Below are positions 1 through 64,000 of a DNA stretch of 64,000 nt, piece after piece (position 1 is the stretch's first letter; the number at the start of each line of letters is the position of its first letter). Position numbers and translations under genes: made by a program. The stretch spans positions 20,832,001 through 20,896,000 of the forward strand of contig NC_090352.1 of assembly GCF_035084215.1 (NCBI RefSeq), in the 5' to 3' direction. The DNA comes from Heptranchias perlo (lineage: Eukaryota). The notes below the pieces were generated by a model. The model made no database searches. It was not told the DNA's origin and was given only the letters and a program-made list of their open reading frames with translations.

Positions 1-267
1 AAAGTTGCAGTCAAATATATCTGCCTGTAGTAAGTCTAAGTTGTATTTTATTGCTCTAAATTGTCATCCAAGTCCTCTTTGTGTTAAGTATTATTTTCTA
101 TCTTCACTCTCAAAGCACTATCATCTTCATTAAGAGTTGCTTACATTGTAATTCATGTCTATTGAGATTAGATAAAGATGCCAACAACAGGATGAGATGC
201 TCGGCAGACACCTGGGGCAAGCTACGTTTTCTTATCAGTCCCTCAACCAAATAGAATTCTTGGGGGG

Positions 268-485
268 AGGGGGGAAATTTAACTCACCCTGCTCGGTAGG
301 AACAGAGGAGCGCAGAGTTAAAATAGCTGTGCAAAAACTTACCACATTGTTCCAGCTCGATTACTACACACCGCCATCTTTACCGGGCTTTATTTTTAGG
401 CTGCTAACGCACCCACCTGAATCAGGCAGAAGCCTCATTAATACGTGGTAAATGGGTGCCATGATGTCCATGATATAATCGCAAG
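268..485. mobile_element. Probable Harbinger-type MITE fragment
   Basis: Begins GGGGGAAATTTAACT, resembling the GGGG(T)AAATTTT termini of other Harbinger-like elements in this window; CpG-richer than flanks; no matching second end found. Confidence 0.3.
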
Positions 486-719
486 AAATTATTAGTTGCA
501 ACTTTGGGAAACTGAGTTGTACAACTTTAGAACAAAACCTTTATTCTCTCCTTTCCTGGCCATTGCTCCTGATATGGCTCCTATCTTCACTCCCTTAAGT
601 GCAACGGATGTAGACTTGAGCATAAATAGTGCACAACTGGTTTAGCCATCCATCACCAGATCTGGCTGCACCATAACAAGGGCTATTGGGTCTTACTCTT
701 CTCAGCAAACGCCAGGATC

Positions 720-2478
720 ATCCGAGAGAGCAGAGATATCCCCTGGCCTTTTTTCTCCACCTCCTTAAACCCCTCTCCCCTTCCTTCTCCACACTCACTT
801 CCAACAAGTGTGGGGAGCTCATGAACTTATTTGTCACTAAGATTGAGATGATCTGTTCAGCTGCCTCTGCTGCTTCCATCTTCTCCTTACCCACCAAGCC
901 AAACCTTCCTCCACACACTCCCCTGCTGCAGCCCTGCACCCGTGTATTTCTCTAGTTTCTGTCGTATTTCCCCTCATGCCCTCTCCAAACGCATCTTGCT
1001 TATGAGACCCATCTACTGCTCCCTCGACCCCAATCTCACTAAACTGCTGAACAGACAACTTCCCTTCCTGGCCCTCATGTTACAGGCATTGTTGTAAATG
1101 TTTTCCTTTGCTCGGGTACCGTCCCCTTCCCTTTCAAAACTGCCATCATCACCCTCCCTCCTCAGAAAACCCACCCTTGACCCCTCTTGTCCTTGCAAAC
1201 TACCTCCCCATCTCCAAACTCCCTTTCCTCTCCAAAGTTCGTGAACATGTTGACGCCTCCCAAATTCGTACCCATCTTTCTGCAACTTCATGTTTGAATC
1301 TCTCCATTCAGGTTTCCACCCCTGCCACAGCACCAAAACGCTCTAATCCAAGTCACAAATGACATCCCTTGTGACTGTGACCATGATGCACTATCCCTCC
1401 TCGTCCTTCTCAATCTCTCTGCATCCTTTGACACGGTTGACCACTCCATCCTCCTCCAATGTCTCTCCTCCATTTGTTAACTTAGTGGGTCTGTCTTCAC
1501 TTTGTTCCACTATTACCTATCTGATCGTAGTGAGATCATCTCCAGCAATGGCTTCTCTTCTTGTCCCGTTAACCCTGGACTCCCCCGATCTATCCAAGCC
1601 CCCTTTCACTTCCTCACCTACATGCTGCAACATCATCTGCTGACATGTGGTTAGCTTCCACATTTATGCTGGTGACATCCAGCTCCAACTCGCCACCACC
1701 TCTCTGGACAGTATTGTCAGACCACTTGTCTGTCATCCAGTCCTGGATGAGTCAATATTTCCTCCAGTTAAATATTAGGAAAACAAAGCCATTATCTTCC
1801 TCCCCTGCTACAACCTCCGTACCCTTGCCACTGATTTCACCCCTCTCCCCAGCCACAGTCTCAGGCTGAACCACACTGTTTGCAAGCTTGGTGTCCTGTT
1901 CAATACTGAGTTGAGCTTCCAATCCCCATATCACAAAGACCCGTCGACTTCCACCTCTGTAATATCACCCACCTTATCTCAGCCCATCGGCCAAACCCTC
2001 ATCCATGCCTTTGTCACATCCAGACTCAACTATTGCAATGCTCTCTTGGCTGGCCTGCCCTTCGACTCTCCATAAATTTCAGCTTATCCAAACATCTGCT
2101 GCCTGTATCCTATCCCACACCAAGTCCAGCTCACCCATCACTCCTGTCCTACATTGGCTTGCAGACCCCAAATTTAAAATGATCATTCACATGTTTAAAT
2201 CCTTTCATGGTTTTGCCCCTCTCCAACTCTGTAACCTCCTCTTGCAACCCTCCCCTTTAATTTACCACTGGCAGCCATGCTTTGGAATTCCCTCCCTAAA
2301 TCCATCTACCTCTCTATCTCCTCACTGCCTTGAAATCCAACTCTTTGACCAAGCTTTTGGTCACCCCTCCGACTATCGTGCTCTTTGGCTTGGCATCCAT
2401 TTTTATTCCGATTACATGTCTTAGAAACCACCTTGGGACATTTTTATACATTAAAAGCACTATATAAATGCAAGTCAC
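720..2478 (+). mobile_element. L2-clade LINE, 5'-truncated, degenerate ORF2 (RT) plus 3' tail
   Basis: Frameshifted RT remnants (NKCGELMNLFVTKIE, VLANYLPISKLPFLSKV, QVTNDI.CDCDHDALSLL, PVLHWL) ending in the L2 tail CACCTTGGGACATTT...GCACTATATAAATGCAAGT. Confidence 0.85.
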
Positions 2479-3135
2479 CGTTGTAGAAAAATCCACTGTT
2501 TCCCTAGCTCTGCAAAAACCTGTTTGGTAATTAAAGGAAGCTTGTGATGTTTTCAATAGAGCAGGAAGAGCAATTTTAATCTGAAATTGATCAATCATGA
2601 ATATAAGTGATTACTAATTGCAAATCCTCCTAGTTTTTGTATTCTTTTCTGTACCTTTAATCAAAATTAAGGATTAATCCAAACTTGCTGGAACTTTCCC
2701 AAGTAATGACATATTGCTAGAACTGAACACATTTCGATAAACAATAACAGTGATCAATAACAAATGTGAAGAGAAAAATAAAACTATGGGATCTACTTTT
2801 TGGTTAATATCAGCTTCTCAGAAATAGGTGCTATTTAATAGATTTTCGGGCTGTGTATTTCACCTGAAAATAATTGTATTGTATTTAACATTGGATCTAA
2901 AAAATATGATTAAGCTTTCTGAGAAAGAGTATAGTAATGAGGTTAATCTTTACGTCTGAAATTGCACCAGGATATTTAAGGTTTTTGAGAATATTACTGA
3001 TGCATAACATTAACAGTCACCTGTAATCAACCACTTTTTTCATTCTAATTTTACACAGTGAAAAAAAAATGACGCAGAGAAAATGGGATATCTTTCAGTG
3101 GTATTTGTATCCCTGATCTCTAACAGTACAGATCA

Positions 3136-3537
<402 letters not shown>

Positions 3538-3814
3538 TTATCTTGGAAACACACACCTCAAAGGATATGTTATTAATAAACCAATTAAAGCCTTCAATCA
3601 GTACATATACAATATTAAATTCCAGGGAAGAAATTACAAGGCTGTGGTTCATATGATGTTTAGAAGCCATGAGAGCAACATTTGAGCAGTTTATGTTGGT
3701 CTTTCTTATAAGGCACAGCAGCGCAATATTTGCTGATAACATAAAAGGAGAGGGCGTGGAAAACAGCAAGGAGGACGGTACAAGGCCTTAGGAGGACAGC
3801 CACTTAACAGAATA

Positions 3815-4160
3815 TGATGTGGAGATGCCGGTGATGGACTGGGGTTGACAATTGTAAACAATTTTACAACACCAAGTTATAGTCCAGCAATTTTATTTTA
3901 AATTCACAAGCTTTCGGAGGCTACCTCCTTCCACCAAGTTATAGTGCAGCAATTTTATTTTAAATTCACAAGCTTTCGGAGGCTACCTCCTTCCACCAAG
4001 TTATAGTCCAGCAATTTTATTTTAAATTCACAAGCTTTCGGAGGCTACCTCCTACCTCCTTCCACATCGTTCACCTGAGGAAGGAGGTAGCCTCCGAAAG
4101 CTTGTGAATTTAAAATAAAATTGCTGGACTATAACTTGGTGTTGTAAAATTGTTTACAAT
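3815..4160. mobile_element. Penelope-like element remnant (inverted pLTR fragments) with 11-bp TSD
   Basis: Flanked by TTAACAGAATA at 3804-3814 and 4161-4171; three tandem 62-bp units from 3870; 4080-4160 is the reverse complement of ~3851-3931; same 5' sequence (ATGTGGAGATGC.GTGATGGACTGGGGT) as the copies at 15218 and 35797. Confidence 0.8.
4070..4108 (+). ncRNA. Minimal type I hammerhead ribozyme
   Basis: TTCAC-CTGAGGA-A-GGAGG(TAG)CCTCC-GAAA-GC-TT-GTGAA: conserved core, 5-bp helix II, 5-bp helix I, palindromic AAGCTT at helix III. Confidence 0.72.
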
Positions 4161-5439
4161 TTAACAGAATAGGCAGACAAGTGGCAGATGCAACATAATG
4201 TGGATAAGTGTGAGATAATACATTTTGGGAGGAAAAATTAGGAGAGAGTAAACAATTAATGGGAAGATGCTGAAGGGTGTGAATGAAAAAAAGAGACCTA
4301 AAAGTTCAAATACGTAATTTGTTGAAAGTGCAAGTTCAGATAGTTTAAAATCATAAAAAAAGGCCAATAGCTTTTTTGAGATTTATAAATAAGGACATAA
4401 AGTAGAAGAGCAAAGAGATAATGATAAATTTGTGCACGGCAATAATTAGGCAACACACAGAATACTGAGAGCAGTTTTGGACACCTCGTTGCAAAAAATG
4501 CATTAAAGCCATAGAGAGTGTACAATGTAGATTCACCAAGATGATGCCATCATTTTTAAGGGAAAAGTGTATAAATATTTAAAACAGAGGAAGATGCAGG
4601 ACACTGGGGAAGAGAGCTAGTCAACTGGATCAGTTTCGGATTGCTCTAGCAAAGAGCTAGCACAGATATGATGGGCCAAATGGCCTCCTACTGTACTATA
4701 TACTTTTATAGTTCTCCATTTAATTGCTGAAAGATGCATCAGCTCATACAAAACTGTTAAGGACAAAATCAGAGGCATTTATTTTAGGTAATATGGTCAT
4801 TTTTCAAAAGTAATAGAAGCAAATTAAAAGTGAAACCTTCAGTGATCAGAGTGAAGTATCCACAAATCATAACTAGTAAAAAAAAGCTCAGCTTTAAGCT
4901 GGTGACCATTTTAGTTGCTCCATTTGCTCTGTGCTCAAATGTGAGTTTTCTAGATTACAAAAACAATATTTAGATGTTGCTTCAATTAATGGTCTGTATT
5001 TATGTAAAAGTCAAGCTCAAAATACTGAAAATACAATAATGTTTCATTATTGTCATCACAGTAAGCCACAAAGCATTCGTCACATAGTTGAGATTTCCAA
5101 ATCAATATCAGTGATTCTTGCTGCACAATCAATTCAATACAGGTGTAGAACTTCCTTTTTCCCTTGTCAAATGTCAAGTTCTTTTAAAAATGAAAATACA
5201 GTGAATTGAATAGGATTGTGTCATTAGCCCATCTTCCCATACAGCAACAGCAGACTGGACAAGGTTTCATCAATTGAAAATAAAGTAAACATTTGTTGAA
5301 GAGAAAAATACTTTTCTGCAATAGTGATAATAACTTTAATGACATCTTATCTAAAATGAAAGACTTGCATTTATAAATACAACAATTTATATGAATTATC
5401 AGAATTCTACTTCTCCTGTGACATCTGAAGGATTCAACA

Positions 5440-7905
5440 ACAACAATAATACAATTATATAGTGCCTTCAGTGTAATCAAATGTCCCAAAGTACTACCCA
5501 GGAGAAAATGACCAGAACCTGAGAAATGAAGGAAGCAGAAATAGGGCTGATGACCTCAACCAAAAAAGTAGGTTTTGAGAAGGCTTTTGAAGGAGGTGGG
5601 AGAGGTAGCAAGGCTTAGGAGAAATAGTCAAGAGCGCAGGACCAAAATGGCTGAAGGTTCTGTAGCCAAGAATGGGGCAGGCAGAAAGGGCAATGCATAG
5701 GAGGGTATAGAACCGGAAGAGCGGAGGGTGTGAACAGGACAATAGGACTGAATAAGATTGCATGGGTTGGGAGGGATAAGGCCATGATCAGAGTTGAGAG
5801 GTGAGAGTGACTGCCCTTGACATCAAGGCAGCATTTGACCGAGTGTGGCACCAAGGAGCCCTAGTAAAATTGAAGTCAATGGGAATCAGGGGGAAAACTC
5901 TCCAGTGGCTGGAGTCATACCTAGCACAAAGGAAGATGGTAGTGGTTGTTGGAGGCCAATCATCTCAGCCCCAGGGCATTGCTGCAGGAGTTCCTCAGGG
6001 CAGTGTCCTAGGCCCAACCATCTTCAGCCGCTTCATCAATGACCTTCCCTCCATCATAAGGTCAGAAATGGGGATGTTCGCTGATGACTGCACAGTGTTC
6101 AGTTCCATTCGCAACCCCTCAGATAATGAAGCAGTCCGAGCCCGCATGCAGCAAGACCTGGACAACATCCAGGCTTGGGCTCATAAGTGGCAAGTAACAT
6201 TCGCGCCAGATAAGTGCCAGGCAATGACCATCTCCAACAAGAGAGAGTCTAACCACCTCCCCTTGACATTCAACGGCATTACCATCGCCGAATCCCCCAC
6301 CATCAACATCCTGGGGGTCACCATTGACCAGAAACTGAACTGGACCAGCCATATAAATACTGTGGCTACAAGAGCAGGTCAGAGGCTGGGTATTCTGCGG
6401 CGAGTGACTCACCTCCTGACTCCCCAAAGCCTTTCCACCATCTACAAGGCACAAGTCAGGAGTCTGATGGAATACTCTCCACTTGCCTGGATGAGTGCAG
6501 CTCCAACAACACTCAAGAAGCTCGACACCATCCAAGATAAAGCAGCCCGCTTGATTGGCACCCCATCCACCACCCTAAACATTCACTCCCTTCACCACCG
6601 GCGCACTGTGGCTGCAGTGTGCACCATCCACAGGATGCACTGCAGCAACTCGCCAAGGCTTCTTCGACAGCACCTCCCAAACCCGCGACCTCTACCACCT
6701 AGAAGGACAAAAGCAGCAGGCGCATGGGAACAACACCACCTGCACGTTCCCCTCCAAGTCACACACCATCCCGACTTGGAAATATATCGCCATTCCTTCA
6801 TTGTCGCTGGGTCAAAATCCTGGAACTCCCTTCCTAACAGCACTGTGGGAGAACCGTCACCACACGGACTGCAGCGGTTCAAGAAGGCGGCTCACCACCA
6901 CCTTCTCGAGGGCAATTAGGGATGGGAAATAAATGCTGGCCTCGCCAGCGACGCCCACATCCCATGAACGAATAAAAAAAAAGTTGTAAATGAAGACAAG
7001 AATTTTGAAATTTATGTACAGGCAGATAGGCAGCCAATGAAGGTCAGCAAGCATAGAGAAATAGGGGAGTAGGACTTAGTGTGATAGGACGTTGGACCTT
7101 GTTGTTTTAGATCAATTGCAATTAGTGAAGGGCAGAACTCAAGAAGCCGGTAACAAGAGCATTTCTGGAGGTGACAAAGACATGGATAAAGGCTTCAACG
7201 GTAATCAGGATGAGGTAGAAGCAGAGGCGATCAATGTTACAGAGGTGGAAATATGTTGTCTTGGTGCTTGAAAGGATGTGGTGTTTGATGCTTAGCTTCA
7301 GGAGTTCACACTGTCAGGTTCAGTCTGAAGGAATGGCTAGAGAGGGAGGGAGTGCTAAAGTGCAGAGTTTTAAGTAGAAGCCTAAAGGAATAGCTTTGTT
7401 CTTGCTGATGTTGAGTTCAAGTACATTTTTGAGTAGTCGAGAGTGTTGTCACAGAGATGAAGTTGGTTGTCGTCTTCATGCATGTGAAAACGTGACTCTG
7501 CATGATGTCACCAAAGGACAGCATGTAGATGAGGAAAAGAAGGGGACCAAGGATGGAGTCTTGACCTTATGGAGCAGGACGAAAAACCAACATAGGAAAT
7601 GTGCTGGCTTTATTCCGACAAATAGAAGTGGATCCAGGCTGCAGCATTTACACAGGAGTAGTCCACAGAAAAGAGATGGAGGAGAAGGATGATGTTGCCA
7701 ACTGTGTTGAATGCCACAGAGGTCAAGGACAAGGAGGAGGCTGGAACATCATGGTCACAGGCACAATGCCATTGGTCAGTTTGACAAGGGTAGTTTCAGT
7801 GCTGTGGCAAGGGCAGAAACTGGAATGAAGGATTCAAAGAAGGAGTGAGGGGAGAGGTGGGTACCAACATGGATCAACAAGACATGTTCGAAGACTTTTA
7901 GAAAA
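5440..7905 (-). mobile_element. L2-clade LINE fragment, split by a younger LINE at 5797-6981
   Basis: Reverse-complement L2 tail at ~5440-5495; LADLHWLPICLYINFKILVFIY (ORF 6857-7054) continues the L2 C-terminus after the insertion; RT remnants extend to ~7900. Confidence 0.75.
5797..6981 (+). mobile_element. Young 5'-truncated non-LTR retrotransposon (CR1/Zenon-like RT), open 372-aa ORF at 5801-6919
   Basis: RT motifs LDIKAAFDRVWHQG, GVPQGSVLGP, FADD; 3' end GGGCAATTAGGGATGGG..ATAAATGC plus A-tail; putative TSD AGTTG at 5792-5796 and 6982-6986. Confidence 0.9.
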
Positions 7906-8977
7906 TGTTTGCAGAACTTCAAAGATGTTATTTAAGTGAGTTCATGGGAAAGAATTTCTTCCGGCTCTGCGGTACTTGAAAATGATCAACAGCTATGCAA
8001 AGTTTCTGAAGGAATCAATTTACAACCTATGCACTTTAGTGCAGCCATTTTTCAAGGAGAAGTCTTGAGTACATCAATAACATCGAATACAAGGCCACCG
8101 CCACACTGCATCACTTCATCTTTGTCACAGAGAATTGTTCAAAATTTAGGATTCACAATTGAGTAAGAGAGAGATTGATGCTATTAAAAGTATTGATTGC
8201 ATGGCCTCATTATACTTACGACACAATTCACTCCATCTAACTTGGCTAAAAAATAGCCTGCTAATTCTACATTTGTCTGCTCAAATATTTGAATAAAAGA
8301 GTTATTTTTCTCCAGACCCCAACGAATAAAACTGCCTGTGTGTTTACATTACACTTCAATGGTGCATAAGTAAATATGCAATTGGACGTTTTGTTATGGA
8401 AAAATTGAAAACATTTTCCTGTACAATCAAGAACGGAATCATAGCAAACATCAGAAGTGATCAAATGCAACAGCTGAGCAAGGCTCAAACATTAGAAAGG
8501 TAATTGACAGAAAATGTTCTTTCCTATGTTTGATAAAATGCAGTGAATCACCAACACGTCAGCTGAATCTAACAAAGGTATTAAGCAGACCAGCATTTGT
8601 CTCAATTCAGGTAACAGATATTAAATTTGCAGCTGTCAGATTCTGAATAAGATTCATATGAAACTGCATCCTTTTATCCCTTCAAAATTTCTATGCAGCT
8701 TTATATTATTTGTGATAGAAGTAGGAGTAGTTAGCTTAGTAGTATTAAAATAATATTAATTTCAGCCAATAAACAAACTATATTAGTTCTGTTGAGTACA
8801 ATAGTGGTACCACATTAGTTAAGCCTTTGAACAATTAAACAAGATGCAAAGTTCGTCCAAAGGCCAACTCAGTAAAGGCATCCATTGGTTTAGCTATCAT
8901 CATACAGATCATGAAGTCCAAGGTTCAATTCCTAGCACATGGAATTAGGGAAATATCACACATGGATAGAAAGATAG

Positions 8978-9312
8978 TTATCTCTATAACCTCCTCCAGC
9001 ACTACAACCCTCTGAGATATCTGCACTCCTCCAATTCTGGCCTCTTGCGCATCCCGGATTTTCATCGCTCCACCACTGGCGGCCGTGCCTTCAGCTGTCT
9101 AGGCCCTAAGCTCTGGAACTCCCTTCCTAAATACTTCTCTCTCCTTTAAGACGCTCCTTAAAACCCACTTCTTTGACCAAGCTTTTGGTCACCTGTCCTA
9201 ATATCTCATTAAGACCCAATCTTGGTGTCAAATTTTGTTTGATAATGCTCCTGTGATGCACCTTGGGATGTTTTACTACTTTAATGGCGCACTATAAATG
9301 CAAGTTGTTGTT
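8978..9312 (+). mobile_element. L2 3'-end fragment
   Basis: GGCGGCCGTGCCTTCAGCTG..TAGGCCCTAAGCTCTGGAA (GGRAFSCLGPKLWNSL) plus tail ...TATAAATGCAAGTTGTTGTT; closely similar to 35430-35770. Confidence 0.85.
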
Positions 9313-10091
9313 ATAGGACAGAAAGCAAAGGGTAAGAGGTAAAAAGAAATTTCTTAGACTGAAAAGATATGATGAGTGATGTTTCACAGGGAACATCTTG
9401 GGGTCACCGTTATTTACTATATATTTAAAAGACTTGGGAATTAAGGGAACAATATTAAAATTTATTGATGAAACCTATTAGGAGATAATAACTGCAGGAG
9501 AACATAGATAGGCCAACAAGACAGGTGGGAGATGCACTTCAATGTAAAAAAAATGAAATAATACATTTTGGATATTAGACTTAGAAAAGAAAATATATCT
9601 TGAATGGTAAGATTTTAAACAGAGTAGTGCAGCTGAGGAACCTTGTTATGCAGATACACAGACCATTAAAGGTGGTAGTTTAAGTAGATATGGCATAAAA
9701 AAGGTAAACAGAATCCTTGGCTTTGGATCTATAGGTATAGAATACAGAGGTAATGTTGAACTTGTATAAGATCTTAGGCCATAGATTTGGGATCCCCATT
9801 TTAAAAGCAATGGAAAAAGTGCAATGTAGATTCGCCTGGATGTTACCAGGGATAAGGGGGTCACACTTGAGAAGAGAAACTTGAGAAGTTATTCTTTTTT
9901 TCATTAAAGCTGAGAAGATTAGGGGATGACCTGATGGAGATCTTCAAGATCACGAAGAGTTATGGTAAGGTAAATAGCGATAGACGGTTTCCACAGGTCA
10001 ATAAGAGCGGAGTTTAGAAATAAATTCTTTACACAGAGGGTGGTTAGAATGTGGGATTCTCTGTCACAAACCATTGTTATATCGAGTCCAT

Positions 10092-10924
10092 GGGCTCTAT
10101 TTTAAAAGTTAAAAAACAGGTGGGTTAGGGGCAGGGGGGCATTGAAAATTGCCACCATTTCAGACCCGCCCCCAACCCGCCCATTTCTGGTTTTCACGGG
10201 GGCGGGATGAGGGACGGGCGACCAACCCACTCCCACGGGGCGGGTTGGGCCTTAAAACCTTTCAAGGAAGCTTCAGGCCTCCATTTTTAATAATACCCGA
10301 TTTCAACCCCGGGGGGGCCGGGATTCCTGGGCCTTCTGTTTAATGCCTCGTGAAAGGAGGCGAGGAGTCCCGAGACTGCAGGTAAGTGCCTAGAAAGGCA
10401 CAGCTTATGGGCCCGTAGGAGCAGGAGTGCTTCCTCCAGGCCCAACAAGCCGACCGACCCCGGCCACCCCCCACCCCGATCACAGACCCCACCCCCCCGC
10501 CGCCGATCACGGGCCTCCTACCCCCAGATCGTGGACCCCCGTCCCCAGACCCCCAACCCCAATCTACTGACCCCGACCCTCCCCCACAATGATCGAGGAA
10601 CCCTGATCCCGTCCCCCCATGACTGACCCCCCATCCCATCCCCCATGGTTCGCGACTCCGATGCCCATCTATGCCCACCCGTGCCCCCCCTCCCCATGCA
10701 AACAAAGACTTACCTGCAGACATCCTCTCCCTAGATGGTCTCCCAACCAACTGAGACCAGCCTGTCAATCAGCCGGTCAGTCGGACGGGAAACCAACAAA
10801 AAAAAAATAAAAGACATCCTTACGTCAAAATCGTCAGGACGTCCGGGAGACCTGTACTAATGGGTTTCCCGAGCTCAAATTGACCCTCCCGCTCCCTTCC
10901 CGGCTCTGCTTCAAAATTGAGCCC
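10092..10924. mobile_element. Non-autonomous PIF/Harbinger-type MITE (family A, copy 1)
   Basis: Termini GGGCTCTATTTT / AAAATTGAGCCC; 3-bp TSD CAT (10089-10091, 10925-10927); strongly similar to 24108-25040. Confidence 0.8.
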
Positions 10925-11079
10925 CATAAGTTTTTTAAAAAAGAGGATCAGATAGTTGCATGGAAAAGAGAAATATTAAAGGGTATGGGGAGAAAGCAGG
11001 AGAGTGGGATTAGACTAGGCTCACATTGGAGCAAATCAGCAGACAAGCCTGATGGGCCAAGTAGCCCTACAGAAGCTTC

Positions 11080-12310
11080 ATGTCAGCTTGCTGTTTGGCA
11101 GCTTGTCGCCACCCATGTTCCACTGGTGTAGTGCTATGAAGGGGATGTCTGGCGGGCTGGTATGTGTTGCCATCCTGAGAGACGGCGGTATGATGCAGCT
11201 GTGACTCTTGGGCGGCTTGGTCCTCATTATCCTCCACCACCATCAACTTCCTTCTCTTTTGCTGCCCTTAACTGTGGTGGATCTGCAGGAAAGGAGGTTA
11301 GACGCTAAGAATGGGTGAGGAATTTCCCCTTCGGATTTATGAGACAGAGAAGAGGGTGGAAGGTTGTGTCTGTATGGTACTTCAAAGGGTTGTCTGGGTG
11401 ACAGGGCAGGTGTTCAGTCAGTAACTTGGGGTGAGGAGTTTGAAGGTGGGGATGACTTTTTTGGCCGGCATTGTGTGCCAATTTGTCCTGCAAGGAAATA
11501 GAGTGAAAGAGGGTAAGGTTGGCAGGTGAAGAGTTTGTACCAAATGGCATGGGAGAGGTGAAATAAGAGATGTGGGGGTATGAGGCTGTTACAGCAGAGG
11601 AAGAGGTTTTAGGGTTGTAAGTTATTCCTGTGAGGGGAATTGGGTAGTTATAGTGCAAGATGCCAAGTTGGAGCCCCCCCTTAATCAAAGAGCACTGTGT
11701 AAGGTTAGTTGAGCAAGTATTGCTTTAAGAGGGTGAAGAGTGTGCTGGTGCCCAGCTTGGGCAAGGAAGAAGAGGGAAAGGTACAGTGTTACCTTACCTG
11801 CCCTGATGAGGATATGGAACTTTTGGTGGCACTATTCTGGGAATGAGGGAATTGGCAGTCAGTGCCAGTTCCAATTCCCTCTAGGTGGCACAAGCGATAA
11901 TTCTGGGTAAATTGGTGGTACCCAAAGCCAGCAGTCTGTTTGTCCTGCTTTCGGTGCCCTCCAGGAGGGCTTGGAGTTTTGAATGAATGAAGTTGTGCAT
12001 TCTTCTCTGGCTTGGTTTCATGTCCTGCTGCTCTTTGGGCACAGATGGCGTTTGAGTGTTTGTAATTCTGTACAAGTATAAGAAAAAAAATTGCTTTGTT
12101 CTTAAAGACTGCACAGAAGTTCCAGGTAGTTCAGCTGCTTACACCTGTTTTACATCAATGGAGATGCAAACGGGCAGACCCAGGAAACTCATGTGTATCT
12201 CCCTCTAGAAAAGGTGCAACATGTAAGTCATTTTGAGGAAATTTTAGACCTTTATCTGATGTTTTCTGTATTCTGTGTAGGGTCTCTCTGCAGTTCAACT
12301 GCTGGGTAAT
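11080..12310 (-). mobile_element. Degenerate Harbinger remnant with Myb/SANT-like exon
   Basis: Minus strand QRRMHNFIHSKLQALLEG...QCHQKFHILIRAG then a GTAAG donor near 11796, the layout of Harbinger Myb-like ORFs; boundaries approximate. Confidence 0.5.
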
Positions 12311-13254
12311 ATCTATCATGGCTCTTTCTAGCTGATGTTTTCAGGAGTTATGTGTTTTAACAGCAAATAATCTACTTAATGGCAGAGCAAGGCATGCAAC
12401 CAAATAAAATCTGCCACTCACCAGTTACTAACAATCCACACTTTTCCCTGTTAATTATTCACCGACCAGCTAATTCACCATTAGGAATGGAAGCAAACTA
12501 TTGAGTGATGACAATGGCCAACAGACACAGCATTAGATTCTGGCAAGTATCCATGTCATCGGAAACACATTTAACAAGGTTTTTTTAAACTCAGGTGTCA
12601 GATCCTTGAGGAAGTATTCAGTGATGACTCATAGCAGCTCCTTTATCTGATTCCATCAAAATCCCTGGAAATGTTTTTCTGGACTATTTTACAGTTTGCA
12701 ATCAATCTTTGCACATATTATTGAGTTAAATACGTATAACTGAAGACAAATACTGTCCTGCAACTATACTTTAAAAATTCAATTATCGGTTTAAATTAAT
12801 GAGATTTTAAATTTAATCAAAGAAAAATATGCTGACTTGTTTTGTTTAATAGCACTTATTTGATATGATTATTCTTGCATAGTCTTGAAACAAATGGCAA
12901 TCTTTTCTGCTTAATTATTCAATAGCACACCCACGTCTGGCTTGCTACTACTGTGACTTAAACTCATTTAACATCAATGTTATAGATTTAAGATCTTGTA
13001 GAGCTCCATGTCAGAATATGCCAGAAATGTGATTAAGTATCAGTCTTTTTTTCAACTGCAGCACACTAAACAAGGCTCTCAAGCTCATAGACAAAGCTGA
13101 CATGATACCCAACTCATTCAGAGTTACCAAGGAGCGTTGTAGACAATCACTTCAGCTGAATTAATAGTCCAGTCATTCCCATTGTAGAAAGTATCTACTG
13201 AGATGAATGGCTATGGCAGGAGAATAGTCCAACAATAACAAATTGAACCAAGGA

Positions 13255-13560
13255 ATCTTTAGTTGACACATCATAATCCTTCAGATGAGACCATAACCTG
13301 AAATCCCATCTGCTTGTTCTTATGTTTCAGATGCATGTTAAAGGCCCCATAGCACTATTCGAAAAGGAGCAGAGATTTCTCTCAGTGTCGTAGCCAAAAT
13401 ACCTCCCTCAAATTATGCCATCAAAGAAACAAAATCACTGGTCATTTACCTCATTGTTGTTTGAGAGATATTACTGGCATGGAATAACTGTTGTGTTTAT
13501 GCTACATAAAAACAGTCACTAAGCTTCAAAAGTAAATGATTGTGTGAAGTGCTTTGAGAT
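13255..13560 (+). mobile_element. Old Deu-core SINE fragment (SacSINE1/AmnSINE1-like)
   Basis: CCTTCAGATGAGACCATAAC...CCCATAGCACTATTCGAAAAGGAGCAG...CTGGTCATTTACCTCATTG, homologous to the SINEs at 17815 and 30795. Confidence 0.6.
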
Positions 13561-15217
13561 ATTACAATGTTATGCTAGTATTAGCATTGGACATAATTTT
13601 TTAAATGCCCTAAATATATATTTTAAAAATAATCCCACATTTCCAAGATGCTGTATCCCTTTTCCAATTTAACTGTTATGATTTTAGGTCAATTACATAA
13701 ATCCTGAGTTAATCCACTACAATCTATTGACTTCCTTAAGCTGCTTTAAAAGTGCTAATTCCTGGGTGATTTTTTAAAATCAAAGTTATTACAGACTTTC
13801 ACTGAGAAATTGAAGTGGGGGTGGGGCAATGATATCTGTGGTTGGATATAAAGAATTACAATGTCATTGAAATGCTGATGTTACCACCGTGACAAATCTA
13901 TGTTTTGAAGTTTTTAATAAATGTCGCTCCTCCTCCCCACATGTACAGGCTTCCAAACACTGAAAGGAAGGGGTATTTATGAAAGCAAGTGGGTGCAGCA
14001 CCTTTCACTGTATCTCTGGGAAGAACCTAGGGCTACAAATTGCTGGGTTTGGGCAGAGTCAAAAAGCTATCAGCCTGGATTTTCCTCCCGTTGGTAGGTT
14101 AGACATGGTGGTCCTAAAGTCCACCAGTGTGAAACCGCTAATGTGGAACTGCCACTATTTCCTCCCAGAACCCTCAAGAGCCATGCAGGACAGTTTGGAG
14201 GCCAGAAAACCACCCTTCACTGGCTTACCATCTCTAGGAAGGCGAGGAATACTGTTCTGTGCAGCCTTTAAAAGGTCACAGCTATTTACAGTGAAACCTT
14301 GCATTAACAGCTCGAGACACTGCAAGATGGCTGAGGGAGCAGTAGTCTTGAGTGCAGCAACAACATCAAGGGCACCAAAGTATTCCGATGTATCTGTGGA
14401 GGTGCTGCGGGCAGAAGTCAGGGCAAGGAGGGATCGTCTGATGGGCAATGAAGGCAGAGCCCCATAAGATGGTGGTATAGGCTGTCTGGAGGGAGATGGC
14501 AGAGGCAGTCAGTGCAACCTCCAGCACCCCAAGAACTGCCACGCATCAGAAAAGGTTCAATGACCTCATAACGGTGGGCAAGGTAAGGCAAGGAACACGT
14601 GCCAACACACATCCTCTACTAACAATAGAGGCTTCACTCACTCCCTGACCTCTCATACACTCTCTCAGCATTTAGGTTTCAGGGGAATTCATTAATGCGA
14701 AGGCTAACCTCTCCCTCCACTTAACCACCATCTATACTCACCTGCCACTCTTTCAATTTACTTGGCTTGTCACAAGGGCGATTGTTAGTCTTCAAGAATA
14801 CTTCATTTAAAGGGAAAATGCACCTCCAATTCTCATCATCATGGAATTAATGCTTTCATATGGGAGAAAGTGTCCACGACGCTCACAGGTCTCTGTAGTT
14901 GTCTTCTCTCCTTTCAAAGGAAAAGCTGACCTATAACTAGCACCAGTGAAATATCACTGGGGGAGGACCACATGACAAAAGACCTTGAATCCTCAGGAAG
15001 AGAAAGCTCTCCAAATTCTGGACAGATGCACAGAAAAGCCTGTCAGCGAGGGCGAGTTTGGAGGTGGACTAGCAGCAGAAGCCATCATCATCATTGTTTT
15101 CATGTTCCAGCAAGAGTAAGCCTTTCTTTTTGCCAATACTGTGAAGAATGCAACATGATACAATGATCCTGAAGAGCCTGACTGAGCTGTACTGCAATGT
15201 TCCACCAGATTTATCTA

Positions 15218-15464
15218 TGATGTGGAGATGCCAGTGATGGACTGGGGTGGACAAATGTAAGGAATCTTACAACACCAGGTTATAGTCCAACAAATTTATT
15301 TTAAAATCACAAAAATTTGATTGGTGTGATGCTGTCCCAACATAGTATAAGATATGCGATTTGAGAACCTTTTCATTCATTCATCTGACGAAGGAGATAA
15401 TCTCCGAAAGCTTGTGATTTTAAAATAAATTTGTTGGACTATAACCTGGTGTTGTAAGATTCCT
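15218..15464. mobile_element. Penelope-like element remnant with 12-bp TSD, nested in the Harbinger
   Basis: TSD CAGATTTATCTA at 15206-15217 and 15465-15476; perfect ~53-bp inverted arms at 15260-15312 and 15412-15464. Confidence 0.82.
15381..15417 (+). ncRNA. Minimal type I hammerhead ribozyme
   Basis: TCAT-CTGACGA-A-GGAGA(TAA)TCTCC-GAAA-GC-TT-GTGA; helix II closes with A-U where the copy at 4070 has G-C. Confidence 0.72.
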
Positions 15465-17609
15465 CAGATTTATCTAGGCAACTAAAATGAGACTTCAGAA
15501 TGCCTGTAGTCTACTCTACAACACTTTGCTTGGTTGCATTGGCCTCATAATATCTGTTGATCTGTCTGTGGAAATCTCACTGGAATCATCAGCCATGAGG
15601 AGGAAATGGCCCTGGGCACCAATTAACCACCCTGATACACGACCTTAAGTCATGAAGGCTGGATTAGTGAATTGCCACATAATGAAAATCATGGCAGTTC
15701 CCTGGGTTCTGATATTGACATGTAGGATCAGGTGATGAGCACCACACTAGCTGTCCATTGATGGAATGGAAGCCCTTTCTGTTCATAAAATAAAGGGAGT
15801 TTTCATAGGGCACTTTGAGTGGCATGAGTTCCATCAATTGCTCCCTGTACCTTTGAGGAGCCAGCCAGCCAGCCTATAGAACTGAACAGCTCTGTTTCAG
15901 TTGAGAAGGAAATTAAATGTGTAGCCCTCCGGAAGAGAGCATCTGTGACCTTCTTAATGCAGCAGTGAATTGGTGACTGGCTAATGTGGTACAGGTCATT
16001 TGATATTGCCCGGAAGGATCCAGATGCAAAGAAGTTTAAGGCAGTGGTGACCTGGAATGGTATAGACAATGCTGTCTTCCTGATGGAAATGGATTGCAGG
16101 TCTTCAGCCAGCAATCGACAGATGTTCCCAGTCCCCAATAACCTCTGGCGGGAAGCACAGCTTTCTGAAGCACAGATGTTCAGAGAGGACTAAGTAAGAC
16201 CTTTTTTGGTTTGCAGAACTTGGTGACTGAGCATCCACATGTATGGAAGAGACACTTTCTATGATGCCTGATTTTAATCTGACCTTGCATGTCCTCTTCC
16301 TTATCATAACACAAAATAAAGGTATTCCCATTGGGAAATCCATGTCTAGAGTACTAAGCAGTATTTTAAGCAGAGCTGAATAAAAGTAGCAGCAAAAGTC
16401 CTGACTTAACTTCCAAAGTACTTTAAAGAATGCAATGCGGGCAAAGAAACACCACCCTTCAGTATGAGCACACAAAATAGGTTCCTCCAACTGTATCTCC
16501 CTCAGGGATACTTGCTGCAATCTGTACTACCACATTTATAGTGATGTTAATTATTTGGAGCCGATTTAGAGCAGAAATGGAGAGTAATTGGTCAGAGGGA
16601 TTGGCTTTTGCCCCCTTAATCCCATTTACTGGGGGTGGAAACATGTCTGGTGGGTCTTTAAGGGGAGTGATGGATTTTTGGGATGAGAATGGAGGTGCAG
16701 TTTTTTTTGTGGTGGATTTGAGGTAATAGCCTGAAGGACCTCATTCTGCACTTTTTACCATCCAAATCCATGCCAATCGGGAGGGGGAGAGGGGAGGGTG
16801 GTAACACAGAGACGAATCCCCCCCCATTACTGTCAGCAATGCAGGACAGAATAATTTCCATGAAGAGAAGAAATACAGAACATATAATTCTTACACTTGT
16901 TTTACGAGTTTTAAAAGACTTTTGTAAGGAATTTAACAGCTACAAAAGCATTTGATTTAGTCCAAACCCAGGCATCAAAACTGAGGCTGTCTTCGACAAC
17001 AATGAGATCTAAGATCCATTGTCTCTGGAGACACTTTTATCAGATAAAACAGTGAACTGTGAAGGGGAAAAGTGATTTAAATCAGCATTTTATTAAATCT
17101 TAATGAAGGTGCCCTCACTAACCAAGCTCTTTTAGAATGTAAAGAATATTAGTTTTATCAATGCTGCCACAATGTAGACTGTGCTTTGTTATTTTGTTAT
17201 AAAATAACCATCACTTCCAGCCCTGGTATGCCACTAGGCAGTATTTGAAGTCTTATCAATAAAGTGCAGATAATATAAAACACCTAATCAACTCAGTTGC
17301 TTTGCACATATAACTCTAGCAAACCCAAAAGATGTCAACCTTGTTGGCAGCGATTATAAATCACAGTCTGGTTCCTCGCAGCATGCTGTCATCAGCATTA
17401 GGAATCATTGATCTGTAAAGGAGTTTCCCATGAGCAACAGGAAAATTTGCAGTTCCTATGGCAACATATTTACATTCTTTCAGATGTGGTCACCTCTATC
17501 ATTTGGATCAAAAGAGGGTTTTTGTTTTTCGAGTCAAAAAATATTAGCATTCCACTGGGGCCCTTTATTACCTGCAGATAGAGATTTTATTTTTTTAAAA
17601 TAAAATGAG

Positions 17610-17740
17610 CCCAATCCAATGTGGCAGGCAGCGCACTTCCGGCATGGAATGCGCGAGCATGCGCTGCCCGCCATATTGATTGCCTAGGCACCAGCTTTAC
17701 GCCTGTGAAACTGGTGCGCGCCAAAGAATTTCTTGGCCCC
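17610..17740. mobile_element. Harbinger-type MITE terminal fragment
   Basis: CpG-rich patch with GCCATATTG..AGGC.CC..TTT.CGC also seen at 25760-25800; ends AATTTCTTGGCCCC. Confidence 0.35.
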
Positions 17741-17814
17741 TGTCCGACAAGATCAGACTCTGCTATAATGCTTCCGATAATCAAATAGGAGGCTATTTGA
17801 TTATAAGAAAGAAG

Positions 17815-18262
17815 GGCTTGCATTTTATATAGCACCTTTCACGATCTCAGAACATCCCAACTGCTCTACAGCCAATTAAGTACTTTTTAAATGTAGTCAC
17901 TGTTGTAATGTAGGAAATGCAGCGGTCAATTAATGCACAGCAAGCTCCCACAAACAGCAATGTGATAATGACCAGATAATCTGTTTTAGTTTAGGGATAA
18001 ATGTTGTCCAGGACACCGAGGATAATTCCCCTGCTCTTCTTCAAAATAGTGCCATGGGATCTTTTCTGTCCACCTGGGAAGGCAGACGGGGCCTCGGTTT
18101 AACGTTTAATCCTAAAGACGGCACCTCCGACAGTGCAGCACTCCCTCATTAATGTACTGGAGTGTCAAGCTGGATTTTGTACTCAAGTCTCTGTAGTGGG
18201 ACTTGAACCCACAACTTTCTGACTCAGAGATGAGAATGCTATCAGCTGAGCCACAGCTGACA
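17815..18262 (-). mobile_element. Near full-length tRNA-derived Deu-core SINE (SacSINE1-like)
   Basis: Minus strand has A box TGGCTCAGCTGATAGC, B box GGTTCAAGTCC, Deu-like core (GCACTGTCGGAGGTGCCGTCTTT...CCCATGGCACTATTTTGAAGAAGAGCAGGGG) and an L2-type tail GTGCTATATAAAATGCAAG. Confidence 0.85.
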
Positions 18263-18553
18263 CATATAGAAAGCATTATAACAGAATCTGATCTTGTCTT
18301 TACCTGAAATCCACATTTGCTTACATTCTAGCAGGGGTCACTGGTCTGCAATCAGAAGTGGGAACTGTGTTAGATTTCTCCCCTCCCTAGCCCAGGGTAT
18401 TGAGGCCAAAGTTCTATCGCAGGTTTATGCTGAGTTAGCCAATCTCAGATAGAATGGCAGTAGGGTTCATTTAGCCTCCGCATCTCTCGGTTAGCAAGGG
18501 ATAAAAAAAAAATCAACCAGTGTTTCAACCTGCTGATCCTTGCTAGAAAGAAT

Positions 18554-18675
18554 GCGAGTAATTTTAACTTTAAATTTTGAATTCAATGGAATGGAAAGTC
18601 AGGTGGGGTGTATAACAGGTAGCTGCTCCGACATTGTCCATTTTACCATAATCGCTGAAAGATAAAATTACTCCC
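18554..18675. mobile_element. ~120-bp MITE
   Basis: Terminal inverted repeats GCGAGTAATTTTA / TAAAATTACTCCC. Confidence 0.5.
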
Positions 18676-18750
18676 AGCGTGTGTGTAATCAAGGGAGGGG
18701 ACATGTTCAGGTTCATCCGTGATGCCATGATGGAATTGCCCGCTGACACT

Positions 18751-19534
18751 CATAGAATCATGGAATGATACAGCATAGAAGGAGGCCATTCGGCCCATCA
18801 TGCCTGTGCCGGCTCTTTGAAAGAGCTATCCAATTAGTCGTACTCCCCTGCTCTTTCCCCATAGCCCTGTAACTTTTTCCACCAAGTATTTATCCAATTC
18901 CCTTTTGAAAGTTACTATTGAATCTGCTTCCACCATCCTTTCAGGCAATGCATTCGAGATCATCACAACTTGCTGCATAAAAAACTTTTTCCTCATGTCG
19001 CATCTGGTTCTTTTGCCAATTACCTTAAATTTGTGTTCTTTGGTTACTGACCCTTCTGCCATTGGAAACAGTTTCTTCTTATTTATATAACTACATGATT
19101 TTGAACACCTCTTTCAAATCTTTCCTTAATCTTCTCTGCTCTAAAGAGAAGCACACCAGATTCTCTAGTCTCTCCACGTAACTAAAGTCCCTCATCCCTG
19201 GTACCATTCTTGTAAATTTCCTCTCGAAGACCTTGACGTCCTTCCTAAAGTGTGGTGCCCAGAATTGAACACAATACTCCAGCTGGAGCCTAACCAGTAT
19301 TTTATCAAGGTTTAGCATAACTTCCTTGCTTTTGTACTCCATGCCTCTATTTATAAAGCCATGGATCCCATATGCCTTTTTAACAGCCTTCTCAACTTGT
19401 CCTGCCACCTTCAAAGACTTGTGTACGTACACCCCCAGATCTCTCTGTTCCTGCACCCCCTTTAAAATTGTACCATTTAGTTTATATTGCCTCTCCTCAT
19501 TCTTCCTACGAAAATGAATCACTTCACTCTTCTC
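18751..19534 (-). mobile_element. CR1 LINE 3' fragment
   Basis: ORFs 19091-19522 (EQRDLGVYVHKSLK..LEYCVQFWAPH) and 18826-19062 (HKFKVIGKR..FFMQQVV); ATTCTATG-type tail. Confidence 0.9.
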
Positions 19535-20294
19535 GTGATATATAATATTGCCAATGGTGTAGGAAAGCTTCTCCTGTCTATGAAACTATATCCCAGGGTG
19601 AGTCATGATCTCCATGGGAAAAGGGGAAAGATATCTTAGCACAATTAATCCTTCCCAGGAATACTGTATTATATCACCTGGCATACTGCCACCTTGTCAA
19701 GAAAATAAGTAGTTTTGTTTATTCTTACGTAAAGTAAAAGGAGGAGTCATGTTTAGTAATTTTCTTGATGCTTTAGCTAAGGTTTTATTATATTTCTGAG
19801 AGATTGACACTGAAGTAGTGTAGAGCTCATATTTATTTCTCAGTTGATGAGGGTTTAATGGAGCATTGATTTTTAGGGGGTTTTCTAAGAACCAACAGAA
19901 TGGCAAACAATTAGGTTTTTTTTAAGACAGTGATTCATTGATCCAGGACTAAGTTTTTTTCTATCGTTAATGCAGGAGTTGACTCATTGCGAATTAAAAA
20001 AAACAAGTACACTCACTATGTTATCTTGAAGCACAGAGCTGCTACTGCATTGATCACTTTGCTGTCCAATTCTTCAAACAGCATCCAGTTATTGTTTATT
20101 ATAATACTTTAATTTTTAAATCAGTAAATGCGTGGACTTGAAATGAATAAAATTTGGTTTACTTAAATTGGTCAACTTTAGAAACACAGCCACAGCTGAA
20201 ATTAGTTTTCAACCTCCAAATTTTCTTACGACTTATACCTACAGAGTCCCAGTTTAGAAATAACAACAAATGGGTTTCTAATACAAGACCCATT

Positions 20295-20591
20295 AGCCTG
20301 GATCCTCCACCACCATCCTGCCCAATTTTGCAAGGAATGGCAGCAGAGAATGAGGGAAAATTCCAGTGGTGAGGCCTAGGTTTCTGGTGCTTCTTCTGGT
20401 GCTATAGCAGCGAGACTTTGCAGCCGGACACTATTGGGCTCCCACTTGGCAGTGAGAATCCCATTTGAAGCTTGCCTTGCATCTTCAATGACCCCGACCC
20501 AGGAAAATAGGTCAGTTTTGGGACAGAGTCAGAAGAGCGGTCCGAAGTCCCGCCCCACCAGAACTCTAGCCCAAAGAGGAGAATCCAGGCC
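20295..20591. mobile_element. ~300-bp Harbinger-type MITE
   Basis: TIRs AGCCTGGATCCTCC / GGAGAATCCAGGCC; ATT on both flanks (20292-20294, 20592-20594). Confidence 0.65.
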
Positions 20592-20704
20592 ATTGACTCT
20601 GCCACTTTCTTGTCATCCCAAGGATTTAACTTGTCCAGCTTTGAGTTCCTTTATTAATGACAACAGATTTTCAACCAGGAAACACGTTACATTTTTGTTT
20701 TCTA

Positions 20705-21940
20705 GGTATAAACAATGAAGAGTAGTCAGCACAGATTTCAGAAGGGAAACTCATGCTTGATCAACCTTATTGAATTCTTTGAAGAAGTAACAGAAAGGGT
20801 AGACAAGGGTAATGTAATAGATGTAACAAATTTGGATTTTCAAAAGGCCTTCGATAAGGTACTGCATTGTAGACTCATGATTAAAGTCAGAACATATGGA
20901 GTCAGGGGACAGGTAGCAGAATGGATAGCAAACTGGCTACAAAACTTAAAACAGAGAGTAGGGCTTAAGGGTAGCTACTCAGACTGGCAGAAGGTGGGAA
21001 GTGATGTTCCACAGTTGTTCACAATTTACATTAACGATTTGGACTTGGGAATCCGAAGTACAATTTCAAAATTTGCGTACGACACCAAATTGGGGGGTGG
21101 TAGTTAATACAAAGAACACAACAAAATGCAAGAAGACATTAATAAACTTGCAGCATGGGTGTGTAATTGGCAAATTAATTTCAATATAGATATGTGTGAG
21201 GAGGTGCATTTTGGTAGGAAGAATAAGGAGGCCACATACAGGTTGGATAATAAGTCTAAATGGGATAGAGGAGCAGAGGGATCAAGGGGTACAGATACAC
21301 AAATCACTAAAAGTAGCAGGTTAATAAGGCCATAAAAAGGCAAACCAAGCACTGGGATTCATTTCTAGAGGGATAGAATTGAAAAGCAGAGAAGTTATGT
21401 TAAACTTGTATGGAACCTTGGTTAGACCACAATTCTCGTCTCCATATAATAAAAAGGATATAGACGCATTGGAGAAGGTGCAATAAAGATTCATACGGAT
21501 GATACCAGAACTGAGAGGATATACTTATCAGGAAAGACTGAACAGGCTGGGGTTCTTTTCTCTAGAAAAGAGAAGGCTGAGGGGTAACCTGCTAGATGTC
21601 TTTAAGCTAATGGAAGGGTTTGATGGGGTAGATATAGAGAAAATGTTTCCACTTGTGTGGGAGTCCAAAATTAGACATCATAAATATAAGATAGTCACTA
21701 ATAAATCCAATTAGGAATTCAGGAGAAACTTCTTTACCCAAAGAGTGGTAACAAGGAGCAGTTGAGGAAAATAGCAATAATGCATTTAAGGGGAAGCTAG
21801 ATAAGCACACGAGTGAGAAAAGAACAGAAGGGTTTGCTGATAGGTTTAGATGAAGTAGGGAGGGAGGAGGTTCATATGGAGCATAAACACTGACATAGGC
21901 CAGTTGGGCCAAATGACCTGGTTTTGTGCTGTAGACTCGA
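20705..21940 (+). mobile_element. CR1 LINE RT/3' fragment
   Basis: SQHRFQKGNSCLINLIEFFEEV..LDFQKAFDKV..FTIYINDLD..SKFAYDTK; ERLNRLGFFSLEKRRLRG; 3' tail GGGCCAAATGACCTG. Confidence 0.9.
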
Positions 21941-24107
21941 AGTAACTTGATGTAAATTGATGTAATTGTTTGAATGAGAACCATATAACCATGAAATAAT
22001 GCAGATGCGATGTCCCAGATTTTCTGCTCAGGCAAAATCCTGAGCGGATAGAGGATTGAGTATAAATCATGCTCGCTTGATGCCAACCGAACCGACCTCA
22101 CAGCAGTTTCTAGGACCAGCCTAATTTTGATAATTTGAGCAAGGTCCAAAAATCGGGACCACCCAGTACTGGCAATACCCAGCAGTAGTGGCATGGCAGA
22201 AATGGGTATGATTTGCTTTGGGTCAACCTAAGGATGTGATAAGTCACTATATAAATGCAAGCTCTTTCTTTCTTAAATAACACTGAATTGGAAATCACAA
22301 CACCCAAGGAAAAAGAAAATCAAACCTAGTCCTAAATTTTAGTTAGAGCAAATTCCTCTGTGATGTGATTGAAGTTGGACTGGTTCCCTCAGGATCAGGG
22401 AACAACTTCAATTAGTTAGGGTATTTGCTTGGTGTTTCAGGAGATAGTGAGGTTAGGGCCTGGGAGCCAAAACTGTTGAGATTGGAGCGGGTTAACATGA
22501 CAAAAATTGGGACCCAACAGAATCAGTTCAGGGAAGTAGGAAGATTTGGGAAAGGGAGGCACAGCACGGATACTTAGCTTTGGAAGTGATGCCAATATTG
22601 CCATGAAATTTAATAATGACCTCTGAAGGACTCTCAGTTTGGAAACTGATCCTAATTTGAACACCAAAGAGCATGCTATGAACTCCTGGTTTGGTTATGT
22701 CAATGTTGATTATTATTGCCAAATGCTGCTTTGATGGCAAGTACCACTTTATTGTTATGGCACCAAATGGAGTCTCTCACAATCAGTGGGTAAGCTGGCT
22801 ACATTGAGTGCAGTTGGCAGACTAGGCTCCAGAATCACTTCTAAGCATGGAACTGTTGTCATTGCAGGTCTCCATTTGATTTTGTGTAAAATTGTAACAG
22901 TCAGTAAACAGAGAATGGAATTTGCAAGGCTGATATATAAGGGGTAATTTTGTACTCCTGGTGGGGAGTCTAACCCATCGACAGCGCATATTGGAAATTC
23001 AGGCACGCAGCTGAGTATGATTCGCAGACAATTACTTTAAATGGTTGAAAATGCATACCCAGTATGAGTTCACATTTTTGATATGTGCTCCCAGTGGGTG
23101 AGACTCCCTGACAGGAGTGAAAATTCAGAAAATAATCTCTGCAGAAGCTGGAGGAGGGGAATATATCAAACACTAAAGGAAAGGATACGTACAAAATACA
23201 CCATTTTCTTCTTACTTAAATCTAAGAATTCAGTCTAAATTTCAGTATTTCACAGAATTAAGGTGCAGATTATATAGCAGAATGATATGAGAAGAGAATT
23301 ATGGGGACAATATTACAATGGCAGTTGCCAGATGCACTAAAGTGCACAAATGCCTTAGGCATACAACTTGTCCAAGGAACTCAGCACACCCAAAATAGAT
23401 GTGGTGTGCGCAAAGTGGGCTGGGAGCCCCTGCACAAGTTATATACAAGTCTCATCAGACCCTCGACTTTCATATAAATTAGGTGGGGTCCAATAATGTG
23501 ATGGGAGTACCTGAGCAATGCTACAGCTGTGAAGTACCCATTTGGATAGGGTGAGGTCACCATTAAAGAAAAGTCCTGGCATCCCTGCCCATGGCACCCT
23601 GGGCATCCCTGCTCCTTGCCCAGTGCCTCTCCTCCCCATTATAGTCCATCGCTGCTAGCGCCTGACATTACGGCCCTGGTGCTCCCAGCATGTCACGAGT
23701 GATGCAGGTGGAGAGCCACAGAACTGTGCCTTGTCCAGTGAGGTCAGCATATTTGTGCCTAGGCGCGTACAGTGCCTGCTCATTTCAAATGTTATTTCCC
23801 AAAAATTAAAAGTAAAACTTTGATTAAGACCTCGAAGTTGCAAATCATCAGTCTATGCAGCTTTAAATGCATCATTATGAAAATATTTTTCATTGGGAAG
23901 TTTTTCCCGGTCTCTGTTGAAAGAATTTCTGCAGGGTATTCTACAAAGTTTGTCAATTTTCAGGAAAGGTGAAGAACAATTCTTTTCTTTAAACTGGATC
24001 AGCACTAGAATATAAAATAGAAGTGTTGTTTGCCTTAGATGCTTGCTAATGTCCTTTTTGGCTAACAACTGGTGTTAGACCTGATAGATATAATGATGCG
24101 AAACATT

Positions 24108-25040
24108 GGGCACGATTTTAAAAGTGAAAAACGGGTGGGTTGGGGGCGGGGGTGGGGGGCATTCAAAATCGCAACCATTTCAAACCTGCCCCCAACCCGC
24201 CCATTTCCAGTTTTCACCAGGGTGGGACGAGGGGTGGGGCTTAAAACCTTTCAAGGAAGCTGTGGGCCTCCATTGTTCAACAGTTTCCGATTTCAACCCT
24301 GGGGGGCCGGGATTCTCGGGCCTTCTCTTTCACGCCACGTGAAAGGAGGTGAGAAGACCTGAGACTAACAGGTAGGTGCCTTTCTGGCATAGCTTGTGGG
24401 CCTGGAGGAGCAGGAGTGCTTCCCCCAGGCCCAACAAGCCTACCTGCAGCGACCACCCAACGATAGCGGACCCCCGACCCCGACTGCCCCCCTACAATTG
24501 CAAAGCCCTGTGATGACCCCGATCCCCACGAACTATCGCAGAACCCCGGGATGACCTCCGACCCCCCCCAACGATCGCAGGCCCCCATGATAACCCGTCC
24601 CTCCCAATTACTACGGATCCCCGCAATGACCCCCGACCCCCCCAACCATCGCGGACCCCGCAATGACCCCCGATCCTGACACCCCCCCGTGACTGACCCC
24701 CAATCCCTCCCCCCATGACTGACTCCCCACGTGAACCCTGTGTCAACCCATGCCCTGTGCCAACCCACGCCCCCGTGCCAACCCACGCCCCAATACCACC
24801 CCTCCCCAACCCCATCCACACAAACAAAGACTTACCTGAACACGTCCTCTCCCTGCCTGGTCACCAGTCCGACTGAGACCAGCCTGTCAATCAGTCGGAC
24901 GGCAAACCGACAAAATAAAAGACGTCCTTACGTCAAAATCGTAAGGATGTTCTGGAAACCCGTACTTCTGGGTTTCCCATCCGCAATTTGCCCCCCTCCG
25001 CCCCTCACCCTCTTCTAGGCTCGGAGTCAAAATCATGCCC
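24108..25040. mobile_element. Non-autonomous PIF/Harbinger-type MITE (family A, copy 2)
   Basis: TIRs GGGCACGATTTT / AAAATCATGCCC; TSD ATT (24105-24107, 25041-25043); homologous to 10092-10924. Confidence 0.85.
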
Positions 25041-25958
25041 ATTAAATTTGCCTCATACAGTGGGCTTATATCTCTTGCCTTTGGGCATGCTAAGAAATTT
25101 TTATCTTCTAAAGTCAGACACAAAAGGTAGCCCTAACAAGCTTGTCAGATTTTGTTTCCCGTGGCTATGAGTCGATGTCAGCTTGTACTTCCCCGTTGTG
25201 TCAGGCATCAGGTATAGTTTACTCTCCTTGAGTCATTTGTTAATTGCTTCTCTCGTTGCAAACATTAGATCTAATTCATCAAGGTGTTAGCAAGCAACAA
25301 TATTGCAAGTAAATAACTAGAACCCAGTCAACATGGAAATTTAAGCTGAAATCTATTCTAGTTCTCCAATATAGTAGGTCCTAGGTAAGGGTTGAAGCAT
25401 TCGGAGGGAAGAGTGATTGAGAGGTTGTGGGGAGGGGGTTATTGGGTGAGGGGCCACACAGGGGCCAGTAATGGTCTCTGGCACTGCAGTGAACCCAGGA
25501 AGAGCACATTCTTTTAAAAGTTACCTTTTTGGTGGCGGCCTCCAGCTGTCCCTTTAAGGACCACACGTACACCATGGTTTCCTGCTCAAGTGAGCAGCCC
25601 AATTTTGCAAAGGGTGCCTCAAACAGGCGTTAAGCCCCTATTTGCATATACAAAGAACCCAACACCTGTATCAGGCACAGGCCTTAGACGCCTCTTTTTC
25701 TGACTTCACTAATATGGCGGGTGGCACACTCCCAGCGCTTAATAAGCCGTGCGGCCCGACTGCCATATTGGATACTTAGGCGCCTGTTTTGCGCTTAACA
25801 AACGGGCACAACGCATTGAATTTCTCGATATGACACCAGACGAAATCGGTTCGAGACCTCCTGGAGGAGGAAGTCTCACTCCACTTTGCTTGAGATTCAG
25901 CTCCCGTCTTCACACCAAATTTAGACTCCAAGCAGTTTCAGCTTGACACTGACACTAA

Positions 25959-27675
25959 GGCCCCGATATTACCAGGGAGGCGGGTTGGCAGCGGGGGGTT
26001 GACTGGGCGTGTGGGTAACCCACCCAGTAAAATCGGTGGGTTCTCCATGCAATCACGAATAAATTGAAGCCACTTACCTTGGCTTCCGGGTTTCCCGTTG
26101 GAAACCTGCACAGTGGGCGGACTGCGCACCCGCATCACAGGCTGTCAGCTGGAGGAGTCCTATTTAAAGGGGCAGTCCTCCAATGCTGCTTCTGCAGCAA
26201 ACAGCCAAAATTACAGCATGGAGAAAGGGGAAAGGCTGCTCCCAGGTTTAATGATGCCTCACTCCAGGTCTTACTGGATGGGGTGAGGAAGAGGAGAAAG
26301 ATCTTCTACCCGGCGGACAGGAGGAAGTGGCCTGCCTCTGCCATCAAGAAGGCCTGGCTCGAAGTGGCAGAGGAGGTCAGCAGCACCACCAACATATCAC
26401 GCACCTGGATACAGCGCAGGAAGCGCTTCAATGACCTAACTAAGTCAGCCAAAGTGAGTACACTTACTCATTCTCCTACACTCCGTCTTCCACATCACCG
26501 CCCCCACCCCACAACTCCTTCTGCACTGCCAACACTACTCTATCACATCACTCCTCACACCCACTCAAACCTCATCCTCAACTTACCTGCACTAACTCAC
26601 CTCGCCAGTACTCATCCCACCACTACCACTCAACCCAATCCTCATACAATCTCATGGCTCTGTCTCATACTCACCCTCTGCTGCATCTATTTCACGGTCA
26701 CCCTCACCCAACTTGCCACTACCTCTGCTGCAGCCACAGGGGATGCATCACGTATGAGTATTAGGAAGCGTAAGGCAAAGGTTTCATGAGCACAAAGGGG
26801 ATGCACAAGGGTGTTTGACGGTTTGTCATGTTTTTTTATTTATATTTGATTTTGGTTCAACTCACATTAAATATTATTATTGTCACCACGACTGCCACGT
26901 CTTGGCCGTTCTTGATTGGCTTGTGCAATAAGTCCCTTTCATGAGGTTCTCCATGAACACCCACACTTGATGCCACCCATTGGGTCACCCTACAGTGGGT
27001 GTACGTGTAGTTGCACGACTATTTTGTGCAGGTGCCTGTGGCGCAGCACTGTGTGGAGCTCCACGTGGCAGAGGTGGACGGCGTGCCTGGTGATGTTGCT
27101 CTTCCTCGGATGAAGTGATGAATGCAGCTATGGCGCCCCCCCACCATCCTGACGGTGTGAGTTTGAGAGGGTCCGCAAAGTAGATAAATGTGTTCGCACA
27201 GCAGAGTTTAGGGTATAAATTAATAATTTTGAGTGGAAAGATAAAGGTATTGCAGCCAAAACTTTGTCTGAAGTGACAGAGTGCCCTCCTGCAATAAATG
27301 AAGTATTCCCCCAACTGTCAAAAAATTCTTTGCATCTCCCACTGGCTGCTGGCTGAAACATATCTGCTCCAACGGGGAGTGTTTCCCACAGCACGGGAAA
27401 CAAGCTGAGGATCCATGAAAATTGCACCCCTGCCAAAATCTCCTGTCAATGAGGTCTGTCAAGTACCTCAACTAAGTAAATAAGTATTTAAATTATCATC
27501 CTGCCGGCTTTAATTGCTGGTGGGAGTCCCGCATGCGGGAGCTGCGTGCTCATCCGAACGCATCGCTGGGGAACCCGGAAGTGGGCAGGCTGGAGCCGGG
27601 CTCCGGACCCGCTCCGGGATTCCCCGATTTTACGAGCCCCCAACACACCTGCTCGGCCATCCTAAAATTGACCCC
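25959..27675. mobile_element. Internally deleted Harbinger transposon with a well-preserved Myb/SANT exon
   Basis: TAA on both flanks (25956-25958, 27676-27678); ends GGCCCCGATATT / AAAATTGACCCC; + strand KAAPRFNDASLQVLLDGVRKRR..KKAWLEVAEEVS..RTWIQRRKRFNDLTKSAK followed by GTGAGT at 26454. Confidence 0.85.
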
Positions 27676-27744
27676 TAAACCTTCACAGCATGAATGCATT
27701 GTTACATGCAGCCTCTCATTTTTCATTCTATCTCCTACTTCTTC

Positions 27745-28260
27745 CACATTGTAAACTTCATCCATGCCATTGTCACCTCAACGTTCAACTTCTGCAGTAC
27801 TCTCCTTACCAACCTCCTGAGTTCCATCCTATATAAGCTCCAGCTCATCCAAAACTCCACTGTCCACATCCTATCCAGCACTAAGTCTTGCTCCTCTATC
27901 ATCCTGTACGGGTCAACCTCCATTGACTCCCTATCCCCTAATGCATTGCATTCAAATTCCTTGTCTTTGTTTACAAATACCTCCACAACCTTTTTCCTGC
28001 TCACCTCTGCAACCTCTTACATCCACTTCCTCTGCTTTTTCACCTCTGGCCTCCTTTGCATCACCCTCTACCTTCAGTGATTGAGCATTCAGCCGACTTG
28101 ATCTCACCCTCTGCAATAATCTATCTACCTCTCTCCTCTCCGTCAAATGCCTCCTCGCAATGAACTCTTTGACTATGACTTTTGTGGCCTACCCTAACAA
28201 ATCTTTCACTGCTTGGTCTCTGTTTTTGTCTCTGCAAAGTAGTTGGGATGTTAAATTCAC
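27745..28260 (+). mobile_element. Degenerate L2 3' fragment
   Basis: FIHAIVTSTFNFCSTLLTNL..KLQLIQNSTVHILS (ORF 27694-28080) is the L2 ORF2 C-terminus. Confidence 0.7.
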
Positions 28261-28694
28261 TAAATCAGCTAATGAGCCATAAAAAGAACACTTCATTTGA
28301 CAAATAGTTGCACATGTTCACACCTTTTTAACCTTACAGCTCAGGGCTTGGGAGAATGACATTAAAAGTAGTTCTCTGCTGTCCTCAGCTTTACAAAGGT
28401 CTGGCAATTTATGGTCAAGGAGGGTGGCTGACAGCAAGAGAACCACTCGCCTTCAGTCCATAGCACTCTAATACTATAAAAGTACCTTAGTAAAGAATGC
28501 TGCTCGGTTTGTGTAACCTATGGCACTTCTTTGTTGGTTGGAATTATGATTAAAAATTCCAGACACCATTTTCTTAAATTAAAGGTTATTAGTTTCCAAA
28601 AATCATAATAATTCCAGCAATTAACAATAAGAACTAAGAATCATCAAAATTCAATAACCTTTGATAATAAACAATGTAATATCACTACCACTAG

Positions 28695-29830
28695 TAGGGA
28701 GTAGACCCAAGATGGCTGAAGTCTTTACCACAAAAAGCAAAGCAGCAAAAAGTGGAATGTATCAAAAGGCCAGTGTCAGGGCATTGGAGGGCATAGAATG
28801 GGATGCAAAACTGGAGAAGGTTGCAGAGATAAGGTGGGGTAAGTCTACGGAGGGATTTATAGTTGGACACAAATTTTAAATTCAAACCACTGAGGGATGG
28901 GCATCCAGTGTTGGTCAACATGGGTAGAGTGATGGGTGAGTGGGCTTACTGCTGTACCGAATCCAGGAAGCAGAGCTTTGGGCAATTTGGAACTTATAGA
29001 TATGGAGTTTGGAAGTCTGTCAAGGAAGTTTTCTGCAGGGCAGAAATTAGACGTACTGGCAATAGCGTGGCAGGAAAGTGGAATGGTACTTGTTTTCGTC
29101 GGGTTTCTGCCTCTTCCTCACTCCCATATGAACTTCTGATGGGTAGAGATGGGTGTTTCTTCCACCCAATCACCCTGATGTGACTTCAGTGGGAACGTCC
29201 AGCTAATCCTGAGTTTCTCCAGAAATTCTGCTATTTATACCTCTATAAAGCCAGCGGTAAACCATTGACACTCAAATGTGGGACCCATCTGTGAGTGAGG
29301 AACAGAAAAAAGATGTGAGTCACTTTCCTGTCCCCCACCCCCCCAACCCCCGCCTCCCCACCATGATGGAACTGCTCTGAAATCCCACCAGGTCCATGAG
29401 CAGGTACTCCATTAGCAGTGGTACTGGAGTGAGGCCCCACTCCTAATATTTAAATTACCCCATTCCTGGAAGTTGGGATGTGATCCCAATTAGGTCAGGC
29501 AGCTAGGATTAAATTCCGCACTGGGCACTCCCAATGGTGCAACTGTGCTGCTGGAATTTTCAGGCCAACCAGTTCAGAGGTGCTGAAGGTATGGATAGCA
29601 GTGGTGGGATTGAGGTAATGATAGAGATGGGCAATGGTGCGGAGGTGGAAGTAAGTGGTTTTGGCGATAGATAGATTTTGAGGTTTGAAATTCAAATCTG
29701 GGTCTAATAGAATATCAAAATTGTGTGTAGTCCAGTTCAGCCTGAGCAAAGAGTCAGGGTTGGGCATGCAGTTGATAGCATAGGCACAGAATTCTTGGCA
29801 GGGGTTGAAAATGATGGCTTGAGTTTTCCT
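28695..29830 (-). mobile_element. Degenerate L2 fragments interrupted by a MITE-like segment at ~29030-29560
   Basis: Minus strand KSLRRLTPPYLCNLLQ and DPDLNFKPQNLSIAKTTYFHLRTIAHL..IHTFSTS are L2 motifs. Confidence 0.6.
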
Positions 29831-30489
29831 ACGTTTATACCTTGAGAATCTTATTTTTTAGCAGGTTTCACTTTACTCCCCAGCTCAATAATTTTAACTA
29901 AATAGCACTTGACATCTCAGAAAGTTTGAGCATTTCAGCATTATTAACTCTAAAACCTCACAATACGTAATTATCAACAAGTCATACTTTTGAAGTTAAG
30001 GCCATCTTGACCTTGATTCATAATATCACCACCAGGTTTCACCCACCACTGTGCTTGCTGCTCCTCTCTCTCAATGCCACTCCTTTTTTGGAGCCACTGC
30101 CTGTCACAACATTGGCTAGTGCATCCCAGTTGTAAACATCGGCTTTGCTCCTCTCTAAGCTCTGATCACACTTCCACTAATACCAGTGTCGCACCCTGCT
30201 GAATGCTGGTCAGACTTCCTTGAGAATCCTGCTCCCACAGAAAATGACAGTCCCGCATCAGACCTCCTTGTAAATATTGTCTCCACTCCTCTCTAAACTT
30301 CAGTCCTTTTCCCTGCTAATGCCAGTCCTGCTCCCTTGAAAACTCTGCTTCTACAGAAAATGGCAGTTCCCTCTCCAAATGCAGCACCTATGACTGATGC
30401 TGCTGCCCAATCAGACAGCTGTGGTATTATCAATCATGTTGAACGGGCGAAGAGCTGCACTCGAGCGACAGGAGAGCTGCATTTGACTT

Positions 30490-30745
30490 GTAAGCTGGCC
30501 TTGCTGTGCTTTATAAATGCAAGTTGTTGCTGCCTAGGCCCTAAGGTCTGGAATACCCTCCTTAAATCTCTCCGCCACTTTACCTCTTTCTCCTCCGTTA
30601 AGATGCTCCTTAAAACCTACCTCTTTTGGTCACCTGTCTTAATATCTCCTTATGTGGTTCAGTGTCAAATTTTGTTTGATAACGGTCCTGTGAAGCACCT
30701 TGGGACATTTTACTACAGAAAAGGTGCTATATAAATGCAAATTGC
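30490..30745 (+). mobile_element. L2 3' tail, with a second tail stub just upstream
   Basis: CTGCCTAGGCCCTAAGGTCTGGAA...GCACCTTGGGACATTTTACTAC..GGTGCTATATAAATGCAA. Confidence 0.8.
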
Positions 30746-30794
30746 TATTTTTCTTGATCATAACACTGTCCAACATCTTGCTGTCTTTGATCAG

Positions 30795-31187
30795 TGTCAT
30801 TTTGGCTCAGCTGTTAGCCTCTGAGTCAGAAAGTTGTTGGTTCAAGCCGCACTCCAGGACTTAATCTAGGCTGACACCTCATAGACTGCTGCCTTGCCAG
30901 AAATGCTGTCTTTTAGCTGGTCTCTGTTCAGGTGGACGTAAAAGAGCCCATGGCACCATTTGAAGAATAGCAGGGAGTTTTTCTGGTATCCTGGCCAACA
31001 TTCCTTCCTCAACTAACACCGCCAGAAAAGATAAACTGGTAAGTTATTTTATTGCTGTTTATGAGACCTTGTTGTGCACAAATTGGCTGCCACGTTTGAC
31101 TACATTTCAAAACCACTTCATTGGCTGTGAAGTACTTTGGGATGTCCTGAGGACATGAAAGGCACGATATAAATGCAAGTTCTTCCT
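30795..31187 (+). mobile_element. Deu-core SINE (SacSINE1-like)
   Basis: A box TGGCTCAGCTG, B box GGTTCAAGCC, Deu core and TATAAATGCAAGTTC tail; homologous to 17815-18262 in the opposite orientation. Confidence 0.8.
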
Positions 31188-31849
31188 TACAACAACCATC
31201 AACATGAAACTGATGTGATTGTTCAGTACTTTGCACCACCCAACATTATCCCACTGCTCACATTATAGGACCATCTTCAGCACCACCAACTGAGCATCAG
31301 AGCATTTCCTTTCTTATCAGTCAGCAACACGGGAAGAAGTCTATGTTAGAGGATTTCTGCACTTCTTTGAATGATATTTCGCTAAGATGTAGTTAATATT
31401 CCGTGTCACTGATAAGCTTGGAAACATCTGCCAATTTTTTTTAAAGCCTTGACAGTTCAATAACATTAAAATGCAGCTATTTAACTTGCCCAAGGCTTCT
31501 GCAGTATGCATTGATTTAATGCTTGAAGCAGAAACTGATCTCTGCGCACAAAACTGATTTGCATACATTTGCATACAGAGAAGCAATAATGAGAACATGT
31601 TTCCGAAGTATGCATACCTGGCCTGCATAAAAATTGTAGATGGGCCGTTTAGTAAAATATTTATATCATGAAAGGCTTTATTTACTACCAGTGCAAATGA
31701 TTTCCATCCTATCATAAGAATAACAGTGTCATTAATTTAAAAGTATCCGTTCTGTGCAAGAAAAAGGTTAAAAACACTTGTGCATTATTAGCTGCGATTA
31801 CTGATAGCTAATAAAAATCTAAATGAATGAATTTTAAAAAGTCTTAGAA

Positions 31850-32741
31850 ATACTCAGCTGATTACATGCTTCTGTCAAGGAGCAGTAATCGCAAGGAGCG
31901 CTGTTCTGAACATTGCAGGCATCGATTTTCCATCCACTAATTTCAGTGATCAGAAAATCAGGGGCTGCAGGCCCGCAATTTCTTGACTAGCATAGCCTGT
32001 GGGTGCTGCTCCCTGCTGCGAGCACCCGATCAGGAAATCAGCACTACCAGTCACATTTTGTTCAAATTTGTCTAAATTTCCTCGATCTGACTTGCACCAA
32101 AATTTACTCCAGTTTCTATGCCGATCTTACCAATGGCAACTTATGCCTAAATTGCCTGAGAATCTCATTAGTATACGCCAGACTGCTAAAGCCAGCGTAA
32201 AACGAGCAGAAATCAGCGTAAACAACCGGGGCCTGAGAAAAGCACGGATCATACGCTATCGTCTTACTTGAAGCCCCTCTTTATCTTGATGCTATGAAAA
32301 TGAAAGATTGACGCGATCAAACCATCATTTATGCACATTAAGCGCAGTAGCCTGGAACTTCCTGCACATTTTCGCCCAGAAACACACATAATGGAGGCGT
32401 AAAGCAAATACGCAGCCTAAAAAAAAATCACTATAAATTCATTATAAGACACTAGAAATAGGAACTTCGGGGTCATGCTGCATCTAAAATTTTGGCCGTA
32501 AATGCAGGAAACATGAATTCTCTAGTCTTTTGCGTGGCGGCAGAATTATATTAATGAGTTAAGTGGGGTTTTGACAGACATAACTTTGGAGCCATGCAAA
32601 TGGTTAAGGAAATTCGTGTGTAACAAGGTTCTGCCATAAAACCAGCATAAGTCACTTACCCGCAGATTTCCTTGGAAAAACGTGGTGCAATGTGGCTCTT
32701 ACGCCAATGTTGCACCAAAAATTACAAGGAAATTTCAGGCC
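31850..32741. mobile_element. Probable non-autonomous DNA transposon fragments (Harbinger-like)
   Basis: CpG-richer block; GCCTGGAACTTCCT at ~32350 and AGGAAATTTCAGGCC at ~32727-32741 form an imperfect inverted pair. Confidence 0.4.
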
Positions 32742-33392
32742 TATGAATTGCTTTCCAAACTAAGTTGTATGGTTGTGCATTATTATTTTTTATCGTTATC
32801 TTATAGTTCTTCATTGCCGCTGTCATGCATTATTTCCTATTCAGGAAGATGGGTAGATGACCCATTCCAGGGCTCTGCCATTTCTATAACATAACTGGAA
32901 GTTGAGAACAGTAGCCCTAAGTGATTCTCTCACCAATTTCTCTCCCTCAAAATGTTTAATCTCTACAAGGTGCCACTACCAGACAGACCTGAGAGAGTAA
33001 GAATTTGCTGTGTGTTATAAGGTCTTTATTAATTAGTTTTAAGTTTTAAAGATGGATCTGTCAATTACTGAACTGGAACGGTCCACATTTCATTATGCAG
33101 GCTTCATAATTAGAATTGAGGAATATAGAGTGAAGGAAAGGGCTAACTTTGCCCCTTTGGACGTTACATTTGGACATTGTAAGTTTAAACTATTGTGGTG
33201 TGTAAATTGAATGTCAAGGCCCTAATGGATTCCGAATGAAGCAGTGTGAAACTTCTTCCAATATGCTGCCTTGCTCCAGTGTTAGTCTGGACCATGACTC
33301 TGGATTCAGGCTTAATTTACAATATAACTGAAAAGTGTCCGTGCAAAGCAAAACCACTTTGCACTGATACTACAGTTGTAGCGTGAATGGAA

Positions 33393-33858
33393 TAGAATCA
33401 TAGAAAGGTTACAGCACTGAAAGAGGCCATTCGGCCCATTGAGTCCGTGCTGGCTCTATGCAAGAGCAATCCAGCTAGTCCCACTCCCCCGCCCTTTCCC
33501 CGCAGCCCTGCAAATGTTTTCCTTTCAAGTACTTATCCAGTTCCCTTTTGAAGGCCATGATTGAATCTGCCTCCACTACCCCCCTCAGGCAATGCATTCC
33601 AGATCCTATCGACTCGCTGTGTAAAAAGGATTTTCCTCATATCACCTTTGGTTCTTTTGCCAATCACCTTAAATCTATGTCCTCTGGTTCTTGACCCTTC
33701 TGCCAATGGGAACAGTTTCTCTCTATCTACTCTGCCGAGACCCTTCATGATTTTGAATACCTCTCTCAAATCTCCTCACAACCATCTCTGTTCCAAGGAG
33801 AATAACCCCAGCTTCTCCAATCTATCCACATAACTAAAGTCCCTCATCCCTGGAATCC
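33393..33858 (-). mobile_element. CR1 LINE 3' fragment
   Basis: PGMRDFSYVDRLEKLGLFSLEQR; EVFKIMKGL.RVDREKLFPLAEGSRTRGHRFKV; TTCTATGATTCTA tail. Confidence 0.9.
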
Positions 33859-34715
33859 TGAGGGCCCAAAAAAACCTAAGATTGACAAAATTGCAGTGAA
33901 GTCTTGCATTTACACTTTGGATACATAATTCATAGTAAACACCATGGCCCCAATTGGCATCATGACTCCTAGTAAAAAGAAGTACAACACATGTTTTTAT
34001 AAATGAGATCAAAAAGGAAGTGCTCCGATATTGATACATTTGAATTAGTTGAAGTCAAGTTCTTTTGTTCAGGTGCAAAAAGCAGCTTTACCTCAATTTT
34101 AAAAAGATCAGAGAGAGAAAGGCAGACAACACTAGACTGGGACCAAGACTAAGATCGACTGAAGCAGAAAAAAGTTTAGAAAAAGAAATTGTTTTTTCAG
34201 AGAGAAGTTTGACAATTATCATGTCAGGTGGACTGAATAACAAATGTTTTCAAAGTATAAATATGATAGAGTAACAGTTGAAGAGAATCAGAGAAGATCT
34301 CTGATCCATTGCAAACAAAGGACAATTGTGAAGGACTCACAGAGGACCAAACCTTCATACCATAATGAACATATTGTAGATAGGGACATAACCAGCATAT
34401 TGTAGAAAGAGATGGAAATAGTCAGAGAGAAGGATTCAATTTTGACCAATTATGTGATTATTTCTGGAGCAAAGAGATTGTAATCCTTTCTATTAGTACA
34501 ACAGACTTAAATAGAAAGCATATGATATTAGTAATGTTGCTATGCAAACTGAAAAAACTCCCTGGAGTGTAATTCTCAAAACCAAATACTGACCTATGCT
34601 ATGTTAAATTAAGCCCAGCTAAGATCGTACTTCTGTAATGCTGAAATGAATTATGCGTCATAACAAACTATTGAAACGGCTGTGAATATTATTTTGATAA
34701 TCAGGCTGCATGTGT

Positions 34716-35775
34716 CTATCCAGTCGCAGCCAGGGAATCACCTGCAATGGTTTCTCTTCCCGCTCTCGCACTGTTACTTCTGGAGTACCCCAAGGATCTA
34801 TCCTTGGCCGTCTCCAATTTCTCATCTACATGCTGCCCCTCTGTAACATCATCTGAAAATACATCAGGTTCCACATGTACGCTGATGACAACCAGCTCTA
34901 CCTCACCACCAACTCCGACAACCCCTCCACTGTCTCTAATTTGTCACACTGCTTGTCCAACACCGGATGAGCAAAAATTTCCTCCAACTAAATATTGGGA
35001 AGACCGAAGCCATTGTTTTCGGTCCCTGCCACAAACTCCGTCCCCTAGCCACCAGACCGTTTGCAACCATGACGTCCTTTTTGACCCTGAAATGAGATTC
35101 CAACCACATATCCACTCCATCACCAAGACCGCCTCCGTTACATCGCCCTGCCTCATCTCATCTGTTGCTGAAACCATCATCCATGCTTAATTACCTCTAG
35201 ACTTGATTATGCCAATGTTCTCCTAGCCGGCCTCCCATCTTCCACCCTCCACCCTCCATAAACCTAAGCTCCTCCAAAACTCTGCTGCCCATATCTTAAC
35301 TTGTACCAAGTCCCGTTCACTCATCACCCCTATGCTCACTGACCTACATTGGCTCCCAGTGGGGGAATGCCTCAACATTAAAATTCTCATCCTTGTTTTC
35401 AAATCCCGCCATAGCCTCGCCCCTCCCTATCTCTGTAACCTCCTCCAGCCCTACAACCCTTCGAGATCTCTGCGCTCCTCCAATTCTGACCTCTTGCGCA
35501 TCCCCAATTTTAATCCCTCCATCATTGGCGGCCGTGCCTTCAGCTGCCTAGGCCCTAAGCTCTGGAATTCCCTCTCTAAACCCCTCTGCCTCTCTACCTC
35601 TTTCTCCTCCTATAAAAGCACCTTTAAACCTGCCTCTTTGACCAAGCTGCGGTCTTAATATCTCGTTATGTGGCTTGGTGTCAAATTTTGTTTGAATACG
35701 CTCCTGATAAGCGCTTTGGGATGTTTTACTATGTTAAATGCGCTATATAAATGCAAGTTATTGTTGTTGTTGTTG
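34716..35775 (+). mobile_element. L2 LINE RT/3' fragment
   Basis: SGVPQGSILG, YADDNQLYL, LTDLHWLPV..KILILVFKS..GGRAFSCLGPKLWNSL; tail TATAAATGCAAG followed by (TTG)n. Confidence 0.9.
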
Positions 35776-35796
35776 TGGTGGTGTAGTCAATAAATA

Positions 35797-35933
35797 ATGT
35801 GGAGATGCTGGTGATGGACTGGGGTTGACAATTGTAAACAATTTCACAACACCAAGTTATAGTCCAACAAATTTATTTTAAATTCCACAAGCTTTCGGAG
35901 GCTTCCTCCTTCCTCAGGTGAACGGTGTGGAAA
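35797..35933 (-). mobile_element. Penelope-like pLTR fragment (single arm)
   Basis: Near-identical to 3817-3931 and extends through the complete hammerhead; no convincing TSD. Confidence 0.8.
35884..35922 (-). ncRNA. Minimal type I hammerhead ribozyme on the DOC2B sense strand
   Basis: Reverse complement reads TTCAC-CTGAGGA-A-GGAGG(AAG)CCTCC-GAAA-GC-TT-GTGGA (helix I with one G-U pair). Confidence 0.7.
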
Positions 35934-37104
35934 TATTAGAGATAAAACTCTACTTAAGTATTCTTTTCTTGATACCTCGGCTAAGCAAAGATTTAAAATG
36001 GCTTTCGACCAATGCTGCATTTTACTCAGGCTTTTGGCAAAATAATGTTTTTATAGTTAATGTTATTTAAATTGGGTAATATAGGACAACTCAAATAAGC
36101 CAAAAATAGCATCTTATATGAAGCCCGAGATACAATGCCAAATTCCAATATACATTCCCCCGTATTAATCGCAGATATCGTAACATTGGCACTTCCAGCT
36201 AATTATCCCCATCTAATCAGGTCCACAGTGCACATTAACCATTCCTACAGATTTCAGACCACACCACAAAGTGAATCATTTGATATATGACCAGGCATAT
36301 AGGATACTCATTTGTCAATGTTTCCTATCATCACCAATCTCCAAAATTTAATAGAGAGTGTTATTACAAACTGGCAAACAATACACTACAAATCAAATGT
36401 CCCAGTCTTTGCTGTCTCCAACGCCCCTGTAAGAGTAAGCTGTTTTTCAATCCAGATATCTCATTAAAGAATGCTTGAATTTCAAGGCATCTTGTCTGAG
36501 CCATTGAATTAACTGGGGGGGAAATCCACTGGGAGTAGAGGCAAAATTACAGGCAATTTGAAAGAAATGGAACCATATTTCCAAGCAGTGTGAGTGATCC
36601 CAATATACGTTTATTTTATGCAATGTGACATTATGGGGTCAATGCTGCGATCCCGGCTGCATTTTGCACCAGGACTTCTGATCCTGAGGCACTGGCTGCA
36701 TTTACTCCCAAATGAGTTAAACCATAAGGCAAGGTCGGTGTAACTATAATAAAAGATTTTTGTCACATCTTAGACTTGTTTTGATAGTGATAATTAGCTG
36801 CAAGAGCCAATGTGACAATGCCCACAACGAATACAGGGAAGTATAATATCGGAATTTGCTGCTGTATGTCTTAGGCTTAAGAAGAAGTAACTACTTGCAT
36901 TTATATAGCACTTATCAATCGTTTTGGTTCTCCATTCTCATTACAATATACAACTGTGACAATTTGCAGAAAATTCTATATTTTTGTTTGCGTTCATCAA
37001 AGTAAAGGAAGTCTGGCTGAAAATGGGACATTTTCTATTTCTGTCACATAGTGTCAGCATCAAACATTATCAAGTCAAGAAAAGTACAGGTTAGATTCAG
37101 AGTA

Positions 37105-39195
37105 ATCTTTCACGCAACTCCATTGAATCTCTCCAACCGAGTTTCTGCTCTGCCACAGCACTAATGCAAGTCACAAATGACATCCTCTCTGACTGTGACC
37201 ATGGTGCACTATCCCTCCTCATCCTTCTTGACCTCTCTGTAACCTTTGACATGGTCAACCACACTATCCTCCTCCAACGCCTCTCCTCCATTGTCCAGCT
37301 GAGTGAGACTGCCCTCCTTTGGTTCCACTCTTACCTATCTAAGTGTAGCCAGAGCTACTGCCAGCAATTGCTTCTCTTTACACCACTGCCATGCCCCTAG
37401 GATTTATCCATAGCTCCTTCCTCTTCTTCATCTACATGCTGCCCCTTGGCGTGCCCGCATGCAACAAGACCTGGACAACATCCAGGCTTGGGCTGATAAG
37501 TGGCAAGTAACATTCACGCCAGACAAGTGCCAGGCAATGACTATCTCCAACAAGAGAGTGTCTAACCACCTCCCCTTGACATTCAACGGCATTACCATCG
37601 CCGAATCCCCCACAATCAACATCCTGGGGGTCACCATTGACCAGAAACTTAACTGGACCACCCACATAAATACTGTGGCTACAAGAGCAGGTCAGAGGCT
37701 GGGTATTCTGTGGCGAGTGACTTACCTCCTGACTCCCCAAAGGCTTTCCACCATCTACAAGGCACAAGTCAGGAGTGTGATGGAATGTTCTCCACTTGCC
37801 TGGATGAGTGCAGCTCCAACAACACTCAAGAAGCTCGATACCATCCAGAACAAAGTAGCCCACATAATTGGCACCCCATCCACCACCCTAAACATTCACT
37901 CCCTTCACCACCGGCGCACTGTGGCTGCAGTGTGTACCATCCACAGGATGCACTGCAGCAACTCGCCAAGGCTTCTTCGACAGCACCTCCCAAACACGCG
38001 ACCTCTACCACCTAGAAGGACAAAAGCAGCAGGCACATGGGAACAACACCACCTGCACGTTCCCCTCCAAGTCACACACCATCCCGACTTGGAAATATAT
38101 TGCTGCTCCTTCATCGTCGCTGGGTCAAAATCCTGGAACTCCCTTCCTAACAGCACTGTGAGAGAACCTTCACCACACGGACTGCAGCGGTTCAAGAAGG
38201 CGCTCACCACTACCTTCTCAAAGGGCAATTAGGGATGGGCAATAAATGCCAGCCTCGCCAGCGACGCCCACATCCCATGAACAAATTTTTAAAAAATCAT
38301 CTGAAGACAAAGAGTCATCTTCCACATGTATGCTGATGACATCCAGTTCTACCTCTGCACCACCTCTCTCAGCCCCTCCCTGCCTTTGTGTCATCAGACT
38401 GCTTATCTGACATCCAATCCCAAATGAGCCACAATTTCCTCCAGTTAAACATTGGGAAGACTGAAGCTATTGTCTTCGACCTCCCCATCCCCCCCCAACC
38501 TCCGTACCCTTGACACCAATTCCTTCCCCTTCTCAGCCACTGTCTCACGTTCAACAAGACTGTTTCCAAACTTTTGACTGCAAGCTGAGCTTCTGACCCC
38601 ATATCTTCCCCATCACAAAGATTGCCTCCGTAATATCGCCCGTTTCCATCCCCAGCTCAGCCCATCTGCTGCCGAAACCATCATCCATGCCTTTCTCACC
38701 TCTGGACTCAACTATTCCAAAGCTCTCCTGACTGGCCTCCCCATCCTCCATTCTCTGTTAACTTCAGCTCATTCAAAACTCTGCTGCTTGTATCGTAACT
38801 TTGTCCAAGTCCAGATCACCCATCACCCCTGTGCTCATTGACCTACATTGGCTCCCAGTACCCCAAACCTCAAATTCAAAATTCTCACCTTCACTTTCAA
38901 ATCCCTTCATGGCCTCAACCCTCCCTATCTCTGCAACCTTCTCCAGCCCTACAACCCTCAGAGAATTCTGCATTCCTCCAACTCTAGCATCTTCGCTCCA
39001 CCATTTGCAGCTGTGTCTTCAGCCAATTAGGCCTTAAGCTCTGCAATTCTCTCCCTAAACATCGCTGCCTCTCCACCTCCCTCTCCTCAAGACCCTCCTT
39101 AAAATTCATCTCTTTGATCAAGCTTTCAGTCACCTCTCCTAATAGCTCCTTCTTCAGATTGGTGTGGATTTTTGTCTGTTTACACTTCCGTGTAA
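37105..39195 (+). mobile_element. L2 LINE fragment split by a CR1/Zenon-like insertion
   Basis: QVTNDILSDCDHGALSLLILLDLSVTFDMVNHTILLQRL before 37450; MYADDIQFYL and PITPVLIDLHWLPV after 38296. Confidence 0.85.
37452..38296 (+). mobile_element. Second copy of the CR1/Zenon-like LINE, 5'-truncated (ORF 37459-38232)
   Basis: Protein nearly identical to the C-terminal part of 5801-6919; same GGGCAATTAGGGATGGGCAATAAATGC 3' end. Confidence 0.9.
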
Positions 39196-41298
39196 CCAGT
39201 GAGTTTGATCTGGATCCTCTGAAAAGAGAATAAGATAAGCTAGACAATGTCTTTAGATGGTGAGGAAAGGATTTTAAAAAACTACATAAAAAGTAATTGC
39301 AGTATAGTCATAGTTTTAGCATTAGAGTTGCAAACTATTTATTTTCTATTTTACAAGCAACTAGTAAAGTTTAGCAGCTATTATAAATATATATGCTATG
39401 TTCCTAGTATTATTCACTTGTTCCATTATTATTTATTACATTTCTTCGACAATTGATGCCCAATACAGTGTTTCGTGTAGTACTACTATGCTACTTTTGA
39501 AGATAGGGAGGATCCTATGGAGGCTGCACAGGCTGTTTCTTGTCCTGGACACACTAGGTAAGAGGGAAAAGGGAAGCAGTCTCAAGGATGCAGGGACCTA
39601 GGGCTCATCTACAAGATTAGTCTGAAACATAGAAGCTAAAAAAATCTAGAGTAAAAAAGAATAAAAGAAGCCAAAATGTAAGACCTTGTACCTGGCAGAT
39701 AAAGAGGAGACTTTTACCCCATCAATTTGAGCTGCAGCCAAATACAGAACTCAAAGGTATTAGGACAGGGTACTAACACACACCAATGGGTCTTCAACGT
39801 TATTGCAATATGAAAGAAAGCTACTAAATACTTAAGAAAGCATGGAATGGGAAACAGCCATACATCCCCAAAAAACGGCTTCTTCTATAAACCATGCATA
39901 ATTAGAGCTCAAAAATGTATACTATTATTACTACAATAGATCAATACTCAGAATGATTAAAGGCCTCCTCACATCAGGTCACTCAATACAACCACGGGCA
40001 TTGTTAACTCTCTCTTGTTCGGGTAAAACTGCAAGTAGAAGTGTTGACCCTCCCTCAACAGTTCATAATGCAAGGATAGTACCTACATTAGAAATAGTAA
40101 CAGCTTTCTAATTAGATTGCAACTACTAATACACTTCCAGTATCATTGTTGCTCACAAGTTTTAACATACACGATGATTGTATCTCTCGATATCATCTTC
40201 CATGTGTACTTATGTAATTCTCCTTCCCCTGCAGTTACTTTTCATCTGCAACCTCTTTGACCTGATAGCTCATCTCTATGTGTGATCCCTGCCTTAACAG
40301 CTCCTTTCCCTGTCCCACACCAATTGCAACTCACCCGCGTGTACTCTCGCCTCCACACCAGCTAGTCACTATCCACAAAGAGAATAATAAAAAAGATATA
40401 CATCAATATTCAAGTCACACCAACACATCAAGCTTCCTAGTACATAGATTTATTTTTGCTGCAAGGTACTTAAAGAATACGCAGAAAATGTTTATTCACA
40501 CCCATTGATTCGAAAAATCAATTCAACAGAAGAAGAAAATTAGGGTTTTTTTTGCCAATTAAATAAATAAAGAATTGAAGGCAGATAAATACAACAATTA
40601 TCATTCAACAATCTGATAACTGTCCTAATAATCTGTCCAAAGCACAAGAAGTATATTTTTATGACACTTAGTGGATGCCCAAAAGGGACCAGTTTTCCAA
40701 CCTTTTTTGCCCCTATAACTAGTCCCCCTACCCCAGGATAGGCAACATCAGTAATATCAAATGTAGGGATGAACAAAACCTCACAGTATCTAATTGTACA
40801 TAAGTCACAGTTAATATTTAAAGGCCAATAAAAAAAATTCTGTTTAATTGTAATTGCTTGCTGGTCATTATGCTCTAATGTTCATTTTTGCCAGTCTCAA
40901 TAAGATTTACAGTATAAGTCACATCTACATCTGTCTATCATTAGTACTCTATTGCCTGAGTGCAATAGGAAATTTCATATTGGTAAAAATAGAGTTACAA
41001 AGTTCCCATTGTTCACTATGTGGTATTTTGTCTAACAGCATGACAAACATTGAAAATGTTTGGTTACAATGAGTTCCTTAAACCAGAATATTCTTGCTGT
41101 GTTTGCTAACTTTGTTCTCTTTGGAGATTGAAAGTTTGAAAACCCTTGATCATTATTTTGTCTTAAATAAACTTACGTTTGGTGTCAGATTTTTACATGG
41201 GCCTCTCATTTTCAAATAATTTTTCTCAAAACTCTAAGTGAAACAATAGATCCATGGGTCTGTGGAGCAGTATATTATCATTATGCTTCAAAGACCTT

Positions 41299-41702
41299 GG
41301 GGTAAATTTTAAATGCCAAGACCGGGGACGGATGGGGAATAAAAATCCTACGTTTTCAGAGCAGGACCGTATCCAGGCTCCAACACGCCTGCTTCCGGGT
41401 TTAACCCGGGCAGATTTGTCTGCGTGTGGAGAGCAGACACCAGGAAGTTCGCCCGCCCCCCCACCCCCCGCCAACTCAAAGCCGGCAGGCCGATACTTAA
41501 AAGGGCAATGGACCTCATTGAGATACTTGAGGTACTTAATATTTTGTGTATTGGAATAATAAAACAAATTTAACCTTACCCGTTTGGGTTTCCCATCGCT
41601 TCTGAATCACGAAGGGCCTGATCCATGAGGTGAGTGCCTTTATTGCACTGATTGTGGACCCAGAGGAGCAGGAATGGCCCAACAAGCTCACCTGGCCGGC
41701 AG
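41299..41702. mobile_element. Left arm of a Harbinger-type MITE leading into the C-rich array
   Basis: Begins GGGGTAAATTTT (compare GGGGTCAATTTT at the 27675 end); shares AGGT.AGTGCC...GAGGAGCAGGA.TG...CCCAACAAGC..ACCTG with family A MITEs. Confidence 0.65.
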
Positions 41703-44700
41703 GACCCCCCGGTCTCTTCCTCCGCTCCCCCCCCACCCCGGTCTCTTCCTCCCCCCTCACCCCCGTCTCTTCCTCCACCCCCCCACCCCCGACTCTTCAT
41801 CCCCCCCACCCCCGTCTCTTCCTCCCCCCCACCCCCGTCTCTTCCTCCCCCCCACCCCCGTCTCTTCCTCCCCCCCCACCCTCTTCCTCGCCCCCCCGTC
41901 TCTTCCTCGCCCCCCAGTCTCTTCCTTGCGCCCCCACGCCCCCGATCTCTTCCTCCCCCCCCACCCCTGTCTCTTCCTTCCCCCCCGTCTCTTCCTTCCC
42001 CCCCCAACCCTCTTCCTGCCCACCCCGGTCTATTCCTCCCCCCCCACCCTCTTCCTAGCCCCCCCCCTCTTCCTAGCCCCCCCCCCGGTCTCTTCCACCC
42101 CTCCCACCCACCCCCCCCCCACCTTCTTTACCCCCCCCCACCCTCTCCTTCGCCCCTCCCGTCTCTTCCTCGCCCCCTGGGTCTCTTCCCCCCCCCGGTC
42201 TCTTCCCCCCACCCCGGTCCCTTCCCCCCACCCGCTTCCTTGCCCCCCCCACCCCGGTCTCTTCCCCCCACCCTCTTCCTCGCCCCCCCCCATGTCTCTT
42301 CCCCCCACCCTCTTCCTCGCCCCCCACCCCCGGTCTCTTCCCCCCACCCTCTTCCTCGCCCCCCACCCCCGGTCTCTTCCCCCCACCCTCTTCCTCGCCC
42401 CCCCCCCCGACCCCGGTCTCTTCCTCGCAACCGCCCCCCCCCCCCCCCCACCACCCCGGTCTCTTCCTCGCAGCACCCCCCCCCCCTCCCCCCACCCCGG
42501 TCTCTTCCTCGCCGCCCCCCCCCCCCTCCCACCACCCCGGTCTCTTCCTCGCCGCCGCCCCCCCCTCCCACCACCCCGGTCTCTTCCTCGCACCCCCCCC
42601 CCCCACCCCGGTCTCTTCCTCGCCGCCCCCCCCCCCTCCCCACCCCAGTCTCTTCCTCGCCGCCCCCCCCACCACGTCTCTTCCTCGCCGCCCCCCCCTC
42701 CCCCCCTCCCCCCCCCACCACCACCATCACCACCCCGGTCTCTTCCACGCCCCCCCTCTCCCCCAAACCACCCCGGTCTCTTCCTCGCCCCCCCCCCACC
42801 CCGGTCTCTTCCTCCCCCCCCCACCCCGGTCTCTTCCTCCCCCCCCCCACACCGGTCTCTTCCTCCCCCCACCTCCCACCCCGGTCTCTTCCTCCCCCCC
42901 CCACCCCGGTCTCTTCCTCCCCCCCCCCCACCCCGGTCTCTTCCTCCCCCCACCTCCCACCCCGGTCTCTTTCTCCCCCCCCCCACACCGGCCTCTTCCT
43001 TGCACACCCCCCCACCTCGGTCTCTTCCTCCCCCCCCCCCACCCCGGTCTCTTCCTCCCCCCGCCACACTGGTCTCTTCCTCCCCCCGCCACACTGGTCT
43101 CTTCCTCGCCCCCCCCCCCCCAACCACCCCGGTCTCTTCCTTGCCGCCCCCCCCCCCCCCCAACCACCCCGGTCTCTTCCTCGCCCCCCCCCCCCCCCAC
43201 CCCGGTCTCTTTCTCCCCCCCCACCCCGGTCTCTTTCTTCCTCCCCCCCTCCCCACCCCGGTCTCTTCCTCCCCCCCCCCCCACCCCGGTCTCTTCCTCC
43301 ACCCCCCCCCCACCCCGGTCTCTTCCTCCCCCCCCCCACCCCGGTCTCTTCCTCCCCCTCCCCCCCCACCCCGGTCTCTTCCTCCCCCCCCCCCAACCCC
43401 GGTCTCTTCCTCACCCCCCCCCCGCCCCCAGCCACCCCGGTCTCTTCCTCACCCCCCCCCCGCCCCCAGCCACCCCGGTCTCTTCCTCGCCCCCCCCCCA
43501 CCACCCCGGTCTCTTCCTCGCCCCCCCCCCCACCACCCCGGTCTCTTCCTCGCCCCCCCCCCCCCCCGCCCCCAACCACCCCGGTCTCTTCCTCGCCCCC
43601 CACCCCCCCACCACGGTCTCTTCTTCGCACCCCCCCGCCCCCAACCACCCCGGTCTCTTCCTCGCCCCCCCACCCCCCACCACTCCGGTCTCTTCCTCGC
43701 CCCCCCCCCCCACCACCCCGGTCTCTTCCTCGCCGCCCCCCCCACCACCCCGGTCTCTTCCTCGCCCCCCCCCCCCGCCACCCCGGTCTCTTCCTCGCCC
43801 CCCCCCCCCCACCACCCCGGTCTCTTCCTCGCCCCCCCCCCCCCACCACCCCGGTCTCTTCCTCGCCCCCCCCCCCCCCCCCACCACCCCGGTCTCTTCC
43901 TCGCCCCCCCCCCCCACCACCCCGGTCTCTTCCTCGCCCCCCCCCCCCCCCCCACCACCCCGGTCTCTTCCTCGCTCCCCCCCCCACCACCCCGGTCTCT
44001 TCCTCGCTCCCCCCCCCACCACCCCGGTCTCTTCCTCGCTCCCCCCCCCACCACCCCGGTCTCTTCCTCGCTCCCCCCCCCACCACCCCGGTCTCTTCCT
44101 CGCTCCCCCCCCCACCACCCCGGTCTCTTCCTCGCTCCCCCCCCCACCACCCCGGTCTCTTCCTCGCTCCCCCCCCCACCACCCCGGTCTCTTCCTCGCT
44201 CCCCCCCCCACCACCCCGGTCTCTTCCTCGCTCCCCCCCCCCACCACCCCGGTCTCTTCCTCGCTCCCCCCCCCACCACCCCGGTCTCTTCCTCGCTCCC
44301 CCCCCCACCACCCCGGTCTCTTCCTCGCTCCCCCCCCCACCACCCCGGTCTCTTCCTCGCTCCCCCCCCCCACCACCCCGGTCTCTTCCTCGCTCCCCCC
44401 CCCCACCACCCCGGTCTCTTCCTCGCTCCCCCCCCCACCACCCCGGTCTCTTCCTCGCTCCCCCCCCCCACCACCCCGGTCTCTTCCTCGCTCCCCCCCC
44501 CACCACCCCGGTCTCTTCCTCGCCCCCCCCCCACCACCCCGGTCTCTTCCTCGCTCCCCCCCCCACCACCCCGGTCTCTTCCTCGCTCCCCCCCCCCACC
44601 ACCCCGGTCTCTTCCTCGCTCCCCCCCCCACCACCCCGGTCTCTTCCTCGCTCCCCCCCCCACCACCCCGGTCTCTTCCTCGCTCCCCCCCCCACCACCC

Positions 44701-44745
44701 CGGTCTCTTCCTCGCCCCCCCACCCCACCACCCCGGACTCTTCCT
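41703..44745. repeat. ~3-kb C-rich minisatellite with a ~32-bp unit, GGTCTCTTCCTCGCT-C(9-10)-ACCACCCC
   Basis: GGTCTC recurs at a 32-bp period in the homogeneous part (e.g. 44058, 44090, 44122); units are more irregular to the left. Confidence 0.97.
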
Positions 44746-45003
44746 TTTAAAAACTGTGAATACGGAAGCAAATCTGGAAGTCAACAAACAATTCCTAAGG
44801 ATATAGTGCCAATATAAATATCTGTAATACTTCATCGGTGTCAGGTCAGGGATTAAAACCCTGCTACCGTAATGACAGCAGACAGTACTATTTGTAACTA
44901 GTCAATGCCGAGTGCCGGGCCACGGTTAAGTAACCAGGCCACCTCCAGAGAGTGCCAAAGGCGTCAGGTAGATGAGTGTCTGGAGGAGGTAGTGGGAGGT
45001 TAG

Positions 45004-45092
45004 GATCAGATCAGCCATGATCTTATTAAATGGCGGAGCAGGCTCGAAGAGCCGATTGGCCTACTCCTACTCCTATTTCTTATGTTCATATG
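45004..45092 (+). mobile_element. CR1 3' tail
   Basis: GATCAGCCATGATCTTATTAAATGGCGGAGCAGG..GGCCTACTCCT..TCTTATGTTC, same as the tail at 50450-50525. Confidence 0.8.
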
Positions 45093-46324
45093 ACCCTTGA
45101 TGGAGGAAATGCCATTAAAAGGTAGATGAGCAAATCCTTGAATTACCAACAGCATCCACAATTTGGAAGCCGTCTTGCAACTGCAATACATAACAAGTCA
45201 ATGAAAGCAACTTTGGATATTCTGAAACACACGACTAGGGTCCAGGTGTGAAGGACAGTCATAGGAGCTCCTATGATAGTCAAACAATGGCTTATGGCTT
45301 ATAATTCAACATAAGATGCATCCTGTAAGCTGCAAAGTTTCATTTTAATACAATAGTATTGGTTATGCATCAATAAATTTACATATAGTCTCATGATAAT
45401 GTTTTCCAAGCAATTAAACTAAAACGTTATGCATGACCCTATGAAGTCTGAGATGTATGACCTTTCTGGCACAAGATACAGTTGCTTTTAAATGTCACAA
45501 AATACGGAATCCTATTATTACAAACCTGAGGCTCTTTATGTAACTGGAAAGAAAGATACAAATTCTATGACTTTCCAATGATAATCACAATCATAGTTAT
45601 TGGTAAATTCAAGAGCAAATCCACTGAAATCAACAAAAATTATGTCAAAATAGGAATACTTTGATTTGTGTCAAGATTTTATAAATATCACAATTTGCCA
45701 ATAGAAACATATTTCCATATCATTGTAATATGTAATATATTTTGTGCATATATGAACCTGAGAACCCCACACTATAGAACTGCGGGACACTGGTTAATTA
45801 GTTCTAAAGTGAATAAGACGGGACTGAAAAAACATTGTACCACAACATGTGATAATTATTCATTGTTTGTAATCATTAAAATTTGCTTTTTAATGGACAG
45901 GTCATTTTAATTAGAATTTAGAAGTGTCTTCCTCTCATATGAAACCAGTGGTCTGTCGTTTAGTGCAATTGTCAGTTGCCAGGGTTACTAGATGCATGAA
46001 GAACATTTTATCACAGACAAATAGTTGCCTGCGCTATATACATTTATATATATATATATACCTTGCAATGAGTTAATTTGGTACAGAGGAGCTGCCAGTT
46101 TAATTGGATTTTGCATTGGTTGATTATTCAAATTTAAAACATTGTCAGTTAAGATGTTAGAGGGTTAAGAGCATTCTTGTATATCTAATAGGTTGAGGGG
46201 ACTGCAATACATTCATTTATATCCAAACTTTAAAAAGAATCAAGCACATCACTTCAAAAATATCCCCCCTCCCATCCTATCCCACCAATAAACCCTTCTA
46301 TATATTTCTTGGTAAAATGTCCAC

Positions 46325-46665
46325 AAAATATTACAGCACAAAAGCATGCCATTTGGCCCAACAATTCTCGGAAGGTGCTTTTCTCCACGTGTCTTAACCG
46401 GATCTCATTCTCCCGCTCATTCCCTGTGTCCTTTGGTATTTTTTTTCCCTTTCAAGCATCTATCTTTTAAAAAAAAATATGGATTTTGCTTTGACAATGG
46501 TTTGTGGTAGAACATTCCACATTATAATCATCCTCTGTGTTACAATTTTTTTTCTAACTTCCCCTTTAATTCTTTCTGTAATTATCTTAAGTTTGTGCCC
46601 TCTCATTACCATCTCATCAACCAGTGGAGACAATCCATCACCTTATCACAACTGTCATAATTTTT
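46325..46665 (-). mobile_element. Highly degenerate CR1 3' fragment
   Basis: ACAGCACA..GCCATTTGGCCC tail and CATTCCAC...CTTAAGTTTGTGCCCTCT in the same order as the other minus-strand CR1 ends. Confidence 0.5.
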
Positions 46666-47149
46666 GGATTTTTGTGCTAGATATTCTCTCCAGTTCAGTG
46701 TCACCAGAAGCTCTCATTAGCAGATGATCCAGGGTGCACCATTTACTGCCCAATATCTGGTTAAATGACAGCAAAGCACAAATTGTAACAGAGCATATTT
46801 GTTCTGTATGCCAGCTACTGAAATCTATCACAATGCCATGTGAATTCTCCAGTCTTTATGGAATGCGACTGAAGTAGTACTTTAGCGAGGTGAGACCCAG
46901 CTTCAAACCATCAACTAATTCATTTTACATTGAATGCCTGAGTGAACAGCATAAAGTTATCATGTGGAGAGCAATCAATTTTCCTATGCTCCTTGGTTAT
47001 GAAAAATAATAAAGATGCAACTTACTAACTTTATAACATTCACTATATAAACCTCTGAAAGCTAAGCTGTCTCAGGCTTTTGAAACATAGGCTGTGAGAA
47101 CCCAGATTACCTTGGTCTGAGAGACAGAGAAAGATAGTGAGAGATTTCT

Positions 47150-47480
47150 CTGTCTCCTACCTTAATACCCCATCACAGATCTCCGAAGTACACCATTCAC
47201 AATATCTTTGCAATTTGAGAAATTTCCTTTTACCTCCAGCCTTTGTTCTCCCCAATCCACGTGGCCATGTTCCGCTTAATTCCATGCCACAAGTCTCTTG
47301 TGTGGTACTTTATCAAATGCTTTTTGACAATCCATATAAACACATCCATTGCATTCCTTCCTGTCTCCTCTCGCTTATTTCTTCAAAAGCTTTTATAAAA
47401 TTGGTCAAGCACGATCTTCCTTTTAAAATTCCAAGCTGACCAACCGGATTAACTCATGTTTCTCCAAACATTTAGTAATT
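47150..47480 (-). mobile_element. Degenerate CR1 RT fragment
   Basis: Reverse complement gives GRSCLTNFIKAFEEI..MDVFIW.VKKHLIKYH, a frameshifted RSCLTN..YMDFQKAFDKVPH. Confidence 0.6.
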
Positions 47481-47571
47481 TCCTTTCCCTAAACTTCAGC
47501 AGACCTTCCCTTTGATATCTGAAATGATTTAAACCATTTCAAAGTTTTCAAGATATTAAAATTTAATTTTA

Positions 47572-47682
<111 letters not shown>

Positions 47683-49140
47683 CTAAAACCAAACAGTACA
47701 AAATAATTTAATTTAATTTAATTTTACAGTGTGGTTTAATAAATCTCAAAACTTGATTCGTACATAAATGTTTATATAGTTTCTCATTTAAGCTTTACTA
47801 TTTTCAATATTCAATCTTTTCTTATTTGTTTGCTTATAACTGACAGAATAGTTCACTGAATGTTACTATGCACTTTTTTGGCATATAGGATAGTTTGATT
47901 ATTCAGTAGACACCATGGACTGTATTTTACAATGCTCTCCCTTGACTTCACTGTCCTCCCTACACCCGCCCCTCCATATAACCTCTCCTACCCATATTCA
48001 TGGCCACCCCTTGAGCTTGCCATCTCCCACGGCCTCTCTACTCCCAGAATCCATCACTGAAAAGGCCATCTCTGACCACTTCATTGTATCCCTCACCACC
48101 CACATCCCCCTATCCCCTTTCAAGCCCGCTTGCTTCTGTGTCCAGCAGAGGGAATGGGATGGTAATTTATGCACCCCCATTTCCAATGCGCAACTGCCCC
48201 ATTCCTGACCGAAAACGGGGATGAAAATTGCTCCCAGACCCTTGCAGCCACTGGTGATTAGGAGGGCTGAAATGTTCACATTCACATCAGACTCCTTTTA
48301 TAAGGCTCTCCTGGCTAAATCAGGATTTTCTCAATTTTCATTGAGCCATTTAGCACAAAGATTGTACACTCCCCAGCTGGATCCACGAGTCTTCAATAAT
48401 AGGTGGCTCTTTAGCTGCTTAATAAGTGTTAAAAAGAACATTGCCACAGGCACGTAATGATCAACTGCTAATTCTTCGTTCCCACTAATGAAAACACATT
48501 CTCAGGAAGTGCACATTTGAAAACAGCCCATTATTCATTTTCAATAGCAGGACAAAGATAACAAAAAGAAAGAAGCTTTTTTCCTGTTTTTCCAGAATAG
48601 AGGAAAATACAGCCCAACTGCTGAAAAATTTACTGTGGAGTGAAGCCACCAGCTCACGCCCATGGAATAAGTACAGGCTTCCAACAGGGTCATTTAATCA
48701 TTTACTTTCACATCTCAATGATTAAAGCCCCGCAGTGGGTCTATACAAGACAGCCTTACAACAAAAACATGGTACCTTAACAACTGGAAAGATGTCTCAA
48801 AGCCTTGCATCTACCAGAAAAGTCTCACCTCTAAATGTTATACATGTCACAGTTAGAAATTGTGTCGCATTTTCATTTGATTAACTCAAATATATTAATA
48901 AAACAATAACAAATTATAACTGAATAGATAGGGTTCCTACTTATGAACAAATTGTATTTTTTTTTAAGTGTCAGAAACCAGGCATTTCCTGCTGGTTTCA
49001 TGCGACCTTGATTTATTGATGAATCCCAAAGGAGAGGAACCAGAGATTTTCAAGCAGCTGTCTATCTAGATGCAAAAGCCTGGAAATTCCTGGGGCAGAG
49101 TAATGGGGCTGAGCAGAACATACCCTTACCCCGTGTAGAG

Positions 49141-50525
49141 GGAAACCGGGGAATTATAGACCAGTTAGCCTAGCATCTGTTGTGGGGAAATTGCTGGAGT
49201 CTATAATTAAAGATAGGGTGACTGAACACTTCGCGAATTTTCAGTTAATCAGAGAGAGCCAGCATGGATTTGTGAAAGGTAGGTCGTGCCTGACAAACCT
49301 GATTGAATTTTTTTGAAGAGGTGACTAAAGTAGTGGACAGGGGAATGTCAATGGATGTTATTTATATGGACTTCCAGAAGGCATTTGATAAGGTCCCACA
49401 TAAGAGACTGTTAGCTAAGATAGAAGCCCATGGAAAAGTACGGACTTGGTTAGGAAATTGGCTGAGCGAAAGGCGACAGAGAGTAGGGATAATTGGTAAG
49501 TATTCACATTGGCAGGTTGTGACTAGTGGAGTCCTGCAGGGATCTGTCTTGGGGCCTCAATTATTCACAATATTTATTAATGACTTAGATGAAGGCATAG
49601 AAAGTCTCATATCTAAGTTTGCTGATGACACAAAGATTGGTGGCATTGTAAGCAGTGTAGATGAAAACATAAAATTACAAAGCAATATTGATAGATTGGG
49701 TGAATGGGCAAAACTGTGGCAAATGGAATTCAATGTAGACAAATGTGAGGTCATCCACTTTGGATCAAAAAAGGATAGAACAGGGTACTTTCTAAATGGT
49801 AAAAAGTTAAAAACAGTGGATGGCCAAAGAGACGTAGGGGTTCAGGTACATAGATCATTGAAGTGTCATGAACAGGTGCAGAAAATAATCAATAAGGCTA
49901 ATGGAATGCTGGCCTTTATATCTAGAGAACTAGAGTACAAGGGGGCAGAAGTTATGCTGCAGCTATACAAAACCTTGGTTAGACCGCACCTGGAGTACCG
50001 TGAGCAGTTCTGGGCACTACACCTTCGGAAGGACATATTGGCCTTGTAGGTTTACGAGAATGATACCCAGATTTCAAGGATTAAGTTACGAGGAGAGATT
50101 ACAAATTGGGGTTGTATTCTCTAGAGTTTCGAAGGGTAAGGGGTGATCTGATCGAAGTTTATAAGATATTAAGGGGAATGGATAGGGTGGATAGAGAGAA
50201 ACTATTTCTGCTGGTTGAGGATTCTAGGAGTAGGGGACACAGTCTAAAAATTAGAGCCAGACCTTTCAGGAGTGAGATTAGAAAACATTTCTACATACAA
50301 AGGGTGGTAGAAGTTTGGAACTCTCTTCCGCAAACGGCAATTGATACTAGCTCAATTGCTAAATTTAAATGTAAGATAGATAGCTTTTTGGCAACCAAAG
50401 GTATTAAGGGATATGGGCCAAAGGCAGGTATATGGAGTTAGATCACAGATCAGCCATGATCTTACCAAATGGCGGAGCAGGTACGAGGGGCTGAATGGCC
50501 TACTCCTGTTCCTATGTTCCTATGT
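49141..50525 (+). mobile_element. Relatively young CR1 LINE, 5'-truncated
   Basis: PGNYRPVSL..SQHGFVKGRSCLTNL; ORF 49303-50049 with YMDFQKAFDKVPH, GVLQGSVLGP, FADDTK; ORF 50106-50441; tail TTCCTATGTTCCTATG. Confidence 0.93.
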
Positions 50526-50576
50526 AAGTGTTCCATATCCTGTCTAAAATCTCTGGGTCAGAAATATTTGTACAAT

Positions 50577-50590
50577 GTGCCCTCCAGTGG
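50577..50590 (-). promoter_or_regulatory. CTCF-like motif
   Basis: Reverse complement CCACTGGAGGGCAC; motif match only. Confidence 0.3.
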
Positions 50591-51989
50591 GGAGGAGAGA
50601 TAATGCCGTGGCATCTTGTCACAGCTTAATAGGGCCATTATGCCAGCCAAGGAGATTTAAAAAAATTTACAAATCTTGCACACACAGCTGACTTTTAAAT
50701 TTGCCTCTTTCCCAAACACCATTTCACACATTTTGGGCCCCATTTCCATCAGACCTGATCCTGGCATTCTGTGTACACTTACAATATTCAAGTGCACTTA
50801 GCATTGGGGTCTATAGAGAGAAGATTTATAGAGTTCCGGTGGGTGATGTAATTCTGCCAGTCCCGCCTCTTCTGATGATGAGTGTGGGGGGGCAGATAAA
50901 AGAAATACGTAACCCTAGTTCTGGCGGAATTTGGAAGTGCACACAAAAAGGGAACAGAGATCCAGCAGAACCAGGTCAGCACCAATTCCTCGCTTGCTTG
51001 CCCAGATAATGGTAGCTTTGCACTGCCAGAGGCCAGGAATTTTGGGGCTAAACGGTCCTGAGCATCACCAATTAGCCTCTAATAAACCTCAGGATGTAAC
51101 ATTGTAGCCTGTTAAAACACACCTCCACCATTAGCAGACAGTTTTCCTTAAAGCAATCCCTTTATGCCCTTTAGGAAAGTGGTAAAGATGTGAAATCTTC
51201 CCTCATTATGGTACAATCCATTGTATGCTTTATGGAGTAATGCCACTGTCATTATAAAACACCATGTCCACTGATTTATTCTGAGCAACCCAGAAGAAAT
51301 TCACTTGTGCTAATAATCACTGCTACAAAATCTAAAGGGATTATTGTAGAGTTAGCACCTGACACAAACTTATAGGGTGTCTGCCAAGCACACACAGCCA
51401 GATGGCCTTTCCACTCAGTGCCACTGAAGAAACAGACAATGTGTTGGGCAAGGCATAGACACTGGTTTCCTTCCAAAAGGTAATGTTGTAAGGAAATCAT
51501 ATCCTTTTTTTTCTCTTCTGCCCTGCACTTTCTCATTTATGAACAGTCAAATGATCTACTATCAAATAATCATATCTCCTTATATGCACCTCTCATTTCC
51601 TCATAATAGTCCATTATCTTTGCCCAAATCAACAACAGCAGAGGACGGCTTTTTTTTGGAAATAAATTCAAATCATCAGTGATTTGTCAAACACTTGCTT
51701 CATGGTTTGGCTTTTAATAATTTAATAACATGGTAATTGCCAGTCTTAGCAGCTAAATGCTTTGCTTGCAACCTCAAAAGTTTGGCGGTGACTAAACTGA
51801 TATTGATAGAAAAATTGATTGACGTAAAACAAATTCAGAGTTACTTTATGATTCATTCTGTATTAACTGAAAGTTTAATTCACAGTTTAAAATTCAGTCT
51901 TTTTCATCACAAGGTTGTTTCTTTGCAAGTTGTACTGCAGCAACCCATCAAGTTCACTTTGGCTGCACTTCCCTTCCTTGTGACTTCTA

Positions 51990-52263
51990 TCATCGAGGTG
52001 GACAAGAGCAGCAATATTGCGGCAACACCATCCCCTCCAAGTCACACGCGATCCTGACTTGGACATATATTGCCGTTGCTTCATCATTGCTCGATCAATA
52101 TCCTGGAATTCCATAACTAACATGATTGTGGGAGCATCATCGCCACAAGAACTGCAGTGGTGCAAGGAGAAGACCCACTAACACCTTCTCAGGGCAACTA
52201 GGGATCGGCAATAAACGCAGCCTTGCTAGCAATGGCCACATTCCAAGAACAAATAAAAAAAAG
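51990..52263 (+). mobile_element. CR1/Zenon-like LINE 3' end (older copy)
   Basis: CCCCTCCAAGTCACAC..ACTTGGACATATAT..CACCTTCTCAGGGCAACTAGGGAT..AATAAAAAAAA, homologous to 6700-6980. Confidence 0.8.
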
Positions 52264-52624
52264 CCTGAGGCATTGTTTGCACTGAAAGAAAAACACTGAA
52301 AAGTATTATTCAATTATTTATAGTTTATAATATTCTAAATGTATATAGGGTCATTGAAGTTTACAGTACCACTGACACTGCTCTTTTTATGTAATGCCAC
52401 ACACATAACCCTGTTTGTTGACTCATAGGACGTTCTAGTCTGAATCATTCTCTTGTAATGTGTCACAAGCTTACTTTTTGAGTCCATGTTCTTGAAGGTT
52501 GTATGATATATTTTTTTATTAATATCATCACTTCAAACTCAAACATAACATTAGGAAACTAAAGATGCCAAAGAAAAGATGACTAAAAACAACTTCTTTG
52601 TGTAAAATGAACCCTTGTGACTCA

Positions 52625-52825
52625 TTAGTGGGGAAAGTAATAGAGGTGACTAGCATAGATGCATTTAAGGACAAACACCTGAGGGAGAAAGGAATAGAAG
52701 GATATGCTGATAGGGTTAGATGAAGTAGGGAGGGAGGTGGCTCACATGGAGCATAAACACAGGCATAGACTGGTTGGGCCAACTGGCCTGTTTCTGGTCT
52801 GTACATTCTATGTAATTCTATGTAA
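52625..52825 (+). mobile_element. CR1 3' end
   Basis: Homologous to 21760-21935; ends CATTCTATGTAATTCTATGTAAT. Confidence 0.75.
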
Positions 52826-53187
52826 TGCTCAGGCTTTCAAATTTGATGGACCATTCTGTTTGTGGGGGAAAAATTCCTCTGTGTGCAGCAAAGCTGTAAA
52901 CCCCTTTATAAAGAATGGATTTACTCAGAGGAATTCCTCTCTCCATTTACTTTGAATCAACAAATATTCCTATCAGATCTCATTGTAATATGGTGCCATT
53001 AGTTGCAACTTATGCGCCAATTATAGATTAAAATTAATTTAAATTTGGAGCCACAGAATCCAACAGACTTTCAAGATCATTCGCCATTGAAGCAGCTTGA
53101 TGTATATGTTGCATAAACATTTAATCAGTCAATAAGAACTGTTGGTGGTTGCCCACATCATCCTAAAAAAAAACTAGCATAAACCTG

Positions 53188-53457
53188 ACACACTGAATGA
53201 AGGGTGTCCAATGTGGGCCTGTCAGATGCACCACCATCAAACTGAAGGATGTAGAGCAAGGGCGGAGGGATTATTATGTCCCAGAGGTCTCTGCTCTGGA
53301 TCAGGAGATCATCGAGGTGGACCCAGATACTAAGAAGATGCTGAAGCTACTGGACTTTGGCAGTTTGTCCAATTTACAGGTCATACAGCCTTCAGTAGGA
53401 ATGGCCCTCAGGTCCTCAAGAATCTAAAATTAGTTGTACGAAATTGTAAAAAAAAAA
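53188..53457 (+). pseudogene. RPS17: Processed pseudogene of 40S ribosomal protein S17 (eS17)
   Basis: [65 protein letters not shown] matches the RPS17 C-terminal half; no introns, in-frame stop at 53194-53196, A-run at 53448-53457; a possible N-terminal remnant lies at ~53116-53180. Confidence 0.9.
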
Positions 53458-54310
53458 CAATGGAAAAAAATGCTAAACAATAGCTTCAAAAAAGCTGACA
53501 GTCAAGAATGACCCTGTTTATAAGCTTAGAAAATGTGAAAACAAATAGTTCTGCTGGCTTGTATCTTAAGCTGCCGGTAAACTCAACATTCCTTCACTCA
53601 TATTGGAGGAAAAGAACAACATATCATGAAAACCTGAAAGGTGAACACAAATGTTGGAGCACAAAACAGCTGGTGCATTTCTAAGAGGGAGTGCAAGCCT
53701 ACTCCTCCTCCTCCAAAAAATTTGATTTTTACATCGAAAATGGCACAGTTGGGTAAATTTTAAACTATCACACTTCACAATTAATAGATTTTTAATCTAC
53801 AAAAAGGAAAATCAAGGTGATATTTGGGTGTTCAACAAACCAACCAGACCATAATTTTTCAAAAGTTACCTCAGCAGTCACCCTTACACATCCACTGCTC
53901 CACACACACTCATTCATGGAGGCATTCTATTCCTTTCAGATCCAGTTCACTCCTTGATAGAGACACTCTCTCTTCCTCCAACTCTCCCAATCACACTGGC
54001 ACTTTTCTCCCCCTTCAACCTAGTTCCAACCAGTACCCTTTTTCCTCTCCTCCGTTCAAGCTAGCATTCTTCTTCTCCCTCACCCCTACAAGCTTTCACT
54101 CCTCCCACCCACGAAAGAGGGCATTGTGTACACCTGTGATAAAAGGCTTGTCTAAATCCAATCGTTGGCAAAAATTAGCATTCATTTTCAGTGAAAAGAA
54201 AATGTATCAATGTAATCTATAAGAATTATTTGATGAACATCACGAGCTAGGAGTGGTATTTTCCCTTCCCTCCAGCGTCAACTGCAAATTAATGGATGAG
54301 CCACACTAGT

Positions 54311-54599
54311 GGGAGGGGCACAGATTTAAGGTGAGAGGGGAGAGATACAAAAGGATCCAGAGGGGCAATTTTTTCACTCAAAGGGTGGTGAGTGTCTGGA
54401 ACGAGCTGCCAGAGGCAGTAGTAGAGGCGGGTACAATTTTGTCTTTTAAAAAGCATTTGGACAGTTACATGGGGAAGATGGGTATCGAGGGATATGGGCC
54501 AAGTGCAGGCAATTGGGACTAGCTTAGTGGTATAAACTGGGCGACATGGACATGTTGGGCCGAAGGGCCTGTTTCCATGTTGTAACTTCTATGATTCTA
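54311..54599 (+). mobile_element. CR1 3' fragment
   Basis: RGHRFKVRGERYK..NFFTQRVVSVWNELPEAVVEAG..FKKHLD; tail CTTCTATGATTCTA. Confidence 0.9.
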
Positions 54600-56462
54600 A
54601 ATATATTTTCTCTTCTAATTCGCTAAACACTCAAGCCACTAATGTAATTCTCCACATATCCTGGATAGAATCAGACTTTCCATTAATCAGTCGGTGATTC
54701 TGATCCTTCTAACCAGATGTCCTACTTTAATTGATAGAATTGTGTTTTGTCCCCATCCTTCATTTCACAAAGCCAGAAGGATTAATGGAACAAATTACAC
54801 TTCTTGTAAAGGTTCTTATTTTCCTAGTCCCATTCCTCCTTAATGGAGTTGATTTGCTGACTTGGCTTGAGAGAATCATATTTCCTCTCATTCTGAGATC
54901 AAGAAGATAGAACCATCAGCTTGGATGTTTGTCAAATTACAGAGAATCCTGTTAACTTTCACGCGATTCTAACATGCTGGAGCCTCCACCAACTCCAACT
55001 ACATTCACTAGAGAGAAACATCTTTCTTCTCTATTCCTTGACTGAATTGAACCCTTCGTGAAAGATTAACAAGACAGTAAACAAGACTGTGTTGTTTTGC
55101 TTTACAAGCAGCCTCTGTTCCAAAAAGTGCAGCATATGATCAATACTGCAAGGACACAGCAATATTTCGTGCAGCACAACTTCCAAATAGAAGTGTGAGT
55201 GCTACTTCAGTTGCCAAAGGCAACTTGGACTGCAACTGGTAACGAGGCTTAGAATGGTCAAACAATCCTGGCAAATGGAAGAATGCTGGATTAAGGCTTG
55301 GAGGTTGGAAACTAATAACATAGGTTTGTGTTTATTTGAATAAAAATTAAAACTCTCTTTTGGATCTTTAATACAGTCCCATTCAGTATAGGATGTCATA
55401 TATAGTCAGACAAGAATGACAGAAGGGCCAAGTATCCCATACAGCTTTGACTTTCAGCTCTTTTTTTCCAGATCCAATTTGACTTTTTGCCAAATAATTT
55501 TCACACCCAAAACCAATCCCCCCTTCCCCCATTAAATAGCTAGTAAGATTTAGCTTGTCTAACAATTAACTGATATCCACTGCCATCCACAGAAGTTATG
55601 TGCGAGCAGTCCAAAGTGATTTACCCTCTGGTTGCAGGCTCCTCTGCATCCTGCTGATTCATTGTGTAGGAAATCACAGGTGCAAACCCACTTCTTAAAT
55701 GGTGTAATATATTGGTTCATCCACCACTCATTCTAATTCTAGTCATGCAGGTCAGAAATCAGGAAATTGAGTATTTGCTTTCCTGCAATCTTGTCAATTT
55801 CAAAAAAGACAGCACTTCAAGTTGCCATGAGTGTAGCAGCAACACAGAAGTAGTAGTAGGCCTGTAACTGAAACCGACATATATGCCTGAACTCAGTGAA
55901 CAGGAAATGATAAATGGTTTTACATTTATACTTCATATTGGAATATTCAGTGGCTGATACAGCCTTGAGAAACAAATTAAAATCTTTACCTTTATTTTCT
56001 GCAACAATCCCAAATGGCATTGGCAGTTAATTGAGTGAAACAAGATTTTATGACACAACAAACAGTGGTATTTCAGTACTTTATTACAATTTACAGTCCA
56101 CAGCCACAAACGGGCTAGGCTGTTTCTTTATTGATAAATCAAATATATTTTCAAATTCTTCATGTAGTTTAAATCATTTCTGATTCTTTCATTTTTCACT
56201 GTCAACTTGAGTCTGCATATAGATGTCAAGCTTTAGTTTATTGTCTCCATGAGGTTTAAAGGATCATTTGTGAAAGTAGTATATATTGAGAATATGATCA
56301 AGCAGCATTATTTGATGGTGTCGAAGCAGAATTGTAGCCTCAAATGCAATATTAGTTACAAGTGCGTTAACACATTTGTATGAAATTCCTCTGTTTAATA
56401 AAGGTGTTTGTTAATAATATTGCACAGTGTGATTTCAAGGCAGAAAAATATAAACTACGATC

Positions 56463-56690
56463 ACTTTTATTTTATTCCTTCTTGGGATGTGGGTGACACT
56501 AGCAAGGCAGTATTTATTGTCCTAGGGACATTAAGAGTCAAACACATAGGTTTCCTTCCCTGAAGAACATTAGTGAACCAATTGGATTTTTAAACAATTT
56601 AATGGTCATTTTCTGGTGCTAATCCACAAATGACCAGATTTCTTAAATTCAGGTTCACAACTTGCTCAGTTAGGATTTAAACTTACTGGA
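56463..56690 (-). mobile_element. Degenerate SINE-like repeat with a CR1/Zenon-like 3' tail
   Basis: TTTTATTCC..GGGATGTGGGTGACACTAGCAAGGC..ATTTATTG..CCTA is the reverse complement of the 6920-6980 tail, joined to non-LINE sequence. Confidence 0.5.
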
Positions 56691-56909
56691 CTACAAATTT
56701 GTTGTCGCTGCACCCATGATTAAGGTGCAAAATGGGTGTCTAAGCATCCATTACGGTGCGCAGGCACACACATTCCACACCGGAAGTACATCGCCCACCA
56801 TATCGGTAAAGACTCCTGTATAGGTGTCCAGGGCCCGCACCTGAAACAAGCTGACACAACTTCAGAAAGAGAATCTACTTGAGCAAGACAAAGACAGAGA
56901 GGAACACAC

Positions 56910-57316
56910 CTGAGTAGAACATTGCGATGAGTCTCTCACCTTCTGACCCTCAAAGCCTCTCCACCATGTACAAGGCTCAAGACAGGAGTGTGATGGAATA
57001 CCCATCACTTGTCTGGACAGGTGCAGCCGCAACAACACTCAAGAAGCTCGGCACCATTCTGGACAGAACAGCTTGTTTGATTGGTTCCCTGCCACTGGGC
57101 AATATCTAGCCCCTCTATCACTGATGAACTGTGGCTGCAATATGTACCATCTACAGGATGCACTCGCCAAGGTTACTTCAACAGAACCTCCCTCCCCTGT
57201 GACCTCTACCAATGAGAAGGACAAGAGCAGCAATGTTACACAATCACTATCACCTCCACATCACAAAACATCCTGACTTGGACATATTTCGCTATTCCCT
57301 CATTGTTACTGTGGTC
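56910..57316 (+). mobile_element. Degenerate CR1/Zenon-like LINE fragment
   Basis: PQSLSTMYKAQDRSVMEYPSLVWTGAAATTLKKLGTI..ACLIG, homologous to the 5801-6919 ORF. Confidence 0.8.
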
Positions 57317-58995
57317 AATTCATTTTTCATCCCTTTGCGGTTTACTGACATTTAAAACCTTGGTTTGTGACTCTTCCTTCTCCCTCTCAAACCTTATATC
57401 AAATTCAATCATACTATGCTCACTATTTGAAAGATGTTCCCTTCAGATTGTTAACTAATTCTGATTTGTTACTCATTACTAAATCTAGTATGGCTTGTTT
57501 CCTTGTTGGTTCTAAAACATATTGTTGTAGAAAACTGTCCCCATTACGTTCTAGAAATTTGTTGCTTTTGCTACTTGAGCTGTTCTACTTCTCCCAGTCT
57601 ATGTGAAAATCAAAATCTCCCATTATAAGCACATTGTTTCTGCAACATGCTTCCCTGATTTCTGAATTTATTCATCCTCTCCACCACATCAAGAGGTCTG
57701 TAGACAACTCCTACCAGAGGCTTACAACCTTTGTTGTTCCTTAACTCTACTCATAGTGTTTCCATTGCCTAATCACCCTTACTGAAATCCCTTCTTTCTA
57801 TTGCTGTAATTGTGTCACATATCAGCACAATGGCACAGAGTGCCTAATGAGCAGCGGTCCTGGCATAGCAACACTGGACTCAGAATGTCTGAAGCTTCCT
57901 AATTGACCTTATCAATCACACTTAAAAGCAGGAGAAACAAAGATGGGATTCTAACTTGCAGCCTGAATAGCAATTAAACTCTCAATTAAATCACCCAGTG
58001 TTTACTTAACTGCAATTAGATTTTGAAGTCTCAAAGGAATGCAGCTGTACTGTAGAAGCAAAATACATAACATAATGCTCCTGTCCTAATAAAACAGCAC
58101 ATCATCTGACTTACAATGAGAAACCCCATGCGATCCACTATATGTAAAAAAAAATCTTGTGTCTAATGTGCATCTGTCCATTACACTTCAAATGTCACAC
58201 TTCAAAGTGTTAAAAGTATTTTAAAAATAGGAAAAAAGGCAGTTTCTGACCTTGACAACTTGGCCTGGGGTGAGAAATTTACAAGCAGCATGCAATTAGC
58301 CTCTAATTGACCCCAGGGTTTTGTAAATAGCTATAATTGCCTGAATTTGCCTGTTTACTTCACTTCCCACAGGAAATACTTGAGCAGTAGTCTTAAAGAG
58401 ACAGGCCAGATTAAGCACAGTTGCAGGGAAACTCCAGGTCGTGCAATGAATTAGTCACCGGCTTCAGTGTTCAAATCCAGTCCAGATCGATGAATGAATG
58501 TTTCCTCTGTAGGCTGGTTGTAAGGGTACTAAATGAAATTAAATTAGATAGTTCCAATACGATTCCTAATGGAAATGGGCCCGCAGCACAAAACTGCCCT
58601 CATAAAAATAATTTAAACATGGGCCTACAGTACAAAATTATCCCTGCAAAAAATATTTTTTAAGAAAGAGAAAAAAATGTCACGATAAATCACAACTGTG
58701 TTCCAGACCACAGACGCCCTGCTAGTTTCTGTAAGGTTTATTAACCTTCTTGGATGAGCTGGGATGGTCAAGGAGAAAATGTTCACTGAAATTCACGAAT
58801 TTTGAGGCAGAAAATAATTGTAGATTGAATATTGGGTCCCAGAATAGAATCACTCCAGGTTCAATTTTATTCATGCATTCGTTCTCTTCCCATCTCAGAA
58901 AATATGCAGAATTAAGACCAACACAGATACAGTTGTTTGTAGTCCGATTAACATTTCATTATGGTTAATAATGGCGTCAAGAGTCATAGCAAACA

Positions 58996-59009
58996 GTGCC
59001 ATCTGTTGG
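58996..59009 (-). promoter_or_regulatory. CTCF-like motif
   Basis: Reverse complement CCAACAGATGGCAC(TG); motif match only. Confidence 0.35.
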
Positions 59010-59236
59010 GAGATCTGCCAATAGGATAGCTGTTAACTATTGGGATGTGTCAATTTGTCTATCGGCAGCATTTGCATTCTTGAATAGTGTAATGTTCTGC
59101 TGTATCACTGGAGGAAACTTATCAATATACACGGAGGACCTTCAATTCAAGACGACCAGGAAACAGGCAGTCATCAGGTCTAGTCTCTTGGACTCTCCAG
59201 AACTTCCACAGTGAAAAATGACTGCTAGAAACATTG

Positions 59237-60330
59237 GCCTAGAAACTCACTTGGGCCTGAAAACAGCGTGCAGCCAGCCACTCAGCACTACCCGCTCTAT
59301 TCATTGGGTGCACGCCAGTTTGGGGGGTGGGAAAACGGGCTTCACTGATGCCACTTAAAAGCAGCCAACACCTTTTAAAGGGGAGGTGCACTCTGGCTGC
59401 AGACAACAGTGAAACATAGAAATGGCTGGAAGTACAGAGGGGTCACGCAGGTTCTGTGACACCTGCTTGGAGGCCCTGGTCCAGCATACAGCAGACGAAC
59501 ACACATGGATACCTGCTCAGGACTGTACTGCAAAATTCCTCCAGAACGGTTCAGGCAGCGAAAGCGTTGCTTGAGCCAACTGTCTGCTCGATAACGGTTC
59601 TGGTAGCAGCATGGCTCTCTTTGTTGGCCACCTCTGCAGCTGTGCCTGGGTTTCTGACGACAGCCATGAGCCAAGTCTGATGGGGAGCCCTTGTCACCTA
59701 GTAGCCAGCCAGTAACCTGATGGCCTGGTTGGAATAAAGGCAGCACGGAGGACTGGCGCAGGGATAAATGCATCATGACTGCTGCCAGGAAATCGGGCAC
59801 AGACCTGCATGATATGCTGCCTGTGGCTGCAAACAAGCTGGACATTGAGGGAGTGGAATCACTTTCAATGCAGAAAGATCCCATTCTGGTGATGGGGAGC
59901 ACACAGGCAATGTGGATGCAGTCTATTGCACCTTGCACCCTGGGGAAGCCTCCAATTCATTCGAAGCCTAGTGCTGTCCCATCCTGCTTTGCTCTGTCCA
60001 TGGGGAAAGAGATGTGGGTGATTTCACCTGCTGCAGCCTGGAAGGAGTCTATTGTGGCTGCAGCAGGTGACATAGCTCGGTAATAGCCTTCTTTGTGAAG
60101 CAAAGGCAGCTGATACATTGCTCCTCAGAGAAGTTCAGGTAGGGGAAGTGCTCCCTGAAGACTGCTTTGGGTATGGCCTCCTGCACAATGCTCCTCTCCC
60201 AGCTTCTCCTGCTCTCTTCTTTAATGCTCCCCCTCATCCTCTAGCCCCAAAGGCAGACCTACCCGATCATTCATGACTGCAGTAAAACTATTTTGAAGGC
60301 AGCCAAAACAGTCCAAGTAGGGAAGGGGAG
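59237..60330 (-). mobile_element. Decayed, internally deleted Harbinger with HARBI1-like transposase
   Basis: Minus strand [65 protein letters not shown]; short + strand Myb start (RFCDTCLEALVQ) at ~59450-59485; left end GGCCTAGAAACTC. Confidence 0.85.
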
Positions 60331-61985
60331 GGGCTCAGGGGGCAAGGTGCAGAGTTTCTAGGGTGTAATTTTAAATGTAAAAAAGCTGATATCAGATCAG
60401 AGGGAATGGTCCCAGATATTTCATACACTGTGGTCAAAACTGCCTTCTCTTAGCAATGCCAAAAAATGGCAATTTCATCATCAAAATGCACCAGAAGCAA
60501 TATTATCAAGGTCATTGATTTATGGCTACTGAATAAGTGACATTTTTTATTACATATCTGGATTATTTTGGGGGATACTCCTTAATTGATCAGAGCTGCG
60601 TGTGGCATTTCTTCCACACACTCCAAATCTGATATGGTGCAGGGCAGTGCTGAAGCAGGCTGGAAGCAGATCCAAATACAAATTTACATGTTCAGCTGGT
60701 ACATTTACCAGGGCTCCTCAGCAGAAAGCTCATTTTTATTTTCATAATGCACTCGATCACGTCTGGCCTCACTGGCACAAAGAATGGTTAAATTATGTTT
60801 TTCTTTTCTTTTTCAGTACTGCAATCAACAAAATGATATTTTATATGATTTCCCCTCCACATTATGAAATGTAAGCTATCGATGCAACACAACTGGGGAT
60901 TGCTAGTACAAAATATTCCATCTGTGTTCCATATTATGTTAGTCAAAGTAGCAGTTTTATGGGCTAAGCTAGCATGTATACAGGAAGTCACGTTGATTAA
61001 TATGATGCGAGCAGAAAGATTATATAAACGACCAACAAGACAATTTCTAACAAAAAAAAAATCTTTGTATATGTGTGTAGTAATATGTTGCACTGTGGAC
61101 CAACATAACATCTCACTATGAGGGAGTGGAAACACCAGTGGAGGTTTTTAAATTACTTAATGATACACCTCTTAATAATTAAGTAACCTGCTGTGACCTA
61201 GACTGCTTGTGGGAAACAAAATCCAACTAATGGCAGGAGGTGGGATGTGTAAATTGTAATAAAACTCGAGTTTCTTACCACATGAAAGTGCTAGGGCGGT
61301 ACAATTCAGTAGTTGCACCTTAAATGATTTGAGAGTCTTTTAATCCATATTTACAATATGCATCAGAAGCTGCTTTATGCTGGTTTATTAAGGCAATCAG
61401 TATATGTTTTTAACCTTACGCACTCCAGTAACAGAAGTGGCCAGACAAACAAGAAGTTAATTTTCTTGACAGGATCCTGCTGAATAAAAAAACAAGCAGA
61501 GGCCAGGTACATCACAGTATGAATATGAGAAAAGAATTTCTACAGCACAATTCACTATGTGGAGAATAAAACAATGGCTGGAATTGTGTTACAAGTCTGC
61601 AACACAATTGAGACATTTGACGATAACATAAGCTCTGGTGTGACGTGTAAGCTGTTCATGCTGTCATTCAAATCTTAAGAGTCTTAAAAGCACCTTAGAC
61701 TTTAATACTACTTGATCTCCCATGGCATTGCACACGTGGAGTCAAGACCAAGGGCAATATTCTGGTCAAACAGGGTTAGCATGTAAGAGCATAATTGGAT
61801 GAAAACAGGGGAACAGTGGGAAGGGAGAGGAGAGAGGAGGATAGGGGAGATAGGGAGGGTTGAGAGGAGTGGAGAAAATGAAATCAGAGAGGGTGGGGGC
61901 AGCAAGGACAAGAGAGAAAGGAGGAGGGGGATAGAGAAAGGAAGAGGGGGTTGGGGAAAGGAGGGCTGGGGTGAGGGTAGCAAGA

Positions 61986-62196
61986 GGATGGGTTGAGGCC
62001 AGCGAGGGGATGGGTTGAGGCCAGCGAGGGGATGGGTTGAGGCCAGCGAGGGGATGGGTTGAGGCCAGCGAGGGGATGGGTTGAGGCCAGCGAGGGGATG
62101 GGTTGAGGCCAGCGAGGGGATGGGTTGAGGCCAGCGAGGGGATGGGTTGAGGCCAGCGAGGGGATGGGTTGAGGCCAGCGAGGGGATGGGTTGAGG
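61986..62196. repeat. Perfect 22-bp minisatellite (GGATGGGTTGAGGCCAGCGAGG), ~9.6 copies
   Basis: Identical units; minus-strand ORFs repeat every 22 aa (3 x 22 nt); set in a purine-rich block at ~61800-62700. Confidence 0.97.
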
Positions 62197-62850
62197 GAGG
62201 GTGCAGGAGGATGGGATAGAGGGAGAGGGGAAAAGGACATAAATTGATCAGGAGGAGGGAGTAAAGGCCACTAACTGTGCAGGGGGGAGAGGCAGACTGC
62301 GGGTGTAGTGGAGTGGGCAACATGCGGGAATGAAAACAGGCCAGGGGCTGGGGGAGAGGAACACAGACATTTATCAGCCAAACAGCATTTTTGAGGAGGC
62401 AGTGGGAGACCACACTGGGAGCCGTTGGGGTGGAGTAGGCCTGAGATATTATTGGACAGCGGGGGAGGCGGGCAGAGGGAGAGGGAGAGGGAGAGGGACG
62501 ATAACTGTGGTGGCTCCCTTAGAAAAGGGAAGAGGTGGGGGCAGGTTTGGGGCTGAATTGGCCATAAGAGATGAGAGAGAGCAGATTTGGGTGGCAGACA
62601 GACCCGAGGGAAGGAGATAGCATGTCGAGATTGCCAAAGCAAGGAGCAAGGCTCATGAGGAAAGGCAGCCAATGTGATGGGAGCTCCACAAAACCAGACA
62701 AGGGGTGATATATTAAAAAAATAGAATTATATTTTTGTGTAAAAATTGCTCTTTCCCTCCGTTACTATCCTACATCAACAATGCTGATGGCATAAATAAG
62801 GGAGGCTCAGGGACGTAGCCTGCTCCATAGCAACACCAGCGCTGGGATTT

Positions 62851-62953
62851 TCCTCAGGAATTCTCCCGATTGGCTACCATTTGTGCATCTCTCCAGGACT
62901 TCTGCCAATCTTGCACCGAAGTTACATTCGCCAATCGGGAAAACCCTGAGGAA
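62851..62953. mobile_element. Small hairpin MITE
   Basis: TTCCTCAGGAATTCTCCCGATTGGC is inverted relative to GCCAATCGGGAAAACCCTGAGGAA. Confidence 0.6.
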
Positions 62954-63177
62954 CTTCCTGATGTCCAGAGCCTGAAATTGCAAGTAGGCTGGTTAACCAG
63001 TTTTTTTTAAACCATAACCTCTCAGAGTACTATGTTACAGCAATTGTTTTAGTAGCTAATGTTATAAGATATTTAACATTGAAAACCCAATGACAATGCC
63101 TTCTACAGGTAAATACTGACATTTCTAAAGTGGGTTTTCCCATTGACAAAGCATGACATAGGAGTGTTCAATGCTGA

Positions 63178-63443
63178 AGGGTTGCCAACCATCCAGGATT
63201 GTGCTGGTGTCTCCAGGAATTAAAGAATAATCTCCTGATCACAGCTGTGAGCAACCCAGGAGAAAAATCATAAGGGCTTAAAAAAATTGTGTTTTTAAAA
63301 ATTTTCTTTGAAAACTTTTGTTTATTAACTATAAAAATATTGGCGATGAGGAAAAAAAGTTGCTTGACTTGGTGTGGTGGTTGGAGGCAGGAGGTCATGT
63401 GATGAAACCTCCAGGAATACATCCAACCAGAGTTGGCAACCTT
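63178..63443. mobile_element. MITE with AGGGTTGCCAAC termini (probably PIF/Harbinger)
   Basis: AGGGTTGCCAAC at 63178 and GTTGGCAACCT(T) at 63432-63443; internal CTCCAGGAAT repeated. Confidence 0.7.
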
Positions 63444-63520
63444 AATTCCGAGATGGAATATTGTGATTAATCAAGCATTTTTAGTATATAATAGATATGT
63501 GCAACTATGGGGTTTATTTT

Positions 63521-63668
63521 AAAACAGAAAATTCTGGAAATGCACAACGGAATGATCAGCATTTGTGAGGGAAAGACAAGTTAATGCTTTCGTGCGATCC
63601 ATCATCACAGCTGAAATGTTAATGTATCTTTAGGCACTTGCTGCACGTCTCCAGAACTTTCTGTTTTT
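63521..63668. mobile_element. Old inverted-repeat remnant, probably a second Penelope-like family
   Basis: AAAACAGAAAATTCTGGA ... TCCAGAACTTTCTGTTTT inverted ends with a decayed GTTAA..TTTC / GAAATGTTAA centre. Confidence 0.45.
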
Positions 63669-64000
63669 TTTGGAACAAAGTGAGGTGGGACTTGGGGAAC
63701 TAGATGTTGGGGCTTGTGCCAAGACGCCAATGGACTGAAGGGTCTGCAGAAGTCCTGGGGCACCCTGAAGAAAAGATCAAATGCAAGTAACCTTTGAGTT
63801 TGGAGTTTATACCCCTGCTTCAGATGATTTTCAGGCATTGGGACCTACTGGCAGCTGCCAGAATGCCCAATATCAGTGGCCAGGAGCACAGCTGCAGGTC
63901 TCTCTGTCCTCAAACTCTCTATTCCTCTGGCTCCAGCTCTTAAGCATCCCTCCCTTCACTCAACCATTGTTGGCTATGAATTCACCCACCTAATCCCCAC

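Follow-up and report, generated by a model that had tools for sequence, protein, structure and literature searches.

Hammerhead-bearing insertions in a DOC2B-like intron of Heptranchias perlo as likely by-products of a Penelope-like element

Within the 64,000-nt stretch of Heptranchias perlo DNA analyzed here (the window), three minimal hammerhead ribozyme motifs lie in short insertions (stubs) that likely arose from short cDNAs as by-products of a Penelope-like element (PLE) that carries an endonuclease, is abundant, and was recently active, with the copies themselves predicted to be noncutting passengers. The original prediction had described a distinct ORF-less family and had overlooked the inverted arms, tails, target-site duplications (TSDs), and 3 × 62-nt tandem reported below. 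A separate family of that sort is unsupported; the stubs, 96 to 139 nt in length, show the standard truncated and inverted layout of PLE insertions.

Results

All three motifs read helix I-CUGA(G/C)GA-A-helix II-GAAA-GC-UU-helix I', with a helix II of 5 bp closed by a 3-nt loop. A descriptor scan of both strands of the window returned exactly three matches, at the places originally predicted, against a mean of 0.09 and a maximum of 2 in 200 dinucleotide shuffles. A stricter descriptor gave two matches in the window and zero in all 200 shuffles; copy 2 was missed because its helix I is 4 bp. Neither a scan loosened to tolerate one core mismatch nor a profile search found additional copies in the window. 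The core (C3-U4-G5-A6-N7-G8-A9 plus G12-A13-A14-A15.1) was intact in every copy, as were the unpaired A between positions 9 and 10.1, the G10.1-C11.1 pair, and an AGCU palindrome (15.1-16.1) with no stable helix III and CUU as the NUH site. Variation was seen in 8 of 39 columns and in none of the 13 core columns (P = 0.025; three copies). An outer helix I pair is broken in copy 2 (U.U), and the combination of a spared core with at most one broken pair had P = 0.002 under post hoc criteria.

Other parts of the original description fared less well. The covariation assigned to helix II comes down to one G-C/A-U swap in one of the three sequences, which 164 of 500 shuffles equaled and which is not significant, and the supposed G-U wobble in helix I of copy 3 aligns instead as a 1-nt G insertion. 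No Rfam hammerhead model matched at E ≤ 1 across the whole window or at E ≤ 10 for copies 1 and 3. Rfam miRNA and snoRNA matches in the window scored far below gathering and were set aside as chance hairpins. The assignment to Penelope-type minimal type I hammerheads, including the palindromic helix III region, the extra A after A9, and the predicted cut after CUU, agrees with the consensus in Fig. S3 of PMC4209133.

The motifs are embedded in insertions of recognizable structure (Table 1). The TSD of copy 1 is an exact repeat of 11 bp, a length equaled or exceeded in 1 of 1,500 random site pairs, and excision of the insertion restores a LINE-type RT frame that is collinear with 49618-49770 (45% identity, E 1e-9). 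Its inverted arm alone carries a tail, of 36 nt (3814-3849), which is missing from the forward arm, and the two arms share 4 nt of microhomology at their junction. Each 62-nt unit holds only the helix II-GAAAGCUU-helix I' half, without the CUGA box, and the units are nonfunctional as hammerheads. In copy 2, the inverted arm starts at U16.1, placing its 5' end 0 to 2 nt from the predicted cleavage site, where its two U's are ambiguous with the adjoining T-run. The middle segment of copy 2 had no above-chance match elsewhere in the window or in up to 2 kb of flanks; an origin as flank-templated DNA was unsupported within the window, the best exact match there being 10 nt, a length that 196 of 500 shuffles reached or exceeded. 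For copy 3, neither an inverted partner nor a TSD was found, and its 5' end falls at the same place as that of the copy 1 forward arm (within ~4 nt; 11 to 16 nt upstream of C3).

Table 1. Positions in the window of the motifs, their insertions, and the host intron
Feature	Position	Strand	Remarks
Minimal hammerhead motif 1	4070..4108	+	C3 of CUGANGA at 4075; predicted cut 4103/4104
Minimal hammerhead motif 2	15381-15417	+	C3 at 15385; predicted cut 15413/15414
Minimal hammerhead motif 3	35884..35922	-	C3 at 35917; predicted cut 35889/35888
Copy 1 left TSD, 11 bp	3804..3814		Exact repeat at 4161-4171
Copy 1 inverted arm	3814..3932	-	Begins inside hammerhead core, without CUGA; 83/83 identical to forward arm
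Three 62-nt tandem units	3870..4053	-	TRF: 3.0 copies, 98% matches
Copy 1 forward arm	4060..4161	+	5' end 11-15 nt upstream of C3; no tail
Copy 1 right TSD	4161..4171		Exact repeat of left TSD
Copy 2 left TSD, 12 bp	15206..15217		Exact repeat at 15465-15476
Copy 2 inverted arm with 43-nt tail	15217..15312	-	53/53 identical to forward arm
Copy 2 middle segment, 67 nt	15313..15379		Putative element leader or filler DNA
Copy 2 forward arm carrying motif 2	15380..15464	+	
Copy 2 right TSD	15465..15476		Exact repeat of left TSD
Copy 3, single 139-nt arm with tail	35794..35932	-	97/103 identical to copy 1 forward arm
44,136-nt GT-AG intron of DOC2B-like gene, containing all three copies	3437..47572	-	

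Overall, two of the three insertions have an inverted head-to-head arm, two have a TSD (11 and 12 bp), and whole inserts comprise the pLTR only, at 271 to 368 bp including TSDs. Arms and TSDs are identical within copies 1 and 2 (94/94 and 65/65; 95% upper bounds of 3.1% and 4.5% divergence), and these two insertions, at minimum, are therefore young, as the claim of recent mobility holds. Between copies 1 and 2 the difference is 10 to 19%, so that most differences between copies predate insertion, and these differences spare the hammerhead core. Across seven aligned arms and units, 5' starts lie at -15, -5, +2, +4, and +27 relative to C3, and 3' ends also differ. The target sites of copies 1 and 2 have flanks in common (CCAC-[TSD]-GGCA), a weak lead at n = 2; the 5' start common to two copies and the one arm beginning at the predicted cut are likewise weak leads (n = 1 to 2).

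As isolated 39-mers, the motifs gave pair probabilities of 0.76 to 1.0 for helix II and 0.77 to 1.0 for inner helix I; folding z-scores of 61-mers were not significant (-1.56, -0.28, and -1.05). When whole insertions were folded, helix I had a probability of 0.0 in both copy 1 and copy 2 and of 0.0 to 0.21 in copy 3, and none of the three copies is predicted by the model to fold as a hammerhead in its genomic context. Two monomers were more stable than a designed double-hammerhead fold by 2.5 to 2.7 kcal/mol, and an inactive dimer was more stable than that fold by 9 to 13 kcal/mol, under an energy model that ignores tertiary contacts. Cutting activity of the three motifs is a prediction from sequence.

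Judged by read depth, the family appears very abundant: in run X1, which may derive from the source of this DNA, word depth summed to 2.3 to 4.3 million over 35805-35930 compared to 2.7 to 36 in the flank, a measure that is not a copy number. Sequencing runs of two further organisms, from a single study, also contained related sequence, and one contig spans the whole motif with two differences; one contig of another organism also ceases to match at 35933. Single contigs jump back from 35919-35922 to 35886-35893. At 35891, the sole motif position listed in the contig table, 0.07% were changed in X1 versus 3 to 16% at 35883-35886; this contrast was set aside as evidence because the table appears selective and hides positions near alignment ends and because the comparison sites flank an indel. 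Motif pattern scans of prokaryote genome, viral, and metagenome contig collections gave no matches. A 20-mer had two bacterial matches, by our estimate about the chance expectation; neither carries a hammerhead, and both were discarded. Of the 156 reading frames of at least 45 aa within 2.6 kb of the stubs, 144 were searched, and none of these matched a GIY-YIG family.

The exons bordering the host intron (47573-47682 and 3310-3436) splice in frame, and their best PDB match is DOC2B C2A (E 1e-18 and 7e-21). Motif 3 is oriented sense to the host pre-mRNA. Trans-cleavage of this pre-mRNA by copy 3 at the copy 1 half-units, which lie 32 kb downstream, is feasible in geometry (-12.2 kcal/mol) and was rejected as a function, given the distance between the sites and the much greater stability of an inactive duplex (-30.6).

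Discussion

The minimal hammerheads of metazoan PLE pLTRs (Cervera and De la Peña 2014, PMC4209133) share with these motifs CUGANGA-H, G10.1-C11.1, GAAA, and NUH, a palindromic 15.2-16.2 region without loop III, an open helix I of 4 to 6 bp, an AU-rich 3' flank, and occurrence as dispersed single copies in the thousands; in Fig. S3, the turtle (Chrysemys) row matches the G-C/U-U helix III and cleavage letters found here. In contrast, helix II is here 5 bp with a 3-nt loop, the stubs have no linked ORF, no cartilaginous fish occurs among the examined rows of that figure, and the sequence of this family does not appear there. An extra A10 between A9 and G10.1 is also found in the CChMVd (+) hammerhead (PMC3705267), where it moderately lowers trans-cleavage, although that is a canonical viroid ribozyme. 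The layout of 5'-truncated arms, inverted head-to-head copy, one-sided tail, and short TSD is that of endonuclease-bearing PLE insertions (PMC8557442; PMC3846280), although the rotifer examples have TSDs of 8 to 10 bp rather than 11 to 12 bp, the published tail of 30 to 40 nt makes that of copy 2 slightly long, and the inserts here are confined to the pLTR. Since the stubs have no ORF, the clade (Neptune or Poseidon) is not assignable. The Poseidon element PAc of green anole (Frangieh et al. 2024, PMC11167929) likewise has its hammerhead about 100 to 120 nt upstream of the copy end, and its two reverse transcription start sites, which define the tail, together with extension of both target strands, predict the layout seen here; its ORF starts in helix II, and its cleavage needs protein. 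PLEs and retrozymes have already been reported in chondrichthyan genomes (for retrozymes, 10.64898/2026.07.22.740005). Our literature check found nothing on PLE hammerheads in sharks or on CUU triplet rates.

An autonomous PLE would be expected to leave stubs of ~100 to 140 nt through short cDNAs, and we infer such an element as their parent. Its GIY-YIG/RT protein would make a staggered cut 11 to 12 bp apart, producing the duplications of copies 1 and 2, and each DNA end would serve as a primer for copying the element RNA from either of two start sites, by analogy with the anole element (PMC11167929). A spacing of 36 to 43 nt between these sites is proposed as the reason that only one arm has a tail. 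Synthesis may have covered only about 50 to 140 nt, through the hammerhead-bearing pLTR/leader, after which the cDNAs of copy 1 would have been joined head to head by microhomology, with slippage yielding the 62-nt tandem, and those of copy 2 across the 67-nt segment. In the master elements, selection presumably keeps the hammerhead, and a cut after CUU would occur only in a two-copy or protein-assisted fold in which the AGCU palindrome serves as a shared helix III; cutting is probably unnecessary for insertion. Counting against this by-product reading are the lack of a PLE ORF linked to the stubs and of an inverted arm or TSD in copy 3, along with the slightly long tail of copy 2, the nonsignificant helix covariation, the lack of an Rfam hammerhead match, and the unfavorable double-hammerhead fold; the near-identical start of copies 1 and 3 is also explicable by a short nonautonomous element.

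Such an element, self-propagating, SINE-like, ~140 nt long with fixed ends and copied in trans by PLE protein, would amount to the ORF-less family of the original prediction and is distinctly improbable. The seven arms and units begin and end at differing points, every fold-back is differently built, as expected of assembly at landing, and neither a promoter nor a tRNA-derived head was seen (ARAGORN, 0 genes), even though no ORF lies nearby and pLTRs are able to work in cis on cargo of other origin (PMC3846280). The start common to copy 3 and the copy 1 forward arm, and the contig of another organism whose match ends at 35933, would suit fixed ends; run-off where the RNA of an autonomous element begins at its 5' end would account for a fixed start just as well. 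Descent as a monomer from a non-LTR retrozyme, whose tandem hammerhead repeats self-cleave, circularize, and reinsert, is highly improbable. Retrozymes (PMC7229834; 10.64898/2026.07.22.740005) are also noncoding, hammerhead bearing, PLE related, and present in vertebrate genomes, and the latter source reports them in the sole chondrichthyan genome that it sampled and links them to PLE pLTRs. The copy 1 tandem and the contig jumps, which resemble head-to-tail motif repeats, recall such arrays; however, retrozyme arrays consist of complete, mostly canonical hammerheads and are expressed as circles, whereas the motifs here are solo and minimal rather than canonical type I. No two complete hammerheads are consecutive, because CUGA is missing from the 62-nt units, which are also on the other strand from the intact motif, and the layout of tail, inverted arm, and TSD belongs to PLE insertions.

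A further alternative concerns function and is compatible with a PLE origin: that the motif, whether a relic that has lost catalysis or a hairpin that binds protein and has a hammerhead-like sequence, never cleaves in this animal. We regard this as possible, if doubtful. Retention of 13 of 13 core positions in lineages differing by 10 to 19% argues against it, as does the anole PLE hammerhead, which cleaves with protein and shows C3/G8 rescue (PMC11167929). In that same element, however, hammerhead mutants still insert in vitro, making cleavage dispensable there, and no RNA-seq ends were seen at the cut site; eight of nine Xenopus retrozyme dimers tested failed to cleave (10.64898/2026.07.22.740005). 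A dead motif would also fit a monomer without helix III, a modeled active dimer that is not favored, and covariation that is not significant. Minimal hammerheads described so far either cleave weakly when dimeric or need the protein of the element (PMC4209133; PMC11167929), and the role of PLE hammerheads is described as unclear (PMC8557442).

Under the by-product reading, the known pairing of ribozyme and retroelement extends to another vertebrate family, which has little significance as it stands. A rather unlikely elaboration is that the stub ends form a fossil map, in which the shared start 11 to 16 nt upstream of the core would mark the 5' end of uncut RNA, the copy 2 inverted arm would have been copied from RNA cut after CUU, and the CCAC-[TSD]-GGCA flanks would reflect a sequence-guided double nick. 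If true, the copy 2 arm would be evidence of a metazoan minimal hammerhead cleaving in vivo during transposition. A family that is young, very high in copy number, and rich in fold-back stubs would allow target motifs and the positions of 5' ends to be counted genome-wide, as a way of asking whether reverse transcription in vivo ever uses cut RNA.

Three hammerhead motifs within one host intron

Reading of the sequence bore out the original prediction of three hammerhead motifs (copies 1 to 3), and a both-strand descriptor scan of the window recovered exactly these three, compared to a mean of 0.09 and a maximum of 2 in 200 dinucleotide shuffles. When the descriptor was tightened, two remained in the window versus none in all 200 shuffles, copy 2 being lost because of its 4-bp helix I. 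Neither loosening the scan nor searching with a profile brought up additional copies in the window, and no Rfam model recognized the motif. The predicted invariance of the core held, with none of 13 core columns varying and 8 of 39 columns varying overall (hypergeometric P = 0.025); in a simulation, a spared core with at most one broken pair had a probability of 0.002, under criteria picked after the data were seen. The covariation claimed for helix II reduced to a single G-C/A-U change in one of the three sequences, at the pair that closes the loop, a level that was reached in 164 of 500 shuffles, and the copy 3 helix I change previously read as a G-U wobble aligns as a one-base insertion.

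All three copies lie inside one 44,136-nt intron, whose flanking exons are in frame and have DOC2B as closest solved relative; judging by these exons, the host is a vertebrate. Relative to the host pre-mRNA, copy 3 is sense and copies 1 and 2 are antisense. Myb/SANT-like frames and a peptide resembling a transposase suggest PIF/Harbinger relics, and copy 2 may have landed within one. Two LINE-type reverse transcriptase (RT) fragments appear to represent another, fairly young retroelement family.

Features located in the window
Feature	Positions	Strand	Remarks
Motif 1	4070-4108	+	
Motif 2	15381-15417	+	
Motif 3	35884-35922	-	
Copy 1 insert	3804-4171		Flanked by 11-bp direct repeats
Copy 2 insert	15206-15476		Flanked by 12-bp direct repeats
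Copy 3 insert			One 139-nt arm with tail
Copy 1 target flanks	3800-3803/4172-4175		CCAC/GGCA
Copy 2 target flanks	15202-15205/15477-15480		CCAC/GGCA
DOC2B-like C2A domain, two consecutive exons	47573-47682 and 3310-3436	-	44-kb intron between, filling most of the window
Myb/SANT-like frames (PF13873, E = 1e-7 and 0.04) and transposase-like peptide	26031-26786, 14481-14645, 15806-16189	+, +, -	
LINE-type RT fragments	5798-6919 and 37414-38232	+	About 95% alike across 300 nt, 31 kb apart
Tandem array	41700-44745		C-rich, 3 kb; 32-nt unit x 71 plus variants; extreme strand skew
Second tandem array	61963-62196		22-nt unit x 10.6

Anatomy of the inserts

Copies 1 and 2 each consist of two arms joined 5' end to 5' end, and direct repeats as long as those flanking them occur in 1 of 1,500 random site pairs. 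An extra tail of 36 (copy 1) or 43 (copy 2) nucleotides is present on the left, inverted arm and missing from the right arm. Excision of copy 1 restores a LINE-type RT frame, which aligns through the junction with another window fragment (45% identity, E = 1e-9); the boundaries of this copy are therefore right. Its arms meet at a 4-nt microhomology, and its inverted side also contains three 62-nt tandem units without the CUGA box. A 7-nt direct duplication (4046-4059) lies at this joint beside the tandem, both being signs of repeated template slippage while the arms were joined. The arms of copy 2 are separated by 67 nt, for which no source was found in the window; this segment (15313-15379) folds as a hairpin, resembles by eye a loose-end consensus that sequencing run X10 has upstream of the motif, and may be element leader. 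Neither an inverted partner nor a duplication was found for copy 3.

Two arms begin 11 to 16 nt upstream of C3, the first C of the CUGANGA core. The inverted arm of copy 2 starts 0 to 2 nt from the predicted cut, at a joint blurred by a T-run; we estimate a chance of roughly 10% for one start in a 3-nt window (five independent starts, about 140 nt), and regard this start as a weak lead toward a cleavage trace. The empty target sites of copies 1 and 2 both read CCAC, the duplication, and GGCA, and among about one million site pairs drawn at random, 0.018% shared at least 8 flanking bases (P about 2e-4; post hoc, n = 2). Copy 3 is without these flanks. Both CCAC and GGCA also occur within the element's tail. 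The flanks may reflect a target preference. We consider it quite improbable that the stub ends (the termini of these short inserts) are traces of cleavage in vivo and of target cutting that was guided.

Comparison with Penelope-like elements

Cervera and De la Pena (PMC4209133) set out what marks the minimal hammerheads of metazoan Penelope-like elements (PLEs): the core; a G10.1-C11.1 pair, separated from position 9 by an unpaired base; a palindrome at 15.2-16.2; and the absence of loop III. The window motifs share all of these sequence features, and their helix III and cleavage letters are those of the turtle row in that account. The extra A falls within that PLE consensus and is also present in CChMVd (PMC3705267), in line with what the original prediction states for some natural viroid hammerheads. 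The same account reports that single copies lie scattered by the thousand in fish, coelacanth, and frog, that monomers did not cleave, and that multimers cleaved at low levels. PLE insertions are described as frequently 5' truncated, with an adjoining inverted copy, a 30- to 40-bp one-sided tail, 8- to 10-bp duplications, solo pLTRs (terminal repeats), and an ORF whose start is overlapped by the pLTR and tail (Craig et al., PMC8557442; Arkhipova et al., PMC3846280). For the anole PLE protein, Frangieh et al. (PMC11167929) report that both target strands are nicked and extended, that reverse transcription starts at two internal sites bounding the tail, and that the hammerhead requires protein to cut and is not needed for insertion in vitro. 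Retrozymes, as characterized in PMC7229834 and 10.64898/2026.07.22.740005, require consecutive complete motifs; the window copies lack this arrangement, and a retrozyme identity is considered very unlikely.

Proposed mechanism and predicted activity

Copies 1 and 2 show duplications, head-to-head arms, and one-sided tails, and the cores are intact in all three copies. We propose that a PLE protein would cut both target strands 11 to 12 bp apart. Reverse transcription would then be primed from each DNA end at either of two sites on the element RNA and would proceed for 50 to 140 nt across the pLTR/leader with its hammerhead, after which the cDNAs would be joined where they land. The stubs are thus most likely by-products of an autonomous element. 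Of the original prediction, the Penelope-type minimal hammerhead stands on its sequence features, but the covariation and a separate ORF-less family are not supported.

The master transcript would be the site of ribozyme action, either through a fold in which two copies share the AGCU palindrome or with the aid of protein. Nearest-neighbor energies for copies 1 to 3 were -20.7, -14.5, and -19.7 kcal/mol for the active dimer, -23.4, -17.2, and -22.2 kcal/mol for two monomers, and -33.2, -25.2, and -28.5 kcal/mol for an inactive dimer; by these values, the active dimer would not be favored in naked RNA. Folds of read-through RNA predict that the genomic copies are inert: inverted arms abolish helix I in copies 1 and 2 (probability 0.0), and helix I of copy 3 loses to its own leader or tail (probability 0.0 to 0.21). 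Such predicted inertness would fit the tolerance of copy 3 at an intronic site in sense orientation. The first 7 nt of the copy 3 leader (35932-35926, minus strand) pair perfectly with 35889-35883, just past the cut (probability 0.75), a pairing that could serve as an off-switch; in copy 1, without the extra G, helix I prevails (0.98). In all copies, the stretch before the tail (35830-35870, minus strand, in copy 3) has a pyrimidine run followed by CCCCAG, similar to the consensus of a 3' splice site, and the copies end in CAT/TAT just ahead of a possible ORF start position. Speculatively, the motif could lie inside a 5'-UTR intron, as in Drosophila virilis Penelope.

Abundance and divergence of the family

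In sequencing run X1, summed word depth was 2.3 to 4.3 million across 35805-35930 versus 2.7 to 36 in adjacent flank; this depth is not a copy number, and X1 is possibly the source of the window DNA, but it indicates a very abundant repeat. Single contigs of X1 and another run, X5, contain joints that jump from 35919-35922 back to 35886-35893, which suggest that the motif is repeated head to tail at other sites of the genome, separated by short spacers; such repeats are candidate cis dimers. Related sequence was present in runs of two other organisms from one study, where one contig spans the whole motif with 2 differences; true relatives were sought in prokaryotic, viral, and metagenomic collections, and none were found. 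No GIY-YIG frame was detected among the 144 scanned of 156 frames within 2.6 kb, the other 12 overlapping a LINE RT.

Arms plus duplications are identical inside each insertion (94/94 and 65/65; 95% upper bounds, 3.1% and 4.5%), whereas between copies, identity is 94% for 1 and 3 and 79 to 90% for 2 against the others. Most between-copy differences therefore predate insertion, and we infer that they arose in source lineages, where selection could act.
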